Source of the DNA: Phaeosaccion multiseriatum
Taxonomy: Eukaryota; Protista; Ochrophyta, other classes
Assembly (NCBI GenBank): GCA_965112735.1
Contig: OZ218951.1
Location: forward strand, 930,001 to 994,000
Direction: 5' to 3'
DNA: 64,000 nt
In this document: in pieces, positions 1 to 64,000 of the stretch
How positions within the stretch are numbered: position 1 is the stretch's first letter
Layout of the letters: each line of letters starts with the position of its first letter
Made by a program: the position numbers and the translations under genes
Notes under the pieces: model-generated
Told to the model about the DNA's origin: nothing
Database searches by the model: none
Seen by the model: the letters and a program-made list of their open reading frames with translations, nothing else

Positions 1-138
1 AATCGAGGAGACGACGAACTGCGCACCCACCCACCCTTAGCTAAGCGCCCTTTCCCTCCTGCTAACCGGCCCGCCTTTCTTCACTGCCCCTCCTTGCAAC
101 CCCCACACCCACCCACCTTCCTTGCCTTGTTCGAACAG

Positions 139-3100
139 CTTGACCACCAGACCGCCACGGACTTTGACTATCAGCCCTGGATGTTCCTTCCCGACCAGCC
201 GCAGAGCAGCCGCAACCCCATGAGCAACTGTGCTCAGCTAGTCATGGGCGTGAGCGAGGGAATGATGGACAAGAAGGTCGCCATCAACTTGTCGCCGGAC
301 TGCCTTCAGGTGGGTGGGGGGTATATATATATGCGATGTTGTGTGTAGCTAGGGTTGGATTGGGTATGACTCTGAACAGGGAAGCTTTCTTCCCTTCGGG
401 GGGCGAGGGGGATTGTAGACTAGTTTTTTCTTCTCTCCTACGGATTGTGGATGCTTTGGTGTTGAGACAGGCAGAGTATGGAACAAGCAAAGACTGTGGC
501 GGAGCCGCAGCGCAGCACAGCACTTCCTTTTTGTGTTGGTAGATCCAAACACAACGCCTTAAGCCCCCCCCCCCACCCCCCCACCCCACCTCCCGCCACA
601 CAGGTCTACGAGCACAGCTACACCAGTGATGATTCTGATTCTGATGATGCCTCCCCCCTTGGCGACGCCAGCGTCGTGTTCGCATCTGCGGTCTCCCCAG
701 ACCGGCTGGACGAGCAACTGGACCAGCTCATAGAGGCCGGGCGTCAAAACGACCACGGACACATGGTACTGTATGTGGGCCTCTGGTACACTTTCTGTCT
801 CGGAGGACAGCAGAACATCTGCGACGAACTCCCCGAGGGGCCTGATCTGCTGTCCATGGTCAACGCACCGCTGTCCCAGCAGGTGGCTTACTTCCGAAAT
901 AAGTACTCCGCGGTGGTGGAGAGGATTCTCAGTCAGTTCCCGTTCATGGGCATCACCCTCTCTGGGCTAAGGAGGTACTCGGACATCACCAGGGCCTTCG
1001 ATGACGTCATTCAAGAGGTATGATGACATGAGGGGGCTGAGCGGTGCCACCAGTGCCAGGCGGGAAGAGGGGGAAGAGGAGGAGGAGGTGTGGGTTGTAT
1101 AGGTATTCTTCTCTCCCCCCGCCTTCGCCTCTCTCACATGTCCCTGCCATCGCCCCCCGCGTGTTCTTTCGCTCCCTCCCTCCATCCCTACCCGCCTTCC
1201 TTCTCCCTCCCTTCCTCCTCCCACCCTCCCTCCCCCCCTCTCTTCTTCCTTCTCCCCCTTCCTACCCTCCTTCCTCCTCCCTCTCTCCTTCCCTACCCCC
1301 CCTTCTCCTCACTACTCCCTCTCTCCCTCCCTACACTCCTTCCCCCCTCCCTCCTTCCGTCCCTCCCTCTCTACACCTCTTCCTTCTCCCTCCCTCCTTC
1401 CTTCCTTTCTTCCTTCCCTCCCTCCTTCCTACCCTCCCAGCTTGCCAGTAACTCCGGTCTCCACTACCTCAATATGGAGGGCACAGCGGGTGCCGTCCCC
1501 AACCGCCCCGACGATATCCGCCAACACCCCTCTGGTATGGTCAACCACGCCATCTTCCAGCGATACATGTCCGTCATCTGCGAGGGTACCAGCGTGGCAG
1601 TGCCCCAGGAGTGCGAGGAGGAGGTGAGTCAGTCAGGCAGGTAGGAAGGTAGGCAGGTAGGCAGGGCAAGTCATTCGGTCGGTCAGTCAGTCAGTCAGTC
1701 AGTCAGTCAGTCAGTCAGTCAGGGAGGAGTTAGACGGTTAGACGGTTAGTCGGCCCGTCAGTCAGAGTTAGGCAAGTCAGTCAGGTAAGTACGTCAGTGA
1801 GTCAGTCAGTCAGTCAGTCAGTCAGGCCACCCAATGGTCCTGTGACCGGCCTCGGCCATCTCCTCTGTGGTACACCGTATCTCCTTCTCACCCTCCCTTC
1901 ACTACACGCCCCCTCGCCCACCCACTCTCCCATTCTGCCCCTGTAGGCGGTCGGCTCTCCAGGCTGCCAGCCAGAGACGTACTACAACGCCCCGGACTCC
2001 AGCTGGTTTGACCAGTACAACCGTGGATGCCATTATGAGAGACATGCCTCGTCTCTCCAGCCCGGCTCCCGCGTCCCTGCGCCGACATGCCCCCAGGGCA
2101 ACAATTTCTTTGTGAACCCCGGAATGGACACCAGCCTTCTTCCCCACTGGACCAACTACGCGGCGTCGGCCGTGGGCTTCATTGACCACGTGAGCGCAGG
2201 GTCCAACGGCGGCGCACGCTTCACATTCATGAACACCGGGACTGTGGACTGGCAGATGCAGATGTCTCAAGTGGTGCCCGTAGATGGCATGACTGTGGGG
2301 CAGACGGTGACGGTGAGCTTCGAGGTTACCGCCGAGAGCACTCGTGAGGTGAACTTGGTCATCTCGCAGGCCGAGGCGCCCTACCTTCGCTTCGACAAGG
2401 ATCCCGTGCCGTGTGTAGTGGGCCCCGGGAGCCCAACCATGTGTAGCGCGAGTGCCGTCCTCACCAGCCTGGCAGTGCCGATCAAGTACACCATTCAGGG
2501 CGGTCTGCAGGGCGTGGACTTTACCGTCTACGGAGCCTCGCTGTGCTCAGGCTCTTCAGGGCCGGGCCCAACCCCTCCCACTTCAGCGCCCGTGCCCGCA
2601 CCTACGCCCCTTCCTACCACGGCACCTGTACCGGCGCCTACGCCCGTGCCTACGCCCGTTCCTACCACGGCACCTGTACCCGTGCCTACGCCCGTTCCTA
2701 CGACTCCGCCCCCGGTGCCTACGCCTGTGCCTACCACTCCGGCACCCGTCGGTTCCGTTGTCCCTGCACCAACCTGCCCGGTCGGAGAGTCGGCCAATCT
2801 CTTTAGCAACCCCGGCGTGGACGGCAGCCTGGCGGGCTGGCTCAACCATGTGGCGAGCTCCGTGGGTACCATTGCCCACGTGAACGAAGGCGGCGACGGA
2901 GGCGCTCGTTTCATCGTCACCAACCCCGGTGCTCACAACTGGCAGATGCAGCTCTTCCAAGTGTTGCCCTCGGACGCCTTGACGGTGGGAGAGACATACA
3001 CTATGAGCTTCGTTGTCACCGCGGACGCGTCGACCACGCTGTACCCCATCATTCAACAGAACGGCAGCCCGTGGACGCCGCTCACCGCATGGTCACCGTG

Positions 3101-3764
3101 TGACGTGGCTCCCGCCGGTCCCACCATTTGCACCGTCAGCGGCACGGTGACCAGCGTGGCAGCACCGCTCAAGTTTGCGCTTTTTGGAGGTAGTTCAGCA
3201 GTGGACTATACCGTCCGGGGTGCGTCGCTGTGCCGGCAGACCGCTTCAGGTCCAGCACCCACCGCAACCCCCACTCCAGTGCCTGTGGCTACCGTGTCCC
3301 CGTCCACGTCCACGACCTACACTAACACCATGCTCGTCAACGAGGACTTCACAGAGGGTTTCGACGGTCTGGACCAGTGGAGGGACTACATTGGGGCCTC
3401 CTTTGGCCTGCAGGGCACTTGGAGCAGTGGCGCTTTGCTCGAGGTTACCGGATTGGCCCCTGTACCGCTGCTGTGGCACGCGCAGATGTACCAGAGTTTC
3501 ACGCTCGAAGCCACGGACAGCTTCCGGCTCGCGTTTGAAGTGTCGGCGCCGGAGGGAGACTTTGATGTGGATGTCTATATCCAGCAAGCGTCCAGCCCTT
3601 GGAGTGTATTTGGCCACACGGCTTGCACGGCGACGGCGGAGCGAACGTGGTGCGTTGTCGAGGCACTGGTGGACGATGTGACCACGAGCGTCAAGTTTGG
3701 CCTGCAGGGTGGCGACCACGTGGGCAAGGTGGTCCTCCACCAAGCGGCGCTGGCTCCATTTTAG
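139..3764 (+). CDS. 5'-truncated multi-exon gene: putative SGNH/PC-esterase-like domain followed by three CBM4/9-like carbohydrate-binding modules with Pro/Thr linkers
   Basis: GT-AG exons 139-309, 604-1017, 1441-1623 and 1947-3764 join in phase 0. The last exon has three ~150-aa repeats (NFFVNPGMD..W..WQMQMSQ / NLFSNPGVD..W..WQMQLFQ / LVNEDFTEG..W..WHAQMYQ) resembling CBM_4_9, separated by PTPVPT linkers. The upstream part has VLYVGLWY and RPDDIRQHP...VIC, reminiscent of PC-esterase/SGNH motifs (weak). Confidence 0.65.
1625..1825. repeat. (CAGT)n microsatellite-rich intron segment
   Basis: Runs of cagtcagtcagt directly visible inside the 1624-1946 intron. Confidence 0.85.
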
Positions 3765-4147
3765 GAATGGAGTGGTTTATTAGTGAATAGTGAATAGGGA
3801 GAGGAGGCGTAGCATAGTGCTGTGCTCTTCTGGCCCCGGGGGGGGGGGGGGGCGGGCATCCAACTTTTTGGAGTTTTCTTTGACAAGCCTGTGACAACAT
3901 GGGGAGACGGCAGGCTTGGGTTAGTTTAGAGGGAGGGGGGGTGCTCTTGAGTTCCGCTTTGTGTCTTTTACGACCCCCTCTGTTCGGTACCACCCGTACC
4001 TGTTAGTAATGTGTGAACACAAACACACATGATGAGATTCCGCGAGAATAATTCTGAAGTCAGCAAAATCGAGCTCAACTTTTTTTTTCCCCCCCTTAAG
4101 AAAGCGTCGCTGTTGCAGCCGCGGCGGCGGCAAGAGCCGGAAGAGTC

Positions 4148-6324
4148 ATGCAGCAGCAGCAGAAGGAGAAGCGGGATGAGCTGTTCGGGCCAGGCAGAGT
4201 CTCTCAGCTGCAAGAGCGATTGCAAGAGACCAACGAGACTGCTGCAACAGCAACAGCGGGGGGCGGCTTTGACAGGGGCGAGTACACAAAGGGGCTGAGC
4301 GCCGCAGGGGAGAGCATATCGATTGGGAGGGAGGTGCTGAGCAGCCTGGCGGGTCAGCAAGGTAAGCCGCTTAGCTGAAGGCCCCGATTGCGGAGGAAGG
4401 CCTCCACCCTCACTGTCAACTCAATAGTGTAAGCTCGAAACGCGCTGCTTCCCACCCCCTTCCCACAGTACGATCTCTCCGAAAGAGCAGAGCTCATCAA
4501 ACCCCCTTCCCTGCGCTCTGCCTCGCTTTTTCGTTCTTTCTTTACACCTATGTATAGAGAGCCTCTCCCGCTCGGAGATGATGGCAGAATCGACCGAATA
4601 TGTAGTGGATAAGAGCCGCCACGTGCTACGAGGCATGACCTTCCTCGGACGGATACAGAACCTCTTTATCGCGGAGCCATCGGCCGAGAAGCCACCACCG
4701 CCGCCGCCGCAGCAGAATTCCACGTCGTCACGGAGGGCAGGGGCGGAGGGTGGGGCTCAAGGGGGGGGTGGGGAAGGGGAAGGGGAAGGAGTGGCGGGCT
4801 TCATTTGTCCGGAGTGCAGAAGGATTTGCGCCTCTGCAGAGGATCTCATGGGCCACCACAGTGCTGAGCACCAGGACCAGGGACAGCAGCAGAGGCAGTG
4901 CACTCAAGACGAGTGCTCTTATCGGCCGCCGCAGCAGCAGCAGCACTATGCCCAGGGGGGTAGTTCCGGCGGGAGTGCGGTCCCTACTCCAGTTCCCTTG
5001 TCTTCCTCTGGATTGGCGGGCGGCAGGAATAGGGCAGGACTCAGCCAGACGCGGCAGCAACAGCTCGCGGTCATGGAGTCTCAGCAGCAGTACCTTGACA
5101 CTTTGCTTCCGGCAGTTGCGGAGCTCAAAGGCATAGGAGACGTCATCAACCACTCGCTTGACAAACAGCACGACACCGTGGATCGAATGGGGGATCGAAT
5201 GGAGGTGCGTGATGTTGGAGGTTGGGGCTGGAGAAGAGGGCTGTGGGGCCGGGTATGGGGAAGGAAAGACACCTCCTTTGAACTGTCTTGTCGTGTGTCG
5301 ACACACACGCACACGCGCACATTGTTGTGTGTACAAGACCTGCCACTCACCCACCCTCAAGCTCCTTTCTTAGAGAGTGATGTGATAGCAAGCCTGGGGC
5401 TCTTTACTCCCCCATGTCGTCCAGGAGAGTATAAGACATGTCTCGTGAGACTCACACCACTGCTCCCCTCTTTCTTTCTCGTGGCGTCCTTCCTGCATTC
5501 TTTCAATCGTATCTTCCTCCTCGTCCCTCCTCCTCCTCCTCCTCCTCCTCCTCCTCCTCCTCCTCCTCCTGCTGCTGCTGCTGCTGCTCCCCTTCCAGAC
5601 TGTCGCAGACAAGACGGCCTTCATCGCCCGGCGCACCCATCGACTTGTCAAGAGCACCGCCAAAGCAGAGCTGTTGGGGCGGGTGGGTCTGCAGGAAGTC
5701 AGCACAGGACTCTTCCTATCGGTGGACGGAGAGGACGTGGTGCTCGTGGGCAAGGACGCTCGAAACACGTGTTGGCTGGACGTGCACTCACGCAATGGGT
5801 CGACTGGCGGGATTTACGGCCTTCGTGCGGTACTCAGTGGTCTTTGGGTAGGGCAGACACTGTTTGGAAGCATCAAGGCCAAGGGGAGAGGGTTCAAGAA
5901 GTGGGAGGAGTGGCAGGCTGATTTTCATAAGGACAGCACCAAGCTGTTGAGTTGCTCGGCCGACTTTGGGAAGGGGGGCTACGTCAAGATCGGGAAACCT
6001 TTTCCTTTCGACTCCTCTTCCTTTCCCGAAGGTGGTGGTGGTGGTGGTGATGGTGGTACTGGTGATTTTTCTGCTGATGGAAGTGGCAGGGGCCCTGCCG
6101 GCTTCAGCCTTGAGATTGGCAAAGCGACTCGGCAGGACAAGGCCACGGCCGCAACCTTTCGTATCGTTCGAGCGGAGGACTACCACACCAGTCCCTTCGC
6201 GAGTGCTGTGCTTCCTCGTCGCGCACAACCGCCGCAGGAGAGCGAGTACGATGCTCCTCCGGGGGTGCGGCGACAGCAGCAGGGCCAGCAGTCTTCCGCG
6301 GCAGCGGAAGGGGCGCTTTGGTAG
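4148..6324 (+). CDS. SNAP-25-like (Qbc) SNARE with a C2H2 zinc finger between the SNARE motifs and a C-terminal beta-rich domain
   Basis: Exons 4148-4361, 4558-5204 and 5599-6324. N-terminal SNARE motif ESISIGREVLSSLAGQQESLSRSE..VDKSRHVLRGM; C2H2 GFICPECRRICASAEDLMGHHSAEH; second SNARE motif YLDTLLPAVAELKGIGDVINHSLDKQHDTVDRMGDRME. Confidence 0.7.
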
Positions 6325-7074
6325 AAATTGACCATCCATCCCATCAGAGGTTGAGGTTTCCGGCTCACCATGGCGGGCATGGGAGGGTGCCCTCTTCCTC
6401 CCACCAACCGGGGCCATGGCGCCCACTCGCGTATTCTACGCGCTGTTCTCCCTTCGAACCTTCCGTTTGGGCTCAGGGACTCATGGTATGAAGGAAGATG
6501 GAGGGAGGGCGAGAGAGACAGGAGAGAGACAGAGGCATATGGGCAGGCTGGGCACGTAAGTGCCCCCCCCCCCCCAAGTGGGGTCACGCTTCGAGACGAG
6601 GACAGTATTTGCAGTGCACTCACTGCACGCCGGACTTGAAGGATCCTTGAAGGATGGGAGAGAGCGCACTCGCAGACAGTGCTCACTCTGCTTTCCGGCC
6701 ATGGATTGCTAAATGCAGAGATTTGTCTGGTTGCTCCTGTGTCGGCTCGTGACCATCATAGAGTTCGAGCTCGGCGAAGGAGAGGGAGAGTGGGCGGGCC
6801 ACCCCAGGGAGGATTGGTCTGCGGACTGCCTACGACTGCCCCCCCCATGTATCACCAAGTCCCTCAGGAGCTGCTGCCCTGCGCTTGAGTCGAGTAGAGC
6901 TGCTGTGAGCTGCGTCCGCGGGCATGGCATGGCTGTGTAGCAACTTCCCTGAGGTCGCGGCTTTGAGCGGCGGCCGCCACGGCTGATACGATACCGGCGC
7001 GCGTTGGGTTCCGAGACGGGATGGGGCGGTTCTGTCAGCTCGTCACTCTCATACCTTGGAAAGAGTGAAAAGAG

Positions 7075-7082
7075 TGATGATG

Positions 7083-7114
<32 letters not shown>
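7075..7114. repeat. (GAT)n microsatellite
   Basis: About 12 GAT units visible. Confidence 0.9.
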
Positions 7115-7115
<1 letters not shown>

Positions 7116-8197
7116 GGATAGCTATCTCTGGAGAGCATTTGTGTGTCTCAGGACGCCATTTGTGCCCCCGTATCGTACGGAAGCGACAATCTTGACTCGG
7201 GCTCTGTGAGGGCCCTAAGGGCCATGGACTCATATGTTGCACTCTTGTTGTTGCCTGCTGCTGGGAAGGAATTGCCCCACGGTTCGCTCTGTAGAGCCTC
7301 TGGTACACCCACTCACACGGGGGTGAGGGGCGACTTTCAGCCTCAGTTTGTGTATTCGCATTTTGAACGCTTATGACGCGTCGCTTGAGATCTCGATGGA
7401 GTAGAGGGTCCCCACCGGACTTCGATGGGAAAAGGGCGAGAAGGCGGTCACGAATACACATACGCACACCACCACACAGAAACACACACACGCGCGCGCA
7501 CACGCACACACCCACACACACGCGCCCGCGCCACTGTTGTGACAGCTAGGGTAGGCCGGGAAACCTACTTTTGTTTCCATCCTTCCCGGGATTACCATGG
7601 TTTTGTTCTCTGACGCCTGGTCTTCAATTGAAACCGCCACAAAGCGCTCCACACTTGCCACTTGCCAGCGCAATCGAAGAGGAATGAAAAGGAATGGAAG
7701 ACACACAAATTCTTTCTTTCGTTTTTAGCAAAGCCTCTTAACTCGAGTAAGGAGTACTTGAACGCCACAGACCTTGTTTGTTTCCTTCACTTCCTTCCTT
7801 TTTCCCCTCCCCTCCCTTCTGTATAATTCTCTCCATCCATGTCTACTCCCATTTATGTGAAGTGACGACTCCCCTCTGGCTCGGCAGTTCATCCTAAGGG
7901 AAGTGCTGTTGGCACCCCCACCCAAACACTGCTCTCTCTCTTGATGTATCCCGCGCCCCCAACAAGCCCCTTTCGAATGATGGAGGGAAGTTCATAAATG
8001 AGTCATTGCCCCCTCTCATCTCACCTCCCCTCTCATCTCACCTCCCCTCCCCTCCCCTCCCCTCCCCTCTGCTCCTCCTTCATCCGTCCGCTCCGGTACC
8101 GCCCCACACACCTCGTCCTCCTTCCCCCATCCTCTGCTCCTCTGCTCCTCAGTCGGTCGGTCGTCCCATGACTGGCCTGAGCTCGACTCGCCTACAC

Positions 8198-9176
8198 CTA
8201 CACCGCCGCCCCCTGTCCGTGGTGCTGCTGACTCTGGCTTTGACCACCACCACTGTGAGCCCCGTGACCCCCACCAGGACCACCCCCCATCCCGTGATGC
8301 CCTTGACTGGTAGCATGGCCCGGGTGGTTTGGGTTGGCGTGGCTGGGGTGATGGTTGGGGTGGTGGTTGTTGCTATTGCCACCATGCTGCTGGTGGCTCT
8401 GACCGCCGGCCCCGCCGCTTCCAAACGAATTGAGCAGCATGTCGTCAAGGCCGTGCTCCGGAGCCAACATGTCGAAACTGCCAAAGGTGGAGGGGAAGCC
8501 TGGAGAGCCCACACCACCGGCGCCGTCGGACAGGCCCCAGGACGGCTGCCGCAAGTGTCGAGCGCCCCCCCTGTGGCCCCGATTGGAGGTGCCGTTGCTG
8601 TAGGAACCGGTGCTACTGCTGCCCGTGCTGAGTACCCCCCCACTGCTTCCTCCTCCTCCCGCTACTAACACTCCTCCTTCTCCTGCTGACCCCGAGCCGT
8701 GCCTCGCTAGCATTTTATCCAGGTCATTGTCGCTGGAGAGGAGATTGGTCTCAAGCTGTTGGTAGCCCACGCCGGGGGGCAGCACGAAGCCACCCGGGGA
8801 AGCTCTCCCTTCACCCCCTCTGCCCTGGGTCGGCGGCAGCGCCCCCCCCTGGTGGTGAGGGTGTTGCTGCTGGTGCGGGTGCTGTGGATGCTGCTGCTGC
8901 TGCTGCTGCTGCTGCTGATGGTAATGATGTTGATGATGCTGGTTGTGGTAGTGAGAGTGCTGGTGGTGGTGCTGGTCATCATAGCCGCCCCTGCCGTGCT
9001 GCATGGCCGAAGCTTGGAATTGGTGGTACGAGGGTAGGTGGGGAAGCGAGTCTCTGTGCTGCTGCTGTTGGTGGTGATGTTGTTGTGGATGTTGTTGTTG
9101 CTGGTGGTGCCGTGGGGGCATGCCATCCTGCTGCTGCTGCTGCTGCCCATGCCCGCCTCGTTGCTGATGATACTGC

Positions 9177-9223
<47 letters not shown>

Positions 9224-11227
9224 CTGCTGATGATGGTGATGAGAAGGAGTCTCCGTCACCTCGTCGTCCGACACATGCAATAGCACCGTACTCTTCCGCT
9301 GGCGGAGCTCGTCGAGCTGATCCTGAAGCTCCTCGCGACTCTTGCCCGGCTCCGTGGACTGCATCCTCGCCTCCAGCAACATCATCGCTCGGTTAATGCC
9401 GTTGATCTGCCGATGCGGCCACCGAGGGACACCGTACCTCCGACACAGGCGCTTGAGGGTGGTTACCGACACACTGAGATGCTCGGCCGCGTTACGGAGA
9501 GGCACGTCGAAGTACTGCTTCATTCGCTCCAGCGGCACGCGTCGTGAAATATCGTCCAGCGTTTCCCTCTTGGTGGCCTTGACCTTGGCACCCCCTGCCG
9601 CTTTGGCCTTGGGGGATGCGGATGTGATCCTCCTCTTGGTGCTGCCGCTGCTGCCGCTGCCGCCGCTGCAGGAAGGACCGGAAGGGCCCGAGGGGGTGGA
9701 CGGCGCCGATCGCTTTGTGCTGCTTCTGCTCCTGGTGTTGCTGGTGCTGCTGCGGGTGCTGCTGCTAGTGTCTACGCTGTATGCAAACTGCTTCCTCGTA
9801 GTCGGAGGGCGTGCTCCTCCTCCATCAAGGTCGTCTTCTCGGTCCTCCGAGTCATCGGCGTCTGAAGTGTGGTCGCTGGCCCCTCCGCCTCCGGCCTGAG
9901 ATGCATGGGCAAGGGGCAGGATGGGCTCACTCTTGGAGTGCATCTGCTGCTGCTGCTGCTGCTGCTGCTGCTCATGCTGAGGTTCCATACGGTACTCTTC
10001 CTGTATCCGCGGGGGCGGTGCTTCATAGCCCTCCCCCCCCCCCTCTCCTCCTCCTCCTCCTCCTCCTCCTCCTCCTCCTCCTCCTCCTCCTCCTCCTTGC
10101 CCGTGCTGCTCACTGCCACTGCTGCTGGCCGTCTTCTCAAGTCTCTTGGAGGTCCGCGGGTCCTTCTCCCGCTGCAGTCGCTCCTCGTCCCTCCTCTGCT
10201 CCTCCGTCAGCATAGCCCTCACGTCCGCCACACTCTGTCGCTGCCCTTTTTTCTGGTGGAAGTCTGTCGCCCTTCCCTTGTGAGCTATCGACTCCCACAT
10301 GAGAGTCAAGCTATCTTTCCGAATAATTCCACCGTCCACATCCACCTGCCCTCCTCCTCCTCCTCCCGATGATCCGGATCCCCCCGGCCCGTTCGCCCCA
10401 AAGGAGCCGCTACGCCCGAGACCTGACGCTCCTGACCCCCCTGCCCCGCTCGCTCCAAACGACCCAGCACGCCCATGGCCTGATGAACCGGACCCGCCAG
10501 GCCCGCTCGCTCCAAACGATCCTCTACGCCCACTGCGGACCCCCGCTGCGACTCCCCCACCAGTGGGGGCGGGCATGCTCGACACAACCTTCGACCCCAG
10601 TGCATGGTTGGCCTCGGGGCGAGCGTCGGGGCTGATGGGGCCTCCTACCAATGTCTGCACTGCAGGAGGAGTGAGCGGGAGGATGCCCTTGCCGCCGCTG
10701 CCCTTGCTATTCAACTTGCTCGGCTTGTGCTGCTGCTGGTCCACGGTTGGAAAGTGCGGCGCCCCCCCTCCTACGTCCACGCCCACGCCCACGACTTCAG
10801 GCTCCCCGACGTAGTGCAGTCGCTTCGCTCTTCTGTCCGCCAGCTCCTCCTCCTCCGCTACTGCGTCTACTTCTGACGTTGCTGGTGCTTGAGTCACAGG
10901 CACTACTAGTTGCTCCACTGCTGTAAGCACATCTGGTGAGACTTTACCCACTCCATCCTCCTCCTCCTCCTCCTCTTCCTCCTCCCCCGTCTCCACCTTC
11001 ACCTTCTCCTCGCTGGGCTGGAGCCTCCGCCGCTCCCTCTTCTTCAGCATGTGCGGCTGCTGCTTCTGCTTCTGCTCCTGCTCCTCCTCCTGCTGCTGCT
11101 GCTGCGCCACCTCCTCCTTCTCTGTTGTCTTGCTGCCGTCCTTTCCCCCCTTGGTCCGGGTGGTCACTCCCATGCCTTCCGTCTGGTTCGGTTCAATTGT
11201 CCTCATCACAGTGCGAGCCGGTTCCAT
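8198..11227 (-). CDS. RWP-RK domain transcription factor (NIN-like/RKD family), low-complexity Q/H/G-rich
   Basis: Single 1009-aa ORF containing VPLERMKQYFDVPLRNAAEHLSVSVTTLKRLCRRYGVPRWPHRQI (~9400-9540), a canonical RWP-RK motif, followed by a coiled coil. The start codon is uncertain. Confidence 0.88.
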
Positions 11228-12246
11228 CCGGATGAAGGAAATAGGTGCCTCCCCACCTCCAGCCCCCCCCTCTTCTTCCTCCCCCGCCTTGGTAATCTCC
11301 AGCTTCCGTCCGTCCTTCCTTGCTGTTGACGCGAGATTTGACAGCAGTTTATTCGATCACGTGTTCGATCACTTGCCGATAGTCAACCGCCGCAGCCGCG
11401 CACAGCTCCGGCTCCGGCTCTTTCTCCTCGTGAGCTACCTCCCAGGCTCAAGCTCCATGTATTAGGCCGGCTGCAGATGAGATCGGAGCAACAGCGATGA
11501 AGCCAGCTATCTCTCTGTAGTATTGAGCCCGCCTGAACTTGAGTGTCCCACGCGGCCCCTCTCCTTCCCCCCCTCACTCCCCCTCTCCCCCTGTTCTCTG
11601 TTGACACGTTCCTTCCAGCGTCTCTCTCTTCCCTTCACTCTCCCTCTTCTACAGCTATCGTTCCGTCTTTGTGTGGCGTTTGCCTTTGCTCGCGATGATC
11701 GTGGATTTTTCGGCCTCGCTCGCACAATTATCATTTTTACATTTTTGGACGGTGACCTTGAAATTTCAGATTGTCAGAGCAATTCGTAATTCCCTCAGGC
11801 ATTTCAAATTTTCAATCATACATGGTTGTGTGAGTGTACGCGGACCATCATCACCATATCATCATTGTCCAAGCTATACTTCCTACTTCTCTTCCCTCTG
11901 CAGTCTCGACTCTGCCGCCTGGCCCTTCGAAAGCTGTGCAGGCTCAGATGCGCTTCAAACAGGGCAGTCAGAGCCCCAGAAATACTTCTTTAAACTGAAA
12001 TTCGGATGTAGAGGTGCAGAATGAGGGAGGTGGTAACCCTTTCGACTCTCTGCTGCTTTGCTTCGGCCCGGCGGCGGTGGCCCGCACGCTGCGTAACTCT
12101 TTGTGGATTCCTATGGGCCAATGCCCACAGTGATCCTCGATTGCCCCTAGCCCACCTGCCATCTTGCTCTGGCGCTTACCACACCAAAACATTCCGTAAT
12201 GATCGATCATTCCATCCAGTCAAAGCATGCAAAAAGGGGGTCCTCC

Positions 12247-12452
12247 TCAACCCCTGATACACTATCCGCCATCCGCTATCGCCGTCACAGCCGGCACGCT
12301 ATCCGCTATCGCCGGCGCCAGCCGGCGCGCTATCCGCTATCGCTGGCGCCAGCTATCCGCTATCGCCGGCGCCAGCCGGCACGCTATCCGCTATCGGCCG
12401 GCGCCAGCCGGCGCGCTATCGAGAATGTGGGCGATAGTGTATCAGGGGTTGA
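12247..12452. mobile_element. MITE-like element, copy 1: 20-bp perfect TIR, 6-bp TSD, internal ~30-bp tandem repeats
   Basis: TCAACCCCTGATACACTATC (12247-12266) and its reverse complement (12433-12452); TCCTCC on both flanks; interior is ~5 units of CGCTATCCGCTATCGCCGGCGCCAGCCGGC. Confidence 0.8.
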
Positions 12453-13763
12453 TCCTCCGCGTCTGCTGTGGCACCAAGGGTCTGGGAAAGGAGACGGGTT
12501 CGGGTCGCTCCTGCCCCGCCTCGCGTTGGCTGGTGCGGTAGCGAAGAGGCACAGCAGCTCGGTCCAGTCTCACAGCCTCCCAGCCAAGGGATGCAGTCGG
12601 TGACGTCACGTCCCACGTACAGTGCTCACGTCACACATTCAACCGTTGCCCCCGCCGACACTCGCACGTAGGCGGCAGCCGTCTGACGCGGTGTAGGAGT
12701 TCGAGCAGTTCCAGCGCTGGTGGTCGTTCTCGCACTCCTGCGGCTCCCTCATGGGACGTCGGAAGGGCTGGTGGTCAGTCAGGCAGCATCTACTGAGGAA
12801 CTGATCTCGAACCAGAGCAAGGCACATCGCCGCCTCCGGAGCCAGCGACACAAGCGCGACGCTTTGATCCACCGGGTCAAACGCGATCCAAGCACGCTAC
12901 GACGATTGCAGCAACTGCGACGCCTTGAAGATGTGACGTTGGTCCTGTTTGCCGGGGCCACCAAAGTCGGCCGTCGTCGCTGGCGTCATCAGCCTCACAC
13001 TCGGCCTCAGTTCCTCCGTTTCTTCAGCCAGCACGCTCTCCAGCTCCTTCCTTCACATAACGACCGCCCCCCAAGCTTCTCTCCATCGAGATTACATTCG
13101 CGATCGAAGAGGAGTTAAAGTCGGACACTGAGCCCTCCCCAACCCATCGCTGCGACCCCTGCCATGCTGCTGCTCGCTGCACACACTCCCACTCGCCATG
13201 CTTGCCCTGGGCTCTTTAACTGTCTGTCTCTCTCCCCTGATGATCTCTGCGGCCGAACACCGACTGCTGTACGCGAAGTGTGCCTGTAGGGGCAGTCAGC
13301 ACGCGGGACAAGAAACACGGTCTTCATCTAGGCACTGAGTGCGAATGTGCGGTCCTGCCGTCAGTCGCGCTGCTTTGCCCTTGGTTGTCCCAGTCGACGA
13401 CCCCATCGCCCCTCGGTCAGCTTGTCGGGACCGTTCTCCATGAGGCACAGGGCAGCATCACACATGGCTATCGTAGTAGAAGCCTCGGCTCTCTCCCTCT
13501 CTCTCTTCAACTCTCCGTGATGCAACATAGCATGCACGGGAGCACGGGAACGCCCCCCTCATCCTCTCTATGCACGGGAGCAAGAGAGGGCCCCTCTCAT
13601 CCTCTCTTGCCTCCTCCTCCGGCAGCAGAGAGTATTACACAGCCTCAACCCCATCAGCACCCCCTGCTAGCCTTCGAACAGCCCTCCCTCTGCAAAGCCA
13701 CAAGTCCAAGGCAGGGCAGTCAGCCACGCAAACGTCACTACACAGTACAGGGGCACCCCATCA

Positions 13764-15782
13764 TCACGCGCCAAGGAGGACGCTGCTGAAAGCCTCGTGC
13801 ATGTTCCTCATGTGCCCGTCTGCTCGGGTGGGAGCGGCCGCTGCCTTCTGCTGGGCCTTCTTCCTGTCTCGCGGGGTCACGTGATCGTACTGGCGCTTGA
13901 GCTGGGAGCTTCCCACCTGTGCATTTGGTCGTTTGTTAGGATGTGTGCGAGAAGGGTGGGGGGAAGTAGGGGAATGAGTGGGAAGTCATACGACAGAGAA
14001 AGAGGGAGGGTGTGAAATGGAGAGACAGAGCGGAGAGAGGGGGGGGGGCAGAGAGGGAGAGAGTGGGGGATAGAAAGAGAAAGAGGAGAGAGAGGGAGAG
14101 AAAGGAGAGACGGAGAGAGAGAAAGAGAGAGCGAGAGAGAGAATGTGTGAGAGGCTAGGATGGGTCACAACACGAGAGAAAGAGAGAGCCAAAGCTCTGA
14201 AAAGGAGCAGTTGGACCTCTTTCAAGTACCTACTTTCTCGGGCAGCGGCGCGTTGATGAGGAGCATTTCTCTGTTTCCGCCCGGAGCAATGGCTTGCTGG
14301 GCCATGGAGTCCTCGAGGCCCAAGTTCATTCCGTCCGTCAGCGTCGTTATCACTTGATCCCTCTCCCCGAGAGCCACCTGTCCCCACGTCAAAGCAAAAG
14401 CAAGACAGACAGAGAGGGAGGGAGAGCGAGAGGGAGAAGGTGAGTGAGGGAGAAGAGAAGTGCGCAGGAGGGCCGAGAGAGACGGGAGAGAGGGGCGTTG
14501 GGGGGTGGAATTCATCTCACGAATTGGCATCACCGTACCGGGGGGCCAAGATACAAGGAACAAACGCCCACCGTCCATGCCCGATCACCATCCCTCTTCC
14601 ATCGTCGGTTCCGCTCTTTCCCTTACTCTCCTCTGCTCTACTCTTCCCCCCTGTTTACTTTGTCACGGCTCGCCCCCCTCCCTTCCTTGCCTCCCTCCCT
14701 CCCTCCCTCGCACCCACCCACCCACCCACTCACCTCCATAACCTCCTGCCTGATCTTGCTCTGCGTATGGAGCCGCCTCTTATCCTCAATCTCCGCATAG
14801 TGTCGCCTTGCCTCCTCCTGCTGTCGCTGGTCCTGGATCTCCTTCTCTGCGATCTGGTCACTGTCCACCGCTCTGGCCTGGTTTGCGGCGATGAGGTCCT
14901 TGTTGGCCTGCTTATATGCCTCCACTCTATCCAGCGTCTCCTGTACGTTGACTCCGTTGACGACATCGAAGATGATGCACTCCACCTCCTCGAGGTAGTC
15001 GTTGTACTGCTCGAGGTTGTCGAAGTCTTCCTGCTGCTTGTTGTAGACCTGCGTTTATCAGGTGGGTTTAGTTCAGTAGAAAGAAGTAGAAAAAGTAGAA
15101 GCACAACCACCACCAGCAGCAGCAGCAGCAGCAGTAGCCAGCGAAATGCAGGAGATGAGAGCCAGAGAGAAGAAGAAAAAAAAAGAGAGAGAGAGAGATG
15201 AGAACAGCAAACAGAGCGCGAGGCGAGTGAGTATTGAGGGGAGGAAAAGAATCACAATCAAACACAAACCGCGAAGCATCACATGAGAGAAAGAACAGCG
15301 TTTGCAAAGTCGAGGGTCAATGGCAACGAAGCAGAGCGCACAGCCCCTCATTCGTACGCACCGCGAGGATTCTCTTCCTCTGCGCAACGTCTCTGCTGAC
15401 TGTGATCTCGTCCAGCGTCTTCTCCGAGAGGTTGCTGCGAGACACCTTCTCTCCGCAGTTTCCGCAGGCGAAGTGCTTGCGGCGGCTCAGCTCTCGCTCC
15501 ACACATGCAGCACAGCTAATGGGGGCCAGCAGCAGCGGCAGCAGCGGCAGCAGCAGCAGCAGGGGGGGGGGTGGACTGCAAGGTTAAATATATCTGTCTT
15601 GGAGACAGTGTGGGAGTGTGTGGGAGGGCTGGAGGGCAGTGGAAGGGGAGGGAGGGGGGAGGAGAAGCCGCGGGCGCCACTCACAATCTGTGCCCGCAAA
15701 CGCTGCTGACGAGAAGCTTGTCTCTTGTTAGGGTATCCGCCTGCGTAGTGCCGCACACGGCGCATTTCTCCAAGCTCTCCAT
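13764..15782 (-). CDS. MNAT1: CDK-activating kinase assembly factor MAT1 (RING finger; TFIIH/CAK subunit)
   Basis: About 5 exons. N-terminal RING CAVC..CGHR..C..C..FACGNC, then LSEKTLDEITVSRDVAQRKRILAVYNKQQEDFDNLEQYNDYLEEVECIIFDVVNG, matching the conserved MAT1 YN..EDF..L.EYNDYLEEVE motif. ATG at 15782, TGA at 13764-13766. Confidence 0.88.
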
Positions 15783-15941
15783 CCCTTTTTTTTGGAAGGA
15801 TGGAAGAGGGGGAGGGGGGAGGGAAATTGGAGGAGGGGGGGGGGGGGGAAGAAAGTCGATGTGTTCGATTTGTGTTCGATTTTTGTGCTCCCAGCGGGAA
15901 TGATCGCCGAAAAATACCGTAGAGGCAAGAGACCGTAAAGA
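15783..15941. promoter_or_regulatory. Putative bidirectional promoter between MAT1 and the GTPBP gene
   Basis: Divergent start codons only ~160 bp apart; contains duplicated TGTGTTCGATTT. Confidence 0.5.
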
Positions 15942-17756
15942 ATGGCGAGCATAATGCATGAGTTGGATGGGAGCGAGGGGAGCACAGACAGTAGGGGGGA
16001 TACGATGAGCAGCAGCAGCAACAGCCGCCCTGCCCTCGTGGAGAAGCACGTTGTTGAAGATCACTCTAATGAAAAAGAGTTTCAGGGAAACGAGATGGAG
16101 AAAGAGGCGGCGAAGGGGAAGGCGGAGGAGGGGAGCAGGACGGATATTCGGATTGCCTGCATCGGGAATGTGGACAGGTGTGTTTACTCACGTGGAAGAC
16201 ACCCGGTCTATAGTGCTCTTTCTGGCCTCGGGCATTATTTCCCCCCCCCTGTTGTTTCTCTTCCCTTAGGGGGCCCCTACGCTCACCCCCTCCCCCCCCG
16301 CTCCTCTTCTTTCTTTCACCTGCTCTTTGGTTTCGCAGCGGTAAGTCTACTCTGATCGGGGTGCTCTCGAGCGCGGCACTCGACGACGGGAGGGGAGCAG
16401 CACGCAGCAACATTCTACGGCACAGACACGAGCAGGTACATGTACAAAGTGGGGAGGGGGATGGGGGACAAGAGCACATTGCAAAGGCCAATGAAGAGGA
16501 TGCAACTAAGAAGATGGTATGCTAGCACAGAGGAGATTTTCACCCCAAGTAGGGGCAAGCCTTTCGCGTGGAAGGAAGCCAATCAAATCCAGCTAAAGCC
16601 TCCGCCTGGTGAGGGCAGGGAGGTTGGCAGGAAGGTCGACACAGAAGTCGTCTCCTTTCGCTTGCGAGAAAGATTAATCCTGTCATGAAGCGGTCAAGTC
16701 AATCAATCTTCGGAGTGATCGATCCCCCTCGCCGCTGGCAAGAACGATCAGTCCCACATCGCCCCTCCCTCACTCGTGCACCGTCCGTTCCTCATTTTGT
16801 TTTGGCGTGTCTCAGGAGAACGGGCGGACCTCTGCCGTGTCGCTGGAGATCATTGGGTACGGAGACAATGGAGAGCAGGTGAGGTCTTGACTGCGGGAGG
16901 GGGGGGTGAGACAAAAGGAGCGTAGGGTAATTGGATTGAGGGTGGGGAGACACAGGGGAGAGGAGGTGATTTGATTGAGGGTAACAAGGCGCGTGTGCCC
17001 CCCTGCTCCTACTCTGTCTTACGCATGACCTCTCGTACCACTTGCCATCCATTAGGTGGTCCCCACGTCCCGCAATCAGTCGCAGAGGTGGAACGAGGTG
17101 CTGCAGCGCAGTGAGCGCTCCATCACGCTCATCGATCTGTGCGGTGAGTGAGTGTGTGAGGGAGGGGGCGAGGAAGGGAGGGAGGGAAGGAAGGAGGGAA
17201 AGGGGGTGTGCTTGAGTTTGGGAGTGGACGAGTGAGGGAGTGAGGGCGTGAGGGCGTGAATGAGGGGGTAAATAGAGACAGGCCGACATGCACGCAAGCG
17301 CTCCACCTTTAGAGACACATGGCCCCCATATGTGATTGTCATGGTGTGACGCTGAGGAGGAAGGAAGGAAGGAAGGAAGGAAGGAAGGAAGGAAGAGAGG
17401 CTATTGACTCGGGAAAGTCTGAACCGCAGCCCTCCCCTCCCCTCCCACCTTGCACCTTTGCAATGCTGCCCGCTCCTCCTCCTCCTCCTCCTCCTCCTCC
17501 TCCTCTTCCTCCTCCTCCTCCTCCCCGCCTCCTCCTCCCTCCTTCCCGGCCCCCTCCTGCCCCTTTGGCTCTATGCTTTGTCCGCCTACCACAGGGCACC
17601 AGGCATATCTCAAGACTACAATCTTTGGTCTCACGGGCATGAACCCTGACTTCTGCTTGCTTGTGGTGGGAGCAAACATGGGTGTGCAGAGGATGACAAT
17701 GGTGGGTGCGGGTGGTGGTAATAGTAGTAGTAGAGACGAGGTGACGAGTAGTAGTG

Positions 17757-17787
<31 letters not shown>

Positions 17788-20261
17788 CACTAGTTACATG
17801 GGCGGAGACGGTGAGGGAGGGATTGAATGAATGAGTGAGGAAGGGCCCACACCTTTCGTCTGGACGGTACTCCTTGCCACCCCTCCGCATGTCCTCCTCC
17901 TCCTCATCTTTCCCTCCCATCCATTTTCTCCCGCCCCACCCGCTTCCCCACCTCCGTCCGGGTGACCATCCCCTGCCATCCGTTGCCATCCGCTGCCACC
18001 CGCTCGTCTCTCTTTCACCTCCCACAGGAGCACATCAGCATCGCCTGTGCTCTGTCCCTGCCCATCGCTGTAGGTGCGTGCGGGGGGCAGTGGGATGGGT
18101 GGGAGGGGCTGTGTGGGTTGTGGTGGGCTCAGCAGCGGCAGCAGTACATGCGATGGGCGTACGTGGTTAGGAGGAGGTTGTGATATACGTTCACCTCTCC
18201 TCCCTTACCTTCATCTTAGTTTCCAACCTCTTTCCTTCTCCCTTCTCTCTCTCTCTCGATCTTCTCTCTCTTAACTCTCTCTCTCCTCTACATCGCCCCC
18301 CCCCCCCCCTCGCTCTCTCTCTCTCTCTTCCTGTCCTCAGTTGTAACGAAGATCGACATATGCCCGCCTACAGTTCTAAAACAGACCCGACAAACCCTCG
18401 CACGCTTCCTACGGCAAAACGACAAAATGCCCTACCCGATGAAGGTTGGCGAACACTTTTTAACACACAAAAGACCAGCACCTCTCAAGGGGGAGGGTGG
18501 AGAGGGTGGGTGGTGTCTCCCCTGTGTCCGTCTTGCAGAGCCCTCCCGTCTCACTCTCACTCTCCCTTTCACGGTTCTCTCTCTCTCTCTTCCTCACACA
18601 TACTCTCTCGTCTTTCTCTCTTGTCTTCCATCGCCTCGCATCCACCCTCTCCCTCCCTCTCCCCTCTCTCTCTCTCTCACACACACACATGCCTCCTACC
18701 CTCCCCCTAGGACGAGAGTAACGTGGACGCCGCTGTGCAGAGTATCAGCAACAACAAGGTCACTCCTGTCTTCGCGGTGTCTAACGTCACGGGTTCGGGC
18801 ATGGAGCTGCTGCGCTCCTTCATCAGCAAGCTCCGGCGGCTAAAGGTGCATCCGTCTCTCAAGGCCCATCCCGTCGATGAGTCGCGGCTGCCCATGTGAG
18901 TGCGTGTGCGTAGATGAACCAAGGAGGACAGGCGATCTAACCCTCAGCGCGCTATTCATGAGTTCATTAACCAATCGTTCACTAACCGTTAACCAATCTA
19001 TCGTTATTGGTGCCGTTAACCAATCGCTTGCGTCTCTCTGCGTAGGCTGCACTTTCCCATCGACGGTGTGTACGAGGTGCGGGGTGTCGGTGTGGTCATC
19101 GGAGGAGCGGTGCTCAGGGGGAGTGTGCATGTCAACCAGACCCTCCTCGTAGGTAAGGAAGCCCCCCCTCTCTCCCTCTTTGCGCTTCCTCCCCTCTTCC
19201 ACGGACACACCCACGCCCACAGCAAATGGAACGGCTCTGCCCCACACCCGTCTCCACCACTCACACCCCCCAACCTACCCACACACACTCACCCACACGC
19301 ACAACCACACACTCACACCCAATGCGAAACGTACGTCTCCTCCTTCCTCACCCTTGAATAACCGCCCACCCTTTCGCAGGGCCGGACCGTGCTGGAGAGT
19401 TCTTCCCCGTGATGGTGCGCAGCATCGAGCACAAGAGACAGCCCATCAAGGAGGCCGTGGAGGGACAGAGCGCCACGCTCGCAGTGCGCTCGCTCAACAG
19501 GAGGCTGGTGCTACGGAGGCCGCTCTTTCGCAAGGGCATGGTGGCCATTCATAGGTATATGGGAAGAGGGGTCAGGAGGGAGAGCAGGAGGGGGACAGCA
19601 GGATGCAAAAGGTGCTGAGCAAGGCAGTTGGGTTTCACACTTCGCTCTCTCATCCTCATCTTGCTCTTGCTCTTGCTCTTGCTCTTGCTCTCCTCTCCCC
19701 TCCCCCCCCCTCCTCTACCTCCGTGGATATCTGTCTCCAACTCACAGCAAGGACCCCCCACTAGCGTGCAGAGAGTTCACCGCAGACGTTGTTATCCTCC
19801 ACCACTCCACCACCATCTCCACGGGCTACCAACCTGTGGTGCACTGCGGGGTGGTGAGGCAGTCGGCCAGCATCGAGGTGAGTGAAACACCGGCTTTGAA
19901 GGTGTCACCTCCCTCTCTCCTCCTCTCTCTGTCTCTGATCTCTCTCTTACCTCTCCTCTCTCACTCTGTCTCCTTCTCTGTCTCATCACTCTGTCTCTTC
20001 CACCCCTCACCTCTTTCTCCCTCCCTGCCTCCCCCTCTCTGCTCTGCTCAGGCCATGTCGTGTCAGTCTCTACGAACGGGCCAGGCCACCTACGCGAGGT
20101 TTCGTTTCCTGTACTTCTCCGAGTACCTGGTGCCAGGCACCACCTTCCTCTTTAGGGAGGGAAGGGCCAAGGGTGAGTGAGTGAGTGAGTGAGTGAGTGA
20201 ATGGGAAGGCACGCAGGCCCTTGCTTCTCTCTCTCTCCCCTCTCTGGCAGGTACACATACG

Positions 20262-20295
<34 letters not shown>

Positions 20296-20633
20296 GACAT
20301 ACATAGGCATACACGCAGCCCTTCTGGAAGGCGTCAAGTCTGCCCTTCTCCCCGCCTGGCCCACGCACTTCACTTACGCTTACCACTGACCTCGCTTTCC
20401 TATGTCCCCTCCTGCCCGCCCTCCCAGGCATTGGCCAGATCAGAGACATTATCCCCCTCACAGCGACGACGACTCACAGCGGGGGGCATGCCCAACACGT
20501 GCACCATGCGAGCGGCGCGGGGCACGGCGCTGGCAAGGGGGTGGCACCCAGTAGCGGCAGCGGCAGCAACGGCGCGGTGGGGGGCGGCGGGGGTGGGGTA
20601 TTAGCAGAGTCTGAAGCGGCCGAGGTGTCTTGA
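15942..20633 (+). CDS. GTPBP1: GTP-binding protein 1/2 family translational GTPase (closer to GTPBP1 by motif recall)
   Basis: About 13 exons. [13 protein letters not shown] (G1), RHRHEQENGRTS (G2), [16 protein letters not shown] (G3), VTKID (G4), VSNVTG; domain [15 protein letters not shown]; domain [35 protein letters not shown]; TGA 20631-20633. Confidence 0.9.
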
Positions 20634-22801
20634 TGAGCCGCAGCAGCAGCTGCTACAGCAGTTGGTGATACCTGCAGCAGTACAGATATGTCGCGCGAGC
20701 ACTGCAAGTGGGGCAACGAGGGCTTGAGTGCTGAAGGCCTTGCATCGGTGACGGTGCGGGGTCGGGTCTGTTGTTCCTGCGTATATATTTGATGTGAAAA
20801 TCGCGCGAAATGTGAAGAGGACGCATCGGATGAGGGAGAAGAAAGGCTCCGCCTACCCGGAGGATGGGGAATTTGAAGTGAAGCATTGCCACCGAACCGG
20901 AGGTGGCGTATCACCAACACGTGAAGGGAAGCAGCGGCTCGTGGAGCATCTCTCCGCTGCTCTTGGCAGAGCGGACCGCGTCTGGGCTTCTCCAGAGGAC
21001 GAGGCGTATTGTGAGGTGAAGCTGTGGCAAGGTGAGGCCCTGGCTCTTGGTCTCTCTCTCTCACACACACACACTCTCTCTCTCGCACCAACTGGGGTGC
21101 TAGATTGGACGACTTGGGCACCACACGTAGGGCCTGTGGGTGGGGTTGCACTCTCCCAGTCACATCGGGGGGCGGCGAGAGAGAATGGGGAAAAAAGAAA
21201 GAGAAAGAGAGGAGAGAGGGAGAGGGAGGGAGGGAGGGAAGGACGGATATATGGACTTGTCGATAATTACATAGCGAAGGGGTCTGGTTTTGGATATGGG
21301 TGTGTATATGGGAAGGGTCTCGCTGGTGGTGGGCGAGCTGAGATGAAGCAAGCGACAATCAAAGGAAGGCATTGGATGGCATTGCCTTCGCAGGAATGAT
21401 CCAATCATCTCCTTCGCTGCACAGGGGCTGGCGAGAGAGGGGGAATGGAGAGAGGGGGGGTTCCTGTTTGCACTTCACACTGGGGCTACAGGAGCTAAAG
21501 GGGAAAGGAGCGCAGAGGGGCGACGAAATGAAGGGGAAAGGCGAACAACGGAGAGGGAGAAGAGAGAGAAATGAAAGCGCGAGTATGATAGCGACGGCAG
21601 CAGGGGCAGTTGGTGATACAGCAGCAACAGCAGAAGCAGCAGAAGCAGCAGGGGGGGGGAGTTGCGGAGAGGCGAGCTGAGCTTCTCTTGCGCTCTCTGT
21701 GCGGCATCTCACCCCCTTCCTTTCCACCTATCGATCTATTTGCCTACTGTATCTATCGTAGAATTTACGATAGGGCGCAAAGATTGCTTCATTTAAACAT
21801 TTGCTCTTTGCTTTAAAATTTTTTTTTTTTTTTTTTTTTTAGGACACATTGACTTAATAGGGGTCCAGCCTCCACACGAGGGGGGGGGACAAAGTTAATG
21901 AACTAGAGGCATACGGGCAACCTAACGGATTTTCTCAGGCACTTGAGCGGGATAGCAAAGGGACTTTGCTGGAGACAGACCAGTAAATCAATCCATTCCA
22001 TCCTGTCTGATCAGTAGCAGCTGCGGTTGCTGTTCCTATTTGTCTGTAGTTGAGTGAGAAAAGTGGGCAGTGGCGTGGGGACTCTCCCGCCAGCCAGCCA
22101 GAGTGAAGATCTTGAGGTGGGATCAGGCTCCTCTCCGTCACAGCAGGGGAACACACCCAGGCTACAGGCTTGATCGAGCCTCACTGCCTGCTGCTGCCTA
22201 CCTTGAGGCGTAACCATCCTCTTGGCCTTCCATCCCCTCTGTTGCCTCTACGGTGGTAAGGAGCAGATTGCAGACATGGGAGGAGGCTTTGTATGCCTTC
22301 TAACCTCATGATGGGGGATTAGCACTAGACCTGCCTTCCTCCTTTGACATACACATTCGATCAAAGGTTTCAAACTCCATCCGAAGTGTCAGACCATAAG
22401 AGAGTTCATCTTCACTTGTTGACTGTAAGATCCTTTTCTGGGTAAGAAGTAAATTAGGAAGTGCGGCAAGGTGTAAAGCAGTTACCCACATGCACAACAC
22501 CGACTCCTCCCATTCTACGTGGTGTACGCAGTGTGGGGTGGAGTGGAGGGCGCCGAGCCTCTTCCTCCCCCCTCCTTGCTTTGACTGCTTCTCGGCCCTG
22601 AAATCGCGAGCTGCTGTATCACCAACTGCTGCTGCTGCCGCTGCCGCCCTCTCCACCTGGACTGTACCACCACCCGCTACCCACGCCTACACACGCACAT
22701 GCCTCCACCCCCCCCCACTTATCCACACACCTACCCAGTCAGCCTCCCCACCCCCTGACTCAAGCAATTCACCACCTCAGCGCCTCACTTGCCGCACTTG
22801 C

Positions 22802-25800
22802 CTACCGCAGCAGATTGCTGAGGCCCGGCGCTCGGCCTCTCCCCCTCCGACGCAGCAAGGTAGACTTGGTGGTACTGCTAGTGCCAGTGCCAGTGGTGGA
22901 GGAGGAGCCTTTGCCACCTGTGGTATACGCACCCTTCGCCTTGCCCTTGCCCTTGCCCTTGGCCTTGCTGACCGTCATCGTAACCGGCGTCGGAGCGCAG
23001 GCTTGGGCCACCTCTGACGCTGCTGGCAGGGGACTGTTCTCCTCCCCAGGCCGCCCCCCGCCCCCCCCCGCCGCCATCACTCGCTTGCTCGCCTTCCCCT
23101 TGCCACCACCGCCACTATTGTTGTTGCTGGTACCGCTGGTCCTGCTGGTGCTGCTGGTGCTGCTGGTGGTGGTGGGTGCCTCCCCTCCAGGTCGCTGCTG
23201 CTGTACACGAGCGGACTGCGGTGCCTGGGGGCTGAGGGGAGACACGCTCAAGCCCCTCTTCTTCTTGCCCTTGCCCTTGTTGTCCTTCTCCTTCTTCTTG
23301 GCCGTCTTCACTGTTTTGTTGCCATCCTTGTCCTTCATGGGCTTCTCCATCACCTGCCTCTGCGGCTCCTCCTCCTCCTCCCCCTTCCCCCCCTCCTCCT
23401 TGTCCTCCTCACTGCCATCGCTGGAGTGGTTTGGCGACGACGTCACTGCCTCCCTGCTTGACTCGTCCCTTCTCCCCCTGCTTCTGCAGCTCCATGGCGC
23501 CCTCCTGCTGCCGCTGCTGGCGCCCATGCTGCCGTCCATATCCCTCTCGTCCTCCTCCTTCTCCTCCTCCCCCTCATGGCCTTCCCCCTCCCCTCCCCCG
23601 CTCCTCATCAAGTGAGCTTCCAGCCGCCTTCGGAGCTCCTTCTTGGTGCCCCCCCGGGGGAGTCCGTTCTTCTTACATAGCTGCCGCAGCTCCACACTGC
23701 GCATGTCGGCAGCAAGCACAGGCTGCTTACCCTTCACGAGGTCCTCAGAAACCTTACTTCCCTCCTTCGTCTCCTCCTTCTTGGTGGCAGGCTGCGGCCT
23801 CTCTGCTGCAAGCTCGTCCTCGACATCGGAGGAGGGGGAGGAGTTTGAGATGCTCTCCTCTTGTGGAGGAGCCACCCCCCCTGGGAATACGTTCACTAAG
23901 ACCACGGAGTCGCCCTTCTCCTCCTCCCCCTCTTCTTCCTCCTCCTCCTCCTCCTCCTCCTCCTCCTCGTCCTCCTCCTCTCCGAACACTCGCCCATCCT
24001 CCTCTTCTGATGGTTGCTCTGGCTGCTGCTGTACCTCCTCCCCTCCCTCGTTGTCCACCGGCTGATGCTGATAAGCAGTAGAGTCGATGGTGTCAGCCCT
24101 GGAACGGCGTCGTAGAGGCGTATCGTCCTCCTCCTGCTGTATCACCAACTGCTGCGCTTCCTCCTTCTCCTCGCCGTGCTCCCTCTTCCTCTTGTGGGGC
24201 TTCCCCTCGCAACCGGCCCCTTCCAGCCCTCCGTCTTGCTGCTGTTGCTGCTTCTCCTCCTCCTCGTCGTCGTCCTCGTCACGATCCTGCTCTTCCTCCT
24301 CCTCGCCTTCGTGCTGCTGACCCCCTCCCTCCAACTCCTGCTCCTCCTCCTCCCCCACTCGGACACCTCCCTCTCCTCCAAGCGAACCCTTCCCCTCCCC
24401 CTCCCCCACCCCCTGTTCCTTCTTCTCCCCCCCCCTCTCCTCCTCTGCCACCGCCTCGTCCTGCGCCACCTTCCTCAAGCCTCGTACTTCGCTCTCGAGT
24501 AATTCCACCCTCTCCTGTAGCTCCACCCTCTGTCGTTCGCTGCTCTCCAACATCCTCTGGCTGCTCTCGAGTCGAGCGCTCATGTCTGTGGCGGCCCCTC
24601 GGCTCTCCAGAAGCTCCTGATTGACTCTGTGGTATCGAAGGGTAGAGTTGTCAGGAGGGAAGGAGGGTAGAGGAGGAGAAGGGGGTGAAAAGGAAGTAAG
24701 GAGCAATGCCTTTGTGTCCTGTCCCATCGTTTCAGTCAGCCCCCTTCCCTTCCCTCCTCCCTCTCCCTCTCCCCCACCCTCTCCCCTTTGCCCACCTACC
24801 TGTTCAATTCCTCTTCCGAGTTCTCGAGTTGGTCCTCCACGTCGTCGATGTATGTGCGAAGCTTGCGCTCGTAGAACTTTTGGGCTGACTTCTTGGAAGG
24901 AGTGGGCTGTGTGGACACAGACACTTTCGCCTTGGACACCTGTGTTAGTGTGGCGGATGGCAGTATAAGGAGAGTGGAAAGGAGTGAGTGAGTGAGTGAG
25001 TGAGTGAGGGAGGGGGGGAGTGAGTGAGTGAGTGAGTGAGGGAGGGAGAGGGAGGGAGAGGTTGTTGCGTGCTTGCATGAGGAAATTCATCGGACTTTCC
25101 CGTGGACGCCGCAGCAGCCAGCCAACACAAAGCACGCTCACGAACAAACAAGCACACACACAGACATACGCACATACACACACGCACAGACGTAACATTA
25201 CGTACCTCCTGCTCCATCTCTGCCATGAGCTCTGCCATCTCCGCGGCCACTTCCGTACGGATCTCTGCCTCTCTGGAGAGGACAGAGGGAGGAAAGGAGG
25301 GAGCAAGGGGGGGACAGGGAGAGAGGGAGGGAGGAGAGGAGAGGAAGAGGGGCAAAGGGAAAGGGAAAGGGCGAGGAAGGGAGAGAGAGAAGAGAGGGTG
25401 AGACAGACGAACTGTGGCAAGGAGGGACGGGGTATCGACAAACAACGCAAGTCAACACAGAAAGCCAACCGAGGAGAAAAACGTGACAAGGAAGGACTCT
25501 ACTTGCCCTCCTTCCCTCTTCCCCTCGCCTAACTCACTTGTCCGCCAGATCTGTGTGCAGCTTCATGATCTGCCCACTTAGCGTGTCATTGTTGGTCTGA
25601 AGCGTGTCCACAAGCTGCCTCTGCACCGCCATCGCCCTCGCCCCCTCTTCACGCTCTGCAGCCACAGCCGCAGCCACCGCCGCAGCCACCGCCACAACCG
25701 CACAGCCACCACCACAGCCACCACCAGTCACATGGGAGGCACCTTCCTCAGCCGTCCTGACACAACCAACAGCAGGAGCAGCAGCAGCTCCAGCAGTGGG

Positions 25801-28800
25801 GGGGGCAGGGGCAGGAACAAAGCCACCGAAGACTGAAGGTCTGTTGCTGTCTTGTTCTGGCCCCTGCTGCTGGTCATGCTGGGAGAGAGAGAGAGACAGT
25901 GTGTGTGCGTGTGTGAGTATGTACCTTTTCACCTCCATCCCTCCCTTTTTTCCTCCCTCCCTCTCTCTCTCCCTTCGTCCCTCCCTCCCTCACCTTCCTC
26001 CGCTTGATGCGTCGGCCATCTAGGTCGTGTGTGGCAGCGCTACTTCCCATGCTGCTGCCACCCCCTCGCCGGGTACGGCCCCCGCCTCCTCCTCCTCCCC
26101 CTTCTGCTGCTGCTGCTGCTGCTGATCCTCTCCCCCTCGCTCTTGCCCTACCTCCTCCAGCAGCCCTGCTGGCGACGCCGACGTGAAACTTGAGGCAAAA
26201 GATGCAAAGGACAAGGCCACAGGGCAAAGGGAGAGGAGGGGTAAGCGACGAACGTGTAGACAAAGGTAAGGGTAGGGCAGCCCAGGAGTGAGTGGATACT
26301 CTGCTCTCTGTCTGCTACAGAGAAGGGAGTGAAGTGGAGTGGACTGGAGTGTGTGTTTGCGTGTGTGTGCCGTCTGTACGTATCACGATGTTCGCGTCAC
26401 TACCAAGTGCGGTACCTGCGGTGGCAGCTTGAGGCACACGTCCTGAGCGAGGCCGGCGTTGGCGAGCACGTGCTGCGTCTCGTCGTAGTCCGCACAGGAC
26501 GGGTTGGCGTTGGCAATGAGCACGGTGTTTCCCTGCAGGGGATGGCAGTGGATGGGGGGTGGGTGGGTCAGCAGACGGAATGGGTGAGTTGATTGGTTGG
26601 GTGGTTGGTTAGTTGGTTGTGTGGTTGGCAGACAAGGCACGGCAAGGCACAACAGCGCCAACTTACTCAGACTCGAAAAAAGCGATACATACAAGTACCA
26701 CCACCACAGAGCGAAAGTGAGCAGCGCAGAGAGGAAGTGCACAGTCAGAGCACGGCAGCGGAGCTATCCTGAGCAGACTACGCCGGTGTGTGAACATGTG
26801 TATGCGAGTGTGCGTGTGGGTATGTATGTATGTTGTGTGTGTATGTATGTACGCGTGTTTGCGTGTGTGAGAGTGTGTGCATGCGTGAGTCTCACTCACC
26901 ACATCCGCCCCTACGAGGTGGCTCTGAAACATGTGCGTGAGCTTGCTCTCTCGGAAGGGGATGTGTCCGGTGCCTGCGTCCATCCCGCCGCCGCTGCTGC
27001 TGCTGCTCCAGGGGGAGGAGGAGGAGGAGCCACACGTAAGCTTATGGAGGGAATGGATGCAAAGGCTGACTGGGACGAAGCAGTAGAGACGAGAGGGCAT
27101 CTTTCTCGCCTGTTAGCGGCGTGACTCCCTCAATCTCTCTCTCCCCCCGCTCTGTTCAGATCTCTTCCCTCACTCACTCCCTCAACTCACCCTGCCTGCT
27201 GCTGTCTCAGCATGGTCTGAAGACATCGCCACAAGATGGACATGGACAGGTTGATCTTGTTGGCTTCGTTCAGTCTGAGGAGGAGGGGGAGGAGGAGGGA
27301 GAGAGACAGAGGGAGAGAGAGAGAGCGAGACAGAGAGGAAGAGAGAGGAGGGGATGGCGTGGCATACGGAAGGGAGAGGAACAGACGTCAAGAGAGAGCT
27401 ATGACGGCATGTACCAGCTACCGCTCCCGCCCCTCCCTCTCTCCTCCTCCTCCCCTCTTTCTCTCCCTCACCCCTCCCCCCCTCCTCCCACCCCCCTCCC
27501 GCCCCCCTCCTCCTCCTCCTCCTCCTTCTCACCTTTCCACGTCCCCATCCAGCACCCCGCTGCGTCCCACTCGCTCGATGCCCGCCAGATCCACCAGCCA
27601 CAAATTCACCCCGGCCCTGCCCCACCACCCTTTCCCACCACCACTACCACCACCTCGACCTCGACCACCCCCACCGCCGCCAACTGTAATCATGCACACC
27701 GTATGACTACGACTCGAGCCTGCATCGTTGAGCTGCGTCTTCTCCACATGACGCCTCTGCTTGCCCTCGCGCAGGAGGGAAAGCGCTGCGTCCGTGCTGT
27801 CGATGGATTGCTTAGTGAGGCCCCGCACCGCCGTGAGTCCCTGCCGGGTGGTGACAGAGAGACCACGGCGTATCTGGGTGGGGTTGCTTGGGCTGCTTGG
27901 GGGGGGGGGGAGTGGGTGTCGGGGGTTGGAGTTGGGTGGGAAGGGGTTAGTTAGTGGCGTCAACTTGTGCTACAGCTGTGTGCGAGGTCCTCTGGACAGT
28001 ACAGCACAGTATGGCATCAAAAACGTGCATGGTTGAAGGCAGTTGAGCAGCGAGCAGCGTGAAGCCTCCTCTGTGGCACCCTTACTGGCGCCCTTCCTCC
28101 CTCCCTTCCCTCCCCTCCCGTCTACTGCCATCCCTCTCCTCTCACCTGGGCACAAGCAGGTCGAATACCTTGTCCTGGTAGATCTCCAGGAAGGAAAGCT
28201 TCACTGCAGGGGGCTGAGGTAAAGCGTTGGCACGCTGCAACACATCCTCTAAGGCACGGGGCAGCAGTCCTGCGAAGCAAGGGAGGGGGGGCAGTGAGTG
28301 GGTGAGTGGGTGAGTGAGTGAGTGTGAGTGAGTGAGGGAGTGTGAGGTGAGTGAGTGAGTGAGGGGAGGGGAGGTGAGTGAGGGAGGTGAGTCAAGGTGA
28401 GGGAAGGAGCGGAAGTAGGGTTGGCGGAAGGAAGGAATGAAGGTAGGAAGGACGTATGAGCAGTAGCGTCAGGCGGTTTACTGGCCGCACCGTGTAAGGG
28501 GCCACGCGCTAACGCTAACAAATCTGTGTGGAGCGCATGCCACGCCCGCACCCACCCATCCACCCACCTGGGTCCTCGTCTTTACCCATGACGGTGTGGG
28601 TCTTTCCAGCGTTGCTGGCGCCGTACGTGAACAGCAGGCCGCTTCGGGGCTTGCGTTCATTGCTGCTGCTGTCTTCTCCTCCCGCGGTTGTTGAAGAGGA
28701 AGGCGCCGTGGGGGAGGGGGGGAAGAGACCGGCAACGAGGGGCTGTGCGGTGGACTCGTAGAGCTGCTTCTGGCTGGACTGAGGCCCGAACACGTGGCTG

Positions 28801-30003
28801 AACTTGAAGGCCTTGGTGTAGCGCTCCCGGCCTACCGAGGCAAGGGTAGGTAGCAGCGAGCAAGAGGGAGGGAGAGGAGGAGGGGAGTAAGAGCGGTGGG
28901 GAAGGAGGGAGATCGGCGATCCATACACTACTGAAACGCTTACACGAGTCCACAAACTCGGCTGAGACCGATGCTACCGGCACGCAAGCACACACACATC
29001 ACAGCACGTAAATTACGCATACGTACGCACCTCCTCTCGCCCTCGCCAGCTGAGAAGTCTCGGGAGGTACCGTGAGGACGGTGTCCGCTCCTCCCTCTCC
29101 ACCCCCCGAGGGCACTTGCAGAGAAGTGGGGGTGCCTACTGCCACAGGCCGTACTCGCAGAAACACCTCCAGATGGCGACGATTTGCACTACCAGTACTG
29201 CTCGCGGCAGGGGCAGCGGCAGCAGCAGCAGCAGCAGGGCCAGTAGGGGCGGGGGCAGCGCCCTTGTTGACAACAGCGGCAATGTGAGTGTCGGAAGGAG
29301 GAGCGGCCCTCGCCCTACTCATGCTGCGGGTGCAAGTCTTGGTCCCTTCCTCGTTGCTAATGGCTCGATGTTCTGCGACTTTGACGGTGCCGCTTCCCGT
29401 GTCTTGGGAAGGAGGAGAGGCGGGGGATGCCACTGTCGTTGCGGAGGAGGAAGCAGACACCGGACTTTCGTCCGTTGCCTCTCTCTCTTCCTGCCCGTTT
29501 TCCTCTCCTTCCTCCTCCTCATCATCTCCTGCTGCTCTCGCGGATTGGTCCTCTGCTTCTGCTCCAGCTTTCCCCACGCTTACCGGTGCCTTCTGCTTCA
29601 GCAGCTGGAACTGTCGCTGCAGCTCATCACTCCCGCAATCTTCAGCCTCTTCTCCTCCTTCCACTTTTTCTTCTGCTGCCGCCGGTGCTGCTACTGCTGC
29701 TGCTGCTGCTGATGGTCCCGTTGATTCACCCCCCCGCGCCCCGGTATCATCGCAGCCGTCGTCGTCACTGAACAACATCATCCCCTCTCCCCCCTCACCC
29801 TCGTCGTCCTCCGTGGCGTTCTCAAACGCCCCCCTGAGCCTCTTCTTGAGCCTCGACATGGGCTCTCGGAGGATAGATACGTCCTGCATATCCGTGTCTC
29901 CCTCCGCCACCAGGCCCACCTCCACGGCCGAGTGGATGGGCGACAGCCCGTCCAGGCTGGGTCGGAAGGCCACCCCGAGCTTGCGCGTCGATCGCGTCGT
30001 CAT
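22802..30003 (-). CDS. Kinesin motor protein, kinesin-6 (KIF20/KIF23/MKLP)-like, with a long acidic tail and a SAP-like motif
   Basis: Multi-exon. HLEVFLRVRP, FKFSHVF, LLFTYGASNAGKT (P-loop), SFLEIYQDKVFDLL, LNDAGSSRSH, LVDLAGIER, HIPFRESKLT, VLIANANP..DYDETQHVL; tail EIRTEVAAEM; SAP-like MRSVELRQLCKKNGLPRGGTKKELRRRL at ~23610-23705. Confidence 0.87.
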
Positions 30004-30216
30004 CTCTTAGCCTCTTTGTACTCTCTCTTTTATCTTCTCTTTCTCTAAAATTGCCAACCGCCACGTTTGTCTAAAAGTAAAGGAGTCGCCTCCTTCACTC
30101 CTTTTCTCACTGCTTTGTCTTCTACTTTGGGCTCTTGGGGAGTTCCCTGTCATCGCTGTATGGCCAAAGAGAAACTGGGGAGGCCTTACTGCCCCGCATC
30201 ATCAGATCATGGACAA

Positions 30217-30993
30217 TGGAGAGGCCGAGGACGATGGCAGTCAGGGGGATAGATACTAGGGCTGTGGACAGCAGCCTCATGGATGGAGAGCTTGGTCGCG
30301 CTCTAGCATCGTGCAACACGTCCAACGCTTGGTCTAGGGCTGAAGCGGTGGCGAAAAAGGTTGGGAAACAAGTGGGGAGAAGCGTAACACCGCGAGAGCT
30401 TGACGACTTCATGCTCCATGTCGGGGCAGAGGGCCTCCAACAGCACGGCGTGTGGCGCATGAGCTTCGGAGCCAAGTACATGCCCCTCGTCCTCGTCAAC
30501 CGCGCCTACGCCGGGGCAGTGGAGGCAGCAGCAGTAGTAACAGCAGCAGCGGCGGCAGGAGGCGAACAGCAAGAACAAGTTCATTGCACGTGCGGCGCAG
30601 CACCCAACAAGACCTCTTGTTCAGAGCGTGCGGAGAAGCGTTACTTCGGGAGCCATGACTATAACGCGGGCCGCCATGCCTCCACTCAGGTGCGTAGGTG
30701 CTTGCGCCTGAAACTCTTTCTCAGCAGTGCGACAAGTGTTCTCCCTCGTCTACATCTGCTGCTCTTTGCTCATCCTTTCCTTCCCTCCTCATCGACATTC
30801 AGTCGCATTCATCAGTGAGGCAGTGTTTCGCTCTTTGCTCAGTTTCCCCTTCCGCCCCCCCCCCCCTTCAACCATACTCGTACGTGTCGCTATACAGTCA
30901 CAGTGTCTGATGTGGCAGCCGCCGACCACAGGGCACCTCCACTCCTGGCGCCGTGGCTTCTCGGAGCCGTCCGAGTTTGGAAGCAAGAAGTGA
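30217..30993 (+). CDS. Hypothetical protein, probably two exons (30217-30689 and ~30898-30993)
   Basis: Coding-like ORF divergent from the kinesin, with CAG|GTGCGT donor and ATACAG acceptor joining in frame; no recognised domain. Confidence 0.35.
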
Positions 30994-31606
30994 AGGCACT
31001 ACTTTCTTTCCTTGTCGGTCGTCTTGTCGAGAGAAGTAAGACTGCGCTGTCGCTTCGTCTTGCCGAGCTCGACAAGTACACACCTGTGTGTGCCAACACT
31101 CCAAGAACTGTGTGGGGCCGGCCGCGAGATGTCCCATAACGACGACACAGCCACGCCACTGCAGCACTCGCTGCGCTTCTTGACGCCTTGCTGAATGGAA
31201 GTGAAGACGAGCGGCTCAGTGCGGGGCAAACGAAGCTGATCGATCAAAAGCGACGAAATCGACGCACCACAGGGGACATCACATACTGCTTAGGATGGCC
31301 AAGAGGTCCCCCGTTCTCTCCTTGCCCCTTTGCGTCTCACTATGTCGGCCCCAGGTCCTCCTACTGTGCTGGCTTTTAGGTCTAGAGCGGGAAATTGGCT
31401 GACCAGCAGAGAGTGGCAGGGTTGGGTCGCAGCCCCCAGAGGCCTCTAGAGATGGTCGGATACACCGGGCCCATCGACTGCAGCAGGCTGGGATGTGCGT
31501 GCGTGCGGTAGGCCACCTCCCCACTTTGTTCTCAGTGAGGGGCGGCTTGGCCTACTCTAGAAGTCACCGCTTACGTCCCAGGAGGAGGAGGAGGAGGGGC
31601 AAAGAA

Positions 31607-31695
31607 TCGACCCCTGACGCACTGTCGCCCACATTCTCGATAGCGCGGAATCGGGCCCCGGGGGGCCCGATAGCGGACAGTGCATCAGGGGTTGA
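31607..31695. mobile_element. MITE-like element, copy 2 (short, opposite orientation to 12247-12452)
   Basis: TCGACCCCTGACGCACTGTC...GACAGTGCATCAGGGGTTGA ends; AAAGAA on both flanks; shares GCCCACATTCTCGATAGCGCG with the reverse complement of copy 1. Confidence 0.75.
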
Positions 31696-31886
31696 AAAGA
31701 AGAAAAGAAGGGCAAAGGAAGCGAGGAAGGCGTGTTCTCGTCAGGATGCATGCATTGAGAGCCATCCCAGGCTAGGTCGAGGCGGCCTGCTTGCTATCGC
31801 TCGCTCGCTCTCACTGCTTGTCACCACTCTCCTGTGGGTTTCACTTTCGAGACCCCAGCTCTGTTTGCTATGGAATGCTCGGCCCC

Positions 31887-32034
31887 TGACAAGATTCTGA
31901 GGCGACCCAGGTTCCAGGTTCTGGGGGAAAGCCATGTAATAAGGCAATGATGAGGGCCAAGGCTGCTCTGCCAAGCCTCGCCAGCGGGCCAGGTTCCCCG
32001 CTCCTGGGTCGCCTCAGAACCTTGAACCTTGTCA
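31887..32034. repeat. Inverted-repeat-bounded ~150-bp segment (possible second MITE family)
   Basis: TTCTGAGGCGACCCAGG (31895-31911) and its exact reverse complement (32003-32019); ends TGACAAG...CTTGTCA. Confidence 0.55.
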
Positions 32035-32339
32035 CCGCCCGATCGATTGTGTAAAAAAGTTTGGGTGGCCGCAGAAAACGCCTTCAGAAATCTATGTTCC
32101 GCCATTCGTATCCCCCATTACTTCTTGGAAATTAGGCCCACTGCCATCAGATATGTTTTGCTCATTGTGTGTGTCGTTTGGGCGGCCGCAGAAATCCGCC
32201 GTTGTATTCGTACCCCCTCCAACACACACATTTCTTCTTTAACGTTTTTTTTTCCCTTTTTTGCTCATAGTCGCTCATATAACAGGCAGGGCCAACTCTC
32301 TCTTGCTCCTAGTGGTGCTTAAGGGAACAAAAAGTGAGA

Positions 32340-35300
32340 ATGGATCATGGTGGACGAGGAGGGGCCGATGCCCTAGGAGGAGTGACGCCCGGAGAGACAG
32401 CAGCAGCGGCAGCCGCCACAGGCCGTCCAGCAGCAGGCAGAGGGGATGATGGCCGGAAGACGAAGCCCCTCCTCCTCCCCCGCCACGGCAATGGAAATGA
32501 AGTTTCCAGGGTTGAGGAAGGCCGTCGTAAAGTTCCAACGGGGGGGGTGACGCAAGTCTTGTGGGAGCGAGACTCTCCAGCAGGCGACGAAAAGGAGGAA
32601 CAACGAGGCGGAATCGACGAAGGAGTCGCGACCTCTTCTTCTCTCGCTCCTCTACTGAGGAGGGCTCACGAGGCTGTTGCTGACCTCGGCGACAAGCCCT
32701 TTGCCTTTTGGTACGATGGCAAGGGCAAAGAGGCGGAGAGGTACAGCTTCAGACGCATGTGGGATGAGGTAAGCAACGCAACGACCAAACATTCCGTGGA
32801 GGTGTTGATGCCCTTGCTTGCTCTCTCATGCCGATTCAGCTGCTGCTGGCGTGCTGTAGTCTTGCACCTTAACCCCCCCCCGGTACTCCTACTAGACACT
32901 TTGTGATAATTAACCCAAGATGCGACGTTCTTCTTCTCCCAACCCTGCCTTGTGCTTGCTTCCTCAGGCGGGCAAGATTGCCTACATGCTGCGCGAGGAG
33001 TGGGGCGTGCCCAAGGGCGGCATGGTGGTGCTGTGCTACGGGCCGGGCCTGCATTTCTTCGCCGCCTTCCTGGGCTGCTTCAGAGCAGGTGTGGTGGCGG
33101 TGATGGTGTACCCGCCTGCTCCTCCCCTGTCCAAGTCGCTGCCAAAGATGAGCAAGATCGTGGCGGACTGCAAGCCCATGCTGTGCCTCACCGACTCCAT
33201 CATCGCAGCTGTGCGCAATATGGACAAGGTCAATCTACTCTCGGACTCCCGCAAGCTGTGGCCTGATGACCTCGACTATAAGGCTACAGATGGGGGGCTG
33301 TTCCAGAGCCTCTTCTCCTCCTCATCGTCCTCCTCGTCAGCAAGGAGTTTCAATGAGCTGAGCGTGGCCGAAGAGGACTTGGCCTTCGTGCAGTACACCA
33401 GCGGCTCCACGGGCGACCCCAAGGGCGTCATGGTGACCTTCGGTGCGCTCATGGCCAATGTGTACCTCATCGGCTGCCACCCCGCCACGGGGATGTGCCG
33501 CTTTTGGCCCTCACACAAGGCTGGAGACTCCTCATCAGACCAGCCTGAGGCGAGCCGCAGCGGTCCTATCCAGAGGGCTGCACCAAGTGAGCGGATCCAT
33601 TATATGCCAGCAACGGGCTTCTCGTGGTTGCCCCAGTATCATGTGAGAATAGAGAGGGAAAGTGAGCGAGCGAGAGGAAGTAGAGGCAGGACAGACGAAG
33701 CAAGGGAGGAGAAACGTGGAAACGGCTAGGAACGGAGCGCCAAACCAGCTTGAGGAAGGGGAGAAACGCTGTGCGGTTGGACACCCCTCTGCTATCCTTT
33801 GTGTCTCGTCTTGCCTTTTGCTGTTGCTCACTCGCGCCCCACTCACTACCCTGCCTTCTCTTTCTGTGCTTCTCAGGACATGGGCCTCGTACTCGGCCTC
33901 CTCACCCCCTTCCTGACGGGCATGACTATGCATTACATGTCCCCCGTCAGCTTCATCAAGCGGCCCCTGCTCTGGCTGGAGCTTGTCTCTCGGCACCGCG
34001 TGGAGTGGTCTGTCGCCCCCGACTTCGCCTACGCCCTCTGCGCCCGCTACATGGCCAAGGTGCGCGGCACTCGCAAGGAACCCAAGCTGGATCTGTCTTG
34101 CGTGGTCAGGCTAACGTCGGGAGCCGAGCCAATCCGGGCGGAGACGGTGGAGAGGTTCGAAGGGACCTTCCTGCCTTTCGGCCTCCGGCAGGGGTGAGTG
34201 AGCGTGTGGCACGAGCTATGACTGCGCTTGAGCTCGAGAGACTTGTCCCGACATCCTCCGTGCTCCCCCCTTTTTTCGGCCGGTGAGTGGTTTCTAACCT
34301 CATACCTCGCCCGTGTATGTGCCTCTCTGTGTTTGTGCACTGAGTCGACAGGTGGTTCTCGGCTGCGTACGGGCTCGCTGAGCACGTAGTGTCAGGTAAG
34401 AAGTCTGCACAGAAGGGGGGACGGGTCGAGGCGAAGGGACAGGCGGTGGTGCAGTTAATTCGCTCTCAGTGTAAGAATCGGTCCAGAGGCTCATACACTC
34501 GTCCTCTCGCCTTCCCCACCCCCTTGCACACTTTCCCCAGTCTCCTGGGCCACTGTCCTCGATCGATCGCCTTCTCGTCCCGACCTCACCAGCGTTGGCT
34601 CCCCGAGCGAGAGAGCAGACTTTATGGACATTCGAATCGTCAATCCCGACACCATGGCCGAGGTCAGCGAAGCAGGAGCCATGGGAGAGGTCTGGGTCTC
34701 CTCTCCCTCTGTCGCCGCCGGGTACTGGGGCAAGCCCGAGCTGTCGAAGGAGGTGTTCCAGGCGAAGCTCTCTCTCCAGGGTGGGGCCGGGGGCAGTGAC
34801 AGCAGCTTGTCTCCTCGCCAGTACCTGCGGACAGGTGACTTGGGTTTTGTGGAAGAGGGGCTGCTGTACATCTGCGGCCGCATCAAGGACCTCATCATCT
34901 TCAATGGGGTCAACCACTACCCGCAGGACGTTGAGTTCGCTGTGCAAGAGGCCTCCAGCGCCGTTCGGCAGGGCTGCATTGCGGCCTTCTCCTCCGACGA
35001 GACGGGAGGGGACGGTGTGCTGGAGGTGGTGTTCGAGATCCGCCAAGAGCGAGAGGGCGAGGCCCAGGCAGTGGTGGAGGCCGCTCAGGCCGCCTTGTCG
35101 TCCTCCTTGGGTCTCAGAGCGGCGAAGGTGGTGGCCATCAAGCAGAAGACCATCCCCAAAACCACGAGCGGCAAGATCCGACGGCGGGCGACGAGACAGG
35201 CGCTTCACGCTGGCGAGCTGCACATGGTGCACGAGCTCATCGAGGACCGCGCTACGATGTCACAGGTGCGAGTGAGCGGGAGTGGAGGCCTCTTGCCCAT

Positions 35301-38300
35301 CTCTCCAATCCTTTGCCCCCTTCAGTCTCTGTGCTTTGGTACTTGCCCTTCACAGCCCTTTTCATCCGTGCAGTTGTGGTGAGAGAATCGTCTGCTGAGG
35401 GCTTTGCGTCGAGTCTCACCCCACTTGTCATGCCCATTTCTCCCCCAACCTAAACCGACAGGACTCTCCTCCTGTGAACCTTGCCAGCGTGTGCTCAGCT
35501 CCCGAGGAAAGGGCTTGCTTCGTCGAAGGCGTTGTCCCGGAGGGGAGAGGAGGAGGAGAAGGCGGTCTGGCCATGCGTGCTATGGAGAGCCTCGATAGGG
35601 AGGCAAGGGTGGCCATCATCTTGGAGAAGCTCCTCGAGTTTGCCGTAGAGGTGACGCATAATGGAGATTTGACCGCCGACGACCGCTTCATGGAGGCGGG
35701 CATGACCTCGGTGATGATGGCCGAGCTGGCGGTGATGCTCGAGGACTTTCTGGGCAGCGAGAAGACTGAAGAGTGGAGCGACAAGGATTCTGAGATTGGG
35801 GCCGACGCCCTCTTTGACTATCCGACACCAGCTCTACTCGCAGCTCACCTGGAGACGGTCCTGTTTGGAGAAGAAGAGGAGAACGTCGCTTCCGTTGACG
35901 GACTGCCTCGCTCCATTCCTGGGGTCTCTTCTTCTGACGGTAGCAGCGGCGACATTGCAGTCATTGGGATGGCCTGTCGGTTCCCCGGTGGCTGCAACAG
36001 CCCGGAAGAGTTCTGGGCGAAGCTGTGCAATGAAGAGGACTGCGTCACCGATGCACCCCTTGAGCGAGGCTTGGGAACAGGAGTGAGAGGTGCGTTGCTA
36101 CCCTGTGTCCACGAGGCTTGCAAATGTTAGTCTTAGAGGGCATGGAAGCCTTGCTGGGCGCTTCTTTGCCCGTCTCTGTGCCCCACTCACCCCATTTTGA
36201 ACGCTCCTCCTCTCCCCGTCATGCGAGCAGGTGGCTTCATCGACGGTGTTGAAGCGTTCGACAACGCATTCTTCGGCATGTCCACCGCCGAGGCGGAGGC
36301 CCAAGATCCCAACCAGCGCATCATGCTCGAAGTGGCGTACGAGGCTCTGCACAGAGCCGGCTACGAGGGCCGACGCAGGCTTGAAGGTCACCGAGTTGGC
36401 GTGTTTGTGGGCGCTGCAGGGAGTGACTGGCCCGCTTTGCTGCGTGAGAGCGCGGATGGCGTTCCTCTCAGCGCCTACACGTTGGCAGGGGCAAGCAGAG
36501 CATGTTTCGCTGGCCGCATTTTGCATACACTCGGCCTTGTAGGTCCATGCGAAAGCGTAGATGCGGCATGCTCATCGGCCCTAGTGGCCCTCAGCAACGC
36601 GTGCAACAGTCTGAAACTGAGGCAGTGCAGCTCTGCCGTCGTTGGCGGGGTCAACCTGCTGCTCCATGACCAAGGCTTTGGCGGCCTGGCCAGTGCGGGG
36701 CTTCTGTCGAAGGAAGGGTGAGTGTGCTCCTGCAGCTCTGCATCTATTTTCTTCCTTCCAAAGCGCCCTTTCTCTTCTCTCTGGTCCCTTGCTTGGACAC
36801 TGATCCACCCCGCCCCCCACTCTACTTCCTGTCCCGTCTCCTTCTCCAGGTGCTGCAAATCCTTTGACGCGGCCGGGGACGGCTACGTGCGCAGTGAGGG
36901 CAGCGGGGCAGTCGTGCTGAAGTACCTGCCGGACGCCATCAAGGACGGGGACAACATCCTTGCCGTCATCAAGGCAGCGGCTGTCAGCCACAATGGCGTC
37001 AGCACTTCTCTGTCTGCCCCCAAGGGAGCCGCCCAAGAGAGCTTGGCGAGGAGCGCCCTGCTGCAGGCAGGGTGCGAGGGGAGAGAAGTGGGCTACGTGG
37101 AGGCTCACGCCACGGGAACGGTCATGGGCGACACCATCGAAATGGGTACGTCGAAGGAGGCGAAGGGGGTTAAAAGAGGACCATTCGTGTTGGACCATCC
37201 CTGTCGTTTAGAAGCAGGGCATTCGCGTTGGACCATCATTGTGAAGTCTCTTTTACGTCTCCACTCGAAGAATGATGCTGTGGAGAGAGATATCAAACAT
37301 AAGCTTATTCGTGCCCTCTCTCCCTCCCTCCCTCCCTCCCTCCCTCCCTCCCTCCCTCCCTCCCTCCCTCCCTCCCTCCCTCCCTCCCTCCCTCCCTCCC
37401 TCCCTCCTCCCTCCCTTCCTCCCTCCCTCCCTCCCTCCCTCCCTCCCTCCCTCCCTTCCTCCCTCCCTTCCTCCCTCCCTTTCTCCCTCCCTCCCTCCCT
37501 CCCTCCCTCCCTGCCTCCCTCCCTCCCTCCCTCCCTCCCTCCCTCCCTCCCTCCCTTCCTCCCTCCCTCCCTCCCTCCCTCCCTCCCTCCCTCCCTCCCT
37601 CCCTCCCTCCCTCCCTCCCTCCCTCCCTCCCTCCCTCCCTCCCTCCCTCCCTCCCTTCCTCCCTCCCTCCCTCCCTCCCTCCCTCCCTTTCTCCCTCCCC
37701 CCCCCGCCTCCTTCCCTCCCTCCCTCCCTCCTACCCTCTCTCCCATCCTCCCTCCCTCCCTCCCTCTCTCCGTCCCTCATCCACCTACGCATGAAAGCAC
37801 GTCGCGTGATACTCCTTAGGCGCTCTCAAGGCAGCGTTCACCCCCAACAGGCCTGATGCCTCCCCCCTTGCAGTGGGCACTGTCAAGACTACTCTAGGCC
37901 ACATGGAAGGGGCGTCAGGGATGGCTCAGCTCATCAAGGCCATCTTGGTAGTACAACACCGAGAGGCCCCAGCCAACCTACACCTGAAGGAGATCAACCC
38001 CAACTTGAAGCTGGCGGGCGTACCCGTCACGCTGCCCACCCGAAGGACGCCCCTCTCCTCCCACTGCTCTGACGGCTCGACGCTGCTCGCAGGGGTGAAT
38101 TCCTACGGCGTTGGCGGCTTCAACGCCCACGTCATCTTGGGAAGCTATGGCGGCATGAAGCCCAAAGGCGCAGCAGAGAGAGTGGTCATCCCTTGGCAGG
38201 GGTTCCTCTCGTCACGAGAGTTTCCCCTCCCGAGGAGGGCAATACCCACACACGATTGCGAGGGTCCTGTATCTGCTCCTCTCCCAGCTGGAGACGCCCT

Positions 38301-41300
38301 CTCACAGCTGCGCAAGACTCTCTTTGCGCAATCCCCAGAGGATCGACGCGTTGCTCTCCTGGAAGCGCTCAAGGCGACCGTGCTGAAGTGTGTTGATGCA
38401 GACATGCCCCCGCTGGAGGACAATGTGCCCTTGATGGAGGCAGGCCTGGATTCGATGGCACTCGTGGAGGTGCGGAATCGCCTTCACGCTGACTTGGGGG
38501 TGACAGCCACCGCCGATGTGCTCTTTGAGTACCCCAGCTTGGCGGAGCTGGTGGGCTGGTTGGATGGCGAGGTAATGGGAAGGGCTGCCATAGACCCAAT
38601 GCGAGATTTGCGCTCCACCTCGGCTTCGCCTCAAAGCATGCGAGCTCCGCTGGCGGTGGTGGGCATGGCGTGCCGCTTTCCAGGAGGAGTGACTTCGCCC
38701 CAAGGTTTCTGGAGAATGCTTTGCACGGGATCGGACTGCATCTCTACAGCTCCAGCAGACAGGTGGGGAGGCGGCTCGAAGGAGTGGCGAGGAGGCTTCA
38801 TAGAGGGCGTCCACCTCTTCGACAACATCTTCTTTGGGATTTCGTCAGCGGAAGCGGAAAGCATGGACCCCAACCAGCGCGTGCTGCTGGAGGTGGCCTT
38901 CGAGGCGCTGCACAGGGCAGGCTGTGACAAGAGCAAACTCCGCAAGAGCGAGACAGGGGTCTTCATCGGCTGCGCTGGAAGCGATTGGCTGCAGGCCAAA
39001 GCAAGCCAAGGAGCTGGCGAGGCGAGCGAGGGCGTGTACACGGCGTCAGGAGCCTCCATGTCGAATTTGGCCAACCGAGTTTCCTACGCGCTGGGGTTGA
39101 AGGGGCCGAGCTCAACTGTAGACACGGCGTGCTCCTCTTCCTTGGTCGCCCTGGACAACGCCTGCAGCAGCCTGCGATTGGGCAAGTGTGACACAGCTGT
39201 GGTCGGTGGAGTGAACCTGCTTCTCAGCGAGGCGCCCTTCAAGCTCCTTTCCTCAGGAGGGTTTCTCTCGCCAGACGGGTGAGTGCTTGAGTGTGCGTGA
39301 GGGAGGAGGAGAGAGGGGGGGGGGGGCAGGGAGGAAGGAAGGAGGAGAGGGAGGGAGGGAGGGAGGGAGGGGAGGGAGGAAGTCAATGAGTATGATGCTC
39401 TCCAGGTGAAGGCCCGATATGGTAGTCGGTAGGCACCTGGTCATGCACCACTGTTTCGTTCAGGGAGGTAGAGTAAGAACCTTAAATCGCCCCTTCTTAT
39501 CTAAATCTTCCCTGTTTCCCCCTTGCTTCCTCACTCTCAAGGCACTGTAAAACATTTGACAAGGCCGCCAACGGCTACGTCAGAGGCGAGGGGTGCGGAG
39601 CAATCGTGGTGAAGCGCCTAGACGACGCCCTTGCCAACGACGATGAGGTGCTGGCTGTCCTGCGAGGCTCGGCTGTGAACCATAATGGGCCCACCGCGCG
39701 GATGACGGCTCCAAACCCTGGTGCTCAAAAGCAGCTCATCACAGACGCCTTTATCGACGCCGGGCTATCTCCAAACGACGTTAGCTTCGTCGAGGCGCAC
39801 GGCACGGGCACGTCTCTCGGCGACCCCATCGAGATGAGCGCTCTCAGAGGAGTATTCGCCCCCCACCGCGATGAAGCGAAGCCTTTGATCGTGGGGGCGC
39901 TCAAGACAAACATCGGGCACTTGGAGGGAGCGGCAGGGATTGCCGGACTCATCAAAGCCGTCCTGGTGGCGCAGCACAAGACCGCTCCACCCAATCTTCA
40001 CTTCATCGAGCCAAACCCAGAGCTCGACATGGAGGGAATTGCAGTCCTGTTCCCATCTTCCATGACCCCTTTACCCACCAGCTCCGATGGATCTGTGGTG
40101 GTCGGGGTGAGCTCCTTCGGATTTGGAGGCACCAACGCCCACGCACTGCTCAGCAGCTTCGGACCAACGTTGGTTGAGAGGGGTGAGGTCTTGCTGCAGC
40201 TGGATGGGCAGCAAAGGAAGAAGATATCGCCGCCGGTGACGTTCTTGTTCACTGGACAGGGCTCGCAGTACGTGGGCATGGGCAGGGAGCTGTACGAGAA
40301 GGAGGGCGTGTTCCGCGAGTGCGTGCAGCGGTGCAGTACGCTGCTCATGGAGCGGGCTTGGTTGGACAAGTCTGTGGTGGAGCTCATGTACCCAGCCGCC
40401 GCTGAGGATGGGGAGGAGGAGGAGGAGGAGGAGACTGCACAAGCGCTGCTGAAGGAGACACGCTACTACCAGCCATGCCTGTTTGTGCTGGAGTACGCCC
40501 TGTGTGAGCTGTGGAAGTCGGAGGGCGTGGAGCCGTCCATGGTGATGGGCCACAGCCTGGGCGAGGTGGTGGCGGCGTGCGTGGCCGGCGTCATGTCGAT
40601 GGAGGACGGGCTGATGCTGTCCGCCAAGAGAGGGGCCGCCATGCAGGCCTGCCCCGAGGGCAAAGGAGTGATGTTCGCAGTAAGGGCAGGCAAGGAGGCG
40701 ACTCTGGCAAGCATCGACGCTGTGGGGGCGGCAGGCGAGGTGGTGCTGGCGTCGTCGAATGGACCGAGCACGAGCGTGATCTCTGGAGCTCGCAGCGCTG
40801 TGGACAAGATGGTGGAGAAGCTCACGGCGGATGGGGTGGGCTGCAAGGCCCTGGAGGTGCCGCACGCCTTCCACTCTCCTCTCATGGAGCCCGCTGTACT
40901 TGCGCTGGAGGAGGTTCTGAGGCAGGTGTCATTGAGCGCCCCACGCATTCCCCTGGTGTCTAACGTGACGGGTGAGGTAGTGAGAGAGGAGGAGGTGACG
41001 CAGGCGACGTATTGGGTGCAACACATGCTGTCGCCAGTGCTGTTCGCAGAAGGCATCCATACGGTGGTGGAGCACTGGATGGGAGACGGGAGGGGGGCTG
41101 ACCTGAGCATCGTTGAGGTGGGCCCCAGCCCTGTGCTGAGCAGTATGGGGGCCAAGTGCGAGCGTCGCGAAGGGCTGGTGTGGATCTCTTCTCTCACGCG
41201 CGGGAAGAGCTCCGAGGATTCGTTTCGAGCAGCTCTGAGCACAGTGCAGCAGCCAGAGAGTAAGGGTGAGGAGCACATCCTGTTCCCAACGCGCAAAGCC

Positions 41301-44300
41301 TTTCCTTGGTACACAGCGCGAGCCACAGCAGCACCTCAGCCGCAGAGTGAAGCTGAGCAGGGCCCGCTCTATGTTGTTGAGTGGGAGGCGGTGGAGGTGC
41401 CCACGGCTTCGCAGCAGGCTTCGCTGACCGGCCGCCTTCCGTGGCTCGTCGTGATTCCCCAGGCAGCTGAAGAGCAGCACGCTTCGAACAACCACAGAGC
41501 CTTGGAAGCTATCCGAAGCGCGGCGACAGCAAGTGGTGTGGAGGTGCACGTGGTGGAGGCGGTCGGTTCAGACGCGCAGCCCCGTGGGGCCCATCTCTTC
41601 TACTTGACGTCAGCAACGGGCTCTGCTACCGATGGGGCAACCCACTTTGTGCAAACTGTACACAGCTTAGACGGGGACGCGGCCGTGATGCCGATCACGG
41701 TGGTGACAACGGGTGTGTACAGCGGTGCTGGTTGGCAGGACAGCTGGGCAGTGGGACTGGTGAGAAGCGTGCGCCTGGAGCGGGGCGACCTCGATGTGAA
41801 CCACATCGACCTTGAGTATGCCATGTATCCACAGTCTGAGGATGCACGACCTAGAGTAGAGAACATGGAAGCCCAAGCTATCTCCCAGGCTGTGACGCTG
41901 GCTGCAGGAGCCCGCGACGGCGGCCGAGGCGTTGACCTGCTGGTTCGAGAGTGTGAGATCCTCGCTCCGAGGCTGGTGCCCAGCACACTCCATTTGACGC
42001 CGGTAGGAGTCGATCGCTTCACGTGCAGAGAGGATGGGACCTACCTGATCAGCGGTGGTCTGGGGGGGCTGGGCCTGGTGACGGCGAATCACTTGGTCTC
42101 CCAGGGCGCTCGACACTTGCTCCTCCTGTCTCGAAGCGGCCGGGCGGCGGAGGAAGTTTCAGAGCTGTGGCAGGCCCTGCAGAGCATGGAGAGTGTCACC
42201 GCTATGGCCGTGGCCTGCGATGTGTCCGACATGAGCCAGCTTCGAGGCGCGGTAGCCAACGCTTTGGTGGGGCTGCCTCGTGTTCGGGGTGTGATCCACG
42301 CAGCGGGGGCTCTAGATGACCGCAAGTTGGCTGGGCAGACCGATCAGAGCGTGCGGAATGTTTTCGCACCAAAGCTTCACGGGGCTTGGAATCTGCATGA
42401 GCTGTCGCTTGAGTGGGCCGAGAGGGAAGAGAACTTAGACTTCTTCGTGTCCTATTCATCTACGGCTGGGACGCTTGGTAACATCGGACAGACGAATTAT
42501 GCCGCAGCCAACTCCGCGCTTGATGGTCTGATGCGCTACCGCCGGCAGCAGCTCAAGCTGGCGGGCACCAGCATTCAATGGGGGCCCTTTGGTGACGCGG
42601 GCATGGCAGCAAAGTCTACGACGCTACATAGTCTTCTCGAGACGGCCGGAGTGGGCCTGATCTCACCGGCGCTGGGTATGAAGGCTCTGGATGCCGTCCT
42701 TGCAAGTCAAGCGCAAGCCAACGGGCAGGAGGTTGCCGTCATGCCGGCCATGAGGTGGGGCAGATTTCGAGCGAGCTTGGACCCGGTGCACAGCGATTTC
42801 CTCGGGCAGTTGACGGACCGCTGGGAAAGTGGTGAGGCGATAAAGGGCTACAACGTCAATGCCGAGGTGCGGGAGGAGCTCCTGCACTTGCCGGAGTCAG
42901 CACGGCGGGAGAGGATCGAGCAAGTCCTGACGGGTATGGCAGTCGAGTGTGTTGGCGAGGACTTCACCTTGGTAGCAGCGATGCCCTTGATGGAAGCCGG
43001 GCTCGATTCAATGGCGTCCGTGGAGTTTCGCAAGCGAATCGAGGCCTGGTGTGGTGTCACCGTTTCGAATGGTGCCTTCTTCTCGTATCCATCGGTGTCT
43101 GCAATGGCTGCGTGGCTTGAGGCCCAGATTCTTGAGGTGCCGGATGATGCAGAGGGCGGTAAAGCAGTACTGACAGGACGGCACTTGTCCTCGGACTCTC
43201 GAGCCCCCATCGCTGTGGTGAGTATGGCGTGTCGCCTCCCCGGCGGAGCCAACAGCCCGGAGCAGTTCTGGTCGATAATGTGCGAGGGCAGAGACTGCAT
43301 CACGGCAGCGCCACACGACAGGTGGGAGAGTAAGGCGGGCGAGCTGCAGCTGCAGGGCGGGTTCATCGAGGGCGTGGAGATGTTCGACAATGCCTTCTTT
43401 GGCATCAGTGCTGCCGAGGCAGAGGTAATGGACCCCAATCAGCGCCTCATGCTGGAGGTGGCCTTCGAGGCCCTCTATCGCGCGGGCCACAGCAAGAGCA
43501 GCCTGCGGGGCAGCAACACAGGCGTGTTTGTAGGCTTGTCGGACACGGACTGGGGCTTCGTGGCAGGAGATGCCGGTGCTCAGAGCGCCTACGGCGGAAT
43601 GGGTCTGACGGCTTCGAACATTGCGAATCGCGTATCCTACACTCTGGGTCTCTGCGGCCCCAGTGCGTTGCTGCAGACAGCATGCTCGTCGTCCCTGGTG
43701 GCTCTGGACGCTGCTTGCAGCAACCTCCGCCTGGGCAAGTGCGACTCGGCGGTGGTCGGTGGCGTGAACCTGCTGCTCGGGAAGAGCACCTTTCAGTCAT
43801 TGTTTGCGGGGACCTTCCTCTCCTCCGACTGGTACGTGGCACCGGCTGCTCCACACCATGTGTTGTTTTTCTTCTCCTGTGATGTGTGATGTACTCACCT
43901 CGACTTCGATTCCTGTAGTTCCCTTAATACTCCGCTCACACTTCTTTGTGCTACTGCTGCCCTCCACAAACGCGAGGTGCTTATGTGGAAATGAGGGAGT
44001 GCCGCCGACCTCTGTGTGCATTTTCTCAAGCTGCGTACTATTCAATCGCTGACATCACTTCCTCCATTCCGATTGACCTTCCCAGGCGCTGCAAGACGTT
44101 CGACGCCTCGGCCAACGGATACGTGCGTGGTGAGGGGTGCGGCGCCGTTGTGCTGAAAAGCCTGGATGACGCCCTCGCTGCCGGAGACACGGTCCTCGCT
44201 GTGATTGAGGGCTGCGTCGTCAACCACAATGGAGCCAGTGCCCGTCTGACGGCCCCCAGCCCCGCCGCCCAGCAGAGACTCATCGAGGCGACGCTGCGTG

Positions 44301-47300
44301 AGGCCGGTCGGGAGGGGTCCGAAGTACGCATCCTGGAGGCACACGGCACGGGAACCTCGCTAGGCGACCCCATCGAGATGAGCGCACTGAAGGCCACGTA
44401 CGGAAAGAACCGCAACGAGTCTTTCCCGCTGGTGGTGGGTGCGTTGAAGACCAACATCGGCCATCTGGAGGGTGCGGCGGGCGTTGCTGGGCTCATCAAG
44501 GCCGTCTTGATGCTGCAGCACCGCGCTGTGCCGGCCAACCTTCACCTCGAGAGCGTCAACCCGGAGCTGGACATGGACAGCTTCCACGTGCAGCTCCCAT
44601 CGAAGATGGTGGAGCTGGAGGACGAGGGAGAGGTGTTGGTGGGGGTGAGCTCGTTCGGAGCGGGGGGAACGAATGCACACGTGCTGCTGAAGAGCTATGG
44701 GGAGAAAAATGAGGGTGCGCCAGGCCCTAATGCCCATCAAGCAGAGCCTCCAGTGGCGTTTGTGTTCACCGGACAGGGCTCGCAGTACGTGGGCATGGGC
44801 AGGGAGCTGTACGAGAAGGAGGGCGTGTTCCGCGAGTGCGTGCAGCAGTGCAGTACGCTGCTCATGGAGCGGGCTTGGCTGGACAAGTCTGTGGTGGAGC
44901 TCATGTACCCTGCCGCCGCTGAGGACGGGGGGGAGGAGGAGGAGGAGGAGACTGCACAAGCGCTGCTGAAGGAGACACGCTACTGCCAGCCGTGCCTGTT
45001 TGTGCTGGAGTACGCCCTGTGTGAGCTGTGGAAGTCGGAGGGCGTGGAGCCGTCCATGGTGATGGGCCACAGCCTGGGCGAGGTGGTGGCGGCGTGCGTG
45101 GCCGGCGTCATATCGCTGGAGGACGGGCTGATGCTGTCCGCCAAGAGAGGAGCCGCCATGCAGGCCTGCCCCGAGGGCAAAGGAGTGATGTTCGCAGTAA
45201 GGGCAGGCAAGGAGGCGACTTTGGCAAGCATCGACGCTGCAGGGGGGGCAGGCGAGGTGGTGCTGGCGTCGTCGAATGGACCGAGCACGAGCGTGATCTC
45301 TGGAGCTCGCAGCGCTGTGGACAAGGTGGTGGAGAAGCTCACGGCGGATGGGGTGGGCTGCAAGGCCCTGGAGGTGCTGCACGCCTTCCACTCTCCTCTC
45401 ATGGAGCCCGCTGTACTTGCGCTGGAGGAGGTTCTGAGGCAGGTGTCATTGAGTGCCCCACGCATTCCCCTGGTGTCCAACGTGACGGGTGAGGTGGTGA
45501 GAGAGGAGGAGGTGACGCAGGCGACGTATTGGGTGCAACACATGCTGTCGCCAGTGCTGTTCGCGGAAGGCATCCATACGGTGGTGGAGCACTGGATGGG
45601 AGACGGGAGGGGGGCTGACCTGAGCATCGTTGAGGTGGGCCCCAGCCCTGTGCTGAGCAGTATGGGGGCCAAGTGCGAGCGTCGCGAGGGGCTGGTGTGG
45701 ATCGCTTCTCTCACGCGCGGGAAGAGCTCCGAGGATTCGTTTCGAGCAGCTCTGAGCACAGTGCAGCAGCCAGAGAGTAAGGGCGAGGAGCACATCCTGT
45801 TCCCAACGCGCAAAGCCTTTCCTTGGTACAAGCCTCCGCTGGCGTTTATACCAAGTGGTGAGGTGGTCCTGGAGGGAGACGGAATGCGGCTCGCCAGCCC
45901 CTTCCCCCCTCACCTCAAGGGCCTTCTCAAGGACCATGCCGTCAACAATGTGGTGATCATTCCGGGGGTGACGTACATTGAAGTGGGCGTCGTCGCTGCT
46001 CTAGGAGGAAGACAGCTTGGGGTGCAGCAGCAGGTAGTCCTGCAAGGAGCCAGCTTTGTGGTTCCACTGGAGATTGAGGGTTTCCAACAGGTCGGCACGG
46101 ACCAGGCGCAAGGCCGCCATACAATGGTTTGTGCGGGGATGAGTGCCCTTCACGCGCCAGATGGAAGCATGCAGTTCTTCGGAGGTGCCACGGGCGACAA
46201 GGGCACCACGGCTAGACTAAAGCACGTGTCTGTCACGGAGCGAAACACGGGGCGTGCTTCGCTGCACGTGGAATCCATTCGAGCTAGAGTTGGCGAGCAT
46301 GACGTATCGAGTGAGGTCTATAAGTCATTCGTAGACGCCGGCTTCCAGTATGGCCCCCGCTTTCAGCGGACTCGCCACATGTACGGCGGGGTCGGAGAGG
46401 TTCTGTCGGTCGTTTGTGCCATGGATGAGGAGCTGTGCGAGCCGTGGGAGATGAAGGGCTTTACTCTGCACCCCGCGGTGCTGGACAATGCTACCCATAC
46501 CATCATGCAAGCGCTGCCAAGGAAGCTGCTCAAGGAGGGGGGGGGCTCTCCATTCCTACCTGCTGGCTTTGACGAGGTGGTCGTTTCCGCCTCCATGACG
46601 GGAAAGAACGTGTGGGTGCACACGGTGCTGAGTGAGGTCCAGTCAGTGGCGGACAGCGCAAAGTTCGATGTGGTGATTGCAGACTTCGACAGCAAAGAGG
46701 TGCTCGTGGAGATGCGGGGCTTCCGCGTGCAGCGGGCGAGGGGCTTTGTGCGCGTCAGCCCCGTTCGTCGTGCAACGTACGCATTGGAGTGGCAGGTTGC
46801 TGAGCCCTCTGCACAGGAGGAGGCCCCTGGTAGCGATACTGACGCTACTGAGGCGGCGGCGCCACAGAAGTGGATGGTGGTGATTCCACAGGACGAGTGG
46901 GAGGAAGAGATTTCAATCATTGCTGCAGTGCGGCGCTGCGTTCCGGAGAACGTGCACGTACACACTCGATATGGGGGGATGGACGCCTCCTGGGATGATG
47001 GTGCTCTTCTTCTTGGACAGGAGGAGTGGGCTCGCGTCTTGTACGTGCTGATACCCGGAGCTGGCGAAGAAGACGCAGAAGGGGGCCAGCAAGCACGAGC
47101 GGCCTACGCCCTGATGACTCTACTCAGGAGCCTGTCCACTGCGTCGAGTGTGCCGCTGACGGTTTTGACGAGGGGTGTCCAAAGCGGCGAGGACTGGCGT
47201 GACAGTTGGGTGACTGGGCTGGTGCGGACTGCGAGGGTGGAGCACCCCTCCCTGCAGATTGGCGTGGTGGACCTGAGCGACAAGAAGGCCCAAGACAGCG

Positions 47301-50300
47301 AGGTTGCCTTAGGTTTGGCCTTCCCTGCCAAGACAGAAGATGTTTGGGTACACGATGGTCAGTGCTGGGCCCCTCAGCTCATACGTCAGCCCCTGCAGCT
47401 TCCCTTCTCACTTGACTTGAAGGCAAGAGGCAGCATCGCCACTGCCTTTTCCCTTTGCGATGATGTTGATGTTGGCAAGCATCGGCCTCTCGACCCGACT
47501 GGCAGCTATGTGGAGGTGGCGGTGAGGGCCGTGGGGCTTAACTTCTGGGACGTGCTGAATGTGCTGGACATGTATCCTGGCGACCCTGGAGATCCTTGTT
47601 CCGAGTTCGCCGGGGAGGTGATCAGAACAGGAGGCAGCTCGCGCTTCCGTGTCGGTGATAAAGTATATGGCTTCGCGGACGGAGGATGTTTGCGCAGCCA
47701 TCTGGTGACGGAGGACGCGTGCCTGGCCGTGATGCCGGCGGCGCTGAGCTTCGAGCAGGCCGCTGCACTTCCCACCGTGTACTTGACGGTAGTGAAGGCC
47801 TTCCACGACCTCAAGGCTGGAGAGAAGGTGTTGATTCACGCCGCATCGGGCGGTGTGGGCCTTGCCGCTGTTCAGTACGCTCAGCGGGTCGGCGCAGAGG
47901 TGTACGCTACTGCCGGTGCTGCTGTGAAGCATGACTTCCTCCGGAGCTTGGGAGTGGAGCACATTGCGTCATCGCGAGACGCAGAGGCGTTCATGCAGTC
48001 CATGGGCGAGATGAAGGTGGACGTGGTGCTCAACTCTCTGAGTGAAGACTACATTCCCTTCTCATTGGACGTGCTAAGCGACGGTGGTACATTTGTTGAG
48101 ATTGGCAAGCGAGGCGTGTGGAGTCACGAGCAGATGCGCACCGCCCGGCCCGATGTGAGGTACGAGCTACTGACACTGGATAGCATGATTGAGGCTGACT
48201 TCTTAGCTCATGAGCCGGGCTGGATCAGTGGCGGGCTGCAGCATCTTGCTGGAGACTGCATGTCTGGGAATGTGAAGCCCTTACGGACCATGCCATTTGA
48301 CATGAGGGAGGATACTCAGAAGGCCATGGCACTCATGAGCCAAGCGAAGCACATCGGCAAGGTGGTACTAACCAACCCCTTGTATGGTGTACCAGTGGTG
48401 TCCGATGGCACGTACGTCATCAGCGGCGGTCTGGGGGCTCTCGGCCTCGTCACGGCCCAGCACCTCGCGTCGAGGGGCGCTCGTCACTTGGTGCTGCTGT
48501 CGAGGAGTGGGAAGATCGCCAATAGCATGACTGAACAGTGGCAGCAGCTTCAAAATATCGTAGAGCTGACTATCCATACTCCTACTTGCGATGTTGCTGA
48601 CGCTGATGCGCTTCGGACTTGCCTGGAAGGCGTGCTGCCTCTGCTCCCCCCTGTACGCCGTGTGGTGCATGCTGCCGGGGTGCTGGATGATAAGCTGCTG
48701 GGAGAGCAGACGGTGGAGAGCATGATGAACGTCTTCCGACCCAAGGTGCAGGGGGCGGTGAACTTACACGAGCTCTCGTTGGCGTGGCCGAAGGAGGAGG
48801 GGCGCTCTCCCGGCCTTGATTTTTTCTTGTGTTTCACATCCATGGCCGGAGTACTGGGCAACGCTGGACAGGCCAACTACGCTGCGGCGAATGCGGCTGT
48901 GGACGGGCTGATGCGGCACAGGCGACACCTCGGGCTTGCAGGGACATCATTGCAGTGGGGGCCGTGGGCTGACGTTGGTATGGCCGCCCAACTCGATATC
49001 GTTCAAAAGCAGTTGGAGCTTGCGGGTGTGGGCACGGTGTCAGCTGAGCTGGGCATGGCTGCCTTAGATGCCGCTGCGATGTCGTCAGCGTCCGTGGGTG
49101 ATGTGGCTGTCCTGCCTGGCATGGACTGGGGCAAGTTTGCAGGCAGCTTGGGGGTGTCCAGTAGATCGCCCCTGCTGTCAGGGCTTGTCTCAGCAGCAAC
49201 AGGCGCGTCCAGCAACACCAAACTCAACAATGAAGTGCGAGAGGCGCTCTTGAGACTGCCCCCTGGTGAACGACAGCAATCCGTGCGATTGGCGGTGCTT
49301 GATATGGCCAAGGACCTCCTTGGGGATGGTGCCGAAGAGCTGGACGAGAACACTCCTTTGATGGAAGCAGGTCTTGACTCTTTGTCAACAGTGGAGCTGC
49401 GCGGCCAGCTGCAGGCTCGCTTCGGGGTTGTGGTGACCACTGATGTGCTCTTCGCGTATCCCACGGTAGCGGCGCTGGCAGTGTGGATCGAAGCGGAGGT
49501 GCTTGGAGAGATAGAGGAACCCTCTGGCAGTGGCTCTGCGGCAATCGATGCTGAAGCGCACCGCACTGACTCAAGGGCGCCGCTGGCCGTCGTCGGTGTC
49601 GCCTGTCGCTTCCCTGGAGGGGTTAAGAACCCCGAGGACTTCTGGGCTATGCTCTGTGCAGGGACAGACTGTATTGGAGCCAGCCCTCTTGGTCGCTGGG
49701 CCGAGGAGGGTCAGAAGCAGTGGCAAGGGGGCTTCATTGATGGAGTGGAGGCTTTTGACAACACCTTCTTCGGCATCTCTGCGGCCGAGGCGGGTGCCAT
49801 GGACCCTCATCAGCGCGTCATGCTGGAGGTGGGGTACGAGGCTCTGCACAGGGCGGGATACCGCAAGGATACACTACATGGTAGCAACACCGGTGTGTTC
49901 GTGGGTGCGTCCGGCAGCGACTGGAGCTCAATGGTAGACGATTCGAACAAGGGTGCGTACTCCGGGCTGGGCATATCCAATGCGAGTCTGGCAAATCGGA
50001 TGTCTTACGTGCTGGGCCTCGGAGGGCCGAGCATGACTGTCGACACGTTGTGCTCGTCGTCTTTCGTGGCACTGGAAGGGGCCTGCAGCAGCTTGCGGCT
50101 GGGCAAGTGTGACATCGCCTTGGTGGGAGGCGTCAACTTGCTGCTGGGTACACAGTCGTTCGAGACCGTCGCCGAAGCAGGTTTCCTGAGTCCTGACTGG
50201 TAAGTGCGTGTCTCTTCTGTGTGGGTGGGAGCTTGTTCTTGGGGCCACTATGAGAGCGAGATCAAAAGGCCCAAGCTGTCTGAAAGGCCCCTGTTGCGGA

Positions 50301-53300
50301 TGGATTACCTCTTGTCTGTTCTTCACTTTTGCTAACCCTCAATTCCTCATGGTCAGGCGCTGCAAGACGTTCGACGCTGCGGCCAACGGTTATGTTCGAG
50401 GTGAGGGCTGCGGCGCCGTGGTGCTGAAGCGACTGGACGATGCACAGACCAATGGCGACCACATCCTTGCTGTCGTCAATGGCTGTGCTACGAACCACAA
50501 CGGGAGAAGTTTGCGCTACACTGCCCCGAGCCCTTCTGCTCAGCAGCGTCTGGTGGAGCAGGCACTGGCGGAGGCCGGCTTGAGCGGTCTGGAGATTGAT
50601 TACGTGGAGGCACACGGCACCGGGACTTCTCTCGGCGACCCCATCGAGATGAGTGCTTTGAGAGCCGTGTATGGCCATGGCCGCGAGGAAGCTCGGCCCC
50701 TGGTGGTTGGGGCGGTGAAGACTAATATCGGGCATCTAGAGGCTGCGTCCGGAATCGCTGGCCTCATCAAAGCTCTGCTGGTCCTTCAGCATGGATCTGC
50801 TCCCCCCAATCTCCACATGAAGAAGCTCAATCCGGAGCTTTGTTTGGATGGTTTTCCGGTGACTTTGCCGTCTGCCATGGTGCCACTAAGTGCCAGGGAT
50901 GGGGAGAGGCGTACTGCTGGTGTCAGCTCCTTCGGTGCGGGAGGAGCCAACGCCCATGTGGTGCTCAGCAGCTTCGGACCGACTCTAGTAGAGGAGAGCG
51001 AGAGCGGAGCCTTGCTGCAGCTTGATGTGCAGCAAAGCAAGAAGAGATCGCCGGTGACGTTCTTGTTCACTGGACAGGGCTCGCAGTACGTGGGCATGGG
51101 CAGAGAGCTGTACGAGAAGGAGGGCGTGTTCCGCGAGTGCGTGCAGCAGTGCAGTACGCTGCTCATGGAGCGGGCTTGGCTGGACAAGTCTGTGGTGGAG
51201 CTCATGTACCCTGCCGCCGCTGAGGACGGGGGGGAGGAGGAGGAGGAGGAGACTGCACAAGCGCTGCTGAAGGAGACACGCTACTGCCAGCCGTGCCTGT
51301 TTGTGCTGGAGTACGCCCTGTGTGAGCTGTGGAAGTCGGAGGGCGTGGAGCCGTCCATGGTGATGGGCCACAGCCTGGGCGAGGTGGTGGCGGCGTGCGT
51401 GGCCGGCGTCATATCGCTGGAGGATGGACTGATGCTGTCCGCCAAGAGAGGAGCCGCCATGCAGGCCTGCCCCGAGGGCAAAGGAGTGATGTTCGCAGTA
51501 AGGGCAGGCAAGGAGGCGACTCTGGCGAGCATTGACGCTGCAGGAGGAGCAGGCGAGGTGGTGCTGGCGTCGTCGAATGGACCGAGCGCGAGCGTGATCT
51601 CTGGAGCTCGCAGCGCTGTGGACAGGGTGGTGGAGAAGCTCACGGCGGATGGGGTGGGCTGCAAGGCCCTGGAGGTGCCGCACGCCTTCCACTCCCCTCT
51701 GATGGAGCCCGCTGTACGTGCGCTGGAGGAGGTTCTGAGGCAGGTGTCCTTCAGCGCCCCACGCATTCCCCTGGTGTCCAACGTGACGGGTGAGGTGGTG
51801 AGAGAGGAGGAGGTGACGCAGGCGAAGTATTGGGTGCAACACATGCTGTCGCCAGTGCTGTTCGCGGAAGGCATCCATACGGTGGTGGAGCACTGGATGG
51901 GAGACGGGAGGGGGGCTGACCTGAGCATCGTTGAGGTGGGCCCCAGCCCTGTGCTGAGCAGTATGGGGGCCAAGTGCGAGCGTCGCGAAGGGCTGGTGTG
52001 GATCTCTTCTCTCACGCGCGGGAAGAGCTCCGAGAATTCGTTTCGAGCAGCTCTGAGCACAGTGCAGCAGCCAGAGAGTAAGGGCGAGGAGCACATCCTG
52101 TTCCCAACGCGCAAAGCCTTTCCTTGGTACACAGCGCGAGCCACAGCAGCACCTCAGCCGCAGAGTGAAGCTGAGCAGGGCCCGCTCTATGTTGTTGAGT
52201 GGGAGGCGGTGGAGGTGCCCACGGCTTCGCAGCAGGCTTCGCTGACCGGCCGCCTTCCATGGCTCGTCGTGATTCCCCAGGCAGCTGAAGAGCAGCACGC
52301 TTCGAACAACCACAGATCCTTGGAAGCTGTCCGAAGCGCAGCGACAGCAAGTGGTGTAGAGGTGCACGTGGTGGAGGCGGTCGGTTCAGACGCGCAGCCC
52401 CGTGGGGCCCATCTCTTCTACTTGACGTCAGCATCGGGCTCTGCCACCGATGGGGCAATCCACTTTGTGCAAACTGTACAGAGCTTAGACGGGGACGCGG
52501 CAGTGATGCCGATCACGGTGGTGACAACGGGTGTGTACAGCGGTGCTGGTTGGCAGGACAGCTGGGCCGTGGGACTGGTGAGAAGCGTACGCCTGGAGCG
52601 GGGCGACCTCGATGTGAACCACATCGACCTTGAGTATGCCATGTATCCACAGTCTGAGGATGCTCGACCTAGAGTAGAGAACATGGAAGCCCAAGCTGTC
52701 TCCCAGGCTGTGACGCTGGCTGCAGGAGCCCGCGACGGCGGCCGAGGCGTTGACCTGCTGGTTCGAGAGAGTGAGCTCCTCGCTCCGAGGCTCGTGCCCA
52801 GCACACTCCATCTGACATCGGCAGGAGTCGATCGCTTCACGTGCAGAGAGGATGGGACCTACCTGATCAGCGGTGGTCTGGGGGGGCTGGGCCTGGTGAC
52901 GGCGAATCACTTGGTCTCCCAGGGCGCTCGACACCTGCTCCTCCTGTCTCGAAGCGGCCGGGCGGCGGAAGAAGTTTCAGAGCTGTGGCAGGCCCTGCAG
53001 AGTATGGAGAGTGTCACCGCTGTGGCCGTGACCTGCGATGTGTCCGACATGAGCCAGCTTCGAGATGCTGTAGCCAGCGCTTTAGTGGGCCTGCCTCATG
53101 TTCGGGGCGTGGTCCACGCAGCGGGGGTGAATGGCGCAAAGAGAATGTTGTCGGGCGAGACGGAAGAGAACGTGCGAAATGTCTTTGCCGCCAAGGTCCA
53201 GGGAGGTTGGAATCTCCACGCGCTGTGCCTTGAGTGGGCGGCGAGCGGCAGGAAGGAGATCGACTTCTTCGCATCGTACTCATCGACCTCCGCTTTGCTT

Positions 53301-56300
53301 GGCTTGTCCAATCAGAGCGCCTATGCCGGGGCCAACGCTGCTTTGGACGGGCTGATGCGCTACCGCCGACGCCAGCTTGGCCTTCCTGCTTCCAACGTTC
53401 AGTGGGGCCCATGGGGCGACGTAGGTATGGCGGTGCGGCTTGAAATGGTGTCGAAAGCTGCGGAGATGGCCGGAGTGGGCCTGATCTCATCGGCGCTGGG
53501 TATGAAGGCTCTGGAAGCCGTTCTTGCAAGTCAAGCGCAAGCCAACGGGCAGGAGGTGGCTGTCATGCCGGCCATGAGGTGGGGCAGATTTCGAGCGAGC
53601 TTGGACCCGGTGCTCAGCGATTTCCTCGGGCAGTTGACGGACCGCTGGGAAAGTGGTGAGGCGACAAAGTGCTACAGCGTCAATGCCGAGGTGCGGGAGG
53701 AGCTCCTGCACTTGCCGGAGTCCGCACGGCGGGAGAGGATCGAGCAAGTCCTGACGGACATGGTGGTCGAGTGCGTTGGCGAGGACTTGATCATTACATC
53801 TACAATGCCTTTGATGGAAGCCGGACTCGATTCGATGGCGGCCGTGGAGTTTGGCAAGCGAATCGAGGCCTGGTGTGGTGTCACCATGTCGAGCGGCGCC
53901 TTCTTTACGTATCCATCAGTGTCTGCAATGGCTTCATGGATCGAAGAGGAAGTGCTGGGAGCGGACTCGGGGCCGCTGAGTGAGCCTGATGATCAAGCAA
54001 CAGGTCTTTCGCACTACTCCTTGGATGCTGACGCCCCCGCGGCTTACCAGCAGGAGCACATGTACCTTTCGGACGTAGCACTGCGGACGACTGCCCCTGG
54101 CGGGCAGAGCGCGTACAATCTCCCAGTGGTGCTGCCGCTGCCAGTCTCGCTGATCTCCGGACGAACATCCGCTGAAATTGTGGACATGATAGCACAAGTG
54201 TTAGGCAGTATAGTGGAGCGACATGACGTGCTCCGGACGGCGCTTGAGTGGACAAAGCAGGGCTCTCTGAGGCAGGTACAGCTTGGAACTACGGCAACCG
54301 CGGTAGTGTCAGCTTGTCTCTCTTCTGCCGTGGCCAGCAGTGCTGGGGCGGCTCGGAGCCTGATCGAGGCTGATATCGCTCGTACATTCGATTTGGAGCG
54401 GAGCCAGCCTCTATGGCGTACGTTGGTCGTACACCTCCCGCAGCAGAGCGGAGTGGAGGAGCAGTATGCCGCGGTATCTACTTTCCATCATTGCATCTTT
54501 GATGGTGTATCCTACTTGCTCTTCCAGGGCGAGTTCAAGGCCACATGCGCAGCTGCCATGGCGGGGAGAGGCATTGCACAAGACCTACCGGCTCTGCCCT
54601 TCAGCTTCGCGGACTACTCCAGGTGGCAACGAGCTCGGCTGGACGGCGAAGGTCGTATTGAGGAGCTGCTTGAATACTGGCAGGGTCAACTGGCTGGTAC
54701 CAGTCCACTGCAGCTGCCTCTCCATCAGCCACATGCCCAAAAGGGCCTCAGTGGAGAAATGGTGCATGAAGATATCAGTGTGGGAGGGAGTGGGAGGGTG
54801 AAGTTGGTGCTACCCAATGCAGTGGTGGTCAAGCTAAGTAAACTGTGTGCGGATAGCTCCGCCACGCTGTTTGTGGGGCTCATGGGCGCGTTCCAAGTGC
54901 TGCTGGCTCGTGTGTGCGGAGCGGAGGATGTGGTGGTGGGCACTGCTCACTTCGGAAGAGACTTGGCGCAAGGCTTGGAGGGCGTGCTGGGATGCTTCGT
55001 CAACACCCTCGCGTTCCGTCTGGGCCTGGGAGGAAGCCCCAGCTTTCGAGAGGTGCTGCTTCGCGTACAGGTCGCGTATCTGGGTGCCATGAAGCATGCC
55101 GAGGCGCCATTCCACAAGGTGGTGGAGCGGGCCCAGCTGGGCAGAGATGATCGTGGCAAGGCGCTGCAGGCCTTCTTTGTACTGCAGGAGGCGGGTTTGG
55201 ATACTTTGAAGAATCAGGAGGCGGGAGTTGATACTTGGAAGAATAATGCGACTGACATCGAGCTATGTCTTGTGCGCAGCACGGACAGTGCGTCGGACAT
55301 GCACGGCAGCCTGTGCTACAATGCGGCGGTGCTCGACCAGGCCACAGTGGAGACCCTGGCGCGGAGCTTCCTGGCGCTGCTGAAGAGTGCAGTGGGCAGG
55401 CCGGGCGAGAGCGTGTGGAAGCTGAATCTCTTGGCACACGAGGACCGTGTGAAGGTGGTGGAGACGTTGAGCGGCGCTGCACTGGTGGCGGGGGATGGCA
55501 ATGGAGACGAGGAGGGAGGTGCAGAGGAAGCATCGCCACCACCGCCCCTCCTGCACGCGGCTTTCGAAGAGATGGCCTCTCGCAGTCCGGAGCAGGAAGC
55601 CCTGCACGAGTATGAGACGGGTCGGGTGATGAGCTACGGGGAGCTCAATGGGCATGCGAATGCGGTGGCATGCATGCTGCAGGGGAGGGGCATGGGGCCG
55701 GAGTGCCTGGTGGGGGTGCTGATTGCTGGGGACTGCGTGGAGGCGGTTGTGGCAGTGCTGGGCGTGCTCAAGGCCGGGGCGGCGTACGTGCCCCTGGATC
55801 CCGAGCATCCCGACGATAGGCTGGCGACTATCGCACAAGACGCCGGGCTGAGCATCGTTCTGACAGCAGCAACTGGGGCGGACCATGTGGAACAAGGCCT
55901 CCCCACAGGCGATAGGTCGGCTCGCACCGTCGGAGGCGCGAGCTGTGTGGATGTGAGGGCCATGATGCAGCTCGAGGCGGCTGCTACGACAGTCTCTGAG
56001 GTGGAGTGTAAGGCCGTCTATAACAATGTGGCGTATGTGATACACACTTCTGGAAGCACCGGGCGACCGAAGGGTGTGGTGGTCGAGCATAGAAACACGG
56101 CCAGCTTCATGGCGACGCTCTACCAGACGCAATTGAGCACCATAGACCCTTCGTCACGGGTGCTGCTGAGCAGCGCTTTGACTTTCGACGTGTCGGTGGC
56201 GGTGATCTTCGGGGCTCTGTCATGCGGGGCGACGCTCTGCCTGGTACAAAGGCTCTCCATGTTGAGCGAGCTGCCAGAGGTTGTGCGCTCGCTTGGGGTG

Positions 56301-59300
56301 TCGTTCTTGTGGTGTACTCCGTCACTACTGTCTTTGCTCCCACAGCCTCATGGTGGAGAAGTGGGTTTCCCGAGTCTTCGGTCGATCGCGCTTGGGGGGG
56401 AGCCGCTACAGCAAGAGCAGGTCGATTACTGGAAGCACCGAGTGCGACTGGGAAATTCTTATGGACCCACAGAGACGGCGGTGTCAGTCACCTGGCACGA
56501 GTACACACCCGGGGCCCTTTCGAGTTGGTTCGTCATCGGCAAGCCTCGAGCCGGCGTGCAAGTGTATGTGGTGGACAAGCGTCTGCAGTTGGTGCCCCAG
56601 GGCGTGGAGGGAGAGCTTTGCATTGGGGGGAGACAGCTGGCGCGTGGGTACTTGAATCGCCCAGAGCTCACGTCGAAGGCCTTCATCCCCGCGCCCTTCC
56701 TGGAGGACCAGTGCAGGGTGTATCGTACGGTAAGTCGCAATGGTAGCCCACGGGTGTGCGGCTTTGTGTGTGTGTTGTGTGTCTGTACATTCGACTTGCT
56801 TTTCGCATACCATGCAATGACAAGCAGAGAGCGCAGGGGGGGGTAGGAGGTTGATTTCTCTGCTGCCCTGTGCACTGCTCTGATCTGACGCGTGTCAAAC
56901 TTAAAACCGTTCTGACAGGGCGACTTGGTGCGGCAGGTGGCAGACGGATCGCTGGTGTTTAGGGGTCGCCGAGACTCTCAAGTGAAGGTGCGCGGCCATC
57001 GCATTGAGCTGGGCGAGGTGGAGGCTGCGCTGCTCCATCAAGAGGGTGTGAGGAGCGCTGTGGCAGCCGTGGACAGAGAGCGCGAGACGGTTGTGGCGGC
57101 TCTGACACCTTCTAGTGCCGAAGTTGATATGGTGCTGCAAGGAGTGAGCAAGCTGCTACCGGCATACATGGTGCCGAGCACGGCTGTGGCCATGGATGCT
57201 CTACCAATGACGAGCAGCGGGAAGCGAGACGTGAAAGAGGTTCTAGGAGCCATTCGAGCGACACATCATGATAGTCCTGGCAGGCAGCGGAGCATATGCA
57301 TCAGCGATGACGCACCTACGGACGACACCACCCGTCAAGTGCTCGACATTATGCGAGAGGCCATTGGGCGACCGGATCTGCGAGCCAGCGGCGACTTGTT
57401 CGCCGAGGGAGGCACTTCGCTTGACGCTGCAAGTGTTACAGCACGCATCCGCGCAGAGGTGCCAGGCTTCGAGGTGAGTGGGATGGAAGGTTGCCATAGT
57501 GGTGTGGCCGGTAGTTCCAAATGGTATTGCTAATGTAGGTCTTGCCCTTCGGATGTCTTTACTCGTTGCACTCGTTGCTGTACTCAGGCGCTCCGAGTGG
57601 CAGACATGTTCCAGACACCCACCGCGAGGGGTGTGTCTCGCTTATGTGCGAGCAGGGAGGACACACTTCCTGGCATGATGGTAATACCGCGAGTTGGCGA
57701 CCATCGTGAGGCTCCAGCGTCGTACCAACAGGAGCACATGCTGCTGTCGGACCTGGCGCTGCGAGCGGGCGACCCAGACGGGAGGGCGCGATACAACGTG
57801 CCCATGCTTCTACCCATGCCCAGCTCCGAATCGGAGAGAGAGCCCAGCGAGGTTGTGGACGGCTTGTCCCGTGCCCTGTGCGCCATGGTGGAGCGTCACG
57901 ATGTTCTGAGATTGGCGCTAGGCTGGTCACCGGAGGGGACGCTGCAGCAGGTGCGGCTGCAGACCACAGCAGCGGAGGTTGTGGCGTCAGTGCTCCTGTC
58001 CGCAGAGGCGAACAGCGTCGAAGAGGCCGAGAGCGTGCTATTGGCAGAGGCGGGGCGCCTGTTTGACTTGGAGGAGGAAAGGCCACTCTGGCGCAGCACC
58101 ATCGTCACCGTTGCACCGCCCCAGGATGGTGAGAAGGAGTACCCGCTGGGGCGGCAAGCGGTGCTGTGTGTCTTCCACCACTCCATCATGGATGGGTGGT
58201 CGTACCCACTGTTCTCGCGAGAGCTGTTGGTCCTGTGGGGGGCTGTCGTGTCTGGCCGAGAGGCGACAGAGGCGCTAGCGGCTCTGCCGTTTGGGTATGC
58301 GGACTACTCCCGGTGGCAGCGGTCGCGACTGGACGGGGACAACGGCCTGGCCCTGGAGCAGCTGTTGGAGTACTGGCAGGGGCAGCTAACGGGGGCGTCT
58401 TCACTGACCCTGCCCCTCGACCGACCGCACGGTGCTTTCGGCCCGCATCTGACGGAGACTATAGGTCAAGACGGGATTGTGGGGGGGCGCGGCGGGAGTG
58501 TTGCTGTTGTTCTGCCGGCTTCGCTCATAGTGAAGCTGAGCAAGCTATGCTCGAGTAGCTCCGCCACGCTGTTTGTGGGGCTCATGGGCGCGTTCCAAGT
58601 GCTGCTGGCTCGTGTGTGCGGAGCGGAGGATGTGGTGGTGGGCACTGCGCACTTCGGAAGGGACATGGCGCAAGGCTTGGAGGGAGTGCTGGGATGCTTC
58701 GTCAACACCCTCGCGTTCCGTCTGGGCCTGGGAGGAAGCCCCAGCTTTCGGGAGGTGCTGCTTCGCGTACAGGTCGCGTATCTGGGTGCCATGAAGCATG
58801 CCGAGGCACCGTTCCACAAGGTGGTGGAGCGGGCCCAGCTGGGTAGAAAGAGTGGTGGCAAGGCGCTACAAGCCTTCTTTGTACTGCAGGAGGGAAATGC
58901 CAGCGCCGTGGAGGAGGAGGCCCACCTGTCAGCTGGAGCACTCCACAAGATCATGACGGAGGAGGCTGGACAGCAGCAGGGCAATGACGTTAGCCAGACT
59001 GACATCGAGCTAAGCCTTGTGCGCAGCACGGACAGTGCGTCGGACATGCACGGCAGCCTGTGCTACAATACGGCGGTATTCGACCAGGCCACAGTGGAGA
59101 CCCTGGCGCGGAGCTTCCTGGCGCTGCTGGAGAGTGCAGTGGGCAGGCCGGGCGAGAGCGTGTGGAAGCTGGGTCTCTCGGCACACGAGGACCGTGTGAA
59201 GGTGGTGGAGACGCTGAGCGGCGCTGCACTGGTGGCGGAGGATGCCAATGGAGACGAGGAGGGAGGTGCAGAGGAAGCATCGCCACCACCGCCCCTCCTG

Positions 59301-62300
59301 CACGCGGCTTTCGAAGAGATGGCCTCTCGCAGTCCGGAGCAGGAAGCCCTGCACGAGTATGAGACAGGTCGGGTGATGAGCTACGGGGAGCTCAATGGGC
59401 ATGCGAATGCGGTGGCGTGCATGCTGCAGGGGAGGGGCGTGCGGCCGGAGTGCCTGGTGGGGGTGCTGATTGCTGGGGACTGCGTGGAGGCGGTTGTGGC
59501 AGTGCTGGGCGTGCTCAAGGCCGGGGCGGCGTACGTGCCCCTGGATCCCGAGCATCCCGATGACAGGCTGTCGATGATCGCACAAGACGCAGGGCTGAGC
59601 GTCGTTCTGACGACGGCAGAGGCAGCAGGCGAGTCTGAGGTGCTGGCAACCGCCGATGCCAGCTTAGCGCGGCGTGTCGGAGACGTGAGCTGTGTGGACG
59701 TGGTGGCTGTGATGCAAGTGGAGAGTACCGCGGAGCTTGTGTGCCACGCGGTGGGCGAGAGCATGGCGTACGTGATCTACACATCCGGTAGCACAGGCCG
59801 GCCAAAGGGCGTGATGATTGAGCACAGAAGCACGGCCTGCTTCATGGCGACTCTCTACGAATTCGAACTGACAGTGACAGCATCTTCGCGCGTGCTTCTG
59901 AGCAGCGCTTTGACTTTCGATGTGTCTGTGGCGTTGCTGTTCGGGACGTTGTCGTGCGGGGCGAAGCTGTGTTTGGCAGAGAAGGGCTCCCTGCTGAACG
60001 ACCTGCCGGAGCTGATACGGTGTTTCGGGGTGACGGAAGCTGAATTTACCCCCTCACTGTTGTCACTGCTGAAACCGGGAGACATTATGGAGGAGGGCAC
60101 CTTACGGTCCATCGCTTTGGGTGGGGAGACAGTGAAGCAGGATCAAGTGGACATGTGGAGGCACCATGTGCGCCTCGTTAATAGCTACGGTCCAACAGAG
60201 GCGACGGTTTCCGCGACCGCACATGAGTACTCCTCTGGGGCCCTGTCGAGCGCATCTGTCATCGGCAAGCCTCTGACCGGCGTGCAAGTGTATGTGGTGG
60301 ACAAGCGTCTGCAGCTGGTGCCTCAGGGCGTGGAGGGCGAGCTGTGCATTGGGGGGAGACAGCTGGCGCGTGGGTACTTGAACCGCCCAGAGCTCACGTC
60401 GAAGGCCTTCATCCCCGCGCCCTTCTTGACGGACCAGCGCAGAGTGTATCGTACGGTAAGTCGAAAAGGTTGCCCATGGGTGTGCGGCTTTTTGTGTGTG
60501 CGTGTATTGTGTGTACATTTGGCTTGCTTTTGGCCTGTCATGCAGTGAAAAGCAGAAAACGCACGGGGGGGGGGGATGGAGGTAGTTCTCTGTGTTGCCC
60601 TGTGCACTGCTCTGATCTGACGCGTCTCAAACTTAATACATTCTGATAGGGTGACTTGGTGCGGCAGCTGGCAGACGGATCGCTGGTGTTTAGGGGTCGC
60701 CGAGACTCTCAAGTGAAGGTGCGCGGCCATCGCATTGAGCTGGGCGAGGTGGAGGCTGCGCTGCTCCATCAAGAAGGTGTGAGGAGCGCTGTGGCAGCCG
60801 TGGACAGAGACCGCGAGACGGTTGTGGCGGCTCTGACACCTTCTAGCGCCGAAGTTGATATGGTGCTGCAAGGAGTGAGCAAGCTGCTACCGGCATACAT
60901 GGTGCCGAGCACGGCTGTGGCCATGGATGCTCTACCAATGACGAGCAGCGGGAAGCGAGACGTGAAAGAGCTTCTTAGAGCCATTCGAGAGGCACATGAC
61001 CATGGCCCTGGCAGGCAGCGGAGCCTAGGCGTCAGCGATGACGCACCTATGGACGACACCACCCGTCAAGTGCTCGACATTATGCGAGAGGCCATTGGGC
61101 GACCGGATCTGCGAGCCAGCGACGACTTGTTCGCCGACGGAGCCACTTCGCTTGACGCTGCAAGTGCCACAGCACGCATCCGCGCAGAGGTTCCAGGCTT
61201 CGAGGTGAGTGGGGTGGAGGGCTGTCTTTCTGGTGTGGCCGGTAGTTCCAAATGGTTTGCTAATATAGTTGTGTACCGTCGGATATCCTTACTCGTTGCT
61301 GTACTCAGGCGCTCCAGGTGGCAGAGATGTTCCAGACACCCACCGCGAGGGGTGTGTCTCGCTTATGTGCGAGCAGGGAGGACACGCTTCCTGGCATGAT
61401 GGTGATACCGCCTGTTGGCGACCATCGTGAGGCTCCAGCGTCGTACCAACAGGAGCACATGCTGCTGTCGGACCTGGCGCTGCGAGCGGGCGACCCAGAC
61501 GGGAGGGCGCGATACAACGTGCCCATGCTTCTACCCATGCCCAGCTCCGAATCGGAGAGAGAGCCCAGCGAGGTTGTGGACGGCTTGTCCCGTGCCCTGT
61601 GCGCCATGGTGGAGCGTCACGATGTTCTGCGATTGGCGCTAGGCTGGTCACCGGAGGGGACGCTGCAGCAGGTGCGGCTGCAGACCACAGCAGCGGAGGT
61701 TGTGGCGTCAGTGCTCCTGTCCGCCGAGGCGAACAGCATCGAAGAGGCCGAGAGCGTGCTATTGGCAGAGGCGGGGCGCCTGTTTGACTTGGAGGAGGAA
61801 AGGCCACTCTGGCGCAGCACCATCGTCACCGTTGCACCGCCCCAGGATGGTGAGAAGGAGCACCCGCTGGGGCGGCAAGCGGTGCTGTGTGTCTTCCACC
61901 ACTCCATCATGGATGGGTGGTCATCCAAGCTGTTCTCGCGCGAGCTGTTGGTCATGTGGGGGGTTGTCGCGTCTGGCCGAGAGGCGACGAAGGCGCTAGC
62001 GGCTCTGCCGTTTGGGTATGCGGACTACTCGCAGTGGCAGCGGTCGCGGCTGGACGGGGACAACGGCCTGGCCCTGGAGCAGCTGTTGGAGTACTGGCAG
62101 GGGCAGCTAACGGGGGCGTCTACACTGACCCTGCCCCTGGACCGACCGCACGGTGCTTTCGGCCCGCATCTGACGGAGACTGTAAGTCAAGATGGGATTG
62201 TGGGGGGGCGCGGCGGGAGTGTCGCTGTTGTTCTGCCGGCTTCGCTGATAGTGAAGCTGAGCAAGCTATGCTCGAGCAGCTCCGCCACGCTGTTTGTGGG

Positions 62301-64000
62301 GCTCATGGGCGCGTTCCAAGTGCTGCTGGCTCGTGTGTGCGGAGCGGAGGATGTGGTGGTGGGCACTGCGCACTTCGGAAGGGACATGGCGCAAGGCTTG
62401 GAAGGAGTGCTGGGATGCTTCGTCAACACCCTCGCGTTCCGTCTGGGCCTGGGAGGAAGCCCCAGCTTTCGGGAGGTGCTGCTTCGCGTACAGGGCGCGT
62501 ATCTGGGTGCCATGAAGCATGCCGAGGCACCGTTCCATAAGGTGGTGGAGCGGGCCCAGCTGGGCACAAAGAGTGGTGGCAAGGCGCTACAAGCCTTCTT
62601 TGTACTGCAGGAGGGAGATGCCAGCGCCGTGGAGGAGGAGGCCCAGCTGTCAGCTGGAGCACTCCACGAGATCATGACGGAGGAGGCTGGAGAGCGGCAG
62701 GCCAATCAGTTTAGCAAGACTGACATCGAGCTAAGCCTTGTGCGCAGCACGGACAGTGCGTCGGACATGCACGGCAGCCTGTGCTACAATACGGCGGTGC
62801 TCGACCAGGCCACAATGGAGACCCTGGCGCGGAGCTTCCTGGCGCTGCTGGAGAGTGCAGTGGGCAGGCCGGGCGAGAGCGTGTGGAAGCTGAGTCTCTT
62901 GGCACACGAGGACCGTGTGAAGGTGGTGGAGACGCTGAGCGGCGCTGCACTGGTGGCGGAGGATGCCAATGGAGACGAGGAGGGAGGTGCAGAGGAAGCA
63001 TCGCCACCACCGCCCCTCCTGCACGCGGCTTTCGAAGAGATGGCCTCTCGCAGTCCGGAGCAGGAAGCCCTGCACGAGTATGAGACAGGTCGGGTCATGA
63101 GCTACGGGGAGCTGAATGGGCATGCGAATGCGGTGGCATGCATGCTGCAGGGGAGGGGCATGGGGCCGGAGTGCCTGGTGGGGGTGCTGATTGCTGGGGA
63201 CTGCGTGGAGGCGGTTGTGGCAGTGCTGGGCGTGCTCAAGGCCGGGGCGGCGTACGTGCCCCTGGATCCCGAGCATCCCGACGATAGGCTATCGATGATC
63301 GCACAAGATGCCGGGCTGAACGTCGTTCTCACAGCAGCAACTGGGGCGGACCATGTGGAACAAGGCCTCCCCACAGGCGGTAGGTCGGCTCGCTCCGTCG
63401 GAGGCGCGAGCTGTGTGGATGTGAGGACCATGATGCAGCTCGAGGGGGCTGCTACGACAGTCTCTGAGGTGGAGTGTAAGGCCGTCTATAACAATGTGGC
63501 GTATGTGATATACACGTCTGGAAGCACCGGGCGACCGAAGGGTGTGGTGGTCGAGCATAGAAACGCGGCCGGCTTCATGGCGACGATCTACGAAACGTTA
63601 CTGGGCACTATAGACCCTTCGTCACGGGTGCTACTGAGCAGTGCTTTGACTTTCGACATGTCGGTGGCATTGATCTTCGGGGCTCTGTCATGCGGGGCGA
63701 CGCTCTGCCTGGTACAAAGGCTCTCCATGTTGAGCGAGCTGCCAGAGGTTGTGCGCTCGCTTGGGGTATCGTTCTTGGGGTTCACTCCGTCACTACTGTC
63801 TTTGCTCCAACAGCCTCATGGTGGAGAAGTGGGTTTCCCGAGTCTTCGGTCCATCGCGCTTGGGGGAGAGGCCTTACGTCAAGAGCAGGTCGATTACTGG
63901 AAACACCGAGTGCGACTGGGCAATGCTTATGGACCCACAGAGACGGCGGTGGCAGTCACCTGGCACGAGTACACACCGTCTGCCGTGCCGAGCGCGTCCG
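32340..64000 (+). CDS. Giant hybrid FAAL-PKS-NRPS megasynthetase, 3'-truncated, about 9,500 aa in the window
   Basis: Exons 32340-32768, 32968-33642, 33877-34193, 34352-34395, 34541-35265, 35462-36089, 36231-36717, 36850-37145, 37820-39278, 39542-43831, 44086-50199, 50357-56729, 56919-57473, 57588-60455, 60650-61204 and 61309-end all join via GT-AG in a continuous frame. Splicing restores split motifs (WLPQYH|DMGL, YRT|GDL). The KS, AT, DH, ER, KR, C, A and carrier motifs are listed in the sub-features. Confidence 0.93.
32640..35870 (+). other. Loading module: fatty acyl-AMP ligase (FAAL) plus ACP
   Basis: [76 protein letters not shown]; [13 protein letters not shown]. Confidence 0.88.
35950..38575 (+). 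other. PKS module 1: KS-ACP (no AT, no reductive domains)
   Basis: [49 protein letters not shown], then ~70 aa leading to [12 protein letters not shown]. Confidence 0.85.
37315..37770. repeat. ~450-bp (CCCT)n polypyrimidine microsatellite inside intron 8 of the PKS-NRPS gene
   Basis: Near-continuous ccct units between donor 37146 and acceptor 37819. Confidence 0.95.
38640..43140 (+). other. PKS module 2: KS-AT-KR-ACP
   Basis: [19 protein letters not shown]; AT GHSLGE and HAFHS (malonyl-type); [25 protein letters not shown]; ACP GLDSM. Confidence 0.9.
43200..49510 (+). other. PKS module 3: KS-AT-DH-ER-KR-ACP (full reductive loop)
   Basis: QTACSS/HGTGT; AT GHSLGE/HAFHS; [29 protein letters not shown]; [12 protein letters not shown]; [18 protein letters not shown]; ACP GLDSL. 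Confidence 0.9.
49575..53960 (+). other. PKS module 4: KS-AT-KR-ACP
   Basis: DTLCSS/HGTGT; AT GHSLGE/HAFHS; KR GGLGGLG, HAAGVNG (no LDD), QSAYAGAN; ACP GLDSM. Confidence 0.9.
54030..57645 (+). other. NRPS module 1: C-A-PCP
   Basis: C FHHCIFDG; [60 protein letters not shown]; [12 protein letters not shown]. Confidence 0.9.
57710..61370 (+). other. NRPS module 2: C-A-PCP
   Basis: C FHHSIMDG; [23 protein letters not shown]; [12 protein letters not shown]. Confidence 0.9.
61430..64000 (+). other. NRPS module 3: C-A (truncated by the window end)
   Basis: C FHHSIMDG; [23 protein letters not shown]; near-duplicate of module 2 at a 3721-bp offset. Confidence 0.9.

What the first reader, a model, noticed from the sequence alone, without database searches (positions are those of the whole stretch)
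32340..64000. Single-polypeptide FAAL-primed modular PKS-NRPS lipopeptide assembly line in an intron-rich eukaryotic (probably algal) genome
Seen: at least 16 exons splice into one frame of ~9,500 aa (still open at the window end) with order FAAL-ACP, KS-ACP, KS-AT-KR-ACP, KS-AT-DH-ER-KR-ACP, KS-AT-KR-ACP, then at least 3 C-A-PCP modules. The catalytic motifs I checked look intact. Known: FAAL-ACP loading followed by PKS and NRPS modules is the logic of bacterial lipopeptides (e.g. mycosubtilin, jamaicamide, puwainaphycin), while typical fungal PKS-NRPS hybrids have one iterative PKS and one NRPS module. Inference: colinearity predicts a fatty acyl chain extended by four malonyl units (keto, hydroxy, methylene, hydroxy) and then amide-linked to 3 or more amino acids. 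That would be a lipopeptide I cannot match to a known product. The upstream neighbours are housekeeping genes, with no tailoring enzyme, PPTase or transporter in view.
Basis: partly seen in the sequence, partly recalled or inferred. Interest (0 to 1): 0.95.

Follow-up and report, generated by a model that had tools for sequence, protein, structure and literature searches.

The report
Giant algal lipid-peptide assembly-line gene
This alga carries one very large, intron-split gene that joins a fatty-acid loader, four polyketide modules and at least three peptide modules, a layout typical of bacterial lipopeptide factories; it is a real and unusually large example of a known enzyme type, and no transcript or product has been shown.

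Summary
From ATG 32340 I rebuilt 16 exons joined by 15 GT-AG introns. They give one open frame of 9,502 aa, still open at base 64000. The domain order is as reported: FAAL-family ligase-ACP, KS-ACP, KS-AT-KR-ACP, KS-AT-DH-ER-KR-ACP, KS-AT-KR-ACP, C-A-PCP, C-A-PCP, C-A (cut by the window end). All catalytic motifs checked are intact.

The gene is native and eukaryotic. Its GC3 matches its neighbours, all four KS share one intron site, and the NRPS modules share homologous introns. KS1-4 and C1-3 each form one clade against sampled bacterial domains, so modules multiplied inside the gene. The nearest database relatives are bacterial, at 53% identity or less for KS and 38% or less for C-A.

Not shown: a transcript (the runs I could lay look like DNA), the release domain, the product, and whether the loader has the FAAL-specific insertion. 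That last point depends on which of two in-frame splice donors is used.

Algal PKS-NRPS hybrids and eukaryotic FAAL-PKS or FAAL-NRPS fusions are already published, so this is a large new member of a known kind. The scan also flagged this stretch in overlapping windows, and other giant PKS(-NRPS) genes about 1.65 Mb away in the same genome.

The parts
32340..64000 (+). Megasynthase gene as far as the window shows it. 16 exons: 32340-32768, 32968-33642, 33877-34193, 34352-34395 (or 34352-34470), 34541-35265, 35462-36089, 36231-36717, 36850-37145, 37820-39278, 39542-43831, 44086-50199, 50357-56729, 56919-57473, 57588-60455, 60650-61204, 61309-64000 (open).
   Evidence: all 15 introns are GT..AG, the spliced frame is 9,502 aa without a stop, and the Pfam domains are continuous across the joins.
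32652..35250 (+). Loading ligase of the FAAL family (aa about 105-725, five exons)
   Evidence: The best solved relatives are all FAALs: 7R7E/F/G, FadD32, FadD23, FadD28, 3KXW and 3PBK. For exon 5 the best NCBIfam families are fatty acyl-AMP ligases, E 1e-47 to 1e-34, ahead of the CoA ligase families. Motifs [27 protein letters not shown] and [10 protein letters not shown] are present.
34396..34470 (+). 75-nt stretch that is either intron or coding. Two in-frame donors (GTAAGAAG at 34396, GTAAGAAT at 34471) leave out or include 25 aa directly after YGLAE, which is the position of the FAAL-specific insertion.
   Evidence: Against six solved FAALs and four FAAL profiles, the A5-to-next-strand segment of the short form is 16-22 aa too short and that of the long form 3-9 aa too long. 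The short form matches McyG and the bacterial protein P0142.
35579..35821 (+). ACP1 (loading carrier, Ser in GMTS)
   Evidence: PF00550, E 1.6e-7; motif.
35954..38568 (+). Module 1: KS1 and ACP2, with no AT and no reductive domain
   Evidence: Cys/His/His present. Only about 90 aa lie between the KS1 end and ACP2.
38650..43121 (+). Module 2: KS2-AT-KR-ACP3. AT has HAFH (malonyl type). KR has an LDD-like 'ALDD' motif (B type).
43209..49495 (+). Module 3: KS3-AT-DH-ER-KR-ACP4 (fully reducing)
49583..53942 (+). Module 4: KS4-AT-KR-ACP5. From AT to ACP it is 96-100% identical in protein to module 2, except for a KR patch that lacks LDD.
54060..57665 (+). NRPS module 1: C1 (HHCIFDG), A1 (pocket D-V-A-W-A-G-S-V-S-K), PCP1
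57753..61383 (+). NRPS module 2: C2 (HHSIMDG), A2 (pocket D-V-A-E-A-G-S-V-S-K), PCP2
61471..64000 (+). NRPS module 3: C3 and the first part of A3 (pocket D-M-A-G-A-G-A-V-A), cut off by the window end
37146..37819 (+). Intron 8 (674 nt), which holds a (CCCT)n microsatellite of about 470 nt. A contig in all four public runs lacks exactly this intron.

Best explanation
This is a genuine nuclear gene of a eukaryotic alga. It encodes, at least on paper, one colinear megasynthase. The inferred mechanism runs as follows. An N-terminal FAAL-family ligase adenylates a fatty (or other lipophilic) carboxylic acid and places it on the fused ACP1. KS1 extends the chain with a malonyl unit on ACP2; this module has no AT of its own, so the malonyl unit must be loaded in trans or by a neighbouring AT, and the original carbonyl stays a ketone. 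Modules 2 to 4 add three more malonyl units, processed to beta-hydroxy (LDD-type KR), methylene (DH-ER-KR) and beta-hydroxy (KR without LDD). C1 then joins the 3-hydroxyacyl chain to the amine of the first amino acid, and C-A-PCP modules add further residues. The expected result is an N-acylated linear or cyclic lipopeptide. Release and the full peptide length are encoded beyond the window. Shown here: gene structure, domain order, intact motifs, native base composition, and growth of the gene by internal duplication of intron-carrying modules. Inferred only: transcription as one mRNA, the substrates, and the product.
For: The 16-exon, 15-intron GT-AG model is open for 9,502 aa. Domain order comes from Pfam. 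Exon 12 holds KS-AT-KR-ACP-C-A without interruption. Motifs are intact. The loader is closest to FAAL structures and FAAL families. The ATs carry GHSLG and HAFH. All four KS have a phase-2 intron at the same codon, although the KS proteins are only about 55-70% identical. The two NRPS-module introns recur at the same positions and are 82% identical between modules. KS1-4 form one clade (support 1.0) against 140 bacterial KS, and C1-3 form one clade (1.0) against 129 bacterial C domains. Ka/Ks between sister modules is 0.34-0.42. GC3 is 0.72 against 0.69-0.73 in neighbouring ORFs. Neighbours include an RWP-RK protein. Repeated modules differ by 3-11% at the DNA level, so they are not collapsed copies. 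A contig in all four runs joins the exons flanking intron 8 exactly at the predicted GT/AG borders.
Against: There is no RNA evidence. In the four runs laid, intron contigs have about the same depth as exon contigs, and most 'joints' keep GTAAG...CAG, so they are divergent intron alleles, meaning DNA. The listed sequence variants give only weak signs of constraint: 18 nonsynonymous to 11 synonymous, from an incomplete list. Module 1 lacks an AT, and only about 37 aa separate each KS from its AT, so the usual linker domain is missing. The FAAL-specific insertion is absent from the model with the better donor. An unchecked note of this scan (s1-336563) reports a 29-nt duplication that frameshifts the last module about 15.5 kb beyond the window.
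Confidence: 0.78

Rival explanations
1. The gene is real but no longer makes a finished product. It may be a decaying or truncated assembly line, for instance because a frameshift in the last module removes the final carrier and release domains.
For: An unchecked scan note (s1-336563) reports a 29-nt duplication frameshift beyond the window. The listed read variants show a fairly high nonsynonymous share, 18 to 11, including radical changes such as W835G and L495P. No transcript was found.
Against: In the window, 28.5 kb of coding sequence and 15 splice sites are intact with no stop or frameshift. All catalytic motifs are present. Ka/Ks between modules is 0.34-0.42. A frameshift in one assembled haplotype need not be fixed, and the runs show a second allele throughout.
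Confidence: 0.2
2. The loader is not a working FAAL. If the upstream donor (34396) is used, the ligase lacks the FAAL-specific insertion. It might then act as an acyl-CoA ligase-like or generic acyl-ACP ligase, and it could prime with a different carboxylic acid.
For: The upstream donor, CAG|GTAAGA, fits the gene's donor pattern: 13 of the other 14 donors have G at position -1. The downstream donor has T there. The short form has the A5-to-next-strand spacing of non-FAAL adenylating enzymes such as McyG, and of a bacterial PKS-fused ligase, P0142.
Against: Every one of the ten best solved relatives, and the best NCBIfam families, are FAALs. The ligase is fused directly to an ACP. The read-through continues '...VVSGKK...', resembling the '...V(S/A)GG(R/K)...' that follows YGLAE in P0142. 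Published work shows that CoA rejection rests mainly on other features, not on the insertion (PMC8460268).
Confidence: 0.25
3. The locus gives several separate transcripts or polypeptides, for example loader plus PKS and NRPS made apart, rather than one giant protein.
For: No transcript data exist. Giant algal PKS gene models have been questioned on this point before (PMC4661987 raises this possibility for Chlamydomonas).
Against: No in-frame stop occurs anywhere in the spliced model. Exons bridge ACP1-KS1, ACP2-KS2, ACP3-KS3, ACP4-KS4 and ACP5-C1-A1. Introns are short (104-674 nt) and leave no room for intergenic regions.
Confidence: 0.1
4. The stretch is bacterial contamination, or the repeated modules are an assembly artefact.
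For: The nearest relatives of every domain are bacterial. The modules are repetitive.
Against: There are 15 canonical spliceosomal introns with microsatellites. Base composition and GC3 match the flanking eukaryotic genes. The best bacterial identity is only 53% for KS and 38% or less for C-A. Module copies differ by 3-11% with ordered, in-frame differences. Independent DNA runs cover the 5' 6 kb.
Confidence: 0.02

Closest known systems
Bacterial FAAL-primed PKS/NRPS lipopeptide lines (mycosubtilin/iturin MycA type, puwainaphycin, jamaicamide; reviewed in PMC11837247)
   Same: The logic is the same: a fatty acid is adenylated and put on an ACP, extended by KS-containing modules, and passed to C-A-PCP modules. 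The domain families and motifs are of bacterial type.
   Different: Here there is one intron-split eukaryotic gene instead of an operon of several proteins. There is no aminotransferase domain, so the lipid would be N-acyl linked rather than a beta-amino acid. There are four PKS modules, the first without an AT. The best identity to any bacterial relative is 53% (KS) and 38% or less (C-A). The bacterial comparison rests on my own knowledge plus the review, not on an alignment to those proteins.
Algal multimodular type I PKS with an N-terminal ligase (Shelest et al. 2015, PMC4661987; O'Neill 2020, PMC7073580; PKZILLAs, bioRxiv 10.1101/2024.01.29.577497)
   Same: These are also giant, intron-containing, colinear single-gene synthases in microalgae. 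They also show growth by module duplication and AT-less modules.
   Different: Those enzymes are PKS only or nearly so. This gene carries at least three full NRPS modules. Shelest et al. called NRPS rare in algae and gave 10 domains as the largest algal NRPS then known.
Algal and dinoflagellate hybrid PKS-NRPS genes (Chrysochromulina tobin, PMC4580454; Breviolum minutum, PMC7073580)
   Same: They are eukaryotic algal hybrids of PKS and NRPS domains in large open frames.
   Different: As described, those have one or a few NRPS domains, aminotransferases, methyltransferases and an irregular order. This gene is a regular FAAL-4xPKS-nxNRPS line.
Eukaryotic FAAL fusions catalogued by FAALPred (PMC12820801)
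   Same: The paper lists FAAL-PKS fusions (diatoms, Preaxostyla) and FAAL-NRPS fusions (oomycetes, chytrids, chlorophytes) as occurring in eukaryotes.
   Different: The text I read names no FAAL-PKS-NRPS triple fusion, and none of this size.
Olefin synthase FAAL domain (PDB 7R7E/F/G, deposited as 'Polyketide synthase')
   Same: It is the best solved relative of the loader (E 2.6e-39 for exon 5). It is likewise a FAAL at the head of a PKS.
   Different: It belongs to a one-module bacterial system. Between motif A5 and the next strand it has about 20 residues more than the short model of this gene.
Nematode PKS-1/NRPS-1 (nemamides; PMC8363725)
   Same: It is a eukaryotic multimodular PKS plus NRPS making a hybrid lipid-peptide.
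   Different: It consists of two proteins that need extra free-standing enzymes, and it is of animal lineage. No sequence comparison was made here.

Membership tests
Fatty acyl-AMP ligase (FAAL) | Sequence closest to FAAL rather than acyl-CoA ligase families | tested here: met
   The top PDB hits for all three large exons are FAALs. In NCBIfam, FAAL families score E 1e-47 to 1e-34 and rank ahead of the CoA ligase families.
Fatty acyl-AMP ligase (FAAL) | FAAL-specific insertion of about 20 aa after motif A5 (PMC11837247) | tested here: inconclusive
   The insertion is absent with the donor at 34396 and present as 25 aa with the donor at 34471. Both donors are in frame, and no RNA is available to decide.
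Fatty acyl-AMP ligase (FAAL) | Hands the acyl group to a cognate ACP, not to CoA | not testable with these tools
   An ACP is fused directly downstream, which fits the feature. The chemistry itself needs an assay.
Colinear cis-AT type I PKS | KS with Cys-His-His, and an ACP serine, in every module | tested here: met
Colinear cis-AT type I PKS | An AT in every module, joined to its KS by a linker domain of about 100 aa | tested here: not met
   Module 1 has no AT. In modules 2-4 only about 37 aa lie between the KS 'NAH' motif and the AT 'GQGSQ' motif. The three ATs are 97% identical at the DNA level. The gene therefore works like a cis-AT line in modules 2-4 but is not a textbook member.
NRPS elongation modules | C with HHxxxDG, A with cores A3-A10, PCP with serine | tested here: met
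   The third module is only partly in the window.
NRPS/PKS assembly line | Terminal release domain (TE, R or other) | not testable with these tools
   The frame runs off the window at 64000, and the contig could not be extended.
Iturin/mycosubtilin-type lipopeptide synthetase | Aminotransferase domain after the first PKS module, making a beta-amino fatty acid | tested here: not met
   Pfam finds no aminotransferase domain in any exon.
Fungal iterative PKS-NRPS hybrid | One iterative PKS module followed by one NRPS module | tested here: not met
   There are four KS and at least three C-A sets.
Spliceosomal-intron-bearing nuclear gene | Canonical GT-AG introns that restore the frame | tested here: met
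   All 15 introns qualify. One junction was seen joined in public contigs.

The most novel reading that the evidence does not exclude
The gene is active and makes a previously unseen class of algal lipopeptide: a keto/dihydroxy polyketide-extended fatty acyl chain on a peptide of about eight residues, counting the modules that other notes report beyond the window. It would be a bacterial-style colinear line that was built up inside a eukaryote by duplication of intron-carrying modules. In addition, a choice between two in-frame splice donors may switch the FAAL-specific insertion of the loader in or out.
Probability: 0.25. Interest if true: 0.8.

Novelty: new member of a known kind. Interest (0 to 1): 0.55.

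Why it matters
Multi-module NRPS are rare in algae, and no algal lipopeptide pathway has been tied to a gene. This locus offers a concrete, testable candidate for an acylated peptide from a microalga. It is also a clear case where shared intron positions and homologous introns show that assembly-line modules multiplied inside a eukaryotic genome. The near-identical AT-to-ACP blocks that differ only in a KR patch, and the A domains that differ mainly in pocket residues, form a natural experiment in module re-specification.

Tried and rejected
1. RNA support. I used both run searches and the single read-laying run. The runs behave like DNA of a second allele or strain, so they give no splicing or expression evidence beyond one intron-less contig.

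2. Extending the contig. The look-up of encoding contigs with the 983-aa ORF found nothing on record. The metagenome scan found only relatives at 27-36% identity.

3. Finding eukaryotic kin. The word-based searches are limited to a length band. The exhaustive search ranks by summed score, so its top 150 are huge bacterial NRPS at 38% identity or less, and a short close relative could be hidden.

4. Naming the organism through a neighbour. The RWP-RK ORF found nothing. Calling it a 'stramenopile alga' rests on other agents' unchecked notes.

5. Deciding the exon-4 donor by homology. The 39-aa piece is too short for a PDB search, and only segment-length comparisons were possible.

6. A-domain substrates. 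I extracted the pocket residues by motif anchoring and ran no predictor. The resemblance of A2 (Glu at position 278) to the ornithine code is from memory only.

7. Antisense ORFs inside the gene have no Pfam match, so I set them aside as chance ORFs.


Full report
**What is there.** The + strand from about 32.3 kb to the window end is packed with long stop-free stretches in changing frames. Pfam assigns them, in order:
- AMP-binding plus a DIP2-like AMP C-domain, then PP-binding
- KS, PP-binding
- KS-AT-KR-PP
- KS-AT-DH-ER-KR-PP
- KS-AT-KR-PP
- Condensation-AMP-binding-PP, twice
- Condensation-AMP-binding, cut by the window end

E-values run from 1e-8 for the carrier domains to 1e-74.

**Gene model.** I read every frame change by eye. 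Each is bridged by an intron with GT at its start and AG at its end. Donors are mostly GTGAGT, GTAAGT or GTACGT, and acceptors follow pyrimidine-rich tracts. With ATG at 32340, 16 exons and 15 introns (104-674 nt), the spliced frame is 28,507 nt, or 9,502 aa, without a stop, and it is still open at base 64000. Exons bridge the functional borders:
- Exon 6 holds ACP1 and the start of KS1.
- Exons 9, 10 and 11 each run from one module into the next KS.
- Exon 12 (6,373 nt) holds KS4(C-part)-AT-KR-ACP5-C1-A1.

The PKS-to-NRPS fusion therefore does not depend on any splice prediction. ORFs on the opposite strand have no Pfam match.

**Native and eukaryotic.**
- All four KS domains carry a phase-2 intron at the same codon, within the S(P/K/S)(D/E)(G/W)|xCK(T/S)FD motif. 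Their proteins are only about 55-70% identical and these introns share no detectable sequence.
- Both complete NRPS modules carry introns at YRT|GDL in the A domain and at PGFE|AL(R/Q) in the PCP. These introns are 82% identical between the two modules, so whole intron-bearing modules were duplicated as DNA.
- KS1-4 form one clade (support 1.0) against 140 bacterial KS domains drawn from the best database hits. C1-3 form one clade (1.0) against 129 bacterial C domains. These trees contain no other protist sequences, which limits what they show.
- GC3 of the gene is 0.72, against 0.69-0.73 in neighbouring ORFs.
- The upstream neighbours are an RWP-RK protein, a SAP-domain protein, a CBM_4_9 protein and ORFs without matches. 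No PPTase, thioesterase or transporter was seen among them. Genes made of short exons would have escaped this scan.

Bacterial contamination is effectively excluded.

**Relatives.**
- The C-A exon finds only bacterial NRPS at 37% identity or less in the 525-1,673 aa band, 38% or less in the exhaustive representative search and 36% or less in metagenome contigs.
- The KS-to-A exon finds bacterial cis-AT PKS from myxobacteria, cyanobacteria and mycobacteria. The best KS identity is 53%.
- The protein-atlas neighbours are all bacterial NRPS.

The domains are thus of bacterial type but distant from anything sampled. Close eukaryotic kin could still be hidden by the length band and by ranking on summed score.

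**Loader.** Exons 2, 3 and 5 each find fatty acyl-AMP ligases as their best solved relatives. These are the FAAL domain deposited as 7R7E/F/G, FadD32, FadD23, FadD28, Legionella 3KXW and E. coli 3PBK. NCBIfam ranks FAAL families (E 1e-47 to 1e-34) ahead of the CoA ligase families.

One defining feature is unsettled. The 44-nt exon 4 ends at a good donor (CAG|GTAAGA, 34396). A second in-frame donor (AGT|GTAAGA, 34471) lies 75 nt downstream, and the stretch between them is open. Using the second donor adds 25 aa directly after YGLAE, exactly where FAALs carry their specific insertion (PMC11837247). Measured against six FAAL structures and four FAAL profiles, the short form is 16-22 residues too short in this segment and the long form 3-9 too long. 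The short form matches the non-FAAL McyG and a bacterial PKS-fused ligase, P0142. Donor strength favours the short form, since 13 of the other 14 donors have G at -1. Family length, and the '...VVSGKK' continuation, favour the long form. Only cDNA can decide. Published work shows that CoA rejection depends mainly on other FAAL features (PMC8460268), so I still regard fatty-acid loading onto ACP1 as the likeliest function.

**PKS part.**
- All four KS keep Cys-His-His.
- Module 1 is KS-ACP only, with about 90 aa between them. It needs an AT in trans or a neighbour's AT.
- The three ATs are 97% identical at the DNA level. They carry GHSLG and HAFH (malonyl type) and follow their KS after only about 37 aa, so the usual KS-AT linker domain is missing.
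- KR2 and KR3 have LDD-like motifs (ALDD, VLDD). KR4 has neither LDD nor the A-type Trp.
- Modules 2 and 4 are 96-100% identical in protein from AT to ACP, except for a KR patch of about 115 aa at 55-65%.
- DH has its His, YGP and DxxxH motifs, and ER has its GGVG.

**NRPS part.** C1 (HHCIFDG) is 60% identical to C2 and C3 (HHSIMDG), and C2 and C3 are 94% identical to each other. There is no room for epimerisation or methylation domains. I anchored the A-domain pockets on FDxS, TPS, GGE and NxYGPTE:
- A1: D-V-A-W-A-G-S-V-S-K
- A2: D-V-A-E-A-G-S-V-S-K
- A3: D-M-A-G-A-G-A-V-A (the Lys lies outside the window)

The three pockets differ mainly at position 278. The Glu in A2 recalls the ornithine-type code, but that is from memory and was not tested with a predictor. 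Ka/Ks between sister modules is 0.34-0.42.

**Transcription.** The four runs found with the 5' 6 kb give intron contigs at about the same depth as exon contigs. Most 'joints' keep the first five and last three intron bases with unknown sequence between, so they are a second allele with diverged introns, meaning DNA. A second search with the intron-free exon 12 gave the same share of words, as expected for DNA of a variant allele.

There is one exception. A contig in all four runs joins 37140 to 37819 with four letters between. Written out, this is the exact exon 8-exon 9 junction with two nearby substitutions. It confirms those splice borders but could be cDNA, an intron-less allele or a paralogue.

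Among the variants listed in that 6 kb, 11 are synonymous, 18 nonsynonymous and 11 intronic. The list is incomplete and gives only weak evidence of constraint.

**Beyond the window.** I could not extend the contig. Unchecked notes of this scan say that the gene runs on for about 15.5 kb with five more modules, that it has the same intron positions there, and that a 29-nt duplication frameshifts the last module. Other notes describe two further giant PKS(-NRPS) genes about 1.65 Mb away, one of them also FAAL-primed, and call the organism a stramenopile alga. I tested none of these claims, apart from those that overlap my window.

**Comparison with the literature.**
- Shelest et al. (PMC4661987) describe algal multimodular PKS, often headed by a ligase, that evolved by module duplication and AT displacement. 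They call NRPS rare in algae, with 10 domains as the largest.
- Hovde et al. (PMC4580454) and O'Neill (PMC7073580) report hybrid PKS-NRPS in Chrysochromulina and Breviolum.
- The FAALPred survey (PMC12820801) lists eukaryotic FAAL-PKS and FAAL-NRPS fusions.
- My text searches found no description of a FAAL-4xPKS-multi-NRPS single gene in an alga.

The kind is therefore known, and this is a large, regular and well-preserved new member.

**Verdict.** The architecture and the eukaryotic origin are shown. One transcript, the FAAL completeness, the release step and the product are not. Interest is moderate to high, not exceptional.

Noticed in passing
window 34396-34470: Two in-frame 5' splice donors lie 75 nt apart, both GTAAGAA. 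Choosing between them leaves out or includes 25 aa at the site of the FAAL-specific insertion. This may be alternative splicing or simply an uncertain gene model.
   Followed up: partly
window 37140-37819: A contig in all four public runs lacks intron 8 exactly and carries two substitutions next to the junction. Its depth is similar to that of neighbouring contigs. It could be an intron presence/absence allele, a paralogue or cDNA.
   Followed up: partly
window 37308-37780 and 39290-39380: Long microsatellites sit inside introns: (CCCT)n of about 470 nt in intron 8 and a (GGAGGGA)-like run in intron 9.
   Followed up: no
window 40229-41317, 44746-45833, 51038-52135: The three AT domains are 97% identical at the DNA level although the KS domains around them are only about 60-70% identical in protein. 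Each AT follows its KS after about 37 aa, without the usual linker domain. This suggests recent homogenisation or insertion of one AT cassette.
   Followed up: partly
window about 42290-42640 versus 53110-53460: Modules 2 and 4 are near-copies from AT to ACP, except for a KR patch of about 115 aa. The LDD motif is present in module 2 and absent in module 4. This looks like a localised swap or a retained difference at the stereo-determining region.
   Followed up: partly
window 20659-24151: The genome's dispersed 15-mer CAGTTGGTGATACAG occurs three times exactly and once with two mismatches within 3.5 kb upstream (0.11 expected by chance). It does not occur at all in the 31.7 kb of the megasynthase gene.
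   Followed up: partly
window 8198-11227 (- strand): A 1,009-aa ORF with an RWP-RK domain found no relative at E<=1e-5 in the 5.8-billion-protein search.
   Followed up: partly
window 1947-3761 (+ strand): A 605-aa open stretch carries a CBM_4_9 carbohydrate-binding domain (E 6e-16). I did not examine it further.
   Followed up: no

Follow-up and report, generated by a model that had tools for sequence, protein, structure and literature searches.

Near-identical AT domains and missing KS–AT linker subdomains in a predicted hybrid PKS–NRPS megasynthase of Phaeosaccion multiseriatum

We analyzed a 64-kb stretch of Phaeosaccion multiseriatum DNA (hereafter the window) and found on its forward strand a megasynthase gene with the domain order FAAL-ACP-KS1-ACP-[KS2-AT-KR-ACP]-[KS3-AT-DH-ER-KR-ACP]-[KS4-AT-KR-ACP]-(C-A-T)n. 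Judging from its domains and predicted exons, this is a eukaryotic hybrid PKS–NRPS gene with spliceosomal introns, probably of the lipopeptide type. The loading region (32920–35382) is spread over several exons and contains a fatty-acyl-AMP-ligase-like adenylation domain, with Pfam matches to AMP-binding, AMP-binding_C_2, and AMP-dom_DIP2-like in the open reading frames (ORFs) 32920–33729 and 34624–35382. It is followed by the loading ACP (ACP0; 35627–35852), recognized by Pfam PP-binding at residues 52–126 of ORF 35474–36130. KS1 (35951–38139) is assembled from four exons at about 35951–36075, 36230–36718, 36848–37144, and 37873–38139, and the intron at 37145–37872 contains a long (SLPP)n-type microsatellite. 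A segment with neither linker subdomain nor AT (38140–38373) then leads to ACP1 at about 38374–38562, which carries a GLDS motif and matches PP-binding at residues 168–230 of ORF 37873–39282. GC skew is positive along the whole gene, at about 0.12–0.20.

The three following modules each contain an AT. In module 2, the N-half of KS2 (38644–39279), a GT..AG intron (39280–39536), and the C-half (39537–40151, ending in NAHALL) are followed by the AT2 cassette (40229–41317), consisting of a malonyl-type AT (GHSLGE, HAFHS) and an 11-residue post-AT motif, and by a KR and an ACP (41318–43125; catalytic part of the KR at about 42036–42590, ACP at about 42978–43118). Module 3 consists of KS3 (43206–44689; N-half to about 43829, an intron, and C-half at about 44087–44689), the AT3 cassette (44746–45833), and DH, ER, KR, and ACP domains (45875–49480; Pfam PS-DH, ADH_N/ADH_zinc_N, KR, and PP-binding). 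Module 4 has KS4 (49580–50966; N-half to 50197, intron at about 50198–50357, and C-half to 50966), the AT4 cassette (51047–52135), and a KR and an ACP (52136–53942) that are a near-copy of those of module 2. The NRPS part (54105–64000) comprises repeated C-A-T modules, 95–98% identical over long stretches, and runs off the window. All four KSs share an intron position, splitting the protein between LSPDG and RCKTFDA, and all four retain the catalytic Cys-His-His in the contexts xACSS, EAHxTGT, and KTxxGH. The elements reported in a preliminary description of the locus were all found where it had placed them.

In none of the modules is there a KS–AT linker subdomain, an element of about 100 residues. 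The stretch between NAHxxL and F(L/V)FTGQGSQ measures only 30 residues in module 2, 23 in module 3, and 31 in module 4; the module 2 tether (40152–40241) extends into the beginning of the repeat block described below. In an alignment with CurL (4mz0), the passage from KS end to AT start takes 23 residues in the query (183–206) versus 115 in CurL (461–576). Among 677 KS-to-AT junctions drawn from about 270 retrieved homologues, the spacing was 70–160 residues in 666 and below 50 in only 11. The Pfam model KAsynt_C_assoc aligned at profile positions 1–46 of 111 only, and the linker models PF22621 and PF22336, both of which match a typical bacterial homologue, gave no match in the megasynthase even at E<=1. 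An AlphaFold model predicted the KS C-half and the AT confidently and placed 26 low-confidence residues between the KS strand at 200–207 and the AT strand at 234–238, with the module 2 tether at a pLDDT of about 40–44 and no folded subdomain; the model excludes the KS N-half, as exons were unjoined, and with a pTM of 0.59 its relative domain placement is uninformative. Each junction is enclosed in an uninterrupted ORF (1427–2212 codons), and a search for linker-like sequence across the whole window found none. The short spacing and the lack of the linker subdomain proposed earlier were thus both borne out.

Embedded ATs occur in modules 2–4 only, and the gene departs from the canonical cis-AT arrangement of an AT in each extending module. 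In module 1, as described earlier, NAHVIL (38122–38139), FLSSREFP (38203–38226), and the ACP lie within a single uninterrupted ORF (37873–39282) containing no AT. A hidden exon was considered, and tblastn with the AT across the 64-kb window returned only the three known copies. FLSSREFP had been taken as the counterpart of the motif that follows the ATs. Such a counterpart does exist, but a better one to the post-AT RKAFPW is ERVVIPWQG (38176–38202), which begins 12 residues after KS1 and directly precedes FLSSREFP; the ACP follows about 55 residues beyond the motif. We consider the R/H-K-x-F/W-P-W motif a likely remnant of the post-AT linker that docks to the KS, a proposal drawn from its position and from a structure model without the KS N-half.

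KS1 retains its Cys (DAACSS) and both His residues (EAHATGT and KTTLGH). Because KS1 is intact and yet module 1 has no AT, an AT located elsewhere must serve this module, either in trans or from a neighboring position, as in trans-AT and mixed systems. One may speculate that one of the megasynthase's own ATs malonylates ACP1, most likely AT2 since ACP1 must visit the KS2–AT2 didomain anyway; a free-standing AT is a less likely loader.

The three integrated ATs have intact Ser, His, and Arg motifs. GHSLGE, (P/L)HAFHS, and the carboxylate-binding Arg form invariant columns in the alignment with relatives, and with the malonyl-AT motifs all present, the three domains are predicted to load malonyl units. 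Bit scores of 261 against CurL, 130 against FabD, 117 against PksD, and 97 against DisD classify them as cis-AT PKS type, far closer to it than to FabD or the free-standing trans-ATs.

The ATs are 96.8–97.9% identical in DNA, with dS of 0.056–0.082 and dN of 0.010–0.018, whereas the KS pairs are only 55–68% identical and saturated at synonymous sites (pS 0.56–0.80, dS >1). This agrees with the earlier observation of almost identical ATs beside diverged KSs, but the near-identity is not confined to the ATs. Between modules 2 and 4, it covers about 40230–42260 and again 42675–43000, so that KR and ACP are about 97% identical except for a diverged patch at 42260–42670. In the gene as a whole, homogenization reaches the KR, the ACP, and the C-A-T modules (95–98% identity) and spares the KSs. 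The 50 sites at which the three ATs differ are arranged as a mosaic, which fits repeated gene conversion and is consistent with the earlier claim that a single AT sequence came to occupy all three positions. Together, these DNA comparisons indicate that recent and repeated gene conversion has kept the ATs near-identical. Bacterial AT domains are known to be homogenized by gene conversion (GRINS, PMC8256042; PMC4256081). There too, AT sets within one synthase show 92–98% DNA identity while other parts are diverged, and conversion also affects KR, DH, and ER; unlike those assembly lines, the Phaeosaccion case concerns a eukaryotic nuclear gene.

The edges of AT3 are informative about the earlier state of module 3. 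At the 5′ edge, 6 AT3-specific sites fall in the first ~25 nt (the VAFVFT codons), compared with 5 in the following ~1060 nt, and the rest of the cassette is 97–98% identical to AT2 and AT4. Of 14 AT3-specific sites, 6 cluster within 25 nt at the start of the 1089-nt cassette (binomial probability about 4e-7). Because the conversion tract begins within the AT and its 5′ edge consists of diverged AT codons, the pattern shows that module 3 had an AT of its own before being overwritten. The 3′ limit of AT3's identity to AT2 and AT4 coincides exactly with the end of the Trp-Tyr codons, from which point module 3 enters the DH.

Linker-less KS–AT junctions with the downstream R/H-K-x-F/W-P-W motif were also found in Chromera velia, Vitrella brassicaformis, and Chrysoparadoxa australica; in Vitrella, one continuous genomic ORF encodes KS end, tether, and AT, and the gene of Chrysoparadoxa has only one exon. 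Since the same junction occurs in these organisms with diverged ATs, just 36–42% identical to those of Phaeosaccion, the architecture is old. The earlier suggestion to compare orthologues could be followed in part: the retrieved homologues included no close orthologue, the best identity being about 51% to Chromera. Trees had likewise been proposed earlier. In an unrooted quick-search tree of the KS N-half (161 columns from one exon, trans-AT KSs excluded), KS1–4, seven Chromera KSs, P0124, and P0267 formed a group apart from 54 bacterial KSs (SH-aLRT 99%). The four Phaeosaccion KSs were each other's closest relatives, and AT-less and AT-bearing KSs were interleaved as sisters within the clade (support 99 in Phaeosaccion, 98 in Chromera P0266, and 100 in P0267). 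In the best AT tree, from a quick, unrooted search excluding FabD and trans-AT outgroups, a single branch set the 11 family ATs apart, but its support was weak (40).

The closest likeness is to the PKS/FAS-like enzymes of chromerids (Chromera velia Cvel_19857 and Cvel_6161, and a Vitrella KS-AT-DH-ER-KR locus), whose KSs share the 99% clade. As in Phaeosaccion, they have a KS-to-AT tether of 28–40 residues without linker subdomain, the R/H-K-x-F/W-P-W motif after the AT or, in AT-less modules, directly after the KS, and near-identical sister modules. The KSs are only about 50% and the ATs 36–42% identical, however, and the chromerid proteins have a single AT alongside several AT-less modules and, in the matches seen, no NRPS part, whereas the Phaeosaccion gene has an AT in three of four modules and a long NRPS part. 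In Toxoplasma gondii TgPKS2, the KS–AT linker regions are short relative to bacterial ones and of low similarity, and the ATs are active with malonyl-CoA (PMC9301873); by this published description, rather than by sequence comparison, it resembles our gene as a protist modular PKS with short linkers, but it is an apicomplexan PKS with neither FAAL start nor NRPS tail. Canonical bacterial cis-AT synthases (CurL, DEBS) are the best-matching kind for both domains (CurL: KS 180 bits, AT 261 bits); their reductive domains come in the same order, and they too have a Trp-terminated post-AT element. In contrast to the Phaeosaccion gene, which also has introns, they contain the linker subdomain. Every solved KS structure, whether of cis-AT or trans-AT type, retains this subdomain of ~100 residues (PMC11907408). 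Bacterial trans-AT KSs keep it as a flanking or docking element, and those synthases have no integrated ATs, whereas the Phaeosaccion KSs are without it and the ATs are embedded and of cis-AT type. Mixed cis/AT-less protist PKSs are known (PMC5725682; PMC7464705), the former being the mixed cis/trans systems of dinoflagellates.

We consider these observations best explained if the megasynthase is a new member of a protist-centered family of modular type I PKSs without the KS–AT linker subdomain, a family already seen elsewhere, in which the ATs evolve in concert and module 1 is devoid of an AT; to this reading as a whole we assign a probability of about 0.68. The family would descend from a cis-AT module in which the linker subdomain was lost, and module 1 and other AT-less modules would have lost the AT cassette precisely, an easy step given flanks that are homologous between modules on both sides. 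An alternative set in deep time is that the ancestor lost linker and AT together and regained a cis-AT-type AT on a single occasion that preceded the divergence of chromerids, ochrophytes, and Phaeosaccion, after which the AT moved between modules by recombination. Both losses would be accounted for by one deletion spanning everything between KS end and post-AT motif, AT-less modules are the majority state among the Chromera relatives, the AT state toggles between sister KSs, and the single, weakly supported AT group fits one acquisition as well as inheritance. Yet this history requires a foreign AT to have been inserted precisely and in frame behind the KS end and ahead of the motif, KS and AT are both cis-AT PKS-like as co-inheritance predicts, and sporadic bacterial cases (Nocardiopsis P0218, P0240/P0213, and P0016) have lost the linker alone and kept the AT. 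We regard it as unlikely.

The preliminary description had read the locus as a snapshot of a trans-to-cis transition, in which a recently AT-less, trans-AT-like line received one malonyl AT that was then copied into two more modules. The near-identical cassettes against old KSs, their sharp edges against module 3 at domain borders, module 1 as an empty state with the same flanking motif, and the predominance of AT-less modules among the Chromera relatives would all suit such an insertion. The diverged codons at the 5′ edge of AT3, however, place an AT in module 3 before the overwriting, and the 3′ edge is forced, as homology ends where module 3 continues with a DH and modules 2 and 4 with a KR. 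Moreover, the same junction occurs with diverged ATs in other phyla, the homogenization is not AT-specific, the AT belongs with those of cis-AT PKSs, and the algal PKS literature favors AT displacement from cis to trans (PMC4661987). The insertion history is thus very unlikely, and the earlier interpretation as a whole is partly supported: the locus is not a freshly captured transition, its architecture having been seen in chromerids and short linkers published for Toxoplasma. An artefact of assembly collapse, misjoined repeats, or misread introns is hardly credible: repeat-rich genes are prone to misassembly and the Vitrella relative has an N-gap flanked by duplicated AT sequence, but the three AT copies differ at mosaic sites in three different, fully open reading contexts, the junctions are inside long ORFs, and the same junction recurs in independent genomes.

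Returning to the old linker-less family, its modules run from the KS end through a short flexible tether to the AT and the R/H-K-x-F/W-P-W motif, or directly to the motif. As the motif follows either the AT or the KS itself, the AT may be viewed as a cassette looped out between the KS C-terminus and R-K-x-Φ-P-W. We tentatively propose, as a possibility still on the doubtful side, that this cassette is self-contained, is added and removed by recombination between modules, and, as a linker-less embedded AT, can serve AT-less neighbors within the same megasynthase. If true, the gene would be a natural experiment in which the same AT sequence works in three module contexts beside an empty site, would provide AT-swap boundaries validated by nature, and would represent a structurally new KS–AT arrangement. 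In both the Phaeosaccion gene and Chromera, AT-bearing and AT-less modules are mixed within one polypeptide.

The polyketide synthase-nonribosomal peptide synthetase megasynthase is encoded by a single large gene on the + strand, from position ~32.9 kb up to where the window stops, with short GT..AG introns and steady positive GC skew. The skew is 0.08–0.20 along the coding strand at 38000–64000 and hovers at zero or below in the upstream 38 kb. Pfam searches of the long exons gave the domain order FAAL-like adenylation and ACP; KS1 and ACP; KS2-AT-KR-ACP; KS3-AT-DH-ER-KR-ACP; KS4-AT-KR-ACP; and C-A-T repeats running off the window. Introns were called from their GT..AG ends and from reading-frame continuity with homologues, and every search, tree and fold used single exons taken by reference. 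All four KSs retain the Cys-His-His triad, and an intron interrupts each of them at the identical codon position (between ...LSPDG and RCKTFDA...), which indicates that the modules multiplied within a eukaryotic genome. The established malonyl signature (GHSLGE, HAFHS and the conserved Arg) is present in the ATs. Positions 37235–37800, within the last KS1 intron, are taken up by an imperfect microsatellite, a long array built from 8- and 12-nt units; one of its frames translates as (SLPP)n and produces a spurious 365-codon ORF at 36722–37819.

The KS and AT domains of this gene are joined without the ~100-residue linker subdomain. The KS end motif is separated from the AT start motif by 30, 23 and 31 residues in modules 2, 3 and 4, respectively, and equivalent anchor points lie 23 residues apart here vs. 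115 in the solved CurL KS-AT didomain. When KS ends and AT starts were projected onto ~270 retrieved homologues, 666 of 677 junctions measured 70–160 residues and only 11 were shorter than 50. A typical bacterial homologue matches KAsynt_C_assoc at full length together with the CurL-like_PKS_C and RhiE-like KS-MAT linker models; in the window ORF, the first model matched at the first 46 of its 111 positions, corresponding to the last KS strands, and the other two gave no Pfam match even at E<=1. An AlphaFold model of the exon at 39537–41420 (mean pLDDT 83.6) predicted both the KS C-half and the AT confidently, connected by 26 residues at pLDDT ~40; with a pTM of 0.59 and the KS N-half outside the model, the relative placement of the domains is not informative. 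A tblastn search of the whole window with five bacterial linker subdomains found no linker-like coding sequence (best E = 0.3, noise), a weak test as linkers diverge fast. The absence of the linker, noticed in the preliminary description from the sequence alone, is confirmed by the spacing, the unmatched Pfam models and the predicted fold, and is far from chance.

Neither word-index protein searches with the KS-AT part and the AT segment nor an exhaustive representative search found a close orthologue. Queried with the KS-AT portion of the 1427-residue ORF, the word index returned bacterial two-module proteins only, at identities of at most 47%, while the AT segment surfaced proteins of Vitrella brassicaformis (P0279) and Chrysoparadoxa australica (P0312). 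The exhaustive search is ranked by summed score and dominated by giant bacterial PKSs, and we therefore picked linker-less relatives by a single long matched stretch; it reaches no single-module relative below ~900 bits, and closer relatives may exist. Among the matches listed, the alignment ran uninterrupted across the KS-AT junction in two Chromera velia PKSs, a protein deposited from the sperm whale, a metagenome protein and a few bacterial proteins. The short junction is not an artifact of gene models: the Vitrella genomic ORF (L001:9560–11386) is unbroken through the KS end, 28 residues and the AT, and the Chrysoparadoxa gene is a single exon.

The relatives also share a motif. In Chromera, AT-less modules consist of the KS end, ~20 residues, W-(E/D)-R-K-(F/L)-F-P-W and DH, and the AT-bearing module of the KS end, ~25 residues, AT, W-M-H-K-A-W-P-W and DH. 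The window modules follow the same plan, with R-K-A-F-P-W after each AT and E-R-V-V-I-P-W after KS1. The metagenome protein P0267, a 4497-residue intron-free NRPS-PKS (L002, JGI metagenome 3300027325, contig Ga0209186_1000314, 2152–15645), combines a 20-residue KS-AT tether with AT-less modules, and its KSs cluster with those of the linker-less protist family. Its neighborhood looks bacterial (HTH regulators, ACPS, thioesterase and DNA methylase), and it may represent a bacterial relative or donor of that family. The whale-deposited protein (P0124, Physeter catodon XP_023973534.1) has four near-identical KS-AT-KR-ACP modules with 36-residue tethers and also groups with the protist family; we suspect a contaminant of the whale assembly or a transfer. 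In the Vitrella region 10001–16468 of L001 (CDMY01000231.1), a run of N lies between two near-identical AT-coding stretches. The 461-residue product annotated as "malonyl-CoA:ACP transacylase" is in fact a fragment (KS end, AT and DH start) of a larger PKS; the next gene model continues with AT-DH-ER-KR-ACP, and the gene after it codes for KR, ACP, reductase and sulfotransferase domains.

Module 1 is genuinely AT-less, as had been proposed: the KS end, the ACP and KS2 follow one another in a single open frame, and tblastn with the AT query recovered exactly three copies within the 64-kb window, leaving no hidden AT exon. The suggestion that this module has its own counterpart of the post-AT motif also stands; in place of the motif named, FLSSREFP, we take the adjacent E-R-V-V-I-P-W after KS1 (38176–38202) to be the true counterpart. 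We also weighed whether the overlapping string VVIPWQG descends from the first AT strand (V-x-F-x-F-T-G-Q-G), a finding that would have been proof of AT loss, and rejected this because the string fits the Chromera AT-less motif (E/D)RK(F/L)FPWQ far better.

The contrast between near-identical ATs and diverged KSs was borne out, with AT pairs differing by dS of 0.056–0.082 and dN of 0.010–0.018 against pS of 0.56–0.80 and amino-acid identities of 49–73% among KS pairs. Between modules 2 and 3, the block of high identity comprises exactly the AT and the post-AT motif (40229–41317 and 44746–45833), while between modules 2 and 4 it extends across the KR region as far as ~42260 and, after a diverged patch, resumes at 42675–43000. 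The patch (42260–42670 vs. 53080–53490) covers the catalytic part of the KR at 60–68% identity between flanking AT-KR-ACP blocks of ~97%, which suggests selection against its homogenization. High identity extends to the downstream NRPS modules (95–98% across long stretches); the C-A-T modules at 54800–64000 repeat with a period of ~3.72–3.75 kb at 89–98% identity, weakening to 75–80% around 59883–60404. The 50 variable sites of the three ATs fall into runs in which different pairs agree, including nine consecutive sites (40330–40599) at which AT3 equals AT4 and AT2 differs. Such a mosaic is what repeated gene conversion leaves behind; it acted across the whole gene and spared the KSs, and the pattern is not that of a spread specific to the AT. 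The same homogenization is well described in bacterial assembly lines, in which sets of ATs are 92–98% identical in DNA (PMC8256042); concerted evolution of megasynthase domains is described in Streptomyces, and the present locus shows a comparable process in a eukaryote.

Of the two edges of the exchanged block in AT3, the 5′ one tells more about its past. The 3′ edge of AT3 lies exactly after the Trp-Tyr codons, and it must lie there because module 3 continues with a DH and modules 2 and 4 with a KR. At the 5′ edge, the block opens with 25 nt that code for the first AT strand, VAFVFT in module 3 vs. VTFLFT in modules 2 and 4. These 25 nt hold six of the 14 differences specific to AT3, compared with five in the next ~1060 nt (binomial P ~4e-7). 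In AT-less modules nothing corresponds to this strand, a part of the AT fold. Its divergence implies that module 3 already had a diverged AT of its own before the present sequence was copied over it.

We placed the domains among their relatives with two trees, both built on short alignments. In the KS tree, inferred by quick search from 161 columns of a single N-half exon for 68 rows and unrooted without a trans-AT outgroup, KS1–4 fell together with seven Chromera KSs, P0267 and the whale-deposited protein, and a branch with 99% SH-aLRT support set this group apart from all 54 bacterial KSs. AT-less and AT-bearing KSs were sisters three times: KS1 with KS2–4 (99), KS3 with KS1 and KS2 in the Chromera protein P0266 (98), and within P0267 (100). 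The presence of an AT thus flips inside each protein's own module family. In the best AT tree (91 rows, quick search, unrooted without trans-AT and FabD outgroups), the group's 11 ATs lie on one side of a weakly supported branch (40). The bacterial short junctions (Nocardiopsis P0218, P0240/P0213 and P0016) are placed among ordinary linker-bearing relatives in both trees, indicating that the linker was lost several times independently while the AT was kept. The window AT scored 261 bits against CurL, 160–189 against other cis-AT PKS ATs, 130 against FabD, and 117 and 97 against the trans-ATs PksD and DisD, respectively; in sequence, it resembles the ATs of cis-AT PKSs much more closely than FabD or the free-standing enzymes.

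As judged from these comparisons, the linker-less state is an old shared character of a family spanning alveolates, an ochrophyte, this alga and at least one bacterium. The simplest history, and the one we prefer, is that a cis-AT-type ancestor lost the linker subdomain, after which the AT would have stayed as a cassette flanked by the KS end on one side and the docking motif on the other; such cassettes would later have been lost, and possibly moved, through recombination between modules with homologous flanks. On our reading, the ATs of modules 2–4 are old residents undergoing homogenization and module 1 is the empty state. The alternative of an AT-less ancestor re-acquiring an AT once and anciently seems unlikely, and it retains a modest share of the probability because the trees lack a root and the trans-AT and FabD outgroups. 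A recent insertion into an AT-less scaffold, offered in the preliminary description as a captured trans-AT to cis-AT transition, is very improbable: the spread that it called for is seen, as conversion, in the mosaic of variable sites, but the 5′ edge of AT3 and the distribution of junctions among relatives speak against the transition itself. The locus argues instead that the algal mixture of cis and AT-less modules goes back to an old architecture whose ATs have undergone turnover, and does not show a transition under way.

Structural work on PKSs holds the KS-AT linker to be constant, and reviews describe the ~100-residue subdomain as a conserved element of cis-AT modules that trans-AT KSs have also kept (PMC11907408); a whole protist family without the linker departs from both rules. 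The architecture is not new, being visible in public chromerid proteins and mentioned in passing for Toxoplasma TgPKS2, whose authors described its KS-AT linker regions as short relative to those of bacteria and showed two of its ATs to be active (PMC9301873). Mixed cis and AT-less PKSs have been described from dinoflagellates and chromerids (PMC5725682; PMC7464705), and Shelest et al. argued that algal ATs were displaced from cis to trans (PMC4661987). A limited literature search found no explicit description of complete linker absence or of the shared R-K-x-Φ-P-W motif. The gene belongs to a known, little-studied kind of PKS and is an especially clean example, with three intact ATs that are near-identical and sit in different reductive contexts, one empty site and long open exons. 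Its main interest, which we consider moderate, concerns how KS and AT function as a pair when the linker is missing and where ATs can be exchanged: the sharp natural edges of the exchanged cassette, one slightly inside the first AT strand and the other immediately behind the Trp-Tyr of the post-AT motif, offer useful hints for AT-swap engineering.

From the domain order, the FAAL-like domain would activate a fatty acid and load it onto ACP0, the first ACP, and KS1 would join the fatty acyl chain with malonyl-ACP1. Modules 2, 3 and 4 would add three further C2 units (β-hydroxy, fully reduced and β-hydroxy, respectively), and the NRPS part would then add amino acids to give a lipopeptide-like product. 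The likeliest putative loader of ACP1, which has no AT of its own, is AT2, since ACP1 must dock on the KS2-AT2 didomain for chain handover; the alternative is a free-standing AT elsewhere in the genome. Other domains in the window are CBM_4_9 (2112–3764, + strand), RWP-RK in an ORF of 1009 codons (8198–11227, – strand) and SAP (22802–25489, – strand).
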